A stretch of 64,000 bases of DNA, taken from an uncultured Spirochaetota bacterium (GTDB taxonomy: Bacteria > Spirochaetota > Spirochaetia > SZUA-6 > Fen-1364). Below are positions 1-64,000 of this stretch, one piece after another (position 1 is the stretch's first letter; every line of letters begins with the position of its first letter). The stretch is taken from NCBI GenBank assembly GCA_963734545.1, contig CAVTHO010000004.1, forward strand, positions 128,001 to 192,000, read 5' to 3'. The position numbers and the translations under genes are program-made. Below the pieces are notes generated by a model. The model was not told the origin of the DNA. It saw nothing but the letters and a program-made list of their open reading frames with translations, and searched no databases.

Positions 1-139
1 TCCCCTTTCTTATTCTGGATCGCGCCTTCCATTGTAGCGCAGGACCCGGAGCCGCCAACAACAAAATCGGCGTTTGTGGGGCTCGCGGCTTGACTGCTGG
101 AAGTCGGATTATTATTAAACAAATTTCATATATGATCTA

Positions 140-169
140 TTGACTAATAAAGAACATATTATGTATAAT
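140..169 (+). promoter_or_regulatory. Putative sigma70 promoter of the padR operon, overlapping short palindromes (possible PadR operator)
   Basis: TTGACT (140-145), 18 bp spacer, TATAAT (164-169) in an AT-rich island. Palindromes TCATATATGA (126-135) and ACATA-T-TATGT (154-164). Confidence 0.6.
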
Positions 170-192
170 ACAAGTCATGCATGGAGTACTTC

Positions 193-753
193 ATGTCGCT
201 TAGGAATGCAATTCTCGGCCTGCTGAACAACGAGCCGATGAATGGATACGCCATCAAGACCCTTTTTAACGAAGCGATCAACTTCATCTGGCAGGCGGAG
301 CTGAGCCAGATCTATCGCGAGCTCGACGCAATGGAAAAGGAAGGGCTCGTCACGTCGTCGATCGAGCAGCAGCATGACCGTCCGAACAAAAGGGTCTATT
401 CGATCACGGAATCCGGACGGGCTGGATTCCTGGAATGGCTGAAAGAAGCGCCCGGGCAGTTCCTCGCGCCCAAGCGGGACGATTTCATGCTTCGGTTCTT
501 CTTCGGCTCCCTTGCGGGCGATGAGGTCATGAGGCAATCACTCGAACAGATGCTCCTGCATGTCCGAAAGGCCAGAGAAGCTCTTCTGGAGCCGGCGCGG
601 ATTGCCGCGCGTCATCCCGGTGATGCGCTCATGGCCAGGGCGGATCGTGCGTGCCGGGAAGACCGCTATTGCGGCTTCATCAAGAAGAGAGCGCTGATGA
701 CATACGAGACCATAATCCGCTGGGCCGAAGAGTGCCTTGCGGAATTGAAGTAA
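193..753 (+). CDS. PadR family transcriptional regulator
   Basis: MSLRNAILGLL..PMNGYAIK..SQIYRELDAMEKEGLV..RPNKRVYSITESG winged-helix pattern plus C-terminal DDFMLRFFF region. GGAG precedes ATG 193 (alternative start 181). Confidence 0.92.
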   Translation: MSLRNAILGLLNNEPMNGYAIKTLFNEAINFIWQAELSQIYRELDAMEKEGLVTSSIEQQHDRPNKRVYSITESGRAGFLEWLKEAPGQFLAPKRDDFMLRFFFGSLAGDEVMRQSLEQMLLHVRKAREALLEPARIAARHPGDALMARADRACREDRYCGFIKKRALMTYETIIRWAEECLAELK

Positions 754-767
754 GGAGAACCTTGGAC

Positions 768-1559
768 ATGGAAACGACGATTTTCTACTACACGGCGACA
801 GGCAACTCGCTCACGCTTGCCCGGTCGCTCGCGCGCGAGCTGGGGAACACCACGCTCGTGCCGATTGCACGGTACAGGCGGACCCGGGTCACGCCGGCGA
901 CTCCGCGGGTGGGGATAGTGTTTCCCATCCATGCATGGGGACCGCCGCGCACCGTAGAAGAGTTCGTGGAGAACCTCGACCTGAAAGGGGTCCGCTACAC
1001 GTTTGCCATTGCTTCCTGCGGCGGCACCGCGGCGGGAACGCTCCCCCGGCTGCGGAAGGCCTTCCGTCGCAAGGGCAGTGATCTGCAGGCCGCATTCATG
1101 GTCCGGTCCCCCGGCTACATGGAGCTGGGCGGCAAACAGCCCCCGATCATCAATCTGGTCAGGCGATTGTCCGGCCGGCCATTTCCGACTGACACCGAAC
1201 GTCTGCCTGAGATCATCGAGACGGTGCGGGGAGAGAAGAAAGGACCCATCGAACGAAGCGCGCTTCCCGGCGCTCTCCTCGGCAGCTTCTTCCACGGCAT
1301 GGCGGCACCCCAGATGGCGAAGCTCGACGCAGCCTACCGGGTCGCCGAGACCTGCGCCAGCTGCGGCACCTGCACGCGCGTCTGCCCGCGCGGCAACGTC
1401 GCGCTGGAGAACGGAAACCCCGCATGGCACCATGACTGCGACAACTGCGGCGCATGCGCCACCTGGTGTCCCCAGCACGCAATCGGCTTCCAGGGAGTCC
1501 CGGCCGCACCGCGCCGCCATAATCCCGAGGTGTTCGCCGCGGACCTCATGTGGGCCTAG
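768..1559 (+). CDS. EFR1 family ferredoxin (flavodoxin-like N-terminus plus 2x[4Fe-4S])
   Basis: YYTATGNSL flavodoxin loop; CASCGTCTRVCP and CDNCGACATWCP; AGGAG RBS right after the padR stop. Confidence 0.9.
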   Translation: METTIFYYTATGNSLTLARSLARELGNTTLVPIARYRRTRVTPATPRVGIVFPIHAWGPPRTVEEFVENLDLKGVRYTFAIASCGGTAAGTLPRLRKAFRRKGSDLQAAFMVRSPGYMELGGKQPPIINLVRRLSGRPFPTDTERLPEIIETVRGEKKGPIERSALPGALLGSFFHGMAAPQMAKLDAAYRVAETCASCGTCTRVCPRGNVALENGNPAWHHDCDNCGACATWCPQHAIGFQGVPAAPRRHNPEVFAADLMWA

Positions 1560-1584
1560 CCGGCCCGAAGAAGAGCAGCAGGCT

Positions 1585-1944
1585 TTATCCGTTGCGAGCG
1601 AGAAGGTAGAGCGTGCAGCCTGTTGCGAGAATCGCGGGGACGGGGGCAATCCGGTGAATGGTCAGCATGACGCCGTGGCTCAGCTTCCCCGCGCTCATCA
1701 AAGCTCCGGTGGCAAACAGAGAAAGGAAGCACATTCCGGCAGCAACAACAGCCCCCACAGCCAGGGCCGGAGCTTCCGCGTTCTTGAGAATCCTGTACAG
1801 TTGGACGCCGATAACGATCACCGCGGCCAGGGCAATCAACTTATGGATGTTGAAAAGCGCCTGGCTCCACGGTTTGCCGGAACTGCTCAACCAGATACCG
1901 GAAGCCAGTGCCAGGATGTACGTGACTCCCATAAGTGTGATCAC
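1585..1944 (-). CDS. Small four-TM membrane protein
   Basis: AAAGGAG RBS before GTG 1944; hydrophobic segments with HKL and IHR motifs; follows the upstream ferredoxin gene on the same strand. Confidence 0.7.
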   Translation of the reverse strand: MITLMGVTYILALASGIWLSSSGKPWSQALFNIHKLIALAAVIVIGVQLYRILKNAEAPALAVGAVVAAGMCFLSLFATGALMSAGKLSHGVMLTIHRIAPVPAILATGCTLYLLARNG

Positions 1945-1982
1945 GCGAATCTCCTTTCGGGACGAATATACGAGGCAGTCAG

Positions 1983-2789
1983 TCACACTTCCAGGGCAGG
2001 ATTGAAGTGGGGCTCGCGGTACTGGTTGCGCCGGCTGCCGTGACCGATCCATTCGAGCTGCTGGATGGCGTGCCGAGGGCACGTGTTCATGCACCGCATG
2101 CACTGCTCGCACGCCGCGGACCACGCAGGTCTTTCCCCTGTCATGCTGATGGCATGCAGAGGGCATTGCCGGGAACACGTGCCGCACCCCGTGCAGGCCG
2201 GCGTGGCCTTGAAGAGCTTCCACAGCTTGTGAATGCCGCGCTCATGGAAAAGGTGGTGGATGATGCGTGACCCGAGCGGACCGAACTTCGGATAGACAAA
2301 GGGCTTGTGCCAGCCCTCTCCCGCCATCAGCTTTGCGGCAATCCCGGCAAGCCTGGTTTCCGCCCGTTCCAGGATCCGCAATGCTTCCTCCGGGGTCGGC
2401 ACGTATGCCATCGGCATCCAGTTATCCGGCATCAATAGCGCATCAGAGAAGAAGACGTCGTAGCCCCGGGCAGAAAGAAGATCCCTGCACTCCTGGAGGG
2501 CCCAACCCTCTTCGTTCCGGCCGCCAATCGAAGCCAGCACGAATGCCTGGCGGCGCTCGGAAGCCACGGGCAGGGATTGAAGGTAATTGCGGACGATCCT
2601 GGGTGCACCCAGGGAGTAGACCGGAAACCCGATGCCCAGCAGCTTCGTTTCTGGATCGAGGCCGGCTGCATTGGTCATGGACAGAAGCCGCGTCTGTCGG
2701 CCGCCGGCAGCAAATACCTGCCGGCAGGCATCCAGCATGCGGCGGGAATTGCCCGTGCCCGTGAAATAACGCAATTCAACCATGTCCAT
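1983..2789 (-). CDS. EFR1 family ferredoxin (flavodoxin-like plus 2x[4Fe-4S])
   Basis: YFTGTGNS, GFPVY, CTGCGTCSRQCP and CEQCMRCMNTCP motifs. Confidence 0.9.
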   Translation of the reverse strand: MDMVELRYFTGTGNSRRMLDACRQVFAAGGRQTRLLSMTNAAGLDPETKLLGIGFPVYSLGAPRIVRNYLQSLPVASERRQAFVLASIGGRNEEGWALQECRDLLSARGYDVFFSDALLMPDNWMPMAYVPTPEEALRILERAETRLAGIAAKLMAGEGWHKPFVYPKFGPLGSRIIHHLFHERGIHKLWKLFKATPACTGCGTCSRQCPLHAISMTGERPAWSAACEQCMRCMNTCPRHAIQQLEWIGHGSRRNQYREPHFNPALEV

Positions 2790-2822
2790 GATCCCCTTTT
2801 GCGTGCGCGTCGAGTGCGCCGG

Positions 2823-4025
2823 TCAGTCGGCGGGTACTTCGACCTCCTGCCCTTTGCGCTCCGCCGACATATACGCGGAATACATGACGGCAACGGTATC
2901 ATATCCAAGCTCAGCCGTGGAGAATGAAGCCCTGCCCGCCGCCATGCACCCGTAGAAGCTGCTCATCTCCTGGACGTACCCATTCATCCAGTTTTCGTCC
3001 GGCGCGGGTTTGCTCCAACCCTGCTTGGTGCCGATCTTCTCCACCACGTAGACGTCCTCGAGCTGTTCTTCCTTCGGGTTGTAGGTTTCCAGCCCGTCGA
3101 TGGGATTGATGTTGCATCTGGTCCGATGGTTGTTCGCGAAGACCTCCAGCCAGTTGTGCACTCCCCCCATGACGATCTCGGAGGCGAACACATCCGCGAT
3201 CGTGCCATCGGAAAATGTGACGTGCATGAAGCCCCAGTCTTCCACGTCGACATAGGAAGTGCGGAAAAAGCCCTTGTCCTGGTAGCCGGGAAGCCGCGTG
3301 ATCTCGTGCGTCCGCGCGCTGACCGACACGGCACGCAGCGGTTTCCCGTGCCGGGCGAGCCCTTCGACACGCTTCAGGTAGAGCGCCGCCGAAAGCGGGT
3401 GAGTGCCCTTGCCCACGATGGAGCCGCCACCGGAAAGCTTCCACGTGCCGTAGGCAGCGGAATGAGAGCCCGAATGAGATTCCTCCGCGATTATCCAGAG
3501 GATCTGCGCTCCCGTCTTCTCGATGATTTCCACTTCCTTCTGGATCACCGGTGTGAAGATCCAGTTTTCCGCATAGTAGATCCGGGCCCCGCCTGCTTTC
3601 TCTGCATCCCGCATTCGGCGCGCGCTGGCAAGGGCTCCCTCCCGCATCTTTTCCTTCGAGAACGTGTTGCCGCGGAAGTCATTCACTCCGCCGGGTCCGA
3701 AGAACCCTGTGAAAGGCTTCTCTACAATTGCATGAACGCCTTTCTTCAACGCGGCAACCGCGACGGGCTCGTGGAAGGCAGGCGGAACGCACACGTGCAC
3801 CACGTCCACTTCATCCAGGAGTGACTCGAGGCTGTCGAATGCCGAAAGGCCGCGCTCACGTGCAAACGCCTCGCGGCTTTCCGGCCTGAGTGAATAGGCA
3901 CCGACCGGCTGCAGCCATGGCAGGCCTGCATGCGTGAGCGCGTCGAAATGGATCTGCGCCACGAATCCGACTCCGACGAATCCACAGCGTATTTCTCGCC
4001 CGCGTGCGGACGCCTTGCCAGTCAT
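2823..4025 (-). CDS. Gfo/Idh/MocA family oxidoreductase
   Basis: GFVGVGFVAQIH Rossmann motif, VEKP motif, GGGSIVGKGTH and DVED segments. Confidence 0.9.
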   Translation of the reverse strand: MTGKASARGREIRCGFVGVGFVAQIHFDALTHAGLPWLQPVGAYSLRPESREAFARERGLSAFDSLESLLDEVDVVHVCVPPAFHEPVAVAALKKGVHAIVEKPFTGFFGPGGVNDFRGNTFSKEKMREGALASARRMRDAEKAGGARIYYAENWIFTPVIQKEVEIIEKTGAQILWIIAEESHSGSHSAAYGTWKLSGGGSIVGKGTHPLSAALYLKRVEGLARHGKPLRAVSVSARTHEITRLPGYQDKGFFRTSYVDVEDWGFMHVTFSDGTIADVFASEIVMGGVHNWLEVFANNHRTRCNINPIDGLETYNPKEEQLEDVYVVEKIGTKQGWSKPAPDENWMNGYVQEMSSFYGCMAAGRASFSTAELGYDTVAVMYSAYMSAERKGQEVEVPAD

Positions 4026-4072
4026 GCCTGCCTCCCCTCTCGGACAAGCATACAGCAGCAGGCGCGCGGATG

Positions 4073-5320
4073 CTAAGCCCTGACCCGCCTGCCCGCCAGG
4101 CTGTAGATCAGGGCTGCCCCGCCGGTGAGCAGTCCCGCCAGTGCGAGCGGGCCGACGAACGGCAGGACAGCCACCGAGATCACAAGCGATATCCAGGGCA
4201 GCGACTTCCTGACCCCCTGTGCCTTGAGCAGCTTCGTGCCCGCGGCCGACCCGATGATGTAGATCAGGACCGCGGCACCGCTGGGGATGAGAAGCGCGGT
4301 CTGCAGGTCCACGTCGAAGACATAGTAGACAACCAGCATGGCGAGCGACAGACCCGTGAGCAGGGTAAGGCTTCCCGCGGGCGCCCCGGTGGAGCTGCTG
4401 ACGCGTGCGAAGGCACGGGGAAGGGCCCCGTCCCTTGCCACGGCCAGCGCCACTCGCGACATGCCTGCCGTGTACGCGTTCACTGTTCCGAAGATGATCA
4501 CCACCGCGAGTATGGCCGTTCCCGCTGCTCCGTAGACTCCCAGCACGTGTGAAAACATCGCGGCAAAGGGCGCAACGCTTCCGCCCGCCGCATAGGCACG
4601 GGTGCCTACCGTCACAAACGCCACTGACAGGTACAGGAGCCCGATCAGCACGACGCTGAGCAGCACGCTCCTGTGAAAATCGCGTTTCGGATTCTTGAAC
4701 TCCTCAGCCACATTGGACACGTTCTCGTACCCGAGATAGGACCAGAAGATCAGCGCCGCCGCGGTGCCGATGGGGAGCAGGCCATTGGGAATGAATGGCG
4801 AGAAGTTCGCAGCCTTCACGGAGGAGAGGGAAAACGCCACCGCGAGCACGAGCAGGGCGATGATCGCGGCAACGATCCCGAGCTGCACGCGATTGCTGAA
4901 CACGATGCCGCGCAGGTTGATCACGTAGGGCACTACTATCACCGCGCACGCCACAAGGTGGATCTCCAGCCTCCCCAATGGGAATGCAAATCCAAGATAG
5001 GAGGCGGCAATCAGGGTCACCGCGGGCGCACCGGCGATATACCACAGTCCGAACAGCCAGCCCGCAACCGCTGCCGCATGCTGACCGAACGCCTCCTTGG
5101 CAAACGCGTACACGCCGCCTGACTCGGGATTGCGGGCGGAAAGCGATGCGAAAGTATAGGCGAATGGATAGCTCGCAAGACACAGCACGGCCCACGCCAG
5201 GAGCGAGGCCGGCCCGGCAAGCCGGGCCGCGAGCCCGGGCAGCACAAGCACACCCGACCCCAGGACGGAGCTGACGTACAGTGCAATTGCATGGCGAAGC
5301 GTGATCGTTTTGCGGAGCAT
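4073..5320 (-). CDS. APC superfamily amino acid permease (YjeH-like)
   Basis: SVLGSGVLVLPG, PESGGVYAF, FWSYLGYENVSNVAEEFKNPKRD; about 12 hydrophobic segments. Confidence 0.9.
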   Translation of the reverse strand: MLRKTITLRHAIALYVSSVLGSGVLVLPGLAARLAGPASLLAWAVLCLASYPFAYTFASLSARNPESGGVYAFAKEAFGQHAAAVAGWLFGLWYIAGAPAVTLIAASYLGFAFPLGRLEIHLVACAVIVVPYVINLRGIVFSNRVQLGIVAAIIALLVLAVAFSLSSVKAANFSPFIPNGLLPIGTAAALIFWSYLGYENVSNVAEEFKNPKRDFHRSVLLSVVLIGLLYLSVAFVTVGTRAYAAGGSVAPFAAMFSHVLGVYGAAGTAILAVVIIFGTVNAYTAGMSRVALAVARDGALPRAFARVSSSTGAPAGSLTLLTGLSLAMLVVYYVFDVDLQTALLIPSGAAVLIYIIGSAAGTKLLKAQGVRKSLPWISLVISVAVLPFVGPLALAGLLTGGAALIYSLAGRRVRA

Positions 5321-5400
5321 GGTGGGTGTGAGTATACAAATGCAGCATCACAGGCGGCAAACAGGGGCAATACCGCGGGGACAAGAATGTTCCCGGAAGC

Positions 5401-6042
5401 TCAGTGCAGGAGGCGGAAAGTCTTGATATAGAAATCCGACGCTTCGATTCGGGTTCCCAGCGCTGAGACCGCGCTGTTCCCGCCCCGCATGGCCCCGGCA
5501 ATGGTCACCGGCTTTTCGGCGGCAGCGGTCAATTGACTGTGCGCGGTACGCAGCCGGCCTATTTCATCGAGCACCGCCTGGCGGGCCTTGCCCTCACTTC
5601 CTTTGCCCTGCGCTGCTTTCTGATATGCAAGAATCAGGCTCTCCATGCGGGAAAGACGTTTCGACGATGCGAGAAGATAGAACCGCTCGGTCCCGCTCGC
5701 GTTGTCGAGGGTGAACCAGCTCTCACCGTCAGGGATGAATGTTTGCGTATTCAGGTAGGTGCTGGTGTCGAAATCAGAAAACTGACCGGGGAACAGGAGC
5801 TTCAGACTGCCTTCCGCGTCGTGGAGGAGAAGATAGATGAAGGCGTTCTTGACCGGCCGGACGCTGATCTTGAACAAATCTCCCGGTGAGATCGCGGCCT
5901 TCCCTGAAAAGTCAACGGCTCGGACAGAGCCGTCGGGCGCGCTTTTCACGAATGCCCAATCGAACTCCAGCTGGATCTCCTCTGACATTGTCACTGATAC
6001 CGGCAGGGCCAACAGGACTGCAATGAGCAACTTTTCAATCAT
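5401..6042 (-). CDS. Secreted DUF4384 domain protein
   Basis: Signal peptide MIEKLLIAVLLALPV; PGDLFKISVRP..FIYLL..GSLKLLFP..WFTLDNASGTERFYLLAS matches the DUF4384 pattern. Confidence 0.75.
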   Translation of the reverse strand: MIEKLLIAVLLALPVSVTMSEEIQLEFDWAFVKSAPDGSVRAVDFSGKAAISPGDLFKISVRPVKNAFIYLLLHDAEGSLKLLFPGQFSDFDTSTYLNTQTFIPDGESWFTLDNASGTERFYLLASSKRLSRMESLILAYQKAAQGKGSEGKARQAVLDEIGRLRTAHSQLTAAAEKPVTIAGAMRGGNSAVSALGTRIEASDFYIKTFRLLH

Positions 6043-6172
6043 TCTCAAGAACCTATCACGACACCGCTTTCTTGACAATTCGGGGAACCGGACATAGCCT
6101 ACGGCCATAGTTCGGCTCCTCTCGAGCACTGTTGATTAAGAAAGGCGGACTGGACACCTGCGGCGATCAGGA

Positions 6173-8089
6173 TTGACGCTTGCTCTCATCGTGGCGGTCT
6201 CCCTGGCATTCGCGTGGGCCCTCGCCCTGGCCGCTGCCGCCCTGCACCAGGACTGGAACAATCGACTGAACGACGGGTTCTTCCGACTGCGATATCGGAT
6301 CAAGGGTTCCGAACAAATCCTGCCCGCCATCGGCCACGTGGACCTCACGGACTCGGTCGAGCGTGAGCTGGGCATGAAGGGGGGAGAGCGGAAAGACTTT
6401 GCGCGCCTGGTGAAGATCCTCTCCGAGGCGGGCGCCGGCTCCATCGTCTTCGACATGATATTTGCCGGGCCCGGTTCCCCCGGGGGTGATCGGCAGCTCG
6501 CGGACGCGAGCAGGCGAGCGGGAAACGTGTACCTGCCTGCGATCATGCGGACCGAGGAATACCGGAAGATGGCCGGCATCCCTTCCGGCAGCGAGCCTGC
6601 CGCACGCTGGCTCTGGCACCCGAAGGTGATCCGACAGGGTGACGCAGTCGTTGCCGCTGCTTCGATTGTGAGTTACGACGCGCTCAACGAAGCGGCACGG
6701 GGTGCGGGCAGCATAAACTGGGAGCCCGACGCGGACGGTCAACTCCGGCGCATGCCTCTCCTGGTCCTGTTCCGTGACGGGTTCATGCCCGCGCTTGCTC
6801 TCCGCGCGGCCTGTGACGCACTGCACGTCGATCACCGGCAGATTGAAGTCTCCTTTGGCAGACACGTCCGTCTCCCCGCCGCCCGCATGCCTGACGGGAG
6901 CCTCCGCGACATCGATATCCCCATAGACCGCGCGGGAAAGATGATCGTCAACTACGCGGGCCCATGGGACGCATCCTTCCCGCACTACTCATTCACCAGG
7001 CTTCTCAAGGCGGAAACGGATCCGGCCATGGCGGAGAGCGTCGCCGAGGAGCTGGAGGGCTCGCATCTCATCGTGTCAGACCTCACAACGAGCTCCAGCG
7101 ATTATGGCGCCAGCCCCTTTGAGCGGGTCTACCCGCGAAGCGGCATCCACGCGAACATCCTGAACAGCATCCTGACGGACCGCTTCCTCCGCATGGAAGC
7201 ATGGTACGAGGCACTCTGCCTGACGATTGGATTCGCGGTGCTGCTCTGGCTCGTGCTCTCGAGGCTTCGGCCTCTGGCGGGCACCGTGCTCGCGCTGGCC
7301 TGCTGGGCAGCGCTCGCCGGCGTGCAGTTCGCGCAGTTCGCATTGCGCGGAGTCATGCCCGCGCTTTCGGCGCCCACGATCGGCTTCGTGCTTGCGCTCG
7401 TAGCGGCCCACGCGTACCGCTTTTTCCAGGCCGAGCAGGAAAAGCTCAGGATCCGCACGCGGATGGAGCGCTACTTTGCCCCCCGCCTGATGTCCAAGAT
7501 CCTCCAGACCCCCGGCAGGCTCATGTCAGCGGAAAAGAAAGTGGTCACCGTGCTGTTCAGCGACATCGCCGGGTTCACCTCCTGGTGCGCGGCCCAGCCT
7601 CCGGACATCATACACCGCACCCTGAACGAGTATTTTGAATTGATGACGGAGATCGTGTTCCGCAACGAGGGGACCGTCGACAAGTTCATAGGCGACGGCC
7701 TCATGGCCTTCTTTGGAGACCCCCTGGAACAGCCCGACCATGCATTGCGGGCGGTACGGTCAGGAATTGAAATGCAGCAGACCGTGCGGCGGCTTCGCGC
7801 CCGCTGGGAGTCCGAGGGACAGATGCCAATCCACATCCGGGTCGGCATCAACAGCGGCGAGGTCGTCGTGGGTGACATGGGATCCCCACAGATCATGGCA
7901 TACACGGCCATCGGATCGAACATCAACCTCGGTTCGCGCCTGGAAAGCAAGGCTCCCATTGACGGAATTCTGATAAGTGCCCCTGTTTATGAGTCTGTGA
8001 AGAGCTCGGTGGACACGCGTTTTGCCGGCAGGATAACTGCCAAGGGCATCACGAACGAATTCGATACCTTCGAAGTCATCGTGCCCTGA
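6173..8089 (+). CDS. CHASE2 domain adenylate/guanylate cyclase (class III)
   Basis: CHASE2 motifs (IVFDMIF, DADGQLRRMPL, SGIHANILNSIL), three TM helices, cyclase motifs LFSDIAGFT, VDKFIGDGLMAFFG, YTAIGSNINLGSRLES. Confidence 0.93.
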   Translation: MTLALIVAVSLAFAWALALAAAALHQDWNNRLNDGFFRLRYRIKGSEQILPAIGHVDLTDSVERELGMKGGERKDFARLVKILSEAGAGSIVFDMIFAGPGSPGGDRQLADASRRAGNVYLPAIMRTEEYRKMAGIPSGSEPAARWLWHPKVIRQGDAVVAAASIVSYDALNEAARGAGSINWEPDADGQLRRMPLLVLFRDGFMPALALRAACDALHVDHRQIEVSFGRHVRLPAARMPDGSLRDIDIPIDRAGKMIVNYAGPWDASFPHYSFTRLLKAETDPAMAESVAEELEGSHLIVSDLTTSSSDYGASPFERVYPRSGIHANILNSILTDRFLRMEAWYEALCLTIGFAVLLWLVLSRLRPLAGTVLALACWAALAGVQFAQFALRGVMPALSAPTIGFVLALVAAHAYRFFQAEQEKLRIRTRMERYFAPRLMSKILQTPGRLMSAEKKVVTVLFSDIAGFTSWCAAQPPDIIHRTLNEYFELMTEIVFRNEGTVDKFIGDGLMAFFGDPLEQPDHALRAVRSGIEMQQTVRRLRARWESEGQMPIHIRVGINSGEVVVGDMGSPQIMAYTAIGSNINLGSRLESKAPIDGILISAPVYESVKSSVDTRFAGRITAKGITNEFDTFEVIVP

Positions 8090-8096
8090 ATGCTGC

Positions 8097-9842
8097 TCAA
8101 AATACGAACATCTTTGCCGTGGTTCTGTCCCCATCAATCCAGCGGCCGTCGATGTACCCATCCCGCGCGATCACGACGTATCCCCCGACGGCAGGTACGC
8201 CGAGATTCTTCTTGATTATCTCCAGGGGGAAGGAGGCCTCAAAAGAGGAGCCCTTCATGCCGAAGTTCCCGAAGGTCTTGTCCAGCGATTCCCGCTGATT
8301 GTTCCTGAACCTCGGTATCTCGACATAAAATCGGCTCTCCCTCGGGTCATAATTGCATTCGGCGCCGAGATGGATCATCCCATTCTGCAAATCGAGACCA
8401 TACGAAACAAAATGGGAGGTGTAAAAATTGTGCGGATGGAAAAAAGAGCTGGGGGTGGCATCCTTCACGTCAAATCTCATATACAGATTCTTCTCATCCA
8501 CCGCGAGGTAAACCTTGTCAATGGCGAGGTTGCCTTTCTTTGCATTTCCCTTGTGAGAGAACGCAGGCAGAATCCCGTTCCAATCTTCGAAATTCCCGTC
8601 GATCTTTATGGTTGCGTGAGGCAGGTCCCGACCGACCAGTGTATCCTGAGGCGTTGCGGTCTCCTCCGGGGCCGGCACATTCTGCACTTCCGCTCCTGTC
8701 ATGAGCTCAGCCGGCGGCGACACGGAAGCATTGGTGAACTTTACCGAGACAGCTTCTTCAGATTCCAGAGTGACCGGGATCTTCTCTGTCTCGCCATTTT
8801 CATACCGCATCTCGAGCTCATGTGTCCCCAGCTCGACGTTCTCGATGGCCGCGGCGCGGCCTGCGGGTACCTGTCCCTGCTCAACGCCATCCAGCAGAAG
8901 AGTGCCGGTGCTGTTTGTCTCTATACTGACCTTTCCAAAGACTTTCTCGAGCTTGAAGGTCGTCTTTGCCTGCGGCGCGGAGGAGGCTGCTTCCCCTGGT
9001 GCGGGCTGTTTGCGCTGATCCCTCAGGAAGAGGAGGAAGCTCGAGCCTTCCTGGTGTCCTGAATCCTTGAGGTCGCCGAACAGCGGCGTGGTGCGCGTGA
9101 CGCCCAATCGAATCTGATTGTAGAGCATGAGCGGATCAAGATAGGGAGAGGTGTTTCCCTCCAGAGCAAGCTTGAGCTGGCGGACGAATTGAGACTCGTC
9201 GGGGACAGATTCTGAAGCTCCGGATGTGAGCACCTGCCGTGAGATTCGGGCGTATGCGTTCTTGAAGTACTGGTTCGTGATCTTCTGGGTCATGCCGCGA
9301 GTCGGATTGAGGAAATCTCCGGAGAAGCACGAATCGGCTATCAGCGCAACATGCTGGGCTTTCATGTTGCTGATGAAGCCTCTGATCTGCGCATTGGGAA
9401 GCCAGTTCGCCTGCTCATCGGCGTCCGTGCCTCCGTCCACGGGAATCCAGAACCCGGTATTGGATGTTTTGTCCAGATGCCCGTGCCCCGCATAGAATAT
9501 CAAAATGGAGTCTTCAGGCTCCAGGGTACTGATCAGCCTGTTGAAGAGCTTGATGATGCCTGCCTTTGTCGCAGCCTCGTCATAGAGCTCCAGGAAGTTG
9601 CTCACGAAGTATCTTCGGGAGAGGATTTCCTTGATCTCTTTCGCATCCTCCACGGGGTTTCGAAGCGCAATCCAGTTCTTGTACCTGTCCACTGCGATCA
9701 GCACGGCATATTGCTTTCCGACGACTGCTGTTTCTCCCTCCAGCTGACTGACGACGGTATTCAAACCTCGGAGGTCCGTGTTTTGAGCGAAGAGGGAAAA
9801 GCACAGGAACGACAGGAAGACACGCAGGACTGGTTTTTTCAT
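8097..9842 (-). CDS. Secreted caspase-family (peptidase C14) protein with PEGA-like and C-terminal CBM9/DOMON-like domains
   Basis: Signal peptide MKKPVLRVFLSFLCFSLFA; His/Cys dyad FYAGHG and IADSCFSG; PEGA-like LLLDGVEQG..LGTHELE; IKIDGNFEDW..VYLAVDEKNLYMRFDV. Confidence 0.85.
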   Translation of the reverse strand: MKKPVLRVFLSFLCFSLFAQNTDLRGLNTVVSQLEGETAVVGKQYAVLIAVDRYKNWIALRNPVEDAKEIKEILSRRYFVSNFLELYDEAATKAGIIKLFNRLISTLEPEDSILIFYAGHGHLDKTSNTGFWIPVDGGTDADEQANWLPNAQIRGFISNMKAQHVALIADSCFSGDFLNPTRGMTQKITNQYFKNAYARISRQVLTSGASESVPDESQFVRQLKLALEGNTSPYLDPLMLYNQIRLGVTRTTPLFGDLKDSGHQEGSSFLLFLRDQRKQPAPGEAASSAPQAKTTFKLEKVFGKVSIETNSTGTLLLDGVEQGQVPAGRAAAIENVELGTHELEMRYENGETEKIPVTLESEEAVSVKFTNASVSPPAELMTGAEVQNVPAPEETATPQDTLVGRDLPHATIKIDGNFEDWNGILPAFSHKGNAKKGNLAIDKVYLAVDEKNLYMRFDVKDATPSSFFHPHNFYTSHFVSYGLDLQNGMIHLGAECNYDPRESRFYVEIPRFRNNQRESLDKTFGNFGMKGSSFEASFPLEIIKKNLGVPAVGGYVVIARDGYIDGRWIDGDRTTAKMFVF

Positions 9843-9997
9843 GGCACACCTTCTCAGGCCTCGAAGTGCCTGTCTCCACATTTGAACTGGCTGGCCTCGT
9901 CTCCTGCTTGCAATTGTTACGGTACGGCAGAGAATATCGGGTGTCAAGGAGAGCTCTCGCCCGCCCTTGGTTGAGTATCTTGGAGGAGGGGGCATGC

Positions 9998-10462
9998 ATG
10001 AAGAATTTATCGCTCAGTATCCTGAGAGTGAGTCTGCTCCTGATTCTGCTCGGCTTCTTCATTCCAATCGGCTGCGATTCCAGCGGATACCAGATTGCGC
10101 AGGGCATGCTGGGAAACACAAAACAGGCAGGGAATGCCATCTTTCTGGAATCAATAGAAAACCTTTACGGGTATCTTCTGTTTGGAGTGTTTGTATTTGC
10201 CTTGTTGGGGCTTTTGTTCACTTTCACAGGCAAGGCAAAGAACAACTTTCTACCAGGGTCCGCAGGATTTGCCCTCAGCCTTCTCATGCTCATCATAGTC
10301 GTGCTGAGAATAAAATCCTTTCGAGATTCAGGGCTCCTGCATCTCGTACTCACAATCATCCCCATCAAGGTGAAACTTCTGATCGGGGGCTATTCCATGG
10401 CAGCGGGATATCTGGCAGGCGTGATTGGATTGCTGTTGAAGCTTCTGAAGATCTCAAAATGA
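9998..10462 (+). CDS. Hypothetical integral membrane protein
   Basis: GGAGG RBS before ATG 9998; four hydrophobic segments. Confidence 0.7.
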   Translation: MKNLSLSILRVSLLLILLGFFIPIGCDSSGYQIAQGMLGNTKQAGNAIFLESIENLYGYLLFGVFVFALLGLLFTFTGKAKNNFLPGSAGFALSLLMLIIVVLRIKSFRDSGLLHLVLTIIPIKVKLLIGGYSMAAGYLAGVIGLLLKLLKISK

Positions 10463-10535
10463 CAGCGTGACGGACGGTCACTGACTGCAAACTAGGCTAT
10501 ACTACCACGGTGATTTGCCAGAAGACTGGAACTAG

Positions 10536-13500
10536 ATGAAGGCCGGAATTCTCACGGCTTACTTCGTGAGACGTGATGAAGCGAGAGAAGCCCTCCGCGC
10601 GCTCGGGAAAAAGGGCTTCCGCCGCGCCGCACTGATCCACAAGACCGCCGACGGACACGTACACACCCTGGACCCCTTCCTTTGGCGCCGCGCATTTGTC
10701 ATGACCTTCCTGGCAGTATTGTTCGGGGGATTGGCGGGAGCAGCTTTTCTGCTTTTCCAATGGTCGTGGCCGGGCCTGGGCACGCCTCTTTCAATCGCGG
10801 CTTCGATCCCGGGGGCCGGATCTGTCGGAGTCCTCCTTGGCTGGGCCTGGATGCGGAGATCGAAGCTCGGAGTCGAGCGAAAGCTCCTTGCGGATCATTC
10901 GCGCTGGCTGGCAACAGAGGAGACCGTCCTGATTCTCCAGGCGCCCATCGATCTCATGCGGTTCCCGGTGGCCGTGCTGCGGCAGAGTCGGTGAGATACC
11001 TCCCGTGGTCTCCGTGTTGAATCCAAAGCGCCCGAGCTCTGATCGATGATCCGGGGACCCTCGAGGCGCCGCTTTCCCCGGCACAGATGCAGGAGCATGC
11101 CAGGCGCATGGCCGTGGAAAACAAGGTGGATCCCGCGCCGCATCGGAACGCCAGGCTCCTCGAGCGGCTGAGACAGGCCCGGGAGTGGATCCACGTGGTG
11201 TGCGCGGATCTGTCGGAGGCGGCTCTGCTGGAACAGCGCTCGACCCCCATCGCCGAGTGGATCCTCGACAATGAGTACATCATCGAGGGCAACGTCAGGG
11301 ACGTCCAGCAGAACCTCTCCCGGCGTTTCTACCAGGCGCTGCCCGTGCTGGAAAACAAGCCTTACCAGGAGCTGCCGCGCATCTACGCGCTGGCCAAGGA
11401 GCTCGTCTCCCATGCCGGCCTGCGCCTGGACAGGGAGAACATCACTGCCTTTGTGGAAGCGTATCAGTCCGTGCGCACGCTGACGATCGCCGAGCTGTGG
11501 GCAATCCCCCAGATGCTGCGCATCGCATTGATCGAGGGCATCCAGGATCTCGCGGCCCGGGGCCTCACCGAGCTGCGGGATCGCGAGACCGCGGATTTCT
11601 GGGCGAACAGGCTCATCACGGCCAACCGGAGAGACCCCAACCACCTGTTCTCCATCATGGCGGAGCTTGCGGAGAATCAGCCCAGCCCGAGCCCCTACTT
11701 TGCTTTTCAGCTCATCGATCACCTCTACGACGAGGAGGCGGCGCTGGTGCCGGTGCAGGGCTGGCTGGAGCGCATCTATCGCAAGCCTCTCGGCGAGCTG
11801 AACTCGCGCGAGCAGAACCGCCAGACCAAGGATCAGATCTCGATCAGCAACGCCTTCACCAGCCTGCGGCAGCTCGCCCTGCTGGACTGGAGGCAGATCT
11901 TCGAACATGTCAGCCGAGGTGGAACGGCTGCTGCGGCTGGATCCCTCCGGCATCTACGCCAGGATGGATTTCGCCACGCGTGATCGGTATCGCCGCGCGA
12001 TCGAGGAGATTGCCCGCAGGTCCGGTCAGGCCGAGGAGAAAGTCGCCCAGGGCGCCATCGACCTGGCCGCGCGAGCCGGCGCGCAAATCGACCGCGGACA
12101 AGCTGTGGATCCATGTCGGGACCTACCTGATCGGTGAGGAAAGACGCGAGCTTACCCGACTCATCGGCTGCAGGGATGCCCTGTACTTCCGCATGCTGAA
12201 TTGGGCATACCGCCATCACTCCGCGGTCTATTTCCTGGGGCTCAGCCTCTTCTCCGCGCTGTTCCTCGCCGCGGTCGTGCTGCTGGGACTGCGCGAGCAG
12301 ACGTGGGAAACCCGGATCCTCATATCCCTCCTTTCGCTGATTCCCGTCAGCCAGCTTGCCCTCGAGATCGTGAACTACCTGGTCACGCGGATCTTTCCGC
12401 CCCGCACCCTGGCCAAGATGGATTTCGAAGCATCGGGAATTCCCGACTCGTTTCGCACGCTGGTCGTCGTGCCCATGCTGCTCGACGGATTCCCGGACGA
12501 TCGTCGAAGGAGGTCGGACAAGCTCGAAATCCGGTATCTGGCCAACAGGGAGGACAACCTGCTTTTCGGCCTGTTCACGGATTACACGGATTCGGAATCA
12601 GCACATCGTGGACGAGGACGAAGCGCTGCTCCAGGCGGCTGTTTCCGGGCTGGAAACCCTCAATCAACGCCATGGCGGGCGAGCGCTTCTTCCTTTTTCA
12701 CAGGGAACGGACCTGGAGTGAATCCGAGCAGAACTACATCGGCTGGGAGCGCAAACGGGGAAAGCTCGAGGAGCTCAACCGCCTGATCGACGGAACGAGG
12801 CCGGAAAGCGCCGACCGTCTCGTGTACGTGGGCCGGGCGGAGCGCCTGGCGGATGTCCGTTTCGTCATCACCCTGGACAGCGACACGCAGCTTCCTTCCG
12901 GTACCGCGCGCAGGATGATCGAGACCCTCGCTCACCCGCTGAACCAGCCCCGCTTCGATGCGGAAGGCAGGATCCTTGCCGGCTCGTACACGATCATTCA
13001 GCCGCGCGTGACCCCTTCCCTGCCGAGCACGAGCGCCTCGCCGTTCAGCCGCCTCTTCTCGATCGTGGCGGGAATCGACCCCTACACGAGGGCGGTATCC
13101 GATGTCAACCAGGATCTCACCGGTGAAGGCTCCTATCACGGAAAAGGCATCTATGACGTGCACGCCTTCAGCCGGGTCCTTTCCGGACGGTTCCCCGAGC
13201 AGAGGCTCCTGAGTCATGACCTGATCGAAGGCGCTCATGTGCGCGTCGGCCTTGCCAGCGATATCGAGCTTCTCGACGAGTTTCCGCGGGACTACCTGAC
13301 GTACGCGAGGCGGCAGCATCGCTGGATCCGGGGAGATTGGCAGATCGCGGATTGGATCCTCCCCCGTGTCCCCCGGCCGGGAGGAAGACGAGCGCCCAAC
13401 CAGCTCTCCTGGTTCAATCGATGGAAGATCCTTGATAACCTGCGCCGGAGCCTGATTCCCGCGGCAAGCCTGGCCCTGCTCGCCGTGGCATGGCTGATCT

Positions 13501-16500
13501 CGTCCCGGATGGAATGGATCTGCGCCCTGATCGTGGTCGCGCAGTTGTTCTTCCAGAACCTGGCGCAGCCTCTCACCTCGGCCACCACCCGTCATGGGCT
13601 TTCGAGACTCTCCCTCTCGAAGCAGGCCCATGACCTGCTGCGGACCCTTGTCGAGGCTTCCCTGATTCCGCACCAGGCCTGGCTGGCCCTGGACGCAATT
13701 CTTCGGGTGTGGTTCCGACGGCTCATCTCGCACAGGCATCTGCTCGAATGGACGGCGGTCCAGGCTAAAGGGGTTCCGTGCCCTCGTCTCACCTGCCGGA
13801 CTTCCTTTTCTCCACGGTAATGATAAGCGTGCTCAGCGGAATCGCAGGCTGGGCCGTGTACCGCTGGGCGCCGGCGATCCTCGTGCTGGCAGGCCCCTGG
13901 CTCGGATTGTGGCTGCTTTCCCCCCTCATCGGATGGCTCTTGAACCTTCGGCCGCGCGCAAAGCCTGATCGTGTCCGGCTTCCCGCGCGGGACCTCGCGT
14001 ACGTGAGGAAAGTCGCCCGCAGGACCTGGCGCTATTTCTCGGACTTCGTGTCTGATGAGACCTCCTGGCTTCCGCCGGACAACTACCAGGTCTTTCACCA
14101 GGACCAGCTCGCAATGCGCACCAGTCCGACGAACATCGGGCTCTGGATGCTCGAGCGCGCTGGCCGCGCGGGATTTCGGATATCTGACGGGAGACCAGGT
14201 CGTGGAAACGCTGGGGCGTTCAATGGAGACCATCGCCGGGTTGGAGCGTCATGAGGGCCATCTCCTGAACTGGTACGACGTGCAGACCCTGAAGCCCCTG
14301 GAACCCCGCTACGTGTCCACCGTGGACAGCGGAAATCTGCTCGGCTCCCTGTGGTCCCTGGAGCATGGGCTCGAAGAGCTGATTCAAAGACCGGTCCTGG
14401 ATGGAAGTCTCTTTGATGGACTGCGGGACACGGTGGAGGTCTTCAAGGAGGAAGCGGGGAAGGAAGGCATGACATTCCGGGAAGCCGGGGTCCTCGACGA
14501 GCTCTTGCGGACAAGCCGCGGCCCGACGGTGGGAGCATCCGCCGCGCTCCAACTGCTGCGGCAGGTAGAAGGGAGCGCGGGAGCGCCGGCCGAAGGAGCG
14601 GGAGAAGCCGGCGAGGATGAAGAGGGCAGGGCTTATTGGGCAAGGCACGTGCAGAGCCAGATAGCGGCCTGGCTGAGCATTCGGAACAGGTACCTGACCT
14701 GGGTCGAGATCATCACTGAGAAAACAGAAGAAGAAATCGCCCTGTTGGGGGATGAAGCCCTCAATGCCATCCGCCAGGATCTGCAAGCATGCCCCCTCGC
14801 TGCACAACCTCGCAAAGGGTCTTGTCGGCTGTATCCCGATTCTGCAATCGATCCGCGAGCAACCCTCTTCCGCTGCACGCTCTCTGCACGAGTGGCTCGA
14901 TCGAATCATCGAGGCATTCGACAAGTCGAAATGGCTGGCCGGCGAAATGCTGGGCCTGGCGGAGCAGCTCATCCAGAATGTGCGGGCGCTGTCCGAATCC
15001 ATCAACATGCGCTTCCTGTATGACAACAAGCGCAAGCTGTTCGCCATCGGCTTCAACGTTTCCGACGGCCGGCTGGACAGCGCCTCTTTACGATCTCCTG
15101 GCCAGTGAGGCGCGGATCGGCAGCTACGTCTCCATCGCCCGCGGGGAAGTTCCCATGGAGCACTGGTTCTCCATGGGCCGGCCTTACAGTGCAATCGGCC
15201 GGCGCCGGGTGCTGCTGAGCTGGACCGGGACCATGTTCGAATACCTGATGCCGCTCCTCCTCCAGCGCTCCTACGGAGGCTCGCTCCTTGACAGGGCTGC
15301 CCGGGAGGCCGTGGCCGTCCACATCGCCTACGGCCGCAAGCTTCACGTGCCCTGGGGCATCTCGGAGTCCGCCTACACGGACCTGGATGTCAACAAGACC
15401 TATCAGTACAAGGCCTTTGGCGTACCGGAGCTGGGATTGAAGCGGGGCCAGGGCAAGGAGCTTGTCGTTGCCCCTTATGCCAGCCTCCTGGCAATCGCGC
15501 TCGCCCCGAAAAAGACCGTGCAGAACCTGAGGCGCCTGGATTCGCTGGGCCTTCTGAACGAGTACGGCTATTACGAAGCCATAGACTTCGGCCGTCAGGC
15601 GAGCCGGGAGGGCGAGCGCGGGGTGATCGTGAGAGCGTACCTGGCTCATCACCAGGGTATGGGTTTCCTTTCAATGACCAATTTCCTCCACGGCAATCCG
15701 ATCCAGCGCCATTTCCACGCCGACGCGCGCGTACGCGCAGTCGAGCCGCTGCTCCACGAGAGCGTTCCCGGTCCTTCCCTCGCTGTACCACATCTCCACG
15801 CGCCAGAGGGTGCCTTCGGCTGACGTCTTCGGTGAAATCGCGCCGTCGGTGAGCAGGTTCGATTCTCCCCATACAGGCAAACCGAAGACGCTCCTGCTCG
15901 GCAATGGCCGCTATTCCCTGATGGTCACGAACTCGGGCGGCGGATACAGCCAGTGGGGCGACTTCGAGATCACGCGCTGGCGCTCAGATCGCACGCGCGA
16001 TCCGTGGGGAAATTACTGCTACATCCACGAGGCGGATTCGGATCGGCTCTGGTCCACCACCTATCATCCCACCGATGGAAAAGTCGAGCCGTACACCGCC
16101 GGCCTCGCCCTGGACCGTGCCGTGTTCCGGCGCATCGACAGCGGCATCGAAGTGGAAACAGAAGTCGTCGTCTCCCCTGAAGACGACGTGGAGATCCGGC
16201 GGATCACTCTCATCAACAGGTCCATCCGCACCCGCCGGCTCGAGCTCACCAGCTACATCGAGCTCTCCATGGCCCCGCACAGGGCGGACCTGCAGCACCC
16301 GGCCTTCAACAAGCTGTTCATACGGACCGAGGCGGTGCCGGAGCATCACGCGCTCCTCGCGGACCGCCGGCCGCGCGGGCAAAGCGACCCTCCCATCTTT
16401 ATCGCCCATCGCTTCACCACTGACACGGCGGGAGACGAGGCGCTGCGGTTCGACACGGACCGGCGCTCGTTCATCGGCCGGGGAGGCACGCTGGAGAGCC

Positions 16501-19500
16501 CGGCGGGCGCCCGCTCGGAGCCGGGCGGAAACCAGGGGTTTGTGCTGGACCCGATTCTCAGTATCCGCCGGAGCCTTGCCCTGGGTCCCGGCGAGAACGT
16601 GCGGATATCTCTTGTCATGGCCGCGGGTGAATCGAGACAGCGGGTCCTGGACCTGATGGACAAGTACGGCGACCCTCCCGCAGTTGATCGGGCCATGGAG
16701 TTCGCATGGGCCACCGCCCAGCTCGAGCTTCGGCTGCTCCGCATCCAGCCTGACGAGGCCAGGCGTTTTCAGGAGCTGGCCAGTCACCTCCTGTTTCCCA
16801 ACCCGCTCCTGCGCCCTCCCGAGGAACGCATTGAAGAGAACCGCCTGGGACAGGCAGGGTTGTGGGCGCATGGAATATCGGGGGACGTGCCGATCATCCT
16901 GGTCACCATTGGAGAGTCGCGGGATATCAGCCTGGTGAAGCAGTTGCTCCAGGCGCATTCCTATTGGCGCATGCGCGGCTTGAAGGCGGACCTGGTGATC
17001 CTCAACGAGGAGGCGGGCGGCTACGAGAAGCCGCTTCGCGAGCAGCTCGAGGCGCTGGTCCGGGCGCACGCGGCGGGCGCGGCGGAACAGACCGGCAAGG
17101 CCTTCCTGCGCAGCACGGATCAGCTCCCCGAAGCCGACCTGTCCCTCCTCATGGCCGCGGCGCGCGTGGTGCTCGTGGCGGCGCGCGGCACCCTGCCCCA
17201 GCAGATGGGCGTGCGCGGCGGAGGTTCCCCGAGGCGCAGGAATTCCTGGCCAGGAGACGCGCGCCGCGGGATCCCTCGGCGCCGCTGCCCTTCATGGAGC
17301 TGCCCTACTTCAACGGCCTGGGCGGCTTCACCCCTGACGGCCGCGAATACGCGATCTACCTCGGTCCCGGCGCTCACACACCGGCACCCTGGGTGAACGT
17401 CATTGCCAACCCGACGTTCGGCACCCTGGTCAGTGAGACGGGGCCGGGCTTCACCTGGTACGGCAACAGCCAGCGCAACCGGCTGACGGAATGGTCCAAC
17501 GATCCGGTGACGGATCCTCCGTCCGAGGCCGTGTACATCCGGGACGAAGAGACCGGTGTCTACTGGACCACCACGCTCTCCCCGATCCGGGAGGAGTCCG
17601 CCTACCGGGCGCGGCACGGCGCGGGATACACGGTCTTCGAGCACAACAGTCACGGGATCGAGCAGGAGCTGACGGTCTTCGTGCCGGTGGATGAAGCAGG
17701 CGGTGAGCCGATCAAGCTTCAGAGGCTGCGGCTGAAGAACGACACTTCCCGCACGCGCAGTCTTTCCATCACGTACTTCGTGGAATGGACCCTGGGGGAG
17801 AACCGCGAATCCTCCCAGATGCACGTCATCACCTCGTGGGACGACGAAGCGCGCGCCCTGACTGGCGCGGAACTACTATCACCCCGAATATGGAAGCCGG
17901 GTGGCATTTGCGGCCATCAGCCCGGCTCCACGGTCTTTCGGCGGGGACCGCACCTCTTTCATCGGGCGGAACCATTCACTGGCCTCCCCCATGGCGATGG
18001 AGCGGACCGCGCTCTCCTCTCGGACAGGGGCGGGCCTGGACCCGTGCGCGGCACTGCAGACGATCGTGGAGATAGCTCCCGGTGGAAAGGCCGAGATCAC
18101 CTGCATGCTGGGCCAGGCAGGGTCTGTGGAAGAGATGCGCGAGCTCGTTCTCACCTACCGCCGCGCGGCGGCAGTGGAGGCCGCGCTCGAGCGGACAAAG
18201 GCGTGGTGGGACGACCTGCTGGGAACGGTCGAGGTGCGCACCCCCGAGCTCGCGGCGGATTTTCTCATCAACCGCTGGCTTCTCTACCAGAGCCTGAGCT
18301 GCCGCATCTGGGGAAGGTCCGCCACGTACCAGTCAGGGGGCGCGTTCGGCTTCCGGGACCAGCTCCAGGACGTAACCGCGATTCTCTACGCGCGTCCCGC
18401 GCTGGCGCGGGAGCACATCCTGCGCGCGGCAAGCCGGCAGTTCACGGAAGGCGACGTCCAGCACTGGTGGCACCTGCCGGGCGGAGCGGGAATCCGCTCG
18501 CGCATCACCGACGATCTGCTCTGGCTTCCCCACGTGGTTGCCCACTATGTCCGGATCACCGGCGACAAGGCCATCCTGAACGCGGAGGTCCCCTTCCTGA
18601 ATGCCCCGTCGCTCGAGCCCGGGCAGCACGAGGTCTTCTCCACGCCCGAGGTCTCCGCGGAGAAGGCGACGCTGTTCGATCACTGCCGGCGCGCGGTCTC
18701 CCGCGGCCTGACGGCCGGGCCCCATGGGCTGCCCCTGATCGGGACGGGTGACTGGAATGACGGCATGAATCTCGTAGGGGTCGGGGGCAGGGGTGAGAGC
18801 GTCTGGCTGGCCTGGTTCCTCGTGGATGTGCTTCGGGGCATGGTCGAGCTCTCCGATGCGCTGGGGCGTTCTGAATTGAGCCGAAGCTACGCGCAGGAGA
18901 GGAAGACGCTCATCAAGCGCATCGAGCAGGCTGCCTGGGATGGGGAATGGTATCTGCGGGCGTTCTTCGATGATGGAACCTCCCTCGGTTCCTCCGCGAA
19001 CGCTGAGGCGGAGATCGATTCCATTCCCCAGTCCTGGGCTTCCCTGAGCGGCAGCCGGTGACGCGGAGCGCGCGGAAAAGGCCATGGAATCCGCATGGAA
19101 TCACCTTGTTCGGGAAGAAGAGGGCCTGGTGCTGCTGTTCGAGCCGCCCTTTGACAGAATGGAGCCATCCCCTGGATACATCAAAGGCTATCCCCCGGGA
19201 GTGCGGGAGAACGGCGGCCAATACACGCACGCCGCGCTCTGGTTCGCCATGGCGCTGGCGCGCCGCGGGAACGGAGAGCGCGCGGCAAAGATTCTCCGCC
19301 TGCTCAATCCGATCGAGCACACGGGCAGTCCCGAGTCAGCGCTGCGCTACGGGGTCGAGCCCTACGTGATCTGCGGCTGACGTGTATCGACTGCCCGGGC
19401 AGAATCGGCCAGGGCGGCTGGTCGTGGTACACGGGATCATCAGCCTGGATGTACCGGGCCTGGGTGGAAGAAGTGCTCGGATTGAAGATACAGGGGAACC

Positions 19501-19724
19501 AGATGCGCGTGGATCCGGTCATACCTGGTTGGTGGAAAGGCTTCAGCATGCACTACCGACATGGTGACGCGACGTATGAGATCCAGGTGGAGAATCCGGA
19601 TGGACGGCAGCACGGCGTGTCCTGCGTGGAGATGGACGGCCGGCGCCTGCCGGACAAGCTGATCCTGATTGAACGGGCCTTTGTCAAACACCGGATTCTC
19701 GTGCGCATGGGGGACAGCGCATAG
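10536..19724 (+). CDS. ndvB: Cyclic beta-1,2-glucan synthase (Cgs/NdvB/ChvB: GT84 + glycoamylase-like cyclisation domain + GH94 phosphorylase), split by about 14 frameshifts
   Basis: Collinear fragments in alternating frames: EWILDNEY, ELWAIPQMLRIALIE, GWERKRGKLEELN, TLDSDT, SHDLIEG, RQHRWIRGDWQ, PPDNYQ, RTSPTNIG, YDLLASEAR, SWTGTMFEYLMP, WGISESAY, PAPWVNVIAN, YQSGGAFGFRDQLQD, GDWNDGMN, RENGGQYTHAA. Confidence 0.92.
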
Positions 19725-19727
19725 GCC

Positions 19728-20333
19728 ATGCGCACTGTTCGTCCTCCTGCGCCAACAGAGAGCGCCATCGTGGTCGAGCTGGTCCTCCAATCGGACTGTG
19801 GAATGCTCCCCGCCTTGTTCGGAGACGACGTGAAGGCCCTCATCCGTCATTTGCAGACCCTGTCTTCAAATCCCTACTCCGCTGAGAACACCCTCGTGAT
19901 CATCGACGAGCCGCGATCACCGGCAGTCGTGGGAGCGCTGGTCGGCTCCCTTGCACGGGTCATCCGGCGGACGAATATGCGCACGGCAGCCCACCTCTTC
20001 AGATGGTACGGGCCGGCAGTCGTTGCTCGATTTCCCATGCTTGCCCGGGCGGGCAAGGCGCTGGAGGCTCTCGAGCCGGAAGACTACTACCTCTCCCACA
20101 TTGCCGTCCTGCCTGAGCATCGCGGAAAAGGATTTGGACGAGAGCTCCTCATGGCAGGAGAAAAACAGGCCCGTCAGCAGGGAGCGCGCCGGCTCATCCT
20201 GGACGTGGAAGAGCACAACGAGGCTGCTCGTTCCTTCTACACCCGGCTGGAATACCACGCGGCATCGGTCATCCGCATCGACCTTGCAAGGCGCGGCGTG
20301 TTCTCCTTCAGACGACTACTCAAGATCCTGTGA
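19728..20333 (+). CDS. GNAT family N-acetyltransferase
   Basis: YLSHIAVLPEHRGKGFGRELL motif A; NEAARSFYTRLEY motif B. Confidence 0.9.
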   Translation: MRTVRPPAPTESAIVVELVLQSDCGMLPALFGDDVKALIRHLQTLSSNPYSAENTLVIIDEPRSPAVVGALVGSLARVIRRTNMRTAAHLFRWYGPAVVARFPMLARAGKALEALEPEDYYLSHIAVLPEHRGKGFGRELLMAGEKQARQQGARRLILDVEEHNEAARSFYTRLEYHAASVIRIDLARRGVFSFRRLLKIL

Positions 20334-21257
20334 CCCCTCGGGTGGACGGGAGGCTTTCGACTGCGCAAGCCCGGCCGCCAGCTCCTCTCCCGTGAACCGG
20401 GCAAGGAGCACGGCGCCCAGGAGGATGCCCGCGTAGCCGAGTGCCGCGAGCACGCGCAGCCGCGGGTCCCCTGCCAGGCCTTCCCCGAGTGCGGCGATTC
20501 CGATGAATATCGCGGCCAGGCGCGCGCACAGGTCCGACACCGCGGTGACGAGAATGGCGCGGCCGTGCTGGTAGGCACGGGACAGGAGGAGAAAGCCCGA
20601 CACGTAGAAAGCGATCAGTCCCACGCCGGCGGCCACCGCGGGAAAGCCGAATCCGTGCCGTTGAAGCAATCCTATCAGGACCTTGGTTGCCACATCTCCG
20701 AGCCCCAGCAGGGTGCCTGCCATGATGGCAAAGACGATCACCCACGGCAGGCGGATACGCAGCAAGCCGGGGACCGCATAGGCCGCCGCGCACGCCAGCA
20801 GGCACGCGGCGATTGCCGGTACCAGGCGCGCAAGGGAAAGCTCGCCCGGGGCCCGTACCGAAGAGCTGTTTGCTATTCCCAGCACCACGATCCCGGAGGT
20901 CACCAGGACAACGCCGAGCCATTCCCGCGCGGAGAGCCTGTGCCGAAGGAAGATCAGGGAAAAGACGGCAAGGATCACGAATCCCGATCCCTGGATTGCC
21001 CGGGCCACTGACACGGGCGTATAGGCCAGGGCGAAGGCGAAGAGTCCCCAACCGATTGCGGACGCGGCAAGACCCGCCATCCAGCGCCCGGACTTCAGGA
21101 GGGCAAGAAGCGACGCCGAAGTTGAACGGCCGAAACTGATGCGCGGGGCCCGGTCCACGGCCTGCTTCTGCAGAACGATGCCTGCATCCCACAGGAGCGC
21201 GCACAGGCTTATGAGGATGAGGGCAGTCCAGATCGACATGCTGTTCGCTCGCGACAT
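20316..21257 (-). CDS. DMT/EamA-like membrane transporter
   Basis: About 9-10 TM helices; GIVLQKQA, ALAYTPVSV, REWLGVVLV typical of DMT family proteins. Confidence 0.75.
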   Translation of the reverse strand: MSRANSMSIWTALILISLCALLWDAGIVLQKQAVDRAPRISFGRSTSASLLALLKSGRWMAGLAASAIGWGLFAFALAYTPVSVARAIQGSGFVILAVFSLIFLRHRLSAREWLGVVLVTSGIVVLGIANSSSVRAPGELSLARLVPAIAACLLACAAAYAVPGLLRIRLPWVIVFAIMAGTLLGLGDVATKVLIGLLQRHGFGFPAVAAGVGLIAFYVSGFLLLSRAYQHGRAILVTAVSDLCARLAAIFIGIAALGEGLAGDPRLRVLAALGYAGILLGAVLLARFTGEELAAGLAQSKASRPPEGSQDLE

Positions 21258-21275
21258 ACAATACTCGCCGCTGCC

Positions 21276-22202
21276 ATGGGGAACAAGAACTCGCTTCCCG
21301 CCTATCTTTCCACGAGCTCATCGGGCTTGCTGTCACAGAAAGCCGATCTGCTCGACGCGCGCTCCTCCCCCTGCCTGCTGTGTCCGCATCACTGCAGGGC
21401 GCACCGGCGCGACGGGGAACAGGGAAGGTGCCGGCTGGGCGCCGAGACGCTCGTCGCGAACGCCGCGCCCCACTTCGGAGAAGAACCTCCCCTTGTCGGG
21501 CAGGGCGGCTCGGGAACGATCTTCTTCGCCTCCTGCAACCTGGCCTGCGTGTTCTGCCAGAACTACGAGATCAGCCACTTTTCCAGAGGGGACGCGATGA
21601 GCGCCGAGGAGCTCGCCGCTCTGATGCTCCGGCTTCAAGGGCTTGGGTGCCACAACATCAACCTCGTGACTCCCACGCACGTCGTGCATGCCATCGTGCG
21701 GGCGCTGGCAATCGCCGCATCAAGAGGGCTGCGCATTCCGCTTGTGTACAACTGCGGCGGCTACGAGTCCGTGGAGACTCTCCGGCTGCTGGACGGAGTC
21801 ATCGACATCTACATGCCTGACATAAAGTATTCCTCGGATGACGAGGCTTTGCGCTACTCTGGCGTCAAGGACTACTGGCAGCGGGCAAAGGAAGCGATGC
21901 GTGAAATGCACCGGCAGGTGGGTGATCTGGAGATCGACTCGCGGGGAGTGGCGCGGCGCGGCCTGCTTATTCGCCACCTCGTGATGCCGGGAGACCTGGC
22001 GGGGACGGATCGGGTTGTCCAGTTCATTGCATCAGAGATTTCCCGGGACAGCTACGTCAACGTGATGGATCAGTACCACCCCTGCTTCAAAGCCGCCCGG
22101 ATTCCAGAGCTCTCTCGGCCGGTGACACGCTCTGAATATCTTCAGGCCGTCACGGAGGCACGGCGCGCCGGATTGTCACGGGGGCTTCCGACCTGGCCGT
22201 AG
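21276..22202 (+). CDS. Radical SAM protein, PflX-like (putative PFL-activating enzyme family)
   Basis: CLLCPHHC, HFGEEPPLVG..GSGTIFF, CNLACVFCQNYEIS, HNINLVTPTH, DIYMPDIKY, RHLVMPG. Confidence 0.9.
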   Translation: MGNKNSLPAYLSTSSSGLLSQKADLLDARSSPCLLCPHHCRAHRRDGEQGRCRLGAETLVANAAPHFGEEPPLVGQGGSGTIFFASCNLACVFCQNYEISHFSRGDAMSAEELAALMLRLQGLGCHNINLVTPTHVVHAIVRALAIAASRGLRIPLVYNCGGYESVETLRLLDGVIDIYMPDIKYSSDDEALRYSGVKDYWQRAKEAMREMHRQVGDLEIDSRGVARRGLLIRHLVMPGDLAGTDRVVQFIASEISRDSYVNVMDQYHPCFKAARIPELSRPVTRSEYLQAVTEARRAGLSRGLPTWP

Positions 22203-22273
22203 AGAGGGCGGCGTGGCCGAAGGCGGCGTCCGCCGGCCGCAAGGTTGCGCCTGCGGCCTGCAGAGGGCCCGTC

Positions 22274-25202
<2,929 letters not shown>

Positions 25203-25272
25203 GAATTATATCACAGGACACGGAGGTCCACGACTGGCGCCTGTTTCAGTATTCTCGAAGCAAGGTCTTCAT

Positions 25273-25785
25273 ATGGCAAAGCTCAATTTCACGTCGGAAA
25301 TCAGGATCTACAAGGCAAACCCCTACATACACGTGAGCGCAGAGCAGGCGCTCCGTCTCAAGCCGGGATGGAAAAAGCCGCTTCCCGTCCTGGTGCAGAT
25401 CAACGGCAAGCCCGACACGCCATGGCGGATCAACATGATGCCTGTCGGAGACGGCAGCTTCTACCTGTACCTCCATGGCAATGTCCGCAAAGCCTCACGG
25501 ACAAAAGTGGGAGACAAGGTAAAAGTGACCGTGACTTTCGATGCGGAATACCGCAGCGGTCCCATGGACAAGATGCCCGCATGGTTCAGCTCTGCCCTGA
25601 AGAAGAACGCAACCGCCAGGGGGAATTGGGAGCTGCTCATACCCAGTCGTCAGAAGGAAATTCTTCGGTATCTCTCCGCCTTGAAATCATGGGAAGCAAT
25701 AGAACGAAACCTCAAACGAGCTCTGCACGTGCTTTCGGGAAAACCGGAGAGATTCATGGCCCGGTCATGGGACAACGGAAAGTGA
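25273..25785 (+). CDS. DUF1905 / YdeI-OmpD-associated family protein
   Basis: LPVLVQING..WRINMMPVGDGSFYLYL..VGDKVKV (DUF1905-like) followed by ALKKN..WELLIPSRQKEILRYL (OmdA-like). Confidence 0.75.
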   Translation: MAKLNFTSEIRIYKANPYIHVSAEQALRLKPGWKKPLPVLVQINGKPDTPWRINMMPVGDGSFYLYLHGNVRKASRTKVGDKVKVTVTFDAEYRSGPMDKMPAWFSSALKKNATARGNWELLIPSRQKEILRYLSALKSWEAIERNLKRALHVLSGKPERFMARSWDNGK

Positions 25786-25825
25786 ACGCCCTGCTTTGTT
25801 TCCGGGGCCTCGCGCGAGCCGGCCC

Positions 25826-26170
25826 CTATGGCCTTTCCGGCAGCCGGTCTCCAGGGAAGCCGTTGCAGGCGTGGATCTCGTAGACAAACACTCCCGCCTT
25901 CACGCCTGGGTCATCGTCCATGACCTTCCTGATTTCATCCACAGTGCCGTTGAAGATGCCTACTCCGCTCACGTCGCTCCCGTCCCGGACCGGACAAACG
26001 ATGGAGAGGATGCCTTCCGCCCTGAGGGCAAAATTGCGCCTGCCATGCTCCCAGACGATCTTGTCCGCCCCCGGGCTGCCATATGCGGCAGCCTTCCTGA
26101 GGATCACGGCGCTGTACTCCCTGCTCATGGGCATCATCTGCTTCATGTATTCGTCGGTGATTTCTTTCAT
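25826..26170 (-). CDS. YCII-related domain protein
   Basis: EH..GILSIVCP..GVGIF..MDDDPGVKAGVFVYEIH pattern; GGGAG RBS upstream. Confidence 0.75.
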   Translation of the reverse strand: MKEITDEYMKQMMPMSREYSAVILRKAAAYGSPGADKIVWEHGRRNFALRAEGILSIVCPVRDGSDVSGVGIFNGTVDEIRKVMDDDPGVKAGVFVYEIHACNGFPGDRLPERP

Positions 26171-26407
26171 CTTGTTCTCCCTTACATATGCGGCTGACGG
26201 CAGCGGGCCGCGCCGAAACGCGGCCCTGATCCTTCCTTCAATGTGACTCATCGTCAAGGTATGAATCACGAGGAGTGGGGGTCTTGTACAAATGGGACAT
26301 ACCTGGGGGAGATGAGCGCGCCCGTATGGATGCGCTGAAACCGCATGTTCGCGAGGGTCTTGGAGCTCAGGCCCACGTGATCGGAGAATTCCCCGGCTCA
26401 TCCCATG

Positions 26408-27223
26408 TCATGCACCGAGGGACCACCAGTCCAGGAGATGGCCTGCCCGCTCTCCAGAAAACCCAGCTATAAGCTCAAAAGGCCCACTGTCCCGTCCCCA
26501 CACCTTTTTGATAGCCTGCCGCCTCGAGTGCACGTTCAACTTTGTATAGATGCTCTGCAGGTGGCTCTCCGCGGTTCGCTCGCTGATGAAGAGCCGGGAG
26601 GCAATTTCCGGCGTGGTCGACCCGAGCATGAGCAGGGCAAGAACTTCGATTTCCCGGCGCGAAAGCTCTGGGAATCGGTCTGCGATCTCCTCCTGAGCAG
26701 GACAAAGCCGCGATGCGGCCTGCAGTCGATCAAAGAGCGCCATGAGGTTGTTGAGATGGGGATTGACGGCCGCCAGGATTGCGCGCTCCTGGTCCGAAAA
26801 CCGCGGTGCCCAACGAGACCTGTGGAGCGAAAGCGTAAGAGGGTATTCCGCCTGGAAGGCCGCCAAGGCGAACATGAGACCATTGGGTCGGGTGAAATCA
26901 GCAACGTATTCTGAACAGGGGTAGTCACGCCAACAGATCCTCCAGCTTGCTTGAAACCTGGCCATCTCATCTTCGTCAGTCATCCATGGCTGACGATTGT
27001 AGAAGTAAGCGTTATAAGCACGCTGCGTGGAATCGGGAAGTCCGTTGCCCACGATGATTCTCGTTGTGCGCGGATCGAAGAAACCCGCTGATACGTCATA
27101 GGGAATGATTTTTTGGACAGCGTCAAAGGTCCGCCTGCAGAACTCGGCGCGTGTTCGCGCGCGGCTTACTTCAAGCAGGTACTCGTGAACTCTCGACCAG
27201 GGCACCCTTCCCCAGTTTTTCAC
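26408..27223 (-). CDS. LuxR-type helix-turn-helix transcriptional regulator with N-terminal GAF-like sensor region
   Basis: LSRREIEVLALLMLGSTTPEIASRLFISERTAESHLQSIYTKLNV; start GTG 27223 is approximate. Confidence 0.85.
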   Translation of the reverse strand: MKNWGRVPWSRVHEYLLEVSRARTRAEFCRRTFDAVQKIIPYDVSAGFFDPRTTRIIVGNGLPDSTQRAYNAYFYNRQPWMTDEDEMARFQASWRICWRDYPCSEYVADFTRPNGLMFALAAFQAEYPLTLSLHRSRWAPRFSDQERAILAAVNPHLNNLMALFDRLQAASRLCPAQEEIADRFPELSRREIEVLALLMLGSTTPEIASRLFISERTAESHLQSIYTKLNVHSRRQAIKKVWGRDSGPFELIAGFSGERAGHLLDWWSLGA

Positions 27224-27427
27224 GTTATCATTTTCAACCTGTACAAATTCGAATGAATTATAGCATGGCAGAATACCCTCCACAATGTCCTCTTGTCTGA
27301 AATCCGTACTTTGTACGGAAGTCACCAAGATCCAGGCGAGGTAGGATTTGCGCCAAATAGCCCGCAGGCTGAAACAGGGAGAAGCGGGGCCAGGGGCACA
27401 ACCACTGCCCTCATGGAGGAAGATGCC

Positions 27428-29851
27428 ATGAAAAAGCCGAGGAAGATTGTCTTGAGCTGTGCCGCAGCCTGCGTGCTGCTTGTCTCCCTGGTTTCCTGCC
27501 CCAGCCCCAACGAAACTCCAAAGAGCACCAACGCTGATCTGAGCGCTTTGGCGATCAGCTCCGGCATCCTCATACCGGCGTTCGCGGCTGGCATTACAAC
27601 CTACAATGTGACAGTGGGAAGCGCTGTCAATAACATCACTGTCACCGCTGCCAAGGCACACTCGGGCGCCAGGATCGAGCTGCGGACGAACGGAGGAAGC
27701 TGGACGGAGATCTCCTCGGGGACTCCTTCGCCCTCGCTGAGCATGAGCGATGGGTCGAACACCGTGGAGCTCCAGGTGACGGCCGAGGACGCAACCACAA
27801 CCAAGACCTACACGATCAGCGTGTACCGGCTGAGCGCCCAGGCGCTTCTCAGCGCCTTGAGCACAAGCTCCGGCACCCTCTCCCCGGCCTTTGATGCGAA
27901 CACGGCGAGCTACGCCGTGAGCCTGTCCAATGCGGCAAGCTCTCTGACGGTTACCGCGACGACGGCGCAACCGGGGGCGACGATGCAGGTGCGGGTCAGC
28001 AGCGAGGTTTGGCAGGCGGCCGCCTCGGGCAGTCCCTCTCCCCCACTCTCGCTGAACGTTGGAGACAATGCCGTGGAGGTGAAGGTGACGGCGGAGGACG
28101 GTCTCACCTCGAACACATACACCGTCACTGCGCATCGGAAAAGCGTGGATGCGGACTTGTGCGGGCTGGTGCCCAGCGCAGGGACGCTCAGTCCTGTCTT
28201 TGATGCGTCGATAGCCTCCTACACGACGAATGTGGGCAATGCGGTGAGCTCGATCACGGTGACAGCCACTGCGTCGTATTCGCTTTCCACGATCGAGGCC
28301 CAGGTGAACGGCGGGGGATGGCAGACGTGCACCTCCGGCACCCCTTCTCCGTCGCTTTCGCTGAACGTGGGGGACAACACCGTGGTTGTGCGAGTGACCG
28401 CGGAAGACGGGAGCCCTCAGAAGAGCTACAACCTCACGGTGCGCCGCCGGAATGGGAACGCGAATTTGTCTGGCCTGACCATCGGCTCAGGGACGTTGAA
28501 TCCAGCCTTCAGCGCATCGACGACGAGCTACACCGACACGGTGTCGAACGGGATCGGCTCGGTGAGCGTTACACCGACAGCCGCAAGCTCCCTTTCCACG
28601 ATCCAGGTGCAGGTGAATGGTGGTGGGTGGCAGGGGGTCAGCTCGGGCAGCCCTTCTCCAGGGTTGAGCCTGAACCTGGGGACAAACACCGTTGAAGTGA
28701 AGGTGACGGCTGAGGACACGAGCATTACGAAGACCTACACGATTTTCGTTGTGCGCAGGTACGCGGGGGCGCTGGATATCGACTTCGCAGCCGGGGCAGG
28801 GGCAAACAACACTGTATACTCGCTTGCAGTGCAAGGCGACGGCAAGATCCTCATCGGAGGTGCCTTCACAACCTACAACGGCACCTCCCGGGGATGCATC
28901 GCGCGACTGAACAGTGACGGCAGCCTGGATACCTCCTTTGCGGCAGGAGCCGGGGCAAACGGTGTTGTGTACTCGATCGTGCCGCAAAGCAGCGGCAAAA
29001 TCCTCATTGCAGGGTCCTTCACGAGCTACGATGGCACCCCGCGAGGGCGTGTAGCGCGGCTGAACAGCGACGGCAGCCTGGATACCTCCTTCGCAGCCGG
29101 AACCGGAGCTGACGGTCGCATAGCCTCGATCGCGGTGCAGAGCGACGGAAAGATCGTCATAGTTGGAGGATTCAACGCCTACAATGGCACGGCAGCAACG
29201 TTCATTGCGCGGCTCAACAGCAGTGACGGGAGCCTGGACACTACCTTCTCCGCATGGACGAGCGGCCCGATAGATGCTGTCGCAGTGCAACAGAGCGATG
29301 GCAAAATCCTCATTTGCGGCGGGTTCGGCAAGTGCAACGGCGTCTCCCAGAGATGCATTGCACGGCTGAACAGTGATGGCAGCCTGGACGCCACACTTGT
29401 TTCCAAGGCCGCGGCAAGTGAGATCCTCTCGATGGCAGTCCAGAGCAACGGCAAAATTCTCATAGGGGGGTACTTCACCGCCTATGACAGTACGAGCCGC
29501 GGGCGCATTGCGCGGTTGAACACCGATGGCAGCCTGGATACTACCTTCGCCTTCGGGGTCGGCGCGAACGAGGGCGTGTACTCGATCGCGGTGCAGAGCA
29601 CGAGTGTCCTTTACATCCTGGTCGGTGGTATCTTCACGGCCTATGACAGCACCAGCCGGGGATACGTTTCACGCATGACATACCTGGATGGCAGCCTCAA
29701 TGCCGGGTTCCTTACCGTCGGTGCCGGCGCAAATGGCTGGGTAAAATCAGTCGCCGTGCAGAGCGACGGGAGGATCCTCATTGGCGGCGAATTCACAACG
29801 TACAATGGAACCACTCGAGGCCATATCGCGCGGCTGTGGGGTGATGATTAG
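27428..29851 (+). CDS. Surface lipoprotein with 4 cadherin-like beta-sandwich domains and 7 delta-60-type repeats
   Basis: Lipobox LVSLVS-C; four ~100 aa repeats (xAxLxxL..PAF..VTAED..TY); seven repeats of the form SLDTSF..AVQSDGKILIGG.F..Y.G..R..IARLNSDG. Confidence 0.88.
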   Translation: MKKPRKIVLSCAAACVLLVSLVSCPSPNETPKSTNADLSALAISSGILIPAFAAGITTYNVTVGSAVNNITVTAAKAHSGARIELRTNGGSWTEISSGTPSPSLSMSDGSNTVELQVTAEDATTTKTYTISVYRLSAQALLSALSTSSGTLSPAFDANTASYAVSLSNAASSLTVTATTAQPGATMQVRVSSEVWQAAASGSPSPPLSLNVGDNAVEVKVTAEDGLTSNTYTVTAHRKSVDADLCGLVPSAGTLSPVFDASIASYTTNVGNAVSSITVTATASYSLSTIEAQVNGGGWQTCTSGTPSPSLSLNVGDNTVVVRVTAEDGSPQKSYNLTVRRRNGNANLSGLTIGSGTLNPAFSASTTSYTDTVSNGIGSVSVTPTAASSLSTIQVQVNGGGWQGVSSGSPSPGLSLNLGTNTVEVKVTAEDTSITKTYTIFVVRRYAGALDIDFAAGAGANNTVYSLAVQGDGKILIGGAFTTYNGTSRGCIARLNSDGSLDTSFAAGAGANGVVYSIVPQSSGKILIAGSFTSYDGTPRGRVARLNSDGSLDTSFAAGTGADGRIASIAVQSDGKIVIVGGFNAYNGTAATFIARLNSSDGSLDTTFSAWTSGPIDAVAVQQSDGKILICGGFGKCNGVSQRCIARLNSDGSLDATLVSKAAASEILSMAVQSNGKILIGGYFTAYDSTSRGRIARLNTDGSLDTTFAFGVGANEGVYSIAVQSTSVLYILVGGIFTAYDSTSRGYVSRMTYLDGSLNAGFLTVGAGANGWVKSVAVQSDGRILIGGEFTTYNGTTRGHIARLWGDD

Positions 29852-30000
29852 TCAGCAGACACAACGCATGAAACCGGCACAGCTTCACCTGGTCAGGCCT
29901 CGGGAGACGGCGGGAAGGTTGCGATGGACGCAAGGCTGGGGCTGCGCCACATGGAGCGAATGTACTATTCGAGCGGCACGCAGGCAGTACGGCTAGCCCA

Positions 30001-30576
30001 TTAAAAACGGAAGCCAACAGACAGCGCTGCGCGTGGGATTATCTCCGTGCTCTCATCAAGGGGATCGTTTGACTGGAGCGGTCCGTAGGCCAGGCCGAGC
30101 GCGATATCTATGTCGATGTTCCATGGAAGAAGAAACTGGTAGCCGAGCGATAGACCCAATCCTTCGCCAGTCGCCCTGAAGTCTTGATCTGAGCTGTAGC
30201 TCACTGCAAAGGCGGGACCTATGAAGAGTCCACTCAGCCCGTTCTGAAAGGGATGCCAATCCAGTTCAACCCACAGGATTGCGAGGAAAGACGAATAAGT
30301 GCCGTGATCCGCCCAGGTGAAGCTGGGCGCGATAGCCAGCACCAGGTGGTCAGAGAGGACACGCTCATAGCTCAGGTACACCGGGTATACGGTTGTGCCT
30401 TCCTTTGCGAGGAGGTTCAGGACAATGGGCATTGCCAGGTCTATGGACACCTCGTTCTTCTCTTTGCCGAAATCGGTGTCGGCGGCCACTGCAATAATCG
30501 GCGCTAAGAACAACAGTACGGTGGCGAACACCAGGGCCAGAGGTGCGCGGAATCTACTCATGAACTTCTCCTCCAT
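30001..30576 (-). CDS. Outer-membrane beta-barrel-like protein (DUF3575-like)
   Basis: Signal peptide, alternating beta-strand pattern, LSYER, GLSGLFIGP, LGYQF, C-terminal SVGFRF. Confidence 0.7.
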   Translation of the reverse strand: MEEKFMSRFRAPLALVFATVLLFLAPIIAVAADTDFGKEKNEVSIDLAMPIVLNLLAKEGTTVYPVYLSYERVLSDHLVLAIAPSFTWADHGTYSSFLAILWVELDWHPFQNGLSGLFIGPAFAVSYSSDQDFRATGEGLGLSLGYQFLLPWNIDIDIALGLAYGPLQSNDPLDESTEIIPRAALSVGFRF

Positions 30577-30802
30577 GCAACTTGTAGGCTGCTAGGACTA
30601 TCGATCAGTAGGCTTGTCGCAGGTACGCCGTCCCATTTTGTTCGCCAGCGGCTACTTCTTGCCTTGGATTGTATGTCATCAAGTCAGAAATTTCAAGCAA
30701 AAACTATTATAATCTCCAATTAAGGGGCCGGTACTCATGAGAGACTGAATTGGATGGTATTGTTATATCAAAATGATATTGATGTAATGCTGCCCTATGT
30801 GC

Positions 30803-31349
30803 CTCCTGCTCTGCGCTACAAACCTCCTCGCCTCTGCCGCGATCCTCGCCCCCGAGGTGTCTACTGACAACCCCGCACGCGCCACCACCACTTCTCCTGA
30901 CCCGATCCCTGCATTCATCCGCCTCAGCGCGCTCGAGAGCCTCGGCGCTTCCCACCTCTCCCAGAAGCCCCTCCACCGCCACCGTGGCCTCTTTCGCGTC
31001 ATAGCTCATCCCGCTCACAAGCAGCGTACCCGCGTTCCGCGAGCTGTCCTCTGCGCTCGCTCCCACCTCTGAGAGTATCGCCTCGTTGCCTGCCTGCCCT
31101 GCCTTCTCCCGCGTGGCCTCCACCCATGCAAGCTTGCTCTCTCCCATGTTCAGGTAGGCCTGCCTCCACGCCTCGCTCTTCTCCCCATACTCCTGCTGGA
31201 AGCCCTGCCTCCACTGCACAAGGGCTCGCCCCAGCTTCTCCTGGCTGCTCGCCCATGCGCTTGCCGCCTGGGCCCTCACCAGCCCCACCTGTGCGTACCA
31301 CCCCTGCCGTCTGTCTCCAAGGTCCTGCACTGACCGCGCCCAGTCCTGC
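30803..31349 (-). repeat. Orphan, truncated direct-repeat copy of an internal segment (39645-40190) of the giant protein gene
   Basis: CTCCTGCTCTGCGCTACAAACCTCCTCG...GGTCCTGCACTGAC aligns along its length to 39645-40190 with scattered substitutions. The translation QDLGDRRQGWYAQVGLVRA... is nearly identical. No evident start context or toxin tip. Confidence 0.95.
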
Positions 31350-31536
31350 CTTTTTTATAGAGGCTGTGAGGAAAGAGAAGAATCTGTAGGGGGAGCACGC
31401 TCGACTGAAGAGGGACGGCGTAGGTACGGAAGTGCAAGCTCATCTTACGCGGCTCCCCCTCGCTACGGACTCCTCGGCTCGCTCCGCGAGCCTGCGGGGT
31501 CCTCCGCTACCCCCTCTGGGTTATCTACGGGGCCGC

Positions 31537-32019
31537 CTAAAGAATCCACCGCCAGAGGCGGTGGATTTCAGGCGGGCCTCTAAAAGAGGCCTCTTCGCGC
31601 TCCTTCTCCTCGAGCCGCTCCTTTTCTTCCTGGTATCGCACATAGCGGCGTATCTTTTCCTCGTCCAGCCCTATGGTCGTTACGCAGTAGCCGCGGCTCC
31701 AGAAATGATTTCCCCAGTACGGTTTCCGCCTCAGGTTCCTGTAGGTCTTGAACAATCCTATTGCTGTCTTACCCTTTATGAATCCCATTAACTCTGATAT
31801 CGATACTTTTGGAGGAACGATCACCACCAGATGCACATGATCCGTCATCACTTTCAGTTCTTCTATCTCACTATGCTTCCACTCGCAGATCGACCTGATA
31901 CGTTCTTCGATGTACTTCGTTACAGGTCCTTCTAGAATCCGAAATCGATATTTGGGGCACCACACCACGTGATAACTACACTGGTAGACCACGTGCGACT
32001 GCTTTTTCCATTTCGCCAT
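31537..32019 (-). CDS. tnpA: IS200/IS605 family Y1 (HUH) transposase
   Basis: YHVVWCPKYR, DHVHL (HUH), IKGKT, FWSRGY, IRRYVRYQ (catalytic Tyr). Confidence 0.95.
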   Translation of the reverse strand: MAKWKKQSHVVYQCSYHVVWCPKYRFRILEGPVTKYIEERIRSICEWKHSEIEELKVMTDHVHLVVIVPPKVSISELMGFIKGKTAIGLFKTYRNLRRKPYWGNHFWSRGYCVTTIGLDEEKIRRYVRYQEEKERLEEKEREEASFRGPPEIHRLWRWIL

Positions 32020-32100
32020 GTTTCGATCTTATTCGCTATCGGTCTTACGGCAAAGCCATCAGGACATAACCACCGCCATAGGCGGTGGGCTGCTAAGATT
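31537..32100 (-). mobile_element. IS200/IS605 family element (tnpA only)
   Basis: Near-identical subterminal hairpins AATCCACCGCC-AGA-GGCGGTGGATT (31543-31567) and CCACCGCC-ATA-GGCGGTGG (32070-32088) flank tnpA; exact ends approximate. Confidence 0.88.
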
Positions 32101-32269
32101 TCATAAAATGTGCTTAATGAGAATCCCATGGACTACTCTCCACAGCCTCCCTATCTACCGCACTTACTGCAATTGCCCTCTATTCCTTTGAAGCATCGGG
32201 CAGTATCATGCTTGTATATGTCATTGGAGCCGTGCATGCTTCGCAGAATGCCACACGGGGAAATCGTCG

Positions 32270-33865
32270 ATGTCTGATCCGATGGCAATAGCCGACGTCT
32301 CTCGGCGGTCCCTGAAACACAAGGCCGATCAGGCGCAGCGCAGCTCTTTAGGCCAGTTCTTCACCCCGCCCCTCATTGCTCGACTCATGGCCTCCATGAG
32401 CTCGCTCTCACGCGAATCCATTCGCTTTCTGGATCCGGGCGCGGGATCAGGCGCGCTCACCGCGGCGTGGGTCGCAGAGGTCTGCTCGCGCGCTGAACGG
32501 CCCCATGAGCTTACCCTCGTAGCTGTGGAGATCGATGAGAGCCTCAACCCTCAACTTGAACAGACACTCAAGGCATGCGAGCGTTCCTGTGCGGCGGTCG
32601 GGATTCGCTGCCACTGGGAGATTCGCCTTGAGGATTTCATCACCATGGCGGTGCATTCACTCGATGTGGACCTCTTCCGCGCTGAGCTGAGCAAGTTCGA
32701 CGTGACAATTCTCAATCCGCCCTATAAGAAGCTTCGAAGCGAGTCAACGAGTCGGGGCCTTTTGCATCGGCTGGGAATCGAGACGAGCAATCTGTATACC
32801 GCCTTCGTCTCCCTCGCGCTGCTTCTCTTGAACGATGGCGGCGAGCTCGTCGCCATCACCCCACGAAGCTTCTGTAACGGCCCCTACTTTCGCCCCTTCC
32901 GCAAGCTTCTGCTGCACCACGCCAATCTCACCCACGTTCGTCTCTTTGAGACCCGCAATCAGGCGTTCCGCGATGATAAGGTGCTCCAGGAGAACGTGAT
33001 CCTTCGAGCAGCGAAAGGCGTTCAGCAACAATCGCACCTGCTCATCTCCCAGGCTCGATCCCCCGAGGACCCTCACCTCATCCAGAACTCCGTTCCCTTC
33101 AACCAAGTACTGAAAAGGGACGATCCTCAGGCCTTCTTCCACCTGGTCATCGATGATGAAGGCCACGCAGTGGCACGTTCAGTTGAATCACTGCCTTGCA
33201 CGCTCTCCGATCTACAGATGACGGTGAGCACGGGGCGCGTCGTTGATTTCCGCGCCAGGCAGTGGCTACGCATGCAACCTTCCGCGCAAACCGTGCCGCT
33301 TATCTACCCTGCGCACTTTCACGAGGGCAGCGTCGTGTGGCCCAAGCCTGAGAACCGCAAGCCCAACGCAATCCTTTTCGACCAGGAAAGCTCTTCTCTC
33401 ATGGTACCCACGGGTCCCTACGCCCTGGTCAGGCGCTTCTCCTCCAAGGAAGAACGCCGACGCGTGGTCGCCGCCCTCTTTGATCTCTCCCCTTCGTCAT
33501 TCTCCGTGGTGGGCTTCGAGAACCACGTCAACTACTTCCACCATGACGGCAAGCCCTTGGAACGGCTGCTCGCCAAGGGACTCGTGGCATTCCTCAACTC
33601 TACCCTTGTGGATGTCTACTTCCGCCAGTTCAACGGGCACACCCAGGTGAATGCACAAGATCTCAAAGCCTTGCGCTACCCCGATCGGAATGCTTTAATC
33701 GCACTTGGTCGTCGTCTGGGAGACATACTTCCCGAACAGGACGCTCTTGATTTGCTGGTAGAGGAAGTCATCAGGCCAAATGAGAGTAAGCATTCAGAAA
33801 CGCCGCATCGAAGAGGCCAAACAGATCCTGCTGGCTATGGGGTTGCCCAAAGAACAGCAAAATGA
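32270..33865 (+). CDS. Type II N6-adenine DNA methyltransferase (BsuBI/PstI-like, Eco57I domain)
   Basis: LGQFFTP, FLDPGAGSG (motif I), ILNPPYKK (motif IV), NLYTAF, PRSFCNGPYF, FNGHTQVNA. Confidence 0.92.
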   Translation: MSDPMAIADVSRRSLKHKADQAQRSSLGQFFTPPLIARLMASMSSLSRESIRFLDPGAGSGALTAAWVAEVCSRAERPHELTLVAVEIDESLNPQLEQTLKACERSCAAVGIRCHWEIRLEDFITMAVHSLDVDLFRAELSKFDVTILNPPYKKLRSESTSRGLLHRLGIETSNLYTAFVSLALLLLNDGGELVAITPRSFCNGPYFRPFRKLLLHHANLTHVRLFETRNQAFRDDKVLQENVILRAAKGVQQQSHLLISQARSPEDPHLIQNSVPFNQVLKRDDPQAFFHLVIDDEGHAVARSVESLPCTLSDLQMTVSTGRVVDFRARQWLRMQPSAQTVPLIYPAHFHEGSVVWPKPENRKPNAILFDQESSSLMVPTGPYALVRRFSSKEERRRVVAALFDLSPSSFSVVGFENHVNYFHHDGKPLERLLAKGLVAFLNSTLVDVYFRQFNGHTQVNAQDLKALRYPDRNALIALGRRLGDILPEQDALDLLVEEVIRPNESKHSETPHRRGQTDPAGYGVAQRTAK

Positions 33866-34730
33866 GAGGGCCGCCCTCAGGCTACTCGCGCTTGCCAATC
33901 TGCCACCGCAAAAGCCCTGGCACCAAGCAGAGGCACCCCTTCAGGGCGTAACTCCCATCATGGAGTTTGTCGCCAAGCACTACAAAAAGCTCTGGAAGCC
34001 AAACACTCGCGAGACCGTCCGCAGGTTCACCTTGCACCAATTCGAGCAGGCAGGGCTTGTCATCGCGAATCCCGATGAGCCGACGCGCCCCAGGAACAGC
34101 CCGCTGTTCTGCTATCAGATCGAAGCTAATGTTCTCAAGCTCCTCCATACTTACGGAACCCTCGAATGGGAGCCGACCCTTCGCCAATACCTCGCTGACT
34201 CTCAGACACTTGCTCAACGCTACGCCCAGGCGCGCGAGATGCGTCGTATTCCCCTCGCACTTGGTCGTGGAGAGACAATCAGACTCTCTCCTGGTGGCCA
34301 GAACACTCTGGTCAAGAAAATCGTTGAGGAGTTCTGCTCACGCTTCACACCAGGGGCCAAGCCGGTCTATGTCGGGGACACGGGAGAGAAGTGGGCCTAT
34401 TTCGATGAAGAGTATCTGAAAGGACTTGGCGTCTCCCTCGAGGAGCACGGGAAAATGCCTGACCTGGTGATCCACTTCACTCAGGAGAACTGGCTTGTCC
34501 TGATCGAAGCGGTCACCAGCCATGGCCCCATCAGCCCCAAGCGGCTTGCAGAGTTGAAGGTCTTGTTCGCGGCCAGCAAACCAGGCCTGGTGTTTGTCAC
34601 CGCATTCCTGGACAGACACACTCTGCTGAAATACATCCATGACATCGCTTGGGAGACCGAGGTCTGGGTGGCAGACTCACCCGACCACATGATTCATTTC
34701 AACGGTCAGCGTTTCCTCGGACCGTATTAA
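33780..34730 (+). CDS. BsuBI/PstI family type II restriction endonuclease
   Basis: KPNTRETVRRFTLHQF, LSPGGQN, HGKMPDLVIH..WLVLIEAVTSHGPI, IAWETEVW..PDHMIHFNG. Confidence 0.92.
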   Translation: MRVSIQKRRIEEAKQILLAMGLPKEQQNERAALRLLALANLPPQKPWHQAEAPLQGVTPIMEFVAKHYKKLWKPNTRETVRRFTLHQFEQAGLVIANPDEPTRPRNSPLFCYQIEANVLKLLHTYGTLEWEPTLRQYLADSQTLAQRYAQAREMRRIPLALGRGETIRLSPGGQNTLVKKIVEEFCSRFTPGAKPVYVGDTGEKWAYFDEEYLKGLGVSLEEHGKMPDLVIHFTQENWLVLIEAVTSHGPISPKRLAELKVLFAASKPGLVFVTAFLDRHTLLKYIHDIAWETEVWVADSPDHMIHFNGQRFLGPY

Positions 34731-34744
34731 GAGCGGCGAAGCGA

Positions 34745-35240
34745 CAAGGGTCGCTCCACCACCGTTGGACGCGCCGGGCTTCGGTTTCTGTACGCGCCTC
34801 CACTCGGCGCCGTCCTTGACGCCTCGCTCCAGCGCTACAGAAAGCCCTCCGCTATGTCCCGCACTGTCAGGGACGGTCGCATCCCAGCGCCGACAGCCCG
34901 GGCAGGAAGTAGACAGAAACACCTTTCTGTCTACCCGAGGGGCGGCCGAGCGACACACGTGCCCGCCGGTCAGATTATCAATCGGCCGACCCTGGACGCC
35001 TGCGGCGAGGGCAAGGATGCCCGAGGCGTCTCACCGAACGAAGGCCGCCCCGAAGGGCGCGCGGAGGGCTTGAGTTCAGCGCATACTTCTCATAATGGCG
35101 GCCATTATGGGAAGTAGCGCGGTGCTCCCTGGAGACGCGCCAGCGGCTCCACCCAGGCAGAACTCAAGCCCGTAGCCGCTTCCTGCACGGGGCGGAACGC
35201 GCTGGCGGCTGCCAACAGGAAGCGCTGCGCGGTCACCCGC
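34745..35240. repeat. Palindrome-rich non-coding spacer (REP/MITE-like or structured RNA)
   Basis: Perfect 12 bp inverted repeat GGGCTTGAGTTC (35066-35077)/GAACTCAAGCCC (35160-35171); TTTCTGTA/TACAGAAA and CGCTTCCTG/CAGGAAGCG pairs; no credible ORF between two convergent genes. Confidence 0.6.
35085..35115. other. dif/Xer-like pseudo-palindromic site
   Basis: ACTTCTCATAA-TGGCGGCCA-TTATGGGAAGT: 11 bp arms with the CATAA/TTATG core of XerC/XerD sites; spacer 9 bp (canonical 6-8). Confidence 0.4.
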
Positions 35241-35245
35241 ACGCA

Positions 35246-36372
35246 TCACTCCCAGCGCTCTTCGAATGCGGGATCCTTCGCCTTCGCTTCCGCAATCTTC
35301 TGTTTCCACAAGCCTTTCAGTCCCTTGTTGTTCCACAGAAGATCAACGGTTTCGTACTCCTTGAGCGGAGAGGCTTTCTTCAGATCGATGTCCAGCAGAT
35401 AGATCTCGATCTTTCCTTGTTTCAGCACTTCGAAATACAGCCCCTCCTGTCCCAGGTAATAGGAGAAGGACAACGCGGGCATGTGATCCGATTCGTCCAT
35501 GCCGTGCCACACGGAGTAGAGCGCGTCTTCCTTCAGGTCGTAGATGAGAACATTCCATCGCGACGGATTCCTTGGGACAGTGATTATTGGGTCATTCATT
35601 ATCGACTGGTAGAGAACGAGGAACACGAAGTTCTGGTCTACAACCGACTGGAGAGTTTTCACCTCAGCGACTATTGGGAGGTACGCCCCAGTGAAGGGCA
35701 GGATGAAATCTGTCAAGACCGACTTGTCGGACCTCGAGTAAACCCGGAGCTCCGTGTCACGCATAGCCCCCATGTAGGGCAACTTTGACTCTGTCGGTTG
35801 AAAACGCGATAACAAGATCAGATTTGCACCAGCATCAAGATCCTTGGGGTTCAGAGATGTAATAGACGTCCGGGTCTCTGCCTTCAGCTGAATACACCCA
35901 GCTTCGCTCCGTATCAATTCGCATGATCCCGTCATTGTGACTACGCAGATTCCTGTAGAAGCCAAATACCTTTTCTCGACGATATGTCCTGAAGTCCGTG
36001 ACCCTATCTGTCTTAACCGCCTTTGTCTTCTTGTCGTAGCGAAAAACCTCATACGAAGGTTCCTTGTTTCCACCACTCCCATAGTAGGGGTAGAAGTACA
36101 ACGACGACTCATCATCATTGGTGAGGCGTGGAAAGGAGTATCCTTGAATGTCCTCAAACCGGAAAGGACCCCTGTCGCTCAGCGGAATCGTCGTGATAGG
36201 CTTCGCCACAACCGCCTGCGCGAACAGCGTCTTTGGCATGTGAACGTCCGTGCGACCCTTTGAACACCTCTTCATACAGCGAACTCAGGTTGCCTCCCTG
36301 CGCGTTCGCCAACAGAATCGGGAGCATCAACAAGAACAGCACGATGATGGGCTGAGTTCTCCTGTTTGCCAT
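35246..36372 (-). CDS. Secreted hypothetical protein, candidate immunity protein (two frameshifts, ~36260 and ~35850)
   Basis: GGGGAG RBS 9 bp after the giant gene's stop region; signal peptide MANRRTQPIIVLFLLMLPILLANA-Q; fragments 36154-36372, 35835-36275 and 35246-~35850 are collinear, about 375 aa in total. Confidence 0.7.
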
Positions 36373-36381
36373 TTGACTCCC

Positions 36382-39300
36382 CTATCGGCCACCAAGCAGT
36401 GATGTGTCCCACCAAGGCTTGATCCGACCGAAGTTGGTGCCGCCACCGTTGAACTGATTCCGCCACCCGCTGAAATACCTGTTGTCCAAAAGCCAGTTGG
36501 AGTAACTGTCATTCAGCACGGAGGCGCTTTGCCAATTCCCGAGACTATTCGCTCTTGGCCCCGCTTCGTAGAGTGTTCCGTCAACTTCTTTCTGCGGTGC
36601 ACTGTGGATCAGGAGGTTCTGACCTTGGTCGTCGACCCCATAGAATCCGATGTGCATGTTTCCAGGAGGGCCGAGGAATACCAGGTCCCCAACCTGCGGA
36701 GCCGCCACCGGGTCAATCCGCGTGTCGTAGGACGTCAGGTACACCCCGCTGGCCTGCTTTGCTCTCACTCGCTCTGCCCACGACTCAGGCAATCCATAGT
36801 CGAAGTCGGCAAGCAAGGCGTTCTGCATGGAGCCCGTTTCTCCTTTGAGCCTTGCTGCAAGCGCGTTGCTGTAATCCTTCGATGAGCTGTCGAGCGCCCG
36901 CTTGTTGATCATTCCGCGGTATGACTGCCCTTCCTCCAGGGCACCGGCGGCATATGCCACAAGGTCAACGTACCCCACGCAGTCCAGCGAGGGAACACTC
37001 CCGTTGGTATCCTTCCAGCGATATAGTTCTGCATTAGGTGCTTGTCCTTCTTGAGGGAACCATCCGGTCACCGCCTTGCCGTACCCACGTTCGACAGTGT
37101 TCGAGTTCGCCCAATATGAGGCACCCGGTGTCTTGCCCTCCTCCGATCCACTTCTATCGTAGTTGATATTCAGGTACTCGCCCGTGTAAGTCAGCGCCAC
37201 ATCATTAATCAGGTTCCCGAACGGATTGTCGTAGCGAGCACTTCCCTCACCGGAAGCGAGGTTCGCCAAGAACAGCGCGCCAGAAAGACCGTCGAATCCG
37301 TCGCTCCCCCGGAAAGCGTTTGTCGTGTACTGGAGCATATCGTGACTGTACATGCTGCCGGCGACCGAGTCCTTCGAGTCCTTCAATGCCTCCCTAAGCC
37401 CGTTCACCAAAGCGAAGGCGTCGCCGTAGTCCTTATTCGACAGAACACCCGAGGTAAACGTGCTTAACTTCTCGTTGCCTGCAAGAAGCGCGAACGACCC
37501 CTCACCATTCACCAGATAGCTCCACAACTTGTTGGATTCCTTGTTGATGCTCCCGATCGCTTGGTCGTTCTGCACTGCTGCCAGCTTCAATAGATCCATC
37601 TCCGCCGCGTGCTCGTATTGCCGTTGACCGACTGTCTTCCCTTCACTGGCGATCTGCGCTGACGCAATATAGCCGAACCCACCGGCCCCGAACTTCTGCA
37701 GCATCCCTGCGCTCCAGGCCATCCCGGTTTCCTCGTATCCCTTCCCTGTCACGCCGAATGCCTGCATCAGGTCCGCGTAGGCGCTGATGCCGCCCATCTT
37801 CGCCTCAAACTCCCCTTTCCCGCCAAGATGTACTCCCTCATGAGCGAACAATGACGCGACCTGCGCCGCCCCTTCGATGCCGCCTCCAAGAAGCTTCGCA
37901 TTTATGCCGATGCTGTTGCTGCCTTCGGCATATGCCAAAGCCTTCAAGTCCTGCTCGGTTATGCCTGCAGTAGAGGCATCATAGTAGCTGACATTCTTCT
38001 GCCCTGCCCAAATCGCCTTTGCAATCTCGTAGTTTCCGCTGTTTTGTGTGTACCCCATCATGTTGATCGCGTTCAGCGTCGAAATGCCCCGCTGGTCGCC
38101 GAACGCTGCACTCGCTTTCGCCCCTGTAATCTTCAGAGTATCCTTGAGCCCGCTCATGCTCGCCGCGCACTGGTTCCCAGGCTCACATTCGTCCCGTTGC
38201 TTCCGAAGTTCATCCCAAATCCGCGGCTACCTCCAAGGTGCATTTCCATCAGCCCGTAGCTCTTGCTGCCGCCGAAGTCGGCGAAGTTCATCACATTCAA
38301 CGTCGCCTCGTTAGTGATCCCATACTGGATCCCCGTCGAAGTCAGGCCACCGGCGAGGCTATTGAAGCTCTCGATGCTCTTTCTGTTGAATACTTTCCCG
38401 CTGAGGTCGACATCGTTTCCGTCGTAGAGGTTCCAGTTTCCAAGCCCAGTGTTTACCGCTGCACCGCCTGCAGCTCCCGCCACGCTCGCCCATGCTCCCG
38501 TTCCAAACGACCCCTGCATGAAGCTATTCGTGTCCCACCCCAGCTTGCCGTCAGTCCAGTTGAACGCGTTGATCGCGCTCGTTGCCGTGTTCGTCGTGAA
38601 CGTCTGCGCCCCCGCAAGCAGCGCTTTGCCCACTCGCCCCCTTGCCGAAGCTTCCCAGCGCTCCTGTCAGCCCTGTCTTTGCGAACCCCTCCCCGACGTT
38701 AAACCCGTTGAACACTCCCCCTATTGTACTGGTCACCGTAGCTGGTCAGGAAGCTCTTCCCGATATCTAGCCCCGCCTCTTCCCAGCTCTTGTACCCGTA
38801 GGCCACATCCAGCGCGTCAAAGAGCACCGTGCTCGATGTGCTGATCGCCGCAGCAGCAGCTATCCCCGCTATCCCCCCGATCCCTCCTGTAGCCACGGTG
38901 GCCACTATCCCCGCAGCTATCGTGCCCACACTCCTCAGGCTGGGCGCCTTGAACCAGCTTCCCGTGTCGTCCCACAGCGGCTTATCCCACCGAGGGGCCG
39001 CCATCTCCGTCCACCCGCGGCTCTCCCTCATCTCGTTCCAGATGAAGTCCCCCATCAGCCGCCCCAACTCCCCCTTGCCGCTGACGATGATGTTTCGCCT
39101 CTGCGACTTGTCGAAGTCAGGCTCATCCGTGAACTCGGGCGCGTACCCTATCCAGGCCCCAAACTCCCCTTCCCCCATCTCCTTGCTGATGTCCCGCTTC
39201 TCTGCCCTGAAGCTCACCACCAGCCCCTTGGCCTTCTTCTCCGCCTGGCTCAGCTCCTTGCCCTCTCCGAAGATCCTCTTCTGCGCTGAGCCCACCTCCT

Positions 39301-42300
39301 CCTGCGCCGCTCCCACCAGGTCCATCACTGCGCCCGCGTCCAGCCCGCTCAGTCGACTCTGGCTCAGGTCCACCTTCAACTGCAGCGCGGGCATCGCGTA
39401 CCACACGTACCCCCCGACGCGCAGATTCTCGCTCACGATGTCGAAGAACAAGCTCCGCATGATCGTCTCTCGCTCGTACACCCCTCCGCTCTTCGCGTAG
39501 CCCGCATCGCCAAAGGTGGTGTCCATGCTCGTCTCAAAGCCCTCGTTGGCCTGCTTCACGCTCTCCGCTAGCGCTTCCTTCGCATCCTCCACGCTCGCTC
39601 GGGCATCATCGGCCAGCCCTCGCGCTGCCAACGCCGACAGCTCGCTCCTGCTCTGCGCTACAAACCTCCTCGCCTCTGCCGCGATCCTCGCCCCCGAGGT
39701 GTCTACTGACAACCCCGCACGCGCCACCACCACTTCTCCTGACCCGATCCCTGCATTCATCCGCCTCAGCGCGCTCAGAGCCTCGGCGCTTCCCACCTCT
39801 CCCAGAAGCCCCTCCACAGCAACCGTGGCCTCTTTCGCGTCATAGCTCATCCCGCTCACCAGCAGCGTGCCCGCGTTCCGCGTGCTGTCCTCTGCGCTTG
39901 CTCCCACCTCAGACAGTATCGCCTCGTTGCCTGCCTGCGCCGCCTTCTCCCTCGTGGCCGCCACCCAGGCAAGCTTGCTCTCTCCCATGTTCAGGTAGGC
40001 CTGCCTCCACGCTTCACTCTTGTCCCCATACTCCTGCTGGAAGCCCTGCCTCCACTGCACAAGCGCCCGGCCCAGCTTCTCCTGGCTGCTCGCCCATGCG
40101 CTTGCTGCCTTGGCCCTCACCAGCCCCACCTGTGCGTACCACCCCTGCCGCCTGTCTCCAAGGTCCTGCACTGACTGGGCCCAGGACTGCTCGGACTCTG
40201 CGCCGCGCGCATCCAGGGCGCCCGCGTACGTGGAAAGCACTGACTGCGCGTACTTCTGCAGAGCCGCCATCCGGGCCTGGGTCTCCGCCGCGTTCAGGAG
40301 TACCCCGCCGGAGAATGAGGCCGCATCCAGCACATTGCTTGAAAGTTCGTGTTCCGCCCTGGCAACCCACTGGGCGTTCTTATAAGCCTGCGAGGCGGCT
40401 GACACAAACGCATCTTTGCCTTGCCGTGCCGGCAATGTACGCGTCGTAGGCGGCCCGATACTCCTGTTGGGCCGTTGCCACCCGGGTCCTCGCGCTGACC
40501 AGGGCGCTGCTGACCTTCTGCTCGGCAGCGGACGTGTCGAGGCCGGCAAACAGCGTCATCCTTGACAGGGCTTTGCTGAAGGAAGACTTGTCCTCAGGCT
40601 TCAGTTGTGCCCAACTTGCATCGAATTGGGCCAGGAGCTCCACGGGTATGTCGACCTTGTCCGCGGCAATTCCCTGACGCTCGCCGGCGACCTTCTTGTA
40701 CTGATCGATGAATGAGGTGAGAGAATCGAGAGATTCACCGTTGCTCCCCTGCAGCTCGGTGAGACGCGCCCAGGCAGCATTGTAGACCTTTGTCGGACTT
40801 ATCGTGTTCTGAACCTTGGCGCCATCATTCAGGCTTCTGAGGCTTGAGACCACGTTGCCTATCTCGTCCCTGATCCTTTCTGCGGCGTTTCTGTCGCTTC
40901 TACTGCCCATGATACCGGGCAAAGATGCCGTGATCTCTGGCAAGTCTCCTGTAGTGCTGATACCGCCTTTCAGCCAGGTCCCACATGCGGCTGAAAATTC
41001 TTTCAGATGTCCTTGACTCGAACTGGCTGGAGGTGTTGGTGCTCTTTCCTCCCGCCATCCGCATCGCAAAGTACAGCTCGAATGCTTCCTTTTCCTCAGC
41101 ATTCGCCATGACTGACTCGTAGCGCGCCTGATCGAGGGAAACAGCTTCGGCAATGTAGGCCTGCACGTCGCTGCTATGGTTTTCACCTGCTATCTCCAGA
41201 CGGAGCCACTTACCGGACGATCTGACGAAACTGTTGTTGCTGGCGTAGCCCGAGAGAAGGCCCCGTATGTCGGCGTCCACATTCGAATCGTATAGCCGTC
41301 TCTTCAGCCAATCCGCCGCGAAGCCCCACCTGTTGATGAGACTATCCATTCCGCCAGACTGCGCGGCAAGCTTTTCCACTGAAGCGACCCACGAGCTGAG
41401 CTTGAAGCTCGAAAGAGCTCCTCTCCGCTCCGTCCTGAAGCGCCTGCTCCTTCTGGAAAAAATCCCTGACTTCCTGGACAGATTCCTCGCTTCCCTGGGA
41501 CGTCAGAACAAACGAGTCATCGATGTCCAGCACGAGCTTTCCATTTCGCACCTTGAGGTAGCTCGACCATGAGCTGGCCCGGTCCGAGGCATCGAAATCT
41601 TTCAAGCCGCCAAGGGCTGCATCGCGGTCTAGAACTTCGCCGCGCGTTTTCTGGAGAGCTTCGTAGAGATCTTGAGCCTTCTTGGCCTGCGCCTCTGTGG
41701 CCAGCGCAAGATCACCGGTCACGCGCTCGAGCCGCATAAACGCGGTGTACTTCTGCTTCCATGCGTCGTACGCTGCCAGAGTGGCGGCGTCTTCAATCGG
41801 CCGTTCCGCTACAGCCTCTGCCCCGAAGAGCCCGGTCAGCGCGTCCTTTGCCGCAGTTGCGCGGACGAGCTGGTCAGCAGCTTCTTTCTGGCGCTCGGCA
41901 GGGCTCTGGTAGTCCGCGGCCACCTCACCGCTTGCTGCCAGATAGCCGCTTGCCGCCCAGTCCTGGATTTCCTCCCGTGCGCGCAGATCGAACCGGGCCT
42001 GTTCCAGGCTGTCGCTGGCGTCCTGCAGATCCGCCAGGAGCGCATTGATGATTGTCCAATGTCTTCGAACTCCGCCAGGGCAGTGTCCACGGCAGACTGC
42101 CCGGCCTGCACGTGCCCGCGGAGACCTTCCATGGCAGCCTGGAGAGATTCGAGCTGCGCCTGGCGTTCCTCGGCCCCGAGGTCCAGGAATGCAAGAGCCT
42201 GGCCCGAACGGCTGATGTCTTCCTTGAGACTGTCAATCCTTGCAAGGGCGGATCGAAAGCTCGCCTCGTCTGCGTCCAATGAAGAGACGGCGGCCGCAGG

Positions 42301-45300
42301 GAGGTCGCTCTCCTGAGCGGTGCCTGCAACGAGAGCAGAGAGGTAATCATGGAACCGGGCGACGGCCCCGGCATCACCGCTGTCAACTGAAAGCTGCGCG
42401 GTAAAGGCCTCTTCGGCGCGTGCAAGGCTGTTGAACGCCTCCAGAACCAGGTTGTCCTTTGAACCGGCAGCGCTTCGCGCGTAGATTGCCTCATCCCGAG
42501 TCTCAGCGCTGGCCGCGGTCGTGATTGTCACCCCCGGGCCCACATTCGAGTCACTCAAGTAGTCGCGCCAGGATGCGGGGGCATCCGTCTGGCCGGCGAC
42601 GTACGTCCAATAGGCTGCCTCTGCCCGATCCACCGCGACTTCATGAGAAAGAGACATCGCCTTTTCGGCTATCTCGCGCATGGACACGGACGCTGCCCCG
42701 TCCAGTGGAGCGGCTGCGACGGCCTTGTACCAATCGAGGTAGGTGTCCGTTGAAATGGCCGCAAAGAACGCGTCGTCCCACTGATCGATCGAGATGGCCC
42801 CGATGAGGCTGCACTTTGCTGCAGCATCGTCAGGATCGCCTCCTGCAACTCTTTCCGCATAGGCCTCGGGACTGCCGTCGAACGCCCCCAGATAGCCGCG
42901 AGCCTTCATCATGACGTCCTTGAACCCGCCTACCCTTGTCAGGCTCGCAGGGCTGGTTGAGAGAAAGCTCATGAGCTCGTCAGGGACCGGTAGCCCCTGG
43001 GAGAGCAGCATCTTGGCGCGATACTCTGCCGCAGAGGCGCCTGCTCCTGCGAACGCTTCTGCCTCCAGGTCGAAGCTCTTTCCCGCGTACGAGGACACAT
43101 CCCCTGCATGGCCCAGGCCTGCGCGATCGCGCAGGAATACGGCAAGTGCGCTCCGCTCGGAATCGTCCGCGCCTTGCGCCTGAGCGGCAAGGGTCAGGGC
43201 TATGGCGCGCTCGTACACAGCGCCTGGTTCACCCAGGCTTCTGACGGCGGCAAGGCGCGCATCGAAGGTGTCTCCCATGAGGACCCGTCTGAAGAGACTC
43301 TCCTTGTCCTCATATCCAGATGCGAGTCCCTCGCAAAGCGCAATGATTTCCTGCGGTGCCGGATGGTCTGCGTCGAAGCTCTCGAGGTACGTGCTCAGGG
43401 CTGCTTCCAGATCCTCCTGAGTGGACCAATTGTGAGCAGCCACCTCCTCCCAAAGTCTCATTGCTTCCGGCGCAATCGAGCTCGCGGAGATGCCCGAAAC
43501 GGTCTGCGCCACGCTCACCGTGTTCCACGTTCTATAAGCGGAGATGCGCTGGCCTTCCACTGAAGCTCCGTAATTGGTGGCAAGAAGCTCCGCGGCCCTG
43601 GCAGCTATGCTGTCTGCCAGGCTGGCAGGCATGCCCGCGGCAAGCCCGGCTGCTATCGTGCGCAGCGGCCTGCCGGGATCGGCAATGAATTGTTTTGCCG
43701 CTTCCGCGGCACCCGCGTTGACGATCAGATCCTTTGCGGCGTTCGTGAATGGCGATGACGCACCGGGCCGGGCATACAGCTCCACCAGTGAAGCGAACCT
43801 GTCCATGCCCTGCAGGCCCTGGGTAATGCGATCAAAGTCGGCCAGGGTAGCGGCAGCTTGTGAAGCGGACGCCTCCGCCGCCGCGGCCCTGTCTGCTGCC
43901 CCGGCCAGGGAGCCCCTGCGGACAGCATCAGCGGCAGCGTACCGGGAGAGAGCTTCGCAGTATTCGCTCACACGGTCCTCGAGCCAGCGGGGCCCGTCCG
44001 CTGTCGCGGCCCGCAGCGCGCCTCCCAGTTCGGCAACGAATCGACCAGCGGCCTGGCTATCCAGGATGGAAGCAGCCGCCGCCACGTCTTCTGCAGAAGA
44101 CAACGAAGCGTTCTCCGGCACGCGCAGTCCCCTGTCCGTGAATACTTTCTTCACCGCATCCAGGGATTCGGACTCTCTCTCCGCGATCAACGCCGTGCTG
44201 GTGCCTGCGGCATGGCTCCATGCCGCCTGAAGACGTCGGGCGCGCTCCGCCTCCCTGTACTGGGGCAAGCAGAACGCGAGGGTGAGGTCTCCTGCCTGGG
44301 TATCCACGAATGTGCCCGTGCCGCCTGCAAATGCCTGGATCCACGCGTCTGTGCTCGTCAGCGCGCGGAGTCGGGCCAAGCCCGTTGCGGTGTCCGCTGC
44401 GCTGTCCAGCGCACTGAGCAGCGCATCCAACGCACCTGCGCGATGGAGTGCTTCAGCCTGATCCAGACCCGGTTGCGCTGATTTTGCCAGCATGACAGCG
44501 TCCTGGTCGGAAGGGCTGCCATTCCCTGCCATCTCGAGCCAGGCCTGCAGTCCTCGTTTCTCAGCCCTTGCGCGCGCAGCTACCAGGGCCAGCGCAGCCG
44601 TGGGCATTGTCGGCAGACAATCGGTCCGCCAAGGATCCTTCGCTCCGCGTGCCTCCTGATTCGTTGTACCAGCTTTCCGCATCCGTGGCGCCGCTGGCCC
44701 GCACTTCAGCGAGCCGTTCCTGGTATGCGGCATCTGCCCGCACGTTGAGCAGGCCAAGGTAATTGAGAAGCTTCGCTCCCGCGGTTGCCTTTGCGTCCCC
44801 CACGGTTGCGTCGCGCCAGGCGGCAAAAAGGGCTGATACGGCCGCGTAGTCGGGCGCATCGATCGGCACGCCAAGCTCGTCAATGGATGAGGGAATCCGA
44901 TCCACGAAACCCGGCACCCGGATTCGCTCAGCCGCGCTCTTCAGGTCTGCAAGCGGGGCAACCCCGGACTCTGGATCGCCCTTGACCAGGACCGCGGCGC
45001 TCTGCCAGGCACCGTCGACTGCAAGATCAAAGCCGTGCAGCCTCGCTGCGGTGAAGTAGGCTGTGCTCGCTTCGGTGAGCCAGGTGTCGGATCCGGACAT
45101 CCCGCTCGCGTCCAGCAGGTCCTTGTACTTCTGCTCGATCTGCCCCTTATAGAAATCCACTGTCCCGCTCTGCGTAGAGACGAGCGCGTCCACATATTCC
45201 TGGCGAGCCTGCTCATAGTCGGCAGAGGCCTCGTCAGCGGCAGCCTGGGCCGCCTGAAGGGCCTGGCGCGCAGCGGCCAGTCCCGCGCCTCCATCCTGCA

Positions 45301-47436
45301 GGCCCTTCACTGCTGCTTGATATTCATCCAGCCGCGTCTCATAGACGGTCTTGGCCGCGTTGTACTTCTTCGTCCCCTGTGTCGGCAGTCTCACGGCCGC
45401 TCGAGATGTCCTGGGCATATGCGACGACCGAGTCGGCAATGGCTTTCCTCTGTTTCCAGTAGTCCTCTATGGCCTTGGCACGGAGAAGCTCGAGCTGATA
45501 CTCGTCAAGGTATGCGACACCCGGAGTCGGCGTCCGTCTTCAAGACATCCCTGAGGTCAGCTATCTGCGATCCAAAAGCGCTCCCCAGGGCGTCCTCGAG
45601 TCCCTCCTTGGCCGTGGCAGCCTGCGCGGTGTACGTGTCGATCATGTTGAGCCAATCGCCCATCCGGCTCATGCGCTCCCAGGCAGTCTGGACCGCGTCT
45701 GCCTGGGAAGAGTTGCCGTCCGTCTGCTTCAGGAAGCTCTCATATGTGGCAAGCGCCAGGTTCAGGGCAGAGTTCTCTCCCTGAACCGGCCCGCTGGCAT
45801 TGACCACACGCATCTTGTTGTGGACAGGCACTCGCTGCGCAATCAGATTGCTCAGGCTTTGAATCTGCAGATTCTAGGAGGCGATCTTTGCGGCCGGCTC
45901 CTTGATGAGCTGTGCGACCAAATATGGCGAGTTTGGATATGCCTTTTTGATACGCACGATATCGAATTCGAGGTCCGCAATTTCCGCTTGATAGTAAGAC
46001 CACGCCTGGGTATATGCGCTTATCTGGGAAGACAGCGTGTTGACGTATCCTGCCCACGTCTGCGTGCGCCAGGCGGTCAGGGCCGGCACAGCGTCCTTGG
46101 AGAAAACCAGGTATTCGCCGTTTCCGTCCCTTATGTTGAGCTTCTGTATCACCTCCTGGCCCGAGGCCACGGCAGTGGAGATGACCTGGAGGGATTGCGC
46201 GTACATGTCGACAAGCGCGCCCACCCTCTCCTGCATGCCGGCCAGCCGCTCGTTTCGTTCGTTCTGGAACTCATTCCGGGCAGTATTGATTGCAGCGGCA
46301 AGCTGGTTCTGTTCGCCCTCCCACTTTGCCTTGCCGGATTGAAGGAGTGTATCGACCTTCTGCTCCCATGCCCGGCGTTCTGTGGAGAGCCGCGCGAATG
46401 CCGCGGACCACGCTGCCTCTCCCTCTTTGTAGGACTTCCCCGCGTCCCGCTCCCACTCCATGCGGCTGGTGAGGAACTTCTCCTCTGCCGCGTCCCACTT
46501 GGAGAGCCCTTTCTCGAACGCCGCCTTGAAGCTCTCAAGCCACTGCTGCACGTCTATCGAAGGAACGCTGGAATCCACCGAGTCGGGACTCAGCGCCAAT
46601 CCGGATCTGATCTGCTCGATTCCCTCCTCGGTCTGGGCCCGGGTCTCCTTCACAATCTGGTCGGCAACGGCATCCGCGGTCGTTGACTCGCTCTTCTTGC
46701 GCAGCGAGTATTGATCATAGAGCCGCCGCGCCGTCAGGGACAGCTCGCCCTGGAGCGCCACCCTCTCCATCTCACGCCGCAGGCCTGCCTCGCGGCTGCT
46801 CTTGTACTCCCCATACCTGGCAAGCGCTTCGGGACCCAGAAGGCCGCCCAGCTCGGGCGCAAAAGCAGCGTCCACCCTTGATTCCCACGCGGCAAGGACC
46901 TCGTCCGTGGCAGAGGCCACCCGGGCCTTCCAGCCTTCCCTGTCCGCCTCCACCCCGGTTGCCCCGTGCAGGACCGGGTCACCGCTCTCATCGAGGACGA
47001 TGTTTCCCGCTTCATCAGTCGTGTACAGGTACTGCAGGTCTGCCTCGGTGATGGCCCGCAGCACTGCTTCGCTTCCCAGGGAGCCCTGTCGATCGAAGAA
47101 GCGTCTGGTCAGCCACGCCTCGTAGCGCTGCTCTGTCTGCGCGCCCACCCAATCGGAAAGTTGCGCCCTGGCCCGGGCAATCTGGTCGGGATCGGTGTAG
47201 AGATCCGAGGCCTCGCGCTCCCAGAGAGAGACCGCGGCCTCGGCTCCGAAAAGTGCTACTCTTTCCCAGGCAGAGCTTTCACGCTCCAGGTCTGCCCGGT
47301 TGTAGTAGACTTCCAGCGTTTCTTTCTTGAAGCCCTTGATGCTGCCGGGCAGCTCCTGCCCCGCCAACGCAGCGGTGGTCAACAGGGCGAATATGCAGGC
47401 GATGAGGTATTTCCATGAAAGGTGGAATGCCTTCAT
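36382..47436 (-). CDS. Giant (~3,700 aa) secreted helical protein with C-terminal HExxH and NlpC/P60-like domains; putative polymorphic toxin, split by about a dozen frameshifts
   Basis: GAGGAG RBS plus signal peptide MKAFHLSWKYLIACIFALLTTAALA. Abutting or overlapping minus-strand fragments (45874-47436, 45505-45831, 44561-45439, 41836-44883, 41342-41923, 40900-41379, 40380-41186, 38699-40549, 38154-38633, 36382-38157) lack intergenic gaps. AHEGVH; LDCVGYV..GDLVFL..HIGFY..LIHS. Confidence 0.75.
39645..40190 (-). repeat. In-gene copy of the ~547 bp direct repeat (partner of 30803-31349)
   Basis: Direct visual alignment of both ends and interior. Confidence 0.95.
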
Positions 47437-47506
47437 GTTGTCCTCTCCTCCACGATTTTTAATAAAGACATTGGAGAGTATACATCTTTTTGAAGAGTTG
47501 AAAAGG

Positions 47507-50503
47507 TCAAGTTGCTGCCTCCGCAGGCTTTCTCCCACGCCGCCGGGCTCCACTTGCCGCCAGGCCGATCAGCGCGGGGACAAGAAGAACGGTTGCCGCA
47601 TAGGAGCCGGCAATACCCCAGATGATCACGAATGCAAGGGACCGCATGAACGCTGCCCCTGCTCCGGCTGCAAACAGCAGGGGCAGATGGCCCAGAACCG
47701 TGGCCCCCGAGGTTGCCGTCAGTGCAGACAGTCGGGAGAGCACTGCGTCTGCCACGGCACGGGGCCCGCGGCCCCGGCGGGAGCGATAGGCGTCCACGAT
47801 AAGGATGGAGTTGTTGACCGCCATTCCGCTCAGCACAATCAGGCCGATGAGCACCGGCACGACAAGGCGCTGCCCCGTGACGCGCATGATTATCAAGGGC
47901 AGGGTAACGGAGGCGGGCAGGACCGCCAGGATGACCAGGGGCCAGAGAAACGATTCGGTGAGAACGCCGAGCACGAGGTAGATGAGCAGAATGCAGAGCG
48001 CGAAGGTCAGCCAGAGGCTTCGAAACCGTTCCGCCTGCTCGACCAGGTCCCTGCCGACGTCAAACGCATAGCCCGAAGCAAGGGTGAAGGAACCGAGCGC
48101 GGCCTCCACGCTTCGCACGATTCCCCTGATGTCACCCGCTTCCACGTGGGCGGTGAGGTACACCGCCCTCTGCCGGTTGAGCCGGTAGAGCTTTCCCCCT
48201 TCGCGCACAACGTCGAATTGCCCCGTGAACTCGACCGGCACGGACCGTGAGTTGCCGACCGATACCGGAATGCCCCCGAGGTCTTTCGGCGACTGCTGCG
48301 CCCGCCTTGTTCCCATGACACGCAGATCGATCTCCCGATCTCCGCCCATCCACTTCAACGCAACCGGGCCGTACAGGTGCCAGCGGAGAGTGCCGGCCAC
48401 AGCCTCTGCAGTGGTCCCTGCCATCGCGGCGCGCTGCGGGTCCACCTTGAATACCCAGGAGTCTGCCGGCTCCTTGAAATTGAGAACCACCTCCCGGATC
48501 TTTTCTCCGCCGCCCAGGATCTGTGCAGCCTGCGCCGCATAGGTCTTGAGCGCCGCATCGTCATCCCCGGTGATCGCGATTTCAAGCGCCCGCTCTGTAG
48601 CGCCAGCTCCCTCCGGCAGATAGGCAAAGCCGCCGGGAATGTTGCGTCCCTCCTCCCTGATGATGCCGGACAGTTTTTCCCTGGGCAGAAGGGAGGAATT
48701 GAACCCCACCTCGACCTCCGCGCTTCCCCGTCGGGCCGTGCTCTGCACAACGGTGACTCCGGGGACCTTCCGCAGTCTTGCGATGAAGGAAGCGGTGCGT
48801 GAGTCCACGGCTTCGATGGAGGCGCCGCTTTCGCATTCGACATGAACCGGCACGCTGTCTGTCTGCGGCGGAGGCTCCAGGTCGATTCCTATGCTGGCAA
48901 CGGCCCAGATGCCGATGACGGCAAGCGCGGCACCTCCTGCAAGAGGCCAGGTAATCCGTGAGCTGCAGGCCGTCACGATCCGCTCCGCAAACGCCTGCGC
49001 CAGACCGCCCGCCTTGGCCATGGCCCTGTTCACCGGCCCGGGCGGCCGTGGTTTCGCGCGCCGGGCCGATCTCAGGGCCACAACATAAGGCGGAATGAAG
49101 AGACAGGACAGCAGGAACGAGATGGCCACGAGCATTGCCAGCGCAAAGGAGACCTTGCGGATTCCGCCGCCTCCGAAATCCAGCGTCATCAGGGGTATGA
49201 GCACAATGAGGGCTGTCACAGTGGAAGAGAGGAGGGCCGGGATGATGCGTTCGGCTTCCGCAAAGTACTTTTCCCTGCCCGCACCGGGCGTTGCCCGGCC
49301 CGCGATGATGATCCCCGTGTCGATCATGGTGCCGATGCCGATGGCGAGCCCGGACAAAACATACGTGTCCATGCTGAAGCCTGCGGCAGAGACCGCTGCA
49401 GCGCTCGCAAGGCCGATGACCGGAATCGACACGGAGATGGCGATGACCCGCCGGGCTCCGGAAATGAACAGCGGGAGGGTGACCGCGGACACCAGGACCG
49501 CAAATGCAATGGCCTCCAGGATGCTCCTGAGGGACTTCTCCAGATCTGCACCTGCGTCCAGAATGACGCCGAACTCCAGTCCCCTTCCCTCCCAGACGCC
49601 GAGCTCGGTCCTGATGGCCCGGGACAGCTCGATGAGGTTCGCGCCACCGGAGCTCTTCACGGCCAGAACGGCGTTTTCTGTACCGTTGACCCGGCTTATC
49701 TCGTCATGCTCTCGCGGTGCATAGTCCACGGCTGCAATGGAACCCAGGGCCAGGCTCGTGCCTGCCACGGGCAGCCGCAGACCCCGGAGCCCTTCGAGAT
49801 CTCCGAGGCGTCCGGAGAGCACGACAGCCAATTCGCTCCCCTCGGACCGGACAAGACCGAGCGGCGCCAGGAGCTCGTTGGATTGAATGGCCCGGGCAAC
49901 CATTGCCGCATCCAGTCCCGCGCGGGAAGCGCGCTGCTCGTCCAGAATGACATGAATCTCCCGGGGCGCCCCTCCTCCCACCTCCACTTCACCTGCCCCG
50001 TCGATCTTTTCCAGTGAAGGCTTCAGCTCCTTCTCCAGCATGGTGGCAAGGTCGGTCACGGACATGGAGGGGGACCGGGCGGATGCGATGAAGATCGGAC
50101 GGCCCTCTTCCCCGGAGGACAGAATTCGCGGGCGCTGCACGGAGCCCGGGAGCTGGCTGTACACCCGGTCCACGGAGTCCCTGAGCTGCAGGTAGGTTTC
50201 TCTTTCAGGGGTGCCGGGCTGCATGAAGACGGTGACACGCGCCGATCCGTAGTCGGAGAGGGAGCGCAGGGTCTTCAGACCGGGCAGGGAGCCCAGCGCG
50301 TCCTCCAGCGGCCGGGTGATGGTGCGCTCGATTTCCCGCGCATCCACGCCGAAGTGCTCCACGATGACCGAGTACGCTGCGCCGCCTTCTCCTCCTGAAG
50401 GACCCAGGCGGGCACCCGCCACAACGGCTCCTGACACGATCAGCACAATGAGCAGGCAGGTTGCCGAAGCCACGGGCTTGCGGTACAGGCTAGCGATCCC
50501 CAC
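47507..50503 (-). CDS. RND efflux permease subunit (AcrB/AcrD/AcrF family), divergent copy
   Basis: EIERTITRPLEDAL, LKPSLEKIDGAGEVEVGGG, ISRVNG, LIYLVLGVLTESFLWPLVIL, GMAVNNSILIVD; GTG start overlaps the upstream stop region. Confidence 0.9.
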   Translation of the reverse strand: MGIASLYRKPVASATCLLIVLIVSGAVVAGARLGPSGGEGGAAYSVIVEHFGVDAREIERTITRPLEDALGSLPGLKTLRSLSDYGSARVTVFMQPGTPERETYLQLRDSVDRVYSQLPGSVQRPRILSSGEEGRPIFIASARSPSMSVTDLATMLEKELKPSLEKIDGAGEVEVGGGAPREIHVILDEQRASRAGLDAAMVARAIQSNELLAPLGLVRSEGSELAVVLSGRLGDLEGLRGLRLPVAGTSLALGSIAAVDYAPREHDEISRVNGTENAVLAVKSSGGANLIELSRAIRTELGVWEGRGLEFGVILDAGADLEKSLRSILEAIAFAVLVSAVTLPLFISGARRVIAISVSIPVIGLASAAAVSAAGFSMDTYVLSGLAIGIGTMIDTGIIIAGRATPGAGREKYFAEAERIIPALLSSTVTALIVLIPLMTLDFGGGGIRKVSFALAMLVAISFLLSCLFIPPYVVALRSARRAKPRPPGPVNRAMAKAGGLAQAFAERIVTACSSRITWPLAGGAALAVIGIWAVASIGIDLEPPPQTDSVPVHVECESGASIEAVDSRTASFIARLRKVPGVTVVQSTARRGSAEVEVGFNSSLLPREKLSGIIREEGRNIPGGFAYLPEGAGATERALEIAITGDDDAALKTYAAQAAQILGGGEKIREVVLNFKEPADSWVFKVDPQRAAMAGTTAEAVAGTLRWHLYGPVALKWMGGDREIDLRVMGTRRAQQSPKDLGGIPVSVGNSRSVPVEFTGQFDVVREGGKLYRLNRQRAVYLTAHVEAGDIRGIVRSVEAALGSFTLASGYAFDVGRDLVEQAERFRSLWLTFALCILLIYLVLGVLTESFLWPLVILAVLPASVTLPLIIMRVTGQRLVVPVLIGLIVLSGMAVNNSILIVDAYRSRRGRGPRAVADAVLSRLSALTATSGATVLGHLPLLFAAGAGAAFMRSLAFVIIWGIAGSYAATVLLVPALIGLAASGARRRGRKPAEAAT

Positions 50504-53500
50504 GGCGCCCCCTCCCGCGGAGATAGATGATGAACAGACGAGGCAGGACGAAAAGAGTGAGAATGGTGGATACGAACAGGCCGCCGATGATGGCCACGGC
50601 CATGCCGCTCTCTGCCGAGGTGTGCGACAGGTCGATTGCAATAGGCAGCAGGGAAAGCACGGTGATGAGCATGGTGATGAGGATGGGGCGCATCCTGTCT
50701 GAGGTGCCCTGGTAGACGGCAGCCACCATCGGGACTCCCGACTTTCTCCGGGCCGAGTAGGTTTCATAGAGGATGATGGAGTTGTTCACCGCGATGCCGA
50801 AAAGCACGATGATCCCCAGCGCGGAGTCGAAGCTGATCGGCTTGCCCGAAACGGCCAGCGCAAGGCTGATTCCTGAAAAGGACAGGGGAAGCGCGGTCAG
50901 GAGAAGGGCCGGAAGGAGGAATGACTCGAATTGCGCGCCCAGGACGAGGTACAGCAGGACGATGACCAGGGCAAAAGCGGCTAGCAGGGCGCTGATGTTC
51001 TCCGCAAGCACGGAACCCTCGACTGATCTCACCCACTCGAAACGCCTCTCGAGCCTGCCTATTTCTGCCGTCACGCCGTGGTCCAGCCCGGCCGCGGGCT
51101 CGACGGCCACAATGACCGCATCTGCCCTGTCCCGCCTGTAGAGTGCGGGCACGGAAGGCTCTGAGCGCATGCGGACCAGCTCGGACAGGCGCGCCTCGGA
51201 ACCGCCGGGCGTGCTCACGACGATTGCCGGGAGGTCCTCAGGTCGGGATGCCTGGCGGCGGTCCACGCGGACGCGCACGTCCAGGTCTCTTCCCTCGATG
51301 CTCATCCGTGACGGATAGCTTCCCGTGATCGCGTTTCGGACCGTCTCCGCAAGGTCCGCCAGGGAGAGACCCGCAACTGTCACGGCATCCCGATTCGGTA
51401 TGAGCCGCACTTCGGACCGCTCCCCCTCGGGCTGCAGATTGACCCGGGCAGACAGGTCCCCCGATGGACCGCCCGGCTTGAACCTGGCCGATATGGTGCG
51501 CGCCCTGGCCTGCGCCTCGGCTTGCGTGGACCCTTTCACGACCATGGCCCTGCCGCCCCTTCCCAATCCGAGAAGGGGTGTGATGATGGAACCGGGAAGG
51601 CTGACCTCCACGACCGCGGACTCGATGTGAAGAGAAGAGCGTATGGCGGACGCCACGGCTGCGGTGGACTGCATGCGTCCCCTGGCCAGGAGGACGCGCA
51701 CGTGGATGATCTCCCTGCGTTCTTCGGGGTCCGCGTAGTACTGGGCGTCCTCCGGCTCACCTCCTGCCCGTGCGTACACTCCCTGCACGCCGGGGACCGC
51801 GGCACACGCGCGCGCCGCATCCGTGGACACGGAGGCGGTGCGTTCCAGCTCCGCTCCATAGGGCATGGTGATGGTCACATCGATCTCGCCTGTGTCCTGG
51901 GCCGGCATGAAGTCGAATCCGAGCAGGGGCACGCAGAGCACGCCGAGAGCGGTCAGCAGGGCAACGGCGGTCACGATGGTCCAGGGTTTTCGCAGTGTCG
52001 ACATGAGGGACCGGCGGAACAGGTGATCCGACCATGCGCGAGCCCGCGGGGCCTTTCTTCGGGCAGCGCGCCGCTCCAGTAAAAGGAAGAGCACGGGCAT
52101 CAGGGTGATGGAGGTGAGGAAGGAGGCGATCTGCGCAAAGATCACGGACAGGGAAAGGTCGGTAAACAGCGGACCCAGCAAGCCCGGAAGAAAGATGATG
52201 GGCAGGAATACAACGGTCAAAGTCAGCGTGGAGCCCAGGCGTGAAGTGGCGAGCTCCAGCGTGTGACGCAGGACGCTGTCCGCGGTTGCCTTGCCGATGA
52301 CGTGCCGCTTCTGGAGATTTTCCAGGATGACAACGTTGTTGTCCACGATCATTCCGATAGCAAGGGCAAGACCGCCCAGGGACATGATGTTGACTGTCCT
52401 GCCGAACACCTGGAGGGCAAGAAGCGTCACGGTTATTGCGATGGGCAGGGACAGCATGAGCAGTGCCGAGGTCCGGAAGTCTCGAATGAACACGATCAGG
52501 ACAATGAACGCGATCAGGGAACCTGCGAGCGTGGACAGGGCCAGGTTGCGAAGAGAGGCGGCAATGAAGAGCGAGCCGTCCGAGACGATCAGGATGTCGA
52601 GGTCCTTCCCGTAGGAGGCGGCAAGCCGGGCAACCTCCTCCTTCAACCCGGCAGAAACCCTGATCGGGCTGGCGCCTTTTCTTTTCATGACGCTCAGCCC
52701 GACTGCCTCCGCGCCGTTGACCTGGAAGAACGAGAGCCTTTCCCGCTTGTCCAGGGAGATGGAGGCGATGTCGGAGAGCCGAAGTGCCGAACGTCCACCC
52801 ACGAACCGGAACTCACCAAGGGCGGCTGGGTCTGCGACCGTTCCTGAGGCTTTGACCAGGTATTCCAGGCCTCCTGCCGTGACCGTGCCCGTGGGGTAGT
52901 CATAGTTGTTCTTTGCCACCAGGGATGCCACGTCGTTCAGCGTCAGCCCTTTGGAGGCCATCTGGGACTGGTCCACGGAGACGACCACCTCCTCCACCGC
53001 CCCTCCTGCCAGCACCACGGAACCGACACCTTCCACCTGCTGCAGGCGTGTCTTGATCTCGCGCTCACCCAACCTGCGGGCAAATGCCAGGTCTCCTGAG
53101 CGCGGCCGGACCGCCACGATCGCAATGGGGCGCTCCCCTGCCTCGGCAGGGAGCACCTGGGGTTTGCCCGCATCCGACGGCAGGGAGGTATAGGCCACGT
53201 CGATGCCCTCACGCGTCCTCACCGAGGCGGATACCATGTCTTCTCCCCAGGAGAACTCCAACGTGATGATGGACAGGCTGTCACGCGACACGGAAGACAC
53301 GCGCTTCACGCCCTTGACTGATGCGAGCTGGTCCTCCAGTGGAATCGTGATGAGCGAGCGCACCTCTGAGGCAGGCAGACCGGGATAGCTTGTGGACACG
53401 GTGAGCTTGGGAATGGTGAGCTCGGGCAGGAGCTCCAGCCGCAGGTTCAGAGAGGCTGCCACGCCGAGAATCATGACGCCGGCAAATATCATGAGGGTTG

Positions 53501-53540
53501 CCGTGGGGCGCTTGAGGGCGGCTGCAATCAGTCCACGCAC
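50490..53540 (-). CDS. RND efflux permease subunit (AcrB/AcrD/AcrF family)
   Basis: YPGLPASEVRSLITIPLED, NIMSLGGLALAIGMIVDNNVVILEN, LGAQFESFLLP, GIAVNNSIIL, RMRPILIT, IIGGLFVSTILTLFVLP. Confidence 0.95.
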   Translation of the reverse strand: MRGLIAAALKRPTATLMIFAGVMILGVAASLNLRLELLPELTIPKLTVSTSYPGLPASEVRSLITIPLEDQLASVKGVKRVSSVSRDSLSIITLEFSWGEDMVSASVRTREGIDVAYTSLPSDAGKPQVLPAEAGERPIAIVAVRPRSGDLAFARRLGEREIKTRLQQVEGVGSVVLAGGAVEEVVVSVDQSQMASKGLTLNDVASLVAKNNYDYPTGTVTAGGLEYLVKASGTVADPAALGEFRFVGGRSALRLSDIASISLDKRERLSFFQVNGAEAVGLSVMKRKGASPIRVSAGLKEEVARLAASYGKDLDILIVSDGSLFIAASLRNLALSTLAGSLIAFIVLIVFIRDFRTSALLMLSLPIAITVTLLALQVFGRTVNIMSLGGLALAIGMIVDNNVVILENLQKRHVIGKATADSVLRHTLELATSRLGSTLTLTVVFLPIIFLPGLLGPLFTDLSLSVIFAQIASFLTSITLMPVLFLLLERRAARRKAPRARAWSDHLFRRSLMSTLRKPWTIVTAVALLTALGVLCVPLLGFDFMPAQDTGEIDVTITMPYGAELERTASVSTDAARACAAVPGVQGVYARAGGEPEDAQYYADPEERREIIHVRVLLARGRMQSTAAVASAIRSSLHIESAVVEVSLPGSIITPLLGLGRGGRAMVVKGSTQAEAQARARTISARFKPGGPSGDLSARVNLQPEGERSEVRLIPNRDAVTVAGLSLADLAETVRNAITGSYPSRMSIEGRDLDVRVRVDRRQASRPEDLPAIVVSTPGGSEARLSELVRMRSEPSVPALYRRDRADAVIVAVEPAAGLDHGVTAEIGRLERRFEWVRSVEGSVLAENISALLAAFALVIVLLYLVLGAQFESFLLPALLLTALPLSFSGISLALAVSGKPISFDSALGIIVLFGIAVNNSIILYETYSARRKSGVPMVAAVYQGTSDRMRPILITMLITVLSLLPIAIDLSHTSAESGMAVAIIGGLFVSTILTLFVLPRLFIIYLRGRGRRGDR

Positions 53541-53546
53541 GCGAGC

Positions 53547-55055
53547 CTACTTCAACAGGGGCAGGCTGAATGCTGCCGCTGCTTTGTTGCCGGCAGTGTC
53601 GGTGAGACTGTCCGACACGGCGATGGTGACAATACCGGAGTTGGTGGTGTTGGTGATGTTGACCGAGACCCTGACCGGGGTGAGTCCCGCGATGGCCACC
53701 GGCTGAGGATCAGCAAAAGAGGTCGTGGCCACTGCCACGGGTGTGATAAGCGCCGCGCCATTGGTCGCCGTCACGCTGAAGGAATGCATGATGGAAAAAG
53801 GATCAATGGCTGCCCCATTTGCCAGGCTCAGGTAGACGTCCAAGTAGGACATGTCGTCCCCAGTCGGCCCGAAGGCGGAGAGATTCAGGTTTCCGAATGC
53901 GTCCACGGCAGTGTACTGGCTATAGTCGCCAGGCGCGGGGCGGTCGGTGCGGAACCGAACCACCTCCACGCGGGGAGGTTTCGTAGTCGGCCCATCAGTC
54001 TGGATATTGTAAACAACATCTGAGGCGCTCGCGTTCCCGCTCGTGTCGAGGACCCCGCGCTTGATTGTCAGATTGTACATCGTTCCCCAGACGAAGCGCT
54101 CTTCAGGCACAAGGAAGAAATGGTCGCGCGGCGTGCCATCCGGATCTACCTGGAAGCTCCAGGCGGGCTGGAGCGTGATGAATGACTCCATGTTCTCGCG
54201 AGAGACCGGCTCCGAAAACTGGAGCTCGATCCCCCACGTGGCCTCGAACCCTGTGTTCTCCTGCAGGCCCGCAACGCCGGGGTCGTCAAAGGTCAGCCCT
54301 GTCCCCTGGGGCACGCCGTCCACTGTTGGACGAACCGCCATTAGCGTGGGCCGTACGTCTTCAGCACCGGCGGTGAAACGCCATCGAACAGTTTCGGGAA
54401 GCCTGTTGCCCGAAAGGTCCTTCACCGTGTCCGTGAGGACAACGCTGTACTCAGCGCCGGGTGTCCACGGGGAAAGCGGCGTGAAGCTGGCCGTGGCCCC
54501 GGTCACGTCAAAGGTGACTGTTCCCCCCGGGTCAGGGGACACGGAAAAGGCCGCAATGAATGAAGTCCGGTCAACGGGCTCTGAGAAGCGCACCACGATC
54601 GGCAGCAGGGGATCCGCCACCCTGCTTCCGTCAGCGGGCTGAGTGGGTTGGAGAACCGTCGGCCTGCCCGCCTCGGTCTTTGTTGTGAACGCAAACCGGA
54701 AATCCTTGGCAAGAGAGTTGCCGTCTCTGGTCTCCACGGTGGAAACAACCGCAATCTCGTAGTCATTCCCAGGGGAAACGGGACGAACGGGCATGAAGAC
54801 GAGTCGGCTGCCTTGCCATGCATAGCTGCCGGTCATGGGTGCTCCGTTTTCCGAAAGTGAGAACGCCTGCTCGGCTTTCACAGGGTCGGCAGCGGAGGAA
54901 AACTCCACCCATACGCTGCTCACCGCTGAAGCGGCAATCCGTGCATCGTGGGGATGCCAGTCCGTGATCTCCAGCGGCTGCATGCCCAGGATCAGCGAAC
55001 AGGAGCAGACGCACAGAGCAGCGGCCAGCACAGCGGAAGTCAGCCGGCCGGTCAT
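53547..55055 (-). CDS. Lipoprotein with Ig-like (Big_5/SbsA-type) domains
   Basis: Lipobox LCVCS-C; repeated P.DG..V..FSEPV..F.P..Y.V..VKDLSGN pattern; ATGA overlap with the upstream stop. Confidence 0.85.
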   Translation of the reverse strand: MTGRLTSAVLAAALCVCSCSLILGMQPLEITDWHPHDARIAASAVSSVWVEFSSAADPVKAEQAFSLSENGAPMTGSYAWQGSRLVFMPVRPVSPGNDYEIAVVSTVETRDGNSLAKDFRFAFTTKTEAGRPTVLQPTQPADGSRVADPLLPIVVRFSEPVDRTSFIAAFSVSPDPGGTVTFDVTGATASFTPLSPWTPGAEYSVVLTDTVKDLSGNRLPETVRWRFTAGAEDVRPTLMAVRPTVDGVPQGTGLTFDDPGVAGLQENTGFEATWGIELQFSEPVSRENMESFITLQPAWSFQVDPDGTPRDHFFLVPEERFVWGTMYNLTIKRGVLDTSGNASASDVVYNIQTDGPTTKPPRVEVVRFRTDRPAPGDYSQYTAVDAFGNLNLSAFGPTGDDMSYLDVYLSLANGAAIDPFSIMHSFSVTATNGAALITPVAVATTSFADPQPVAIAGLTPVRVSVNITNTTNSGIVTIAVSDSLTDTAGNKAAAAFSLPLLK

Positions 55056-56477
55056 GGGCTTGCGTAGAAGTACAGCCATACATCTTCCTTCAGGAACGAG
55101 CCTGATCCATTGTCCGAGGCGGCCGCGCCGCCCGGGAGTGTAAGCTTGTAGTACCTCCCGATGTCCGGTGTGCTCTTCGCGAGCCCACCGTAGATGAGGG
55201 ACACCATCTGCCCTTCAGGGGTCCACAGGACTGAAACCAGGGAAGGGTCGGACAATGATGAAGGAAAGAACCCGTCCAGCAGGATTGCCGCGACAAGGTT
55301 TGCGCGGCTCTCCGCGGGGAAGAGCTCGGCGAACTCGATCACGAGCTTCAGCGTTCCCGTCACGTCGATCGAAACAGGTTTTGCATCAGGCGTGTTGAAA
55401 ACAGTCCACGTATCTTCCGTTGCCGCATACACGGCCTTGATGGACTGGACCGTCTGCAGGGGGATGTCGGGCGTAAAGCTCCGCTCGTACGCAAGGCCCA
55501 TCTTGTTGCCGGATAGGTCCGCTGCCGTCTCCGCAATTCGAAGGGTGTAACGCTGATCCATAATGAAGCGCGCCTCGGGAATCAGTGCATAGACCCCTGG
55601 GCTGACCCGCAGCAGGGTACCCTTTATCGTGGGTGTCGATGTGAGCGCGGAAGACAGCGAATCCATTCGAATGTCCTCAGAGAAGGTGAAGAGAAGAAGG
55701 TCATCGGCGCCTGTATGATCAAGGTCGTTCCCCGTCGGGCCGAGAGTGGTGCGGATGCCGGGCGCAATCGAGATCATCGTCGGCGCGGTGGAGTCTTCCT
55801 GGACCCTGTACCTTCCTCCGTACTCGATCCCCATCGGAGTGCCATCCGGCGCGGCCATGTCCTTGCCGACTTTCCAGGTATACGCGGCAAGGTTTGTCCA
55901 CGCGTCGCTGGGCACAATCGTGACCACCCGGCCGGTGACGTCCCACGTGACGATGGTCTCCGTGGAGGGCTGAAGGTCGAACTCCCGGGCAAAGCTGTTC
56001 GCGTCAATAGGCGCTGAAAAGGTCAGGACCAGCGGCCGGTCGATGGCCGCGGTTCCGCCGTCTGATGGATCCGAAGAGAGCAGCGAAGGCCCCGGGCCTG
56101 GATGCCCCACGTAGAACGGGACCTCTTCGTCCGCGTCGAACGCCCTTCCGTTGGCAAGCGTGACCCGGCCGCGGTAGGCAAGCACGTAGCGCACGCCCGG
56201 CCGAAGGCCGGGAACCGGGCTCAAAGTACAGGCGGTTGCCGTCCCATCGGAAATCGCCTGAAACCTGCCCGTCCGGAGAGGACAGTGTGAGGAGGCGCTG
56301 GACGGACGGTCGGTCGGGTGAATCGGGAAACTCCACCCATGGCGACGCGGCAGCGGTGAGAATGGCATCCCGCTCGCTCGGCCAGACGGTCACGGCGAGC
56401 TTCTCAAAGGAGATGATTGCGCAGCCGCACAGCAGGAGCGCCAGGCCCGCCGCGATGCTAGTTCGATATCTCCACAT
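55052..56477 (-). CDS. Lipoprotein with Ig-like (Big_5/SbsA-type) domains (frameshift ~56215)
   Basis: Lipobox LLLCG-C in ORF 56004-56477 continuing into 55052-56368: SDPSDGG..LTFSAPID, FTFSEDI..AADLSGN. Confidence 0.8.
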
Positions 56478-57805
56478 TCATTCCCTCCCGAAGGGTTGGA
56501 GGAGGCGATTCGATGAGGAGGTCCCCCTTTGCGAGCCCCTTCTCAACGGAGAACGATCCGCCCACGTCCCTTCCGAGCGTCACCTGCTTGATAAATGCCT
56601 TGCCATTGACCACGCTGAAGACCTGGGCCGTGGCGCCCTTTTTCTGGAAGATGCACTTCTCAGGAACCACGAGCGACAATTTCGGCTTCTCATAGGCGAT
56701 CGTGGCCCGGACAAACATGCCGGGACGCAGCTTCCCTGCAGGGTTGGAGAGGGATGCCTTGACCAGGAATGCCCCGGTCTGAGGGTCCGCGGTCGGTGAG
56801 ATGGAGTCCACCCTGCCCGCGAGCGGTTGAGAGGAAAGGGACTCCACGGACAGGGCGGCCGGCATTCCCTCCCTCAGCAGAGGCATCTCCGACTCCTGGA
56901 TAGAGAGCGCGGCATAGACATTCTTGGTGTCCATGAGCGTGAGCAGCTTGCCGTTCTGCGCAACGTACTCGCCCTGCTCCACGTACTTGGCCCCGACAAT
57001 CCCCGGCGCCGGTGCGTCGATTGCAAGCGCCTTGAGAAGCTCCTCCGAGGCCTCCAGCTCGCGGCGCGCGGACTCGTAGCGTGCCCGGGCCGCCTCCACC
57101 TCGGCATGAAGGGTCTTTGTATTGAGCCGCACGAGCTGACGGGTCCGGGCCGCGGCATCCGCGGCAGGAACAAGTCCGTCCCGCTGGAGATCCTCATCCC
57201 GCAATCCTATGCGGCGCGAGATCAGGTCTTTCTCTATCATCGCGTATTCATTTCGGGCCGCCAGGAGCCTCAGGCGGACGGCCGCCAGCGCCTCTGCCGT
57301 GACGCCGCCGACCTTGGAGAGCTCCTCCTTGTTGGCAACGGTCTGGGCCGCGTCCTCGACCTCAAGGCGCTTCTGCTCCCGCTCGAGCTCCGTCCTCTGC
57401 ACCGCCACCAGGCGCGCCTCCACGGCGAGCTCGCCTTCCCATAGCTTGGCCTGCGCCAGATCAAGGGAGGAGCGCGCCGAATCGATGCCGCTCAGCGCCT
57501 GCTGGCGGCGGAGCTCGAGCTGGACGTTTTTCAGGGTCAGGAGATTCTGACCCTCCCGTACGGACTGGCCTTCCTTGACGAAAAGCCGCGCAACCGTGCC
57601 GTCCACCGTGGCGGAGAGATCGATCTTCCTCAGGAAGGTGATGGTCCCGAAGCAGGAGATCTCCCGGGGAACGGACTCCTCTTTGACGACCACGGTAGTA
57701 ACTGGCACACGCTCTTCCAGCGGCTCCGCAGGTTTCTGTCTGGCGCAGGAGGCCAGCTCCCACACCACGACCAGCACGAGGGCTGCCCGGGCAACACTGC
57801 TTCAT
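56458..57805 (-). CDS. RND periplasmic adaptor (membrane fusion protein), lipoprotein (frameshift just after the start)
   Basis: DGTVARLFVKEGQSVREGQ lipoyl half, long coiled hairpin, IDAPAPGIV, LRPGMFVRA, VTLG; removing one base gives MKRVARAALVLVVVWELAS-C. Confidence 0.9.
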
Positions 57806-59206
57806 TTCAAGGCGCCCCTTTCTTGTTCAATAATCAGACGCAGGCCTCCCGGACGGCACGCCGAGGAGCGTCTCCCAGTCCCGCTCGTTGTCCCGCAGGC
57901 GCAGGAGGGACTCGTTCAGCGCGATCTCGGCATTCGCCGTCTCGATGGCGCCCTGGAGATAGTCGATCCGCTTGACCTCGCCGAGATCCATCTGCCTCTG
58001 GAGAATGGTCTCCTTGCGGCGCTGCACGTCCAGTTTCCTGCGCGCAAGCTCTATTGCCCGTCCGGCCTGAGAGTAGGCTGCCATCATACGCTTGACCTGG
58101 AACCGCAGGTCCTGGACGATCTGCTCTTTCTTCCGGGCCTCCGCGTCCAGGGCAAGGCCGGCCGTCTTTCTGTCCACCCACGCGGTGATGCTCTCCAGGG
58201 GAGACGTCTTCACGGACATGCTGCCGCCCCTGTCTTTGCCGGGAGTGGTCGAAGCCCCTGCCGAATAAGTGGTGGGTGACTCAGGCACTGGAAAGGAGAA
58301 TGTAAGCTTCCCTGAGTACTGGGGATTGCTGAGGGGAAAGGCCTCACCGGTGAACGCGGCGGTCAACTCAAGGTCCACGTCCGGAATGAATGGGAACGAG
58401 GCAATACGCACTTGCAGGGAAGCTTTCTGCACGGCCACGTTCTGACGCTTGAGGTCGGGGCTGTAGCTTGCCGCCATCGAATACAGGAGCCCTTCCAGAC
58501 CGGAGAGATCGGCCGCCGTGTATTCCTGATCCACGCCTCCCGACAGCTCGAGGCCATCGCCAGGATCGAGGGAGAGGAGCTTCTTCATCTGGTAGCGGGA
58601 ATCCTCCAGGGACGTTTCTGTCTCCGAAAGCGTGATCTCCAGGGAGAGCAGCTCGAGCTCCGCCTGGGCATGGTCCAGCTCGAGAGCGCCGCCCAGCCGG
58701 ACCTGGGTCTGGAGAATCTCGATGTTCTGGTGGGCAAGGGCGATGGTCCGACGGAGTATCTCTCTCTTCTGTTCCGCCACGAGTATCCCGGCAAACAGCC
58801 GCCTGAGGTCGTATTCCAGGGCGCGGTACTTCTGCTCCAGGTCCTCCCTGTCCATGTTAAGATTCAAGCGGGCAACGCTCCGCTCGAATGGCTTGGTGCC
58901 CCCGCGGAGCAGCGGTTGCGTGGCGCTCACTGAAATGGTCTTGCCGCGCGTATCCGGCGCTCCCGTGGTGATTGTCGTGTTCTCGTCATAGCCGATCGAA
59001 AGACGGGGGAAGTACTCGCGGATTCCCAGGGTGAAGGTGAGCTCCTGGGCGGAAAGCAGCGCGCTCTGGTACGCCAGATCCCGCGACGACGCGATTGCCC
59101 TTTCCACCGCCTGGTCCTCCGTGTAGGGCTCTGCGCAGAGAGGTTGACCGAGGGTCGTCAAAATCCAGGCGGCGGTGATAAGCGCGAGCGAGGGGCGGGA
59201 GCCCAC
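57802..59206 (-). CDS. TolC family outer membrane channel protein
   Basis: Signal peptide, EDQAVERAIASSRDL, FPRLSIG, SATQPLLRG, GALELDHAQAELE, GEVKRIDYLQ. As written it stops at 57827; a one-base correction gives an ATGA overlap at 57802. Confidence 0.88.
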
Positions 59207-59216
59207 TGAGGTGCGG

Positions 59217-59721
59217 TTATTTGCCGCGCCCGGCGGCGAAGGCCTTGGCTGCCTCTTTGAGACAGTCACCGAGTATCCGCTTGAGGATCCATGGCGATGA
59301 GATGCTGTCCGAGGACTCGCTTGTGTGGACAACGGTCAGGGCCGGCTGCGCCGCGTCCAGCGAAGGGTACATTTCTATGGAAACCATGATCGCGTATTGA
59401 GGCGTGAAGTCCCGGATTGTCTCCCGCTCCACTATATGGACACGCAGCGGCCAGCCATCTCCGGCGGCAGCCGTGGTGACCGCGAACCCGCTCCCGGGAG
59501 CGAGCACGGGAAGAAGGGCCTCAACGTCTCGGGCCACTTCATGTGAAAGGACTCTCCGGTCCACGTCCACCTTGTCCACGAACACGCCGGCGGGCGCAGG
59601 GCCCGGGTCCGCCCTTGGCCGGGTACGCCACCGTGTCCCTTCGGGGGAACAGTGCGCATGAGGCAATCAGGGTGGTTGCGCACACCACGCACAATGCCGC
59701 GAAGAAAAGCCTGCACTTCAT
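59217..59721 (-). CDS. Hypothetical lipoprotein (frameshift ~59600-59640)
   Basis: Lipobox TLIAS-C in ORF 59539-59721, continuing in ORF 59217-59666; ATGA overlap with the upstream gene. Confidence 0.7.
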
Positions 59722-60377
59722 TTCTCAGCCTCCCGAACACGCTGCTCGAGATCCGCAACCGGTTTGCGCATGCCGCTGTCCGGCGGCAGGAGCGCTTTTG
59801 CGGTGGCGAGGTCCGCGAGCGCCGTATCCGTCATTCCGAATCGGTAAAGGATTCTCGCGGATTCGATGTATGACTGGGAGAACTCGACCGCGAACTCCTG
59901 GGACCGGCGGAAAAACGCCAGGGCTCCGCGGATGTCGTCTCCCGCGAGCTTGAGCATGCCCGCCTGGTGGAGAAACCTGGGATCTCCGGGGTTCAGCTCC
60001 AGGACTGCATTGAGGAGACTCTCCGCCTCCTTTGTCTTGCCCTGTGCCTGCAGTGCGCGGATGAGCCAAAGCTGCGCTTCCGTGTATCCGGGCAGGCGTT
60101 TGGCAAGCTCGCGAAACACGTGCTCCGACTCTTTCATGTCTCCCTTGAAGAAAAGGATCTTCCCTTCCAGAAGCCGCGCCTGATGGAACCCGCGCGTGCG
60201 GCTGTCTATGTGGGAGACCAGCGACGCTGCCTGGTCCACGGAACCACGCAGATACAGGTCGCGCGCCTTTACATAGGCGTCCAGGTCGGCGCTGCTGGGC
60301 TTTGCAGGGACGCAGCTGGCCAGCGCTATGGATGAGAGTGCTGCGGCCACGAGCACATGGTGACGAAATGCATGCAT
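59718..60377 (-). CDS. Tetratricopeptide repeat lipoprotein
   Basis: Lipobox IALAS-C; TPR patterns ARLLEGKILFFKGDMKES, AVLELNPGD. Confidence 0.85.
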   Translation of the reverse strand: MHAFRHHVLVAAALSSIALASCVPAKPSSADLDAYVKARDLYLRGSVDQAASLVSHIDSRTRGFHQARLLEGKILFFKGDMKESEHVFRELAKRLPGYTEAQLWLIRALQAQGKTKEAESLLNAVLELNPGDPRFLHQAGMLKLAGDDIRGALAFFRRSQEFAVEFSQSYIESARILYRFGMTDTALADLATAKALLPPDSGMRKPVADLEQRVREAEK

Positions 60378-60400
60378 CGACGGTTTACTCCTCCCGCGCC

Positions 60401-61825
60401 TCAATTCGACAGGATGTATTCCAGCCTTTCCCTGGTCCGGCCCGCGGAGGTATTTTTCTTGTCAATGAAGTAAGGCCGATGTCTTGCGTCCTTTGCAAAT
60501 GCACGGAGAATTCCAACGGCAATCAGGGTGGTCCTGTTGTCCTTGAGCTCCAGGGTGGCAAGAAGCGGATCCAGGAGGGTCGACTCGCCTGTCGCCGCGG
60601 CTTTCTCCGCTGCAGCGGAGAGCTCAGCCCGGGTCATGAGTCGTGCGCCGTCGGCTGGAGACAAGCCCAGGACCCCAGCAAGCTCCTTCCGGTAAGTCCC
60701 TGCCGCCTCGACATGCGGGGCAAGGTTGATTGCCGTTTCCAGGACATCCGCCAGCTTGTCTGAGCTCTGGTTGGGGAGGCCGCTGAGCCCAAGGTAAAGG
60801 CGATGGAAGTACGGCGGCAGGCTGCGCAGGTGGGGCAGCAGGGCGGCGTAGGCATCAATGTCCGCGGGGGCAGCGCGTTTCGATTCGATGCGCGCCGAGA
60901 GCAGCAGATACTTCTCGAAAGTCCCCGTGCCGTTGCGTTGTTCCAGGAGCCGGGCTGCGGTGCTCCAGTCCTGCCGCGCGAAAGCGGTGACGGCCTCCAG
61001 CGCAGACTTGCCTTTGCCCGCGGGGTTGAACGCCTTGTCATCCAGCTTTCGACCAAGAGCAAGAAGGTTGTTCTGTATGTCTTTTACCTTTGCGGCCCCG
61101 TACGCGCCGCCGTATTCAGCTTCCTTATAGGCGGTGAGCACGGCGGAATCGAAATCCCCCAGGCGCTCGTATGCCGCTGACTGCATGAGCCCGAGCCCCG
61201 GCTCGTAGGGGTACGCTGACTCGTATGAGTCGAGCACGGCGACCAGGTCGGAGTATCTGCCTGCCGACTCCAGCACCCTCGCGTAGGCGCGGTAATCTTC
61301 CATTGACATGGACGCCTTTGCCTTGCCCCATGCCGCATCCAAATACTCAAGCGCCTCCTTCTGCTTGTCTTCCGCAAGTAGAGCCCGGCCCGTAATGAAG
61401 CCGAATGGGGCAGCAGCATCGGTTTTCACGGACAGCGCCTTTCTCCCGTACTCCACTGCCTTCGGGTATTCCCCCCGGGAATAGGAAACGATAGCAAGGC
61501 CGCCGTACAGTGTTGCCCTGTCCGACGTTTTCATGCGGTTTCCTGCCAGGGCATATGCCCGCTGCAGATATGGCGCGGCAGAGCCCGGGTCTCCCTTCTG
61601 TAGACAGAGCATTCCGATCTCGTGCTTGAGCTGAAAGCGATCAGGGAACTCCTGATCGATTCGGACAAGGTCGGCGATGAGCTTGTCTATTCCGTTGGAG
61701 CGGTTGATTGCCGCATACGCTTTTTTGAATGCGGCATCGCCGGCGCAGGAGGACATCAAGGCAGCTATGGCGCAAACGAGGAAAAGGGTGATAGTTGGCC
61801 CTGCGGTATGCTTTAAGACCGACAT
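60401..61825 (-). CDS. Tetratricopeptide repeat lipoprotein
   Basis: Lipobox ALMSS-C; TPR patterns GLAIVSYSRGEYPKAVEYGRKAL, AYERLGDFDSA. Confidence 0.85.
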   Translation of the reverse strand: MSVLKHTAGPTITLFLVCAIAALMSSCAGDAAFKKAYAAINRSNGIDKLIADLVRIDQEFPDRFQLKHEIGMLCLQKGDPGSAAPYLQRAYALAGNRMKTSDRATLYGGLAIVSYSRGEYPKAVEYGRKALSVKTDAAAPFGFITGRALLAEDKQKEALEYLDAAWGKAKASMSMEDYRAYARVLESAGRYSDLVAVLDSYESAYPYEPGLGLMQSAAYERLGDFDSAVLTAYKEAEYGGAYGAAKVKDIQNNLLALGRKLDDKAFNPAGKGKSALEAVTAFARQDWSTAARLLEQRNGTGTFEKYLLLSARIESKRAAPADIDAYAALLPHLRSLPPYFHRLYLGLSGLPNQSSDKLADVLETAINLAPHVEAAGTYRKELAGVLGLSPADGARLMTRAELSAAAEKAAATGESTLLDPLLATLELKDNRTTLIAVGILRAFAKDARHRPYFIDKKNTSAGRTRERLEYILSN

Positions 61826-62028
61826 ATTGACTCTCGCTTCTTGATTGCGCCCGACTCTACATCAACCTGCACCTAAAGTCAACCAAAAACTGTTAGAATC
61901 TCCAATCGAACGGCCTATAGACGTAGCGAACAGGAGAATCATGCAGTTCTGATCGCACAATGACAGACTTTTCTCTGGAGACGGCGGGATTGCCGGCACG
62001 TAGGGCAGGTTCCTGCAACGCCAGGCGG

Positions 62029-62973
62029 TTATTCCCTCAGCAGGCCAGCGGTCTCTACTGAGCCCTCTGCCTCCTCCGCACATTCGCGCTTCCCGGCATA
62101 GAGCCCGCTCTTTCTTATTTCAAGCAGGCAGGAATAGGGCAGCGATATGAGGGCTTCGCAGAATGCTTCTTTGCAGAGAGCGTGTCGGGCGGCAGTTGAA
62201 GAGAAGGAAAGAGGAAGAGCGGGAAGGATCCTGACTTTGAGAGATGTCGCAACATGTCCTTGTTCCCTGTCAACGCCCCTTCGGTCAATGAAGACCGCTG
62301 ATATGGTGTGGAGTGAGTTGCCTGCTTTTTCCTGCTCCTCGACAACCCGTTCCAGCTTCTCGATCGTGTCCGGTTCACCCTGCGTATTGGCTCTGCTGTA
62401 ATGATCAGCGCCCGCGATGTAGAAGGCTTCCATGCGCTGGCGTGAGTTGAGGCAGAGAAGCCGGCCGAAGTTGGTCTCTCCGTCATAGCCGGTGTGCAGC
62501 GCCAGGGAGGAATAGGCGAACACGGGATCGAAAGTCTCGATGACCGAACGTCCGAGCCGATGCCGTATCTCTGCCGGAAGCATCGATGGCTTGCGGCAGT
62601 CCGTGCCCGCGATGACAAAAACCACCTTGTCCAGCCGAAGGGAAGCCATGGTGGAAAGGCCAAGGAGAACATGCCCCCAATGGAGGGGATTTGCGGCAAG
62701 AGGATACACACCGATTCGCAGGGGCCGGTTCGAGACAGGAACCGGGCTGTCACCTTCTGACAGCATGATCCGGCTGAGCGGCCGTATCTGTCCGGACCCG
62801 GCCAGCTCCTCGATGGCCGCGAAATGCTCATTTGCGTTGGCCGCAATGGAATGAAGGCAGTCGTGACAAGAAGAATCGGTTGCCCATTGCGCCATGCCAA
62901 GAAGCTGCAAGCCTGCTGATCGGCGAACGTTGCGGATGGCCTTCACGGCCTCTTGATTGAGCTCAAGGTCCAC
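62029..62973 (-). CDS. Cytidylyltransferase-like / NadD-like nucleotidyltransferase
   Basis: RIGVYPLAANPLHWGH (HxGH), YIAGADHY, SFSSTAAR (ISST-like). Confidence 0.7.
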   Translation of the reverse strand: MDLELNQEAVKAIRNVRRSAGLQLLGMAQWATDSSCHDCLHSIAANANEHFAAIEELAGSGQIRPLSRIMLSEGDSPVPVSNRPLRIGVYPLAANPLHWGHVLLGLSTMASLRLDKVVFVIAGTDCRKPSMLPAEIRHRLGRSVIETFDPVFAYSSLALHTGYDGETNFGRLLCLNSRQRMEAFYIAGADHYSRANTQGEPDTIEKLERVVEEQEKAGNSLHTISAVFIDRRGVDREQGHVATSLKVRILPALPLSFSSTAARHALCKEAFCEALISLPYSCLLEIRKSGLYAGKRECAEEAEGSVETAGLLRE

Positions 62974-63165
62974 TGAGGCAGCCTTCCGCGGCCGACGCCG
63001 CCGGTGCTCAGCTCATTGCTCGCGCGCCACTCCTCCACGACCGAAGGCATTATATCATAGGCGGTCAAGTATATAGGCGAGCTCTAATAGAGCCGGACGG
63101 TTCCAATGACCCTCTTGCCAACTACTTAACTTTTGTATAGTATATCGGGTCAGGAGAGGGCAATC

Positions 63166-63393
63166 GTGATAACCGTGTTTGTGAAGAACAGGCCCTGGAG
63201 CGGCGAGCCTCACTGTGACTTTGTTCGGGTGGTCTCCCAATCACCCCAGGTCATCAAGGGCTACGTGAATGACGGGCTCAGGCTCAAGCAGGTGCCGATC
63301 CCGGAGGACTACCTGAAGATCTATTCCGGCTGGTTCCACCCTGCCACCGCATGGGAGCTCACTGAGTTCAAGCGGATGGCGAGCGGTAGATGA
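63166..63393 (+). CDS. Small hypothetical protein
   Basis: AGGAGAGG RBS before GTG; 75 aa with genome-like codon usage. Confidence 0.55.
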   Translation: MITVFVKNRPWSGEPHCDFVRVVSQSPQVIKGYVNDGLRLKQVPIPEDYLKIYSGWFHPATAWELTEFKRMASGR

Positions 63394-63462
63394 GGCAGAC
63401 GCGTGTGATTCCAGTGGATTTCGCTACGCCGCTCAGTTATCATCGTGCTGAGAGCACACGCC

Positions 63463-63934
63463 ATGCGGAAAGCTTCACACGGGCCTGCGCAAAGCACCCA
63501 CCAGGAATGGAACGGAGACACCCTCAGCCACTGGGTGAAGCAGGCCTTCATGACCATGCGGCGGGAAATGGAAGCCTCCCTCCGCAGATCAGGCATGACC
63601 ATAACCCAGTGGCGCGCACTGGGTGTGCTTCTCCACACGCCGGGGGCCACGCACTCGGACCTTGTCCAGCGCCTGGAAATAGAGGCGCCGAGCGTCACCA
63701 GCCTCGTGAACGGGATGGAGCGCCGGGGCTGGGTGAAAAGGACGCGCTCCACCGCGGACGCCCGGGTGAAACGGCTCGCCCTGACAGCGCTCGGCCGTCG
63801 TCTCATCGGAGAAGCGGCCGAGGCCATGGGGCCCATCGAGACAGCGCATGGCAGCGTCTCTCAGCGCGGGAGAGCGGGCAACGCTGAAGAGACTCCTCCG
63901 CACCATGGTGGAGGGGATGCAGAAGTCCTCCTGA
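63463..63934 (+). CDS. MarR family transcriptional regulator (frameshift ~63840)
   Basis: GMTITQWRAL..SDLVQRLEIEAPSVTSLVNGMERRGWVKR..DARVKRLALT; removing one base gives the typical end QRMAASLSAGERATLKRLL...* at 63934. Confidence 0.88.
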
Positions 63935-64000
63935 ACCAGGCCCGTTCATCCACTGGACCGCACCGCAAAACTTCTAAAATTTCCTGTTGACGATTACTTC

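Follow-up and report, generated by a model that had tools for sequence, protein, structure and literature searches.

A giant gene with exchangeable tails is coupled to a two-permease RND cluster across Spirochaetota, suggesting a new route of toxin export

The presence, across many families of Spirochaetota, of a putative giant antibacterial toxin with a variable tip and its immunity gene beside a two-permease pump suggests a new route of protein-toxin export. One such locus was found in the window, by which we mean the whole stretch of 64,000 nucleotides that was analysed, from an uncultured Spirochaetota bacterium. Our preferred reading, held with about even confidence, is that the locus is one instance of a two-part system, spread across Spirochaetota, that is composed of a polymorphic toxin with its immunity protein and a dedicated envelope machine for which export is proposed. 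This reading was based on gene content, family spread, tail variability, the co-variation of tails and immunity genes, the pre-toxin HINT (PT-HINT) domain of some members, linkage and the separate RND clade of the permeases. The genetic coupling of the giant gene and the pump cluster is strong, and it is from this gene linkage that we infer that the RND machine may export or display the toxin.

Gene layout and condition of the window copy

All eleven genes of the 35246-61825 region are located on the minus strand, where they are closely packed (Table 1). This agrees with the earlier note on this DNA, which had described eleven co-directional packed genes, except that the giant gene, Ig1 and the gene downstream of the giant are frame-broken. 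The TPR, TolC, MFP, Ig and AcrB-type identities given there were recovered by Pfam, with the exception of the lipoprotein label of the small ORF at 59217-59666. This ORF has neither a signal peptide nor a lipobox in its own frame, which does not fit a third lipoprotein; it showed no match in Pfam or NCBIfam and, among the relatives' loci, was found in G002 only, at 86% identity. The gap between RND2 and the giant gene, previously said to lack a terminator hairpin, indeed contained zero terminator-like sites, and its single promoter-like match was not above chance.

Table 1. Features of the locus, with positions given on the window
Feature	Position	Strand	Evidence or remark
TPR lipoprotein 1, TPR1 (474 aa)	60401-61825	-	Pfam TPR_14/TPR_12; lipobox-like LMSSC
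TPR lipoprotein 2, TPR2 (228 aa)	59718-60404	-	Pfam TPR_19 9.3e-12; LASC lipobox
Small ORF (149 aa), candidate third lipoprotein of the earlier note	59217-59666	-	Overlaps upstream end of TolC ORF
TolC-like outer-membrane factor	57827-59332	-	Pfam OEP 2.4e-33
Membrane-fusion (periplasmic adaptor) lipoprotein, MFP	56458-57777	-	HlyD_D23 1.1e-30
Ig-like (Big_5) lipoprotein 1, Ig1	55052-56477	-	Big_5 8.4e-16; two frames, 56004-56477 and 55052-56368
Ig-like (Big_5) lipoprotein 2, Ig2	53547-55079	-	Big_5 5.6e-37
RND permease 1, RND1	50490-53540	-	ACR_tran 1.6e-180, full length
RND permease 2, RND2	47507-50767	-	ACR_tran 1.2e-116
Gap between RND2 and giant gene (70 nt)	47437-47506	-	RND2 ends at 47507; giant Met at 47436
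Giant protein N-terminus	45877-47436	-	Signal peptide and conserved all-helical domain
In-frame TAG stop within giant gene	45874-45876	-	G002 protein alignment continues through the TAG in one frame
Giant protein body, at least 9 frame-shifted pieces	38163-45873	-	tblastn of G002 giant
Giant protein last piece, variable tail	36382-38226	-	HExxH motif (aa 129); C-terminal NlpC/P60-like tip, 36385-37239
Candidate immunity gene, frameshifted	35246-36372	-	Signal-peptide piece from 36372; 303-aa piece, 35246-36157

According to their coordinates the two TPR lipoprotein genes overlap by 4 nt; homologues of TPR1 occur in the clusters of Treponema-like genomes and of genomes of the window's own order, and counterparts of TPR2 were found in clusters of distant families. 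Lipoboxes were recognized by motif in the translations of TPR1, TPR2, Ig1, Ig2 and MFP, the signal and lipobox piece of Ig1 lying in a different frame from its Big_5 piece; in G002 Ig1 is intact (473 aa). MFP scored above the TIGR01730 RND_mfp cut-off (195.6 bits vs 94.9), the TolC-like protein scored under the NCBIfam TolC cut-offs (45.9 bits vs 225), and the true start of RND2 is probably near 50440.

What had been taken for a single 11 kb gene proved not to be one ORF. The intact giant homologue of G002 is 3,636 aa long, and tblastn with this protein revealed 10 frame changes in the window in addition to the in-frame TAG, the matching frames being, in order, 1, 2, 3, 1, 3, 1, 2, 3, 1 and 2 at 50-77% body identity. 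Break density amounted to about 11 in 12.3 kb of giant and immunity gene sequence, compared with 3 in approximately 37 kb of control genes (rpoB, rpoC, three uvrA genes, two other RND genes and the 14.3-kb operon). This copy of the system has probably decayed: its toxin and immunity genes are interrupted at least 11 times between them, and the organism may lack an active system.

Alternatively, the breaks may be assembly errors in a genome derived from long-read metagenome data and the local system intact, an explanation that bears on the state of this copy only and to which we give somewhat less than an even chance. It would account for rpoC and one other RND gene, both expected to be intact, being found in two frames, and at two of the break sites, near 40.9 kb and 42.05 kb, the contigs of two other metagenomes differ from the window by a one-base indel of a kind that leaves the frame open. 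Among the sequencing runs listed, none of RNA and only three of DNA carried the stretch, the latter with small shares (0.05-0.06) and contigs that cover it in patches. A consensus might also be corrupted where strains are mixed at a polymorphic locus. Evidence against assembly errors comes from the excess of breaks over the control genes at an equal homopolymer density (19 runs in 11.2 kb vs 24 in 14.3 kb), from the lack of long homopolymers at the break sites, and from one break being a substitution-type TAG.

The giant protein family and its variable tails

The giant family is Spirochaetota-wide, with N-terminal matches in 70 of 401 genomes, nearly all of them within ORFs of 2,000-4,500 aa, and each of the 31 giant homologues listed begins with a signal peptide or anchor. 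The part of the giant that is conserved across the phylum is its N-terminal domain, a candidate trafficking domain, which was modelled as long helices only (pLDDT 76.5) and resembles no PDB entry in sequence or fold. PDB profile searches with this domain and with the conserved body block returned noise only (E≥0.037), and Foldseek searches with two models, one for this domain and one for the window tip, returned nothing at E≤0.001. In a protein atlas the body block had no match at ≥0.9 and a weak DUF637 lead at 0.82, while the body as a whole matched no Pfam or NCBIfam family, whether as window pieces or as the intact G002 protein.

Kinship with the TIGR04388 family, raised in the earlier note on account of huge Leptospira proteins, was not borne out by the corresponding HMM. 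The 9 window pieces searched gave no match at E≤0.01, nor did the intact G002 protein give one at E≤0.1, and the 45-bit cut-off was reached in none of five genomes searched, three Leptospira-like and one Treponema-like genome among them; in G280 and G252, sub-threshold matches (E about 1e-5, 21-22 bits) were present within the giant ORF.

Comparison of the giant homologues showed bodies that share 81-88% identity over about 2,640-4,000 aa and yet end in tails of 207-335 aa that do not align (G384/G423, G280/G235 and G077/G257). The tails of G225 and G384 are 62% identical and their bodies only 28%. A signal-peptide ORF begins approximately 0-75 nt past the giant stop in all 30 loci (29 relatives and the window, where the distance is 10 nt), and matching downstream ORFs were found in 11 of the 18 tail pairs with a tail match at E≤1e-3. 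By its sequence the giant behaves as a polymorphic toxin, with a conserved body, an exchangeable tail and a co-varying downstream gene, the toxicity of the tip being a prediction. The variable toxic tip of the earlier note is upheld to this extent, as near-identical bodies were found to carry different tails and not one invariant C-terminus. Its adjacent immunity gene is favoured by the downstream ORFs and their co-variation with the tails, and its small secreted protein by the signal-peptide piece just downstream of the giant; the window copy of the gene is nevertheless split between two frames, and it belongs to no Pfam family.

The last 614 aa of the window giant are unmatched in G002, and the window tail matched nothing in any relative's locus except for a short stretch in G315. 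An enzymatic domain had been claimed for this end of the gene. The match of the tip to NlpC_P60 (PF00877) is weak (E 0.0025, 18.2 bits) and below the cut-off of 23; in favour of the claim, the motifs DCxGYVN, GHIGxYG and IHSAP, forming a Cys/His/His pattern, are conserved across 13 aligned sequences. Only 19 relatives of the tip were found among 1.84 billion representatives, and its model is poor (pLDDT 56), with LytE, MepS and SagA as the top fold matches at E≥0.09. Peptidase_M23 tips were identified in G002, G157 and G233, so that the recognisable tips are all predicted peptidoglycan hydrolases, of the M23 type or, in the window, NlpC/P60-like. In a first set of 20 tails, 17 have no Pfam family, and in a second set, from eight relatives, four tails have none and a fifth has only a weak DUF4329 match (E 0.023). 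A predicted complex of the G002 M23 tail with the downstream LRR lipoprotein scored 0.01, a value that counts neither for nor against binding.

The PT-HINT domain (PF07591; 1.5e-26 to 6.8e-19) was detected in 3 of the 28 relatives' tails scanned, those of G227, G077 and G257, all three Leptospira-like, and the NCBI name for Leptospira members, which are listed for several species of the genus, is "polymorphic toxin-type HINT domain-containing protein". PT-HINT is absent from the last piece of the window giant, which has the HExxH motif only. A general role of HExxH as a releasing peptidase was rejected, the motif being present in only 2 of 32 sequences.

These tails also bear on whether the giant is a weapon at all. 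It could instead be a periplasmic or surface protein with a structural or wall-remodelling function, acting on the producer's own peptidoglycan, and the downstream protein a regulator. The recognisable M23 and NlpC/P60 tips are hydrolases of housekeeping type, and the N-terminal domain forms a long helical rod like those of structural repeats, both of which fit such a function. Nevertheless we consider it very unlikely, since tails are exchanged between highly similar bodies and are common to distant lineages along with the downstream gene, Leptospira members carry a pre-toxin domain, and the family is patchy (70 of 401 genomes) and not universal.

Linkage to a separate lineage of RND permeases

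Of 30 phylum genomes sampled, 21, spanning 12 coded families, have the cluster (TPR/TolC/MFP/Ig/RND1/RND2) no more than 20 kb upstream of the giant; the independence of such counts is overstated because the genomes are related. The cluster adjoins the giant in 3 of 5 closer relatives (G002, G031 and G017). Gene order and orientation vary, the arrangements seen being co-directional, divergent, and with the Ig genes before or after TolC/MFP; in Treponema-like genomes and in genomes of the window's own order, the giant gene comes immediately after RND2 and shares its strand. The Ig2 marker was present in 125 of 401 phylum genomes, including 66 of 70 giant-positive genomes vs 59 of 331 others, the latter 59 being marker-positive genomes without a giant N-terminal match. 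The co-occurrence of giant and RND genes across Spirochaetota is thereby supported.

Linkage is not absolute. In 11 of 35 genomes (9 of 30 and 2 of 5) the fetched flank of the giant lacked the operon, and a complete operon was located elsewhere in 8 of 8 such genomes tested. Among ten "marker only" genomes, three proved to have a giant ORF adjoining the operon, and three of ten operons examined (G413, G204 and G044) had no giant nearby. The surroundings of 11 operons that lack an adjoining giant contain 162 ORFs of at least 300 aa, and no match to the giant family was found in any of them. The A1 profile likewise found no giant in five "operon only" genomes, a blank that says little because the A1 block is not conserved in more distant lineages.

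Both permeases are full-length, 12-helix proteins of AcrB type, and in their full-length ACR_tran domain and the adjoining adaptor and outer-membrane factor genes they agree with AcrB-type (HAE1) multidrug pumps. Phylogenetic analysis placed 60 cluster permeases in one clade (support 99) that divides into two sister subclades of 30, with one member of each per genome (RND1 and RND2). This clade lies apart from AcrB, MdtB and MdtC of E. coli and from the genome's own C8 RND pump; against these references the permeases do form an RND clade of their own, and this check, set by the earlier note, falls in its favour. The nearest solved relatives of RND1 are MdtB, ZneA and CmeB, RND2 is more divergent (top PDB match 1.4e-42), and both fell far below all NCBIfam RND cut-offs, with 482 and 312 bits, respectively, against the RND_permease_2 cut-off of 1250. 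In AcrB numbering, D407 is kept in 30/30 and 28/30 of the two permease sets, D408 in just 1/30 and 2/30, and K940 is replaced by Asn in 26/30 and 28/30. Judged by these residues the proton relay of the cluster permeases is non-canonical, and with the relay lysine missing they could be proteins that do not pump in the usual way. By analogy with MdtBC, RND1 and RND2 likely form a heteromer.

It might be argued that the neighbourhood reflects nothing more than inherited synteny without function, the pump being an ordinary drug or metal efflux system. Gene order is indeed common to related genomes by descent, and the solved relatives of RND1 named above are compatible with efflux. We regard this as most improbable, given that adjacency is kept despite rearranged order and orientation between families, that the marker is so unequally distributed between giant-positive and other genomes, and that the permease clade is separate from the sampled drug pumps and altered in its proton relay.

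Proposed export mechanism and comparison with known systems

In the mechanism that we propose, the giant would comprise a Sec signal, the all-helical N-terminal domain, a body of roughly 3,000 aa and an exchangeable tip, which in the window is a putative NlpC/P60-type peptidoglycan peptidase or amidase, and a periplasmic immunity protein would be encoded just downstream. The envelope machine would consist of the two RND permeases, the MFP lipoprotein, the TolC-like duct, the two Big_5 lipoproteins and the TPR lipoproteins. The giant would enter the periplasm via Sec, where the TPR and Ig lipoproteins together with the adaptor may bind its conserved N-terminal domain, and the proton-driven RND pair would then pass it to the TolC-like duct, to be displayed on the outer membrane or released from it. 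The tip would enter the periplasm of neighbouring bacteria and cleave their cell wall, with the immunity protein shielding the producer; in Leptospira, PT-HINT would free the tip by self-cleavage. The cluster may accordingly be named, tentatively and at rather under even confidence, an unrecognised protein secretion system of spirochaetes, in which a proton-driven RND heteromer would replace the type I ABC ATPase and a Sec-exported toxin of ~400 kDa, recognised by its family-specific helical N-terminal domain, would be threaded or mounted through the TolC-like duct.

To our knowledge, RND pumps act on small molecules and lipids and not on polypeptides of ~400 kDa, and we know of no protein secretion route powered by an RND permease. 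The cluster could be tied to the toxin without being its conduit, exporting small molecules or lipids or remodelling the envelope for toxin action, self-protection or regulation, while the giant exits otherwise, for example via Sec and then in vesicles, upon lysis or by an outer-membrane step not yet recognised. We consider this unlikely, though by no means negligible. It would be in keeping with the small substrates of all known AcrB-type pumps, with full-length 12-helix permeases and an adaptor above the RND_mfp cut-off, and with operons that have no neighbouring giant in 8 genomes where the giant is elsewhere and in 3 where none was detected. It would not readily explain the conservation of the N-terminal domain throughout the phylum, which a trafficking domain fitted to one machine should show, nor the four to five extra lipoproteins, which are absent from ordinary drug pumps, nor the position of the giant directly after RND2 on the same strand in own-order and Treponema-like genomes.

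The surface-export pathways of Leptospira and Treponema are poorly understood. If the coupling reflects transport, it would define a secretion machine of a new class and add one to the known trafficking domains of polymorphic toxins, and, if the proposal as a whole is true, the first defined interbacterial weapon of spirochaetes, including Leptospira and oral and gut Treponema. The cluster is present in cultivable genera, so the export hypothesis is directly testable. Even with a pump that is not the conduit, the association of one toxin family with a distinct RND lineage across the phylum calls for explanation.

A literature search of main texts returned no description of a coupling between a giant toxin and an RND pump, and no papers on TIGR04388 (Lepto_longest), which the giant family resembles as a group of very long spirochaete proteins and from which it differs by its scores under the cut-off. 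With the polymorphic toxin systems described by Zhang et al. 2012 (PMC3482391) the giants share a conserved N-terminus, an exchangeable tip, a co-varying immunity-type gene and, in some members, a pre-toxin HINT domain; by Pfam and NCBIfam, however, the giant N-terminus and body match no TPS, RHS, LXG, PAAR or TANFOR domain, and the words TolC, RND, efflux and Leptospira are absent from the main part of that paper. To go by its description (PMC4751964), LA_3725 of L. interrogans, a large PT-HINT protein with a transmembrane segment at its N-terminus, may be a member of the family. TANFOR-class toxins of Bacteroidetes are also large, Sec-exported and equipped with a new N-terminal domain, and T9SS was proposed as their export route from neighbourhood enrichment (PMC7073777); they differ in the N-terminal domain itself, in phylum, and in that an RND/TolC machine stands beside the toxin here. 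As for two-partner secretion and CDI (CdiA-CdiB), no TPS or FHA Pfam matches were found in the window pieces or the G002 protein, and no Omp85-type partner was found among the cluster genes.

With the MdtABC-TolC and AcrAB-TolC pumps the cluster shares AcrB-type permeases, an RND-type adaptor and a TolC-like factor, and MdtB and MdtC are likewise two tandem paralogous permeases. It differs from these pumps in its separate permease clade, in the replacement of K940 by Asn and loss of D408, in the addition of four to five genes for TPR and Ig-like lipoproteins, and in being linked to a giant secreted protein and not to a regulator.

Giant adhesins and toxins are secreted by type I systems through an ABC transporter, an MFP and TolC, and MacAB-TolC exports the periplasmic enterotoxin STII. 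The cluster resembles these systems in its TolC-type duct and adaptor, here adjoining a giant secreted protein. In contrast to type I secretion, it contains no ABC transporter gene, its inner-membrane part being the RND pair, and the giant carries an N-terminal Sec signal and not a C-terminal T1SS signal. MacAB picks up STII in the periplasm, which the enterotoxin has reached through Sec, and the same order of steps is proposed here for the giant toxin.

Gene layout and the permease pair

The earlier note described eleven genes on one strand, and all were indeed mapped to the minus strand, within 35246-61825; its 70-nt gap ahead of the giant gene was confirmed, and no terminator-like site was found. 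Lipobox-like motifs were present in the translations of TPR1, TPR2, Ig1, Ig2 and the adaptor, and the small open reading frame previously taken for a third lipoprotein lacked both a signal peptide and a lipobox in its frame. Approximately 165 adaptor residues (roughly aa 83-250) resembled a coiled-coil hairpin, which we presume to be long for an RND adaptor.

Genes of the RND cluster, the giant gene and its downstream neighbour
Feature	Coordinates	Strand	Pfam match
TPR1	60401-61825	-	TPR repeats
TPR2	59718-60404	-	TPR repeats
Small ORF	59217-59666	-	
TolC-like	57827-59332	-	OEP/TolC, 2.4e-33
MFP adaptor	56458-57777	-	HlyD_D23, 1.1e-30
Ig1	55052-56368	-	Big_5 Ig-like
Ig2	53547-55079	-	Big_5 Ig-like
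RND1	50490-53540	-	ACR_tran, 1.6e-180
RND2	47507-50767	-	ACR_tran, 1.2e-116
Giant gene	~36382-47436	-	
Downstream gene	35246-36372	-	

A FastTree phylogeny of 65 sequences with small reference sampling, rooted on E. coli CusA, grouped 60 of 60 cluster permeases together (support 99), in agreement with the suggestion that they form their own RND clade. Within this clade, 30 permeases fell into each of two sister subclades, every genome contributing one to each, and the clade as a whole was separate from that of E. coli AcrB, MdtB, MdtC and the genome's own pump on contig C8. RND1 and RND2 scored far below every NCBIfam RND cut-off, and the adaptor passed TIGR01730. D407, R971 and T978 (AcrB numbering) were retained in cluster permeases and D408 was not, while K940 was replaced by Asn in 26/30 and 28/30 permease sequences. 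The separate clade with its two subclades, the low NCBIfam scores and the residue changes mark the cluster permeases, at the level of sequence, as a distinct RND pair that arose by ancient duplication and has a predicted alteration of the proton relay.

The giant protein family and its linkage to the cluster

The suggested relationship to TIGR04388 was not borne out, as neither the window pieces nor the intact protein of the close relative G002 matched this model. Other NCBIfam and Pfam families were likewise absent from both except at the C-terminal end, where the G002 protein carried Peptidase_M23 (2.2e-13) and the enzymatic domain claimed for the giant's end was reduced to a weak NlpC/P60 match (E 0.0025). 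The N-terminal 559-aa piece had relatives in 11/41 close genomes and in 70/401 phylum genomes (39/153 genera), nearly all matches falling within open frames of 2,000-4,500 aa, and homologues carried the source names Treponema sp., Spirochaetia bacterium and several Leptospira species. Each of the 31 homologues listed has a signal peptide or anchor at its N-terminus. The N-terminal 520 aa were predicted to form long helices only (pLDDT 76.5) and had no PDB relatives by sequence or fold.

The whole cluster was syntenic with the window in G002 and divergently transcribed from the giant gene in G017 and G031, the latter from another family; it was not found in the fetched flanks of the giant in G019 and G024. 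The anticipated co-occurrence was recovered in 21 of 30 further genomes, where cluster genes (an Ig lipoprotein plus the adaptor, in most cases accompanied by the two RND genes) lay ≤20 kb upstream of the giant in 12 coded families and in several gene orders and orientations; these and the marker counts are descriptive, as related genomes are not independent. In the other nine the cluster was also absent downstream of the giant; each of the eight examined had a complete cluster at another site that lacked an adjacent giant, and in the ninth (G190) a second giant copy adjoined an Ig gene on another contig. The Ig2 marker was detected in 66/70 giant-positive and 59/331 other genomes. Among ten genomes with the marker only, three carried a previously undetected giant open reading frame beside the cluster, three had no giant, and in four a contig end or masked bases blocked judgement.

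At locus L023 of genome G328 (11673-19996) the giant gene directly follows Ig2 with no RND genes between, and a second Ig2 homologue is located on another contig (C26). Open reading frames of ~1,200 aa near giant-less clusters (G233, L107/L106, 9203-12826; G416, L109, 30622-34344) had no match when compared with the giant family.

Variable tails and broken reading frames

All-against-all comparison of 31 giants refuted one invariant C-terminus, as three pairs (G384/G423, G280/G235 and G077/G257) with 81-88% identical bodies ended in unalignable tails of 207-335 aa. The distant pairs G225/G342, G350/G211 and G356/G211 were alignable to the very end, and G225 and G384 had 62% identical tails on 28% identical bodies. 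Wherever the 3' end of the locus was complete (30 loci), the giant's stop was followed within ~0-75 nt by the start of an open reading frame of 72-415 aa that encodes a signal peptide or lipobox. The proposed adjacent partner was found to track the tail, with 11 of 18 matching tail pairs (E<=1e-3) also matching in the downstream frame, giving at least two tail/partner families.

A Pfam scan of the C-terminal 450 aa in 28 relatives identified M23 in two, NlpC/P60 and DUF4329 weakly in one each, and PT-HINT in three, all Leptospira-like (1.5e-26 to 6.8e-19), directly ahead of the variable last ~200 aa; 21 of the tails had no match. A search of 1.84 billion representatives yielded only 19 relatives of the window tip, several being the C-terminus of 3,100-3,650-aa proteins, and the tip's motifs DCxGYVN, GHIGxYG and IHSAP follow an NlpC/P60-type pattern; its structure model was poor and a fold search gave no significant match. 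An HExxH motif (AHEGVH) lies between conserved body and tip, at aa 129 of the giant's last piece (36385-38226), and also in G315 (L070). Restricted to 2/32 family members, it may represent a releasing metallopeptidase of this sub-type.

The "11 kb gene" did not hold as a single open reading frame, since alignment of the intact 3,636-aa G002 homologue showed ten frame changes and an in-frame TAG (45874-45876). The downstream gene, described as a small secreted protein, is present yet frame-split in two, and Ig1 is spread across two frames. The giant and downstream genes together were broken at no fewer than 11 points in 12.3 kb, compared with three apparent breaks in ~37 kb of control genes from the same assembly. 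Among the controls, rpoB and three uvrA paralogues were intact, one of two other RND genes was split and the 14.3 kb operon had one break; rpoC occupied two open frames of 1,478 and 357 aa (contig C9:92395-96472, outside the window), which points to assembly indel errors even in essential genes. Homopolymer density was equal in the giant region and the control operon. Contigs of two other metagenomes spanned two break sites, each showing a one-base indel of a type that would keep the frame open, and intact versions therefore exist in nature. Between a real pseudogene and a badly resolved consensus for the window copy, we lean slightly towards the real pseudogene.

In each of two genomes of the same genus (G225:C67 and G438:C61), the giant gene contains one in-frame TAG inside the N-terminal match. 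Window positions 38001-40000 have strongly negative plus-strand skews (GC -0.31, AT -0.20) and coincide with the giant gene's best-conserved block.

Proposed export route and relation to known systems

Our analysis demonstrated the parts list, variability, co-variation and linkage only, and from these we infer transport of the giant protein by the RND cluster. A two-step route can be envisaged in which Sec would export the giant pre-toxin and the lipoprotein/adaptor/RND assembly would capture its conserved helical N-terminal domain, the giant then entering the TolC-like duct or being mounted on it. The putative cell-wall-cleaving tip would be delivered to neighbours, with the producer shielded by a periplasmic immunity protein. 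Alternatively, and as the main rival to direct transport, the pump may help the toxin system indirectly.

With regard to transport by the cluster, a literature search of main texts returned no paper in which an RND/TolC machine is coupled to the giant family or to any other polymorphic toxin, and the words TolC, RND and efflux were absent from the searched portion of the text of Zhang et al. 2012. The Leptospira members are already annotated as polymorphic toxins, their NCBI name being "polymorphic toxin-type HINT domain-containing protein", and a 2016 paper (PMC4751964) noted a PT-HINT domain in LA_3725, a large protein of L. interrogans.

What the first reader, a model, noticed from the sequence alone, without database searches (positions are those of the whole stretch)
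36382..38950. Toxin-like tip: Gly/Ala hydrophobic segment, HExxH motif and NlpC/P60-type catalytic triad
Seen, in order toward the C-terminus: VGTIAAGIVATVATGGIGGIAGIAAAAAI (~38840-38930); AAQVASLFAHEGVHLGGKGEFEA (~37800-37870), an HExxH with a downstream Glu; and SLDCVGYVDLV (Cys ~36980)...PQVGDLVFLGPPGNMHIGFY (His ~36653)...LLIHS. Established: DCSG..GDLVFF..HVGIY..IH is the NlpC/P60 papain-like peptidoglycan endopeptidase/amidase signature, and HExxH marks zincin metallopeptidases. Inference: a membrane-inserting segment, a possible auto-processing protease and a cell-wall-degrading warhead. The spacing between the Cys and His motifs is unusually long (~110 aa).
Basis: partly seen in the sequence, partly recalled or inferred. 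Interest (0 to 1): 0.75.

Follow-up and report, generated by a model that had tools for sequence, protein, structure and literature searches.

The report
Swappable wall-cutting tip, giant spirochaete protein
The three motifs are real and form the end of a roughly 3,700-residue secreted spirochaete protein whose cell-wall-cutting tip is exchanged between relatives together with the gene next to it, as in bacterial toxin-immunity systems, but this copy is broken by frameshifts as assembled.

Summary
All three motifs sit at the stated coordinates. As assembled they lie in three reading frames of one minus-strand gene (about 47436 to 36382, about 3,685 codons) that changes frame about 10 times. 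Relatives carry it as a single ORF of 2,900-3,945 aa.

- **Tip:** the C-terminal domain has an NlpC/P60 fold with conserved Cys393, His502 and His518. The 109-residue Cys-His gap is a clade-specific insert; distant members have 51-56.
- **HExxH:** it is part of an invariant HExxH-x5-6-E module (18 of 18) with weak, specific similarity to M48 zincins. The fold is unconfirmed.
- **Hydrophobic segment:** the Gly/Ala segment is conserved.
- **Comparative genomics:** the conserved body carries different tips (NlpC/P60, M23, others). Each tip type tends to have its own secreted partner gene downstream. Several genomes hold arrays of 5'-truncated tip-partner cassettes with transposases. Two copies in one relative differ only in a 1.1-kb cassette spanning the toxin end and partner start.
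- **Neighbourhood:** the gene usually sits beside an RND/TolC-like/Big_5 cluster.

My reading is an undescribed Spirochaetota polymorphic toxin-immunity family with peptidoglycan-hydrolase warheads. Toxicity, immunity, export and self-cleavage are inferred. Pfam and NCBIfam did not cover the body, and my literature searches found no description.

The parts
36382..47436 (-). Giant gene of about 3,685 codons if read through. As assembled it is broken into about 11 frame segments, with frame changes near 45520, 45370, 44600, 42050, 41395, 40921, 40410, 38741, 38645 and 38166.
   Evidence: The open-frame map is. The gene is colinear with P0001 and with the intact 3,369-aa ORF of L011. Apart from the frame changes, no in-frame stops were seen.
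47359..47436 (-). Probable start (ATG) and Sec-type signal peptide, MKAFHLSWKYLIACIFALLTTAALAG.
   Evidence: The translation is. The signal peptide was read by eye, with no predictor run. Full-length relatives P0013 and P0017 also begin with hydrophobic signal-like N-termini.
38843..38929 (-). Gly/Ala-rich hydrophobic segment that follows the conserved WDDTGSWFKAPSLR motif (38933-38974).
   Evidence: Coordinates are. The Kyte-Doolittle 19-mer maximum is 1.78 here and 1.5-2.0 in 9 of 9 proteins that carry the motif.
38157..38633 (-). Gly/Thr/Asn-rich core module (GKALLAGAQ...GLMEMHLGG). It is the most widely conserved part of the family and lies in a third frame in the window.
   Evidence: See, alignments A2 and A3, and the profile searches.
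37558..38157 (-). HExxH module, with HEGVH at 37828-37842 and the conserved Glu116 at 37810-37812.
   Evidence: In alignment A5, H106 and E107 are invariant and H110 is kept in 13 of 14. In the trimmed set, HExxH plus the Glu are kept in 18 of 18. hhalign to M48 gives probability 60%. Pfam M48 hits are sub-threshold in P0028, P0029 and L004.
36385..37350 (-). Tip: conserved helical lead-in plus an NlpC/P60-fold domain. Catalytic candidates are Cys393 (36979-36981), His502 (36652-36654) and His518 (36604-36606).
35249..36309 (-). Partner gene of a 366-396-aa secreted family ending ...KAKDPSFEERWE. It is a candidate immunity protein and is read in three frames in the window.
   Evidence: tblastn with P0041 and P0042 is. 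The family (13 homologues) and alignment A6 are. It lies immediately downstream of the toxin gene in L004 and L002.
30803..31349 (-). 547-nt copy, 95% identical to 39645-40190, of an internal piece of the giant gene. It lies beside an IS200-like transposase (31537-32019) and is likely the remnant of an orphan cassette.
   Evidence: See blastn, tblastn, and Pfam Y1_Tnp.
47507..61825 (-). Upstream cluster on the same strand:
- TPR at 60401-61825 and 59718-60404
- OEP (TolC-like) at 57827-59332
- HlyD-type adaptor at 56458-57777
- Big_5 proteins at 55052-56368 and 53547-55079
- AcrB-type RND at 50490-53540 and 47507-50767

The same cluster neighbours the giant gene in most relatives.
   Evidence: Pfam results are. 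The same components sit next to the giant gene in G280, G070, G328, G363 and G342. Coordinates also place a Big_5 match within about 16 kb upstream on the same contig in G235, G305, G336, G384 and G423.

Best explanation
The region is the C-terminal end of a member of an undescribed Spirochaetota family of giant (2,900-3,945 aa), Sec-signal-bearing, largely Ala/Glu-rich proteins. The family behaves like a polymorphic toxin system.

The conserved body ends in a hydrophobic Gly/Ala segment, a Gly-rich core and, in this subfamily, an HExxH-x5-6-E zincin-like module. Behind it sits an exchangeable tip. Here the tip is an NlpC/P60-fold cysteine peptidase (Cys393/His502/His518) predicted to cut peptidoglycan peptide stems.

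The gene immediately downstream encodes a secreted partner that co-varies with the tip and is most likely a periplasmic immunity protein.

Proposed mechanism:
1. The protein is exported by Sec and displayed or released, possibly with help from the adjacent RND/adaptor/TolC-like cluster.
2. The hydrophobic segment helps the tip cross a neighbour's outer membrane.
3. The zincin module may release the tip.
4. The tip degrades the neighbour's wall unless the cognate partner blocks it.

Shown by computation: the fold and catalytic residues of the tip, conservation of the motifs, tip swapping, tip-partner covariation, orphan cassette arrays, and linkage to the RND cluster.

Inferred: toxicity, immunity, export route, membrane insertion and self-cleavage.

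In this assembly the gene and its partner are interrupted by frame changes. This copy works only if those are assembly errors, which I put at about 0.6.
For: **Tip**
- In the VIA-align wide search, 22 chains score Z>=8. All but three of the top 23 rows (Z 8.0-10.4, 113-174 aligned residues, rmsd 2.5-6.0) are NlpC/P60 proteins, peptidoglycan endopeptidases, autolysins, cell-wall hydrolases or an endolysin. LytE aligns over 115 of 118 residues at 2.6 A.
- A profile of A1 against PDB sequences returns only five hits, all of them cell-wall endopeptidases: CwlO (two entries, E 0.005), LytE (two entries) and a Thermus cell-wall-binding endopeptidase-related protein. DC and HxGIY are aligned.
- Pfam NLPC_P60 is hit by 12 of 17 members at E<=0.1, best 2.5e-6.
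- In A1, Cys is present in all 13 rows that cover that column. His248 (alignment numbering) is nearly invariant.

**Polymorphism**
- The same body carries an M23 peptidase tip in P0003 (64 bits) and in L011/P0021 (53 bits).
- P0030 and P0031 have weak M23 matches. P0028 has another, unidentified tip.

**Partner covariation** (23 toxin-plus-next-ORF pairs from 7 genomes)
- Tip cluster 1 goes with the discoidin-type partner in 4 of 4.
- Tip cluster 0 goes with the SH3_3 partner cluster in 3 of 4.
- The M23 cluster goes with one LRR partner cluster in 3 of 4. The fourth partner is also LRR by Pfam.
- The NlpC/P60 cluster goes with the ERWE family in 2 of 2.
- ERWE-family proteins report the same longest-contig lengths as NlpC/P60-tipped P0001, P0002, P0024 and P0026.

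**Cassette structure**
- Two copies in G008 are 98.7% identical in DNA over the toxin body.
- They are about 50% identical over a ~1.08-kb stretch covering the toxin's last ~72 codons and the partner's first ~280 codons.
- They are 93% identical again over the partner's end.

**Orphan arrays**
- In five genomes, 16 ORFs share the core (two of 2,944 and 3,699 aa, the others 602-1,344 aa; one matches through its M23 tip only). Most align from different points of the body.
- Most are followed by a 150-450-aa ORF, with transposases interspersed.
- The window holds a 547-nt, 95%-identical remnant beside an IS200-like transposase.

**Patchy distribution**
- 24 of 401 Spirochaetota genomes sampled.
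- 4 of 20 genomes of the window's own genus.

**Partners look secreted.** A6 members begin with hydrophobic N-termini and sites such as ANA-QG (read by eye). The L011 partner has a lipobox-like VFTGC.

**RND linkage.** The cluster lies within about 16 kb on the same contig in 11 of 15 loci: 9 of 13 with open frames >=2,900 aa, plus G336 and the window.
Against: - No experiment or expression data exists. No sequencing run was listed.
- The window's own Pfam NLPC_P60 score is below the curated cut-off, and Foldseek found nothing significant.
- The tip model is only moderate (pLDDT 66, pTM 0.76). I could not measure Cys-His distance because no coordinates were available.
- Tip clusters 2 (4 members) and 4 (2 members) show no concordant partner cluster.
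- I chose the pairs by hand as 'next ORF downstream', and kin are not independent.
- All identified tips are peptidoglycan hydrolases, which could equally serve self-remodelling.
- The RND/Big_5 cluster is far more widespread (110 of 401 genomes) than the giant gene. The linkage may therefore be positional rather than functional.
- The gene, its partner and the remnant carry about 13 frame changes here, so this copy may be dead.
- The HExxH module is missing from most context ORFs: only 3 of the context ORFs from nine genomes matched it. By eye it reads HEA[YW]R in L011, P0017 and P0018. It cannot be a universal part of the mechanism.
Confidence: 0.6

Rival explanations
1. This is a self-acting envelope protein. 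The giant helical protein is a periplasmic scaffold tied to the conserved RND/Big_5/TolC-like envelope machine. It positions a peptidoglycan hydrolase for the cell's own wall remodelling. The downstream secreted protein is its regulator or inhibitor, as IseA is for LytE or NlpI for MepS.
For: - All identified tips are wall hydrolases (NlpC/P60, M23).
- The gene is linked to an envelope-spanning pump cluster in 11 of 15 loci.
- It has a Sec signal and no recognised toxin-trafficking domain.
- The best structural matches are housekeeping endopeptidases, including LytE in complex with its inhibitor IseA.
Against: - The distribution is patchy even within the genus (4 of 20).
- One genome can hold several copies.
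- 5'-truncated cassette arrays with transposases occur in relatives.
- The tip and partner are exchanged together as a cassette between near-identical flanks.
- Different tip chemistries sit on one body.

These are marks of conflict systems, not of housekeeping genes.
Confidence: 0.2
2. This copy is a dead remnant. Whatever the family does, the gene, its partner and the nearby fragment have decayed by real frameshift mutations and make no functional product in this organism.
For: - There are about 10 frame changes in the giant gene, 2 in the 1.1-kb partner gene and 1 in the 547-nt remnant.
- The two adjacent 3-kb AcrB-type genes are uninterrupted.
- Two of the three copies in relative G008 are also interrupted.
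Against: - All disruptions are frame changes. No in-frame stop and no large deletion was seen, and similarity to relatives stays at 50-77% in every segment.
- A 98%-identical protein from another assembly reads through three of the sites.
- Another long gene in the window, GH94/glycoamylase-like at about 12.2-18.8 kb, is likewise split into overlapping ORFs. This points to assembly indel errors.
Confidence: 0.4
3. The protein derives from a phage or mobile element. It would be a tape-measure-like or ejection protein (long helical body, hydrophobic segment, muralytic end) from a prophage or conjugative element, used to breach the wall during DNA entry.
For: - The architecture resembles tape-measure proteins with muralytic ends (recalled, not tested).
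- The N-terminal ORF matches phrog_22272, a 4,080-position PHROG of unknown function (E 7.6e-8).
- A diffocin baseplate chain and phage hub or endolysin chains appear among the fold matches.
Against: - Apart from the phrog_22272 match noted above, PHROGs gave no other match for the nine giant-gene ORFs or the two partner-gene ORFs scanned. The only phage-related Pfam/PHROG hits among the neighbouring genes are a restriction-modification pair and an IS200-like transposase.
- tblastn found no match in 50,697 phage records, with either the N-terminal ORF or P0002.
- The protein has an N-terminal Sec signal.
- The neighbourhood is a chromosomal RND cluster in most genomes.
- Orphan tip-partner arrays are not a tape-measure feature.
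Confidence: 0.05

Closest known systems
Polymorphic toxin systems (CdiA/CdiI, Rhs, MafB and others), as surveyed by Zhang et al. 2012, PMC3482391. I saw the search listing, the abstract and 12 'find' passages.
   Same: A large conserved N-terminal body carries a variable C-terminal toxin domain. A cognate gene lies immediately downstream. Arrays of 5'-truncated 'orphan' toxin-immunity cassettes are present. A peptidase module can sit just before the toxin, which the survey calls 'releasing peptidases'.
   Different: - No FHA, RHS, LXG/WXG, PT-VENN or other recognised trafficking or repeat domain was found. Pfam and NCBIfam found nothing in the body.
- The body is Ala/Glu-rich and probably helical.
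- The N-terminus is a plain Sec signal.
- The locus is tied to an RND/TolC-like cluster rather than to T5SS, T6SS or T7SS.
- The identified tips are wall hydrolases, not nucleases or deaminases.
- The passages shown for 'Treponema', 'spirochaete' and 'NlpC' (12 of 45 places) did not describe this family. The paper's supplements were not seen.
T6SS amidase effectors and their periplasmic immunity proteins (Tae/Tai, Tse1/Tsi1)
   Same: A papain-like NlpC/P60-superfamily enzyme is delivered to a rival's periplasm and neutralised by a secreted immunity protein. Tae3-Tai3 (4hz9, Z 7.0) and Tse1 (3vpi, Z 6.7) appear among the fold matches, and Tae2 appears weakly in Foldseek.
   Different: Those effectors are small, stand-alone and fired by a T6SS. 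Here the domain is fused to a ~3,400-residue carrier. The fold is closer to LytE, CwlO and YkfC-type endopeptidases (Z 9.7-10.4) than to the Tae families.
Housekeeping NlpC/P60 D,L-endopeptidases (LytE, CwlO, MepS, RipA) and their protein inhibitors or adaptors (IseA, NlpI)
   Same: These are the best structural and profile matches. They share the Cys-His-His triad order and the DC...GD(L/I)VF...H(I/V)G(I/F)Y...IH motifs.
   Different: - The window's clade has a ~55-residue insert between the Cys helix and the His strand.
- A family-specific helical lead-in and a C-terminal extension (GPR...ND.Y.N...YF..W) are present.
- The Pfam score is below the cut-off.
- The domain is fused to a giant carrier.
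TANFOR-domain polymorphic toxins of Bacteroidetes (PMC7073777; only the search listing and the start of the abstract were seen)
   Same: It is a phylum-restricted class of very large secreted proteins with polymorphic C-termini.
   Different: The N-terminal domain and the phylum differ. No sequence relation was tested here.
Phage tape-measure proteins with muralytic ends, for example T5 pb2
   Same: The order of parts is the same: a long helical body, then a hydrophobic segment, then a wall hydrolase (M23 or NlpC/P60).
   Different: There is a signal peptide, no phage genes nearby, no hit in phage records, and orphan cassettes with partner genes.

Membership tests
NlpC/P60 (Pfam PF00877, papain-like peptidoglycan endopeptidases/amidases) | Score at or above Pfam's gathering cut-off (23 bits) | tested here: not met
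   The window ORF scores 18.3 bits (E 0.0023). The trimmed domain scores 20.0 bits (E 0.0007). 12 of 17 family members match at E<=0.1, best 2.5e-6. P0017 scores 21.6 bits with nearly full profile coverage, 3-93 of 105.
NlpC/P60 (Pfam PF00877, papain-like peptidoglycan endopeptidases/amidases) | Papain-like alpha+beta fold: a helix carrying the Cys packed on a beta-sheet carrying the His | tested here: met
   The AF2 model has pLDDT 66 and pTM 0.76, with the beta core at 80-93. In VIA-align wide, 22 chains score Z>=8 and the top rows are NlpC/P60 endopeptidases. LytE aligns over 115 of 118 residues at rmsd 2.6, Z 9.9. Foldseek alone gave no match at E<=0.001.
NlpC/P60 (Pfam PF00877, papain-like peptidoglycan endopeptidases/amidases) | Catalytic Cys, His and a third polar residue (His/Asp/Glu/Asn) in family order and conserved | tested here: met
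   Cys393, His502 and His518 are located. Cys is present in all 13 A1 rows that cover the column, and His is nearly invariant. The third position is His except Asn in P0014. DC and HxGIY align with the same motifs of CwlO. Cys-His proximity in the model could not be measured because no coordinates were available.
NlpC/P60 (Pfam PF00877, papain-like peptidoglycan endopeptidases/amidases) | Hydrolysis of peptidoglycan peptide stems | not testable with these tools
   This needs sacculus digestion and muropeptide analysis.
Zincin metallopeptidases (HExxH), M48-like | HExxH on a helix plus a third zinc ligand, conserved across the family | tested here: met
   HExxH and a Glu 6-7 residues after the second His are present in 18 of 18 trimmed sequences. 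In the wider alignment A5, H106 and E107 are kept in 14 of 14 and H110 in 13 of 14. That the Glu binds zinc is inference.
Zincin metallopeptidases (HExxH), M48-like | Significant profile or fold match to a zincin family | tested here: inconclusive
   - Pfam Peptidase_M48 is sub-threshold: P0028 18.6 bits, P0029 18.9 bits, L004 14.9 bits, against a cut-off of 20.3.
- hhalign against 12 M48 domains from relatives gives probability 60%, E 8.7e-5, over 53 columns. Five controls gave probability <=0.3%.
- The AF2 model is poor (pLDDT 51).
- VIA-align's best Z is 4.5. The minigluzincin selecase 4qhf reaches only Z 3.7 at rank 28.
- The PDB profile search found only M23 chains.
Polymorphic toxin-immunity systems | Conserved N-terminal body with alternative C-terminal domains in relatives | tested here: met
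   One body carries NlpC/P60, M23 and other tips. The 23 tips examined fall into 9 clusters.
Polymorphic toxin-immunity systems | A cognate gene immediately downstream that co-varies with the tip | tested here: met
   Concordance is 4 of 4, 3 of 4, 3 of 4 (4 of 4 by Pfam LRR) and 2 of 2 for four tip clusters. It is 0 of 4 and 0 of 2 for two others. A 1.08-kb divergent cassette spans the toxin end and partner start between near-identical flanks.
Polymorphic toxin-immunity systems | Orphan (5'-truncated) toxin-immunity cassettes near the main gene | tested here: met
   Arrays are present in G363, G342, G372, G250 and G357. In the window itself there is only a 547-nt remnant.
Polymorphic toxin-immunity systems | Toxicity to neighbouring cells and protection by the partner | not testable with these tools
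   This needs expression and competition assays.

The most novel reading that the evidence does not exclude
The conserved TPR / TolC-like / HlyD-type adaptor / Big_5 / double-RND cluster next to the gene is a dedicated export route. It would take the Sec-delivered ~3,700-residue protein from the periplasm across the spirochaete outer membrane. This would be an RND-driven counterpart of type I secretion of giant proteins. It would feed a contact-dependent weapon whose hydrophobic segment and zincin module deliver and release exchangeable wall-hydrolase tips into neighbouring spirochaetes.
Probability: 0.15. Interest if true: 0.88.

Novelty: new variant of a known kind. Interest (0 to 1): 0.68.

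Why it matters
No interbacterial weapon specific to Spirochaetota turned up in my searches. These cells keep their wall and flagella under a fragile outer membrane. A phylum-restricted family of giant secreted proteins with swappable peptidoglycan-hydrolase tips and matched secreted partners would have several consequences:
- It would add a new carrier class to the polymorphic toxins.
- It would supply a set of natural hydrolase-inhibitor pairs: NlpC/P60 with the ERWE family, M23 with LRR lipoproteins, and others with SH3 or discoidin-type partners.
- It would raise a testable question about how a ~3,700-residue protein leaves a diderm cell that has no recognised secretion system beside the gene except an RND pump.

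Tried and rejected
- **Direct PDB and Foldseek searches.** phmmer of the 591-aa ORF against PDB sequences found nothing. Foldseek of the tip model against PDB gave no match at E<=0.001. The wide VIA-align search was needed.
- **HExxH module.**
  - The AF2 model was poor.
  - VIA-align's best Z was 4.5.
  - The PDB profile search found only M23 chains from the tips.
  - The ESM Atlas gave no usable hit.
- **Complex prediction.** For the L004 tip with its partner the verdict was 'no answer' (score 0.00). This is no evidence either way.
- **Reads to test the frameshifts.** No run was listed.
- **The search for related loci** with A1 and A2 failed because no stretch was conserved enough. The narrower A3 worked.
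- **Phage origin.** PHROGs gave only phrog_22272, of unknown function, for the N-terminal ORF. tblastn against phage records gave no match.
- **Family libraries.** Pfam and NCBIfam found nothing in the body of the giant protein.
- **Earlier findings of this scan.** Nothing was shown.
- **Literature.**
  - Four searches were made: 'polymorphic toxin / spirochete / peptidoglycan hydrolase / immunity', 'Treponema / polymorphic toxin', 'Treponema / interbacterial / effector / immunity protein', and 'Spirochaetota / giant protein'.
  - None listed a paper on this family.
  - Only listings were read, apart from passages of PMC3482391.
- **Frameshift clustering.** I first thought the frameshifts were confined to this locus, which would favour real decay. 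I dropped that after seeing another long gene in the window split the same way.


Full report
**Observation.**
- The Gly/Ala hydrophobic run is at 38843-38929.
- HEGVH is at 37828-37842, inside AAQVASLFAHEGVHLGGKGEFEA (37801-37869).
- The Cys of SLDCVGYV is at 36979-36981, the His of NMHIGFY at 36652-36654, and LLIHS at 36601-36615.
- The Cys-His gap is 109 residues.

They do not lie in one open frame as assembled. ORF 38699-40549 holds the hydrophobic run. ORF 38154-38633 is in another frame. ORF 36382-38157 (591 aa) holds HExxH and the Cys/His motifs.

**One giant gene, broken here.** The open-frame map shows a chain of overlapping frames from about 47571 down to 36384.
- With the intact 3,369-aa ORF of relative L011 as a guide, the window is colinear throughout. 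Frame changes fall near 45520, 45370, 44600, 42050, 41395, 40921, 40410, 38741, 38645 and 38166.
- The likely start is the ATG at 47436, followed by MKAFHLSWKYLIACIFALLTTAALAG. By eye this is a Sec signal peptide.
- Relatives have single frames of 2,905-3,945 aa.
- The downstream gene (36309-35249) is also read in three frames.
- P0023, a 98%-identical protein from another assembly, reads through three of the window's breaks but has its own break further on.
- All disruptions are frame changes, with no in-frame stops.
- Another long gene in the window (GH94/glycoamylase-like, about 12.2-18.8 kb) is split the same way. The two AcrB-type genes are whole.

I lean towards assembly indels (about 0.6) but cannot settle it, because no sequencing run was listed.

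**The tip is an NlpC/P60-fold enzyme.**
- Pfam gives only a sub-threshold hit for the window (18.3-20 bits against a cut-off of 23).
- An exhaustive search of 1.84 billion representatives with the last 262 residues found just 18 proteins at E<=0.001. Three were giants of 3,122-3,656 aa carrying the domain at their C-terminus.
- In the 17-row alignment A1, the Cys is present in all 13 rows that cover it and the His is nearly invariant. The third residue is His except Asn in one row.
- 12 of 17 members hit NLPC_P60 at E<=0.1, best 2.5e-6.
- The A1 profile's only PDB hits are cell-wall endopeptidases (CwlO and LytE, two entries each, and a Thermus endopeptidase-related protein), with DC and HxGIY aligned (E from 0.005).
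- The AF2 model (pLDDT 66, pTM 0.76, beta core 80-93) gave nothing significant in Foldseek.
- In the wide VIA-align search 22 chains reach Z>=8. The top rows are almost all NlpC/P60 endopeptidases or autolysins (Z 8.0-10.4). LytE aligns over 115 of 118 residues at 2.6 A.
- The long Cys-His spacing is an insert. Spacing is 51-56 residues in P0017, P0018 and P0019, 69 in P0016, and 99-111 in the window's clade. The insert is the low-confidence stretch 171-214 of the model.

**The HExxH module.**
- Chance expectation for HExxH in the whole protein is about 0.009.
- In 18 of 18 trimmed subfamily sequences, HExxH and a Glu 6-7 residues after the second His are kept. In the wider A5, H106 and E107 are invariant and H110 is kept in 13 of 14.
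- Pfam M48 appears just below threshold in three members.
- hhalign against 12 M48 domains taken from relatives gives probability 60% and E 8.7e-5 over 53 columns around the active-site helix. Five controls stay at or below 0.3%.
- The structure model is poor and its fold search is empty.
- The module sits directly before the point where relatives diverge into different tips. In known polymorphic toxins that is where releasing peptidases sit (passages of PMC3482391).
- It is not universal. Only 3 of the context ORFs from nine genomes carry it. By eye, L011, P0017 and P0018 read HEA[YW]R there.

**The hydrophobic segment.** It follows a conserved WDDxGxWFKxPxxR motif. Its Kyte-Doolittle 19-mer maximum is 1.5-2.0 in 9 of 9 proteins with the motif. 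Whether it spans or inserts into a membrane is untested.

**What the family looks like elsewhere.** Record titles of related loci name uncultured Spirochaetota or Spirochaetaceae MAGs. One homologue is named from Gracilinema. The window is therefore probably from a spirochaete.
- A core profile matches 24 of 401 Spirochaetota genomes sampled (16 of 153 genera).
- It matches 10 of 41 close relatives including the window, and 4 of 20 in the window's genus.
- The body is constant but the tips differ. M23 peptidase is found in P0003 and L011. P0030 and P0031 have weak M23 matches. P0028 has another, unidentified tip.
- In five genomes the region holds arrays. 16 ORFs share the core; two are full-size (2,944 and 3,699 aa), the others 602-1,344 aa, and one matches through its M23 tip only. 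Most align from different points of the body. Most are followed by a 150-450-aa ORF, with transposases between them.

**Tip-partner pairing.** I paired each toxin-like ORF with the next downstream ORF, giving 23 pairs from 7 genomes (G363, G372, G250, G357, G342, L011 and two copies in G008). I left out two ORFs that had no following ORF in the fetched DNA or were followed by transposase fragments. I then clustered tips and partners separately.
- Tip cluster 1 goes with a discoidin-type (NADase_transloc) partner in 4 of 4.
- Cluster 0 goes with an SH3_3 partner cluster in 3 of 4.
- The M23 cluster goes with one LRR partner cluster in 3 of 4. The fourth is also LRR by Pfam.
- NlpC/P60 goes with the ERWE family in 2 of 2.
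- Clusters 2 and 4 show no concordance (0 of 4 and 0 of 2).

The ERWE family has 13 homologues of 299-396 aa (12 of them 366-396 aa) with signal-peptide-like N-termini. Four of them report the same longest-contig length as NlpC/P60-tipped proteins. That suggests the same contig but does not prove it.

Two copies in G008 are 98.7% identical over the toxin body. They are about 50% identical over 1.08 kb covering the toxin's last ~72 codons and the partner's first ~280 codons. They are 93% identical again beyond that. This looks like a co-exchanged cassette.

In the window, GC falls from 0.62 (38-40 kb) to 0.56 over the tip and partner. A 547-nt, 95%-identical copy of an internal piece lies at 30803-31349 beside an IS200-like transposase.

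**Neighbourhood.** Upstream on the same strand lie two TPR genes, a TolC-like OEP, a HlyD-type adaptor, two Big_5 proteins and two AcrB-type RND genes.
- The same parts flank the giant gene in G280, G070 (divergently), G328, G363 and G342.
- By coordinates, a Big_5 match lies within about 16 kb on the same contig in 9 of 13 loci with frames >=2,900 aa, and also in G336 and the window.
- It does not in G315. No nearby hit was listed for G225, G100 or G129.
- The Big_5 protein itself is found in 110 of 401 genomes. The cluster is therefore older and wider than the giant gene.

**Reading.** The best fit is a polymorphic toxin-immunity system of a new carrier type, with peptidoglycan-hydrolase warheads. 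The rivals are a self-acting wall-remodelling scaffold, a dead copy (not exclusive with the main reading) and a phage-derived protein. They are weighed in their own sections.

Pfam and NCBIfam find nothing in the body. Phage records hold no match. Four literature searches listed no paper on the family.

All function is inferred. The single complex prediction returned no verdict and is not used as evidence.

Noticed in passing
window 30803-31349 (-), with 31537-32019 (-): A 547-nt copy of an internal piece of the giant gene, 95% identical to 39645-40190. It has its own frame change near 30934 and sits next to an IS200-like (Y1_Tnp) transposase. It is probably the stump of an orphan cassette.
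   Followed up: partly
window 32270-34730 (+): A PstI/BsuBI-type restriction-modification pair (N6_Mtase/Eco57I methylase, then BsuBI_PstI endonuclease) lies between the toxin-partner pair and the orphan stump. The whole 30-38 kb stretch has lower GC (0.56-0.57) than its surroundings (0.60-0.65).
   Followed up: no
window 47507-61825 (-): A TPR / TolC-like / HlyD / two Big_5 / two AcrB cluster. A homologue of its Big_5 protein is found in 110 of 401 Spirochaetota genomes, often as a tandem pair. This is a widely conserved envelope system of unknown substrate.
   Followed up: partly
window about 12201-18751 (+): A long GH94/glycoamylase-type gene, which looks like a cyclic-glucan-synthase or phosphorylase, is split into several overlapping ORFs. 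This suggests that indel errors affect other long genes of this assembly too.
   Followed up: partly
window 45874-47553 (-): The N-terminal ORF of the giant gene matches phrog_22272, a 4,080-position PHROG of unknown function (E 7.6e-8). A giant relative was therefore once binned as phage or prophage protein. No match was found in current phage records.
   Followed up: partly
L047-L048 (G363), L051-L052 (G372), L043 (G342), L049-L050 (G250), L045-L046 (G357): Arrays of toxin-like ORFs are each followed by a secreted protein of a recurring type (SH3_3, LRR, NADase_transloc/discoidin, small 150-205 aa). These are candidate families of peptidoglycan-hydrolase inhibitors. One giant gene (G070) is followed by an RCC1-repeat protein.
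   Followed up: partly
window 22274-25202 (-): A PAS/HisKA/HATPase/receiver hybrid kinase ORF overlaps a second PAS-only ORF by about 100 nt. This may be another frame change, or two genes.
   Followed up: no
window 27293-29851 (+): An 852-aa protein with four cadherin-like beta-sandwich domains and six DUF5122 beta-propeller repeats. It is a probable surface protein and appears unrelated to the finding.
   Followed up: no
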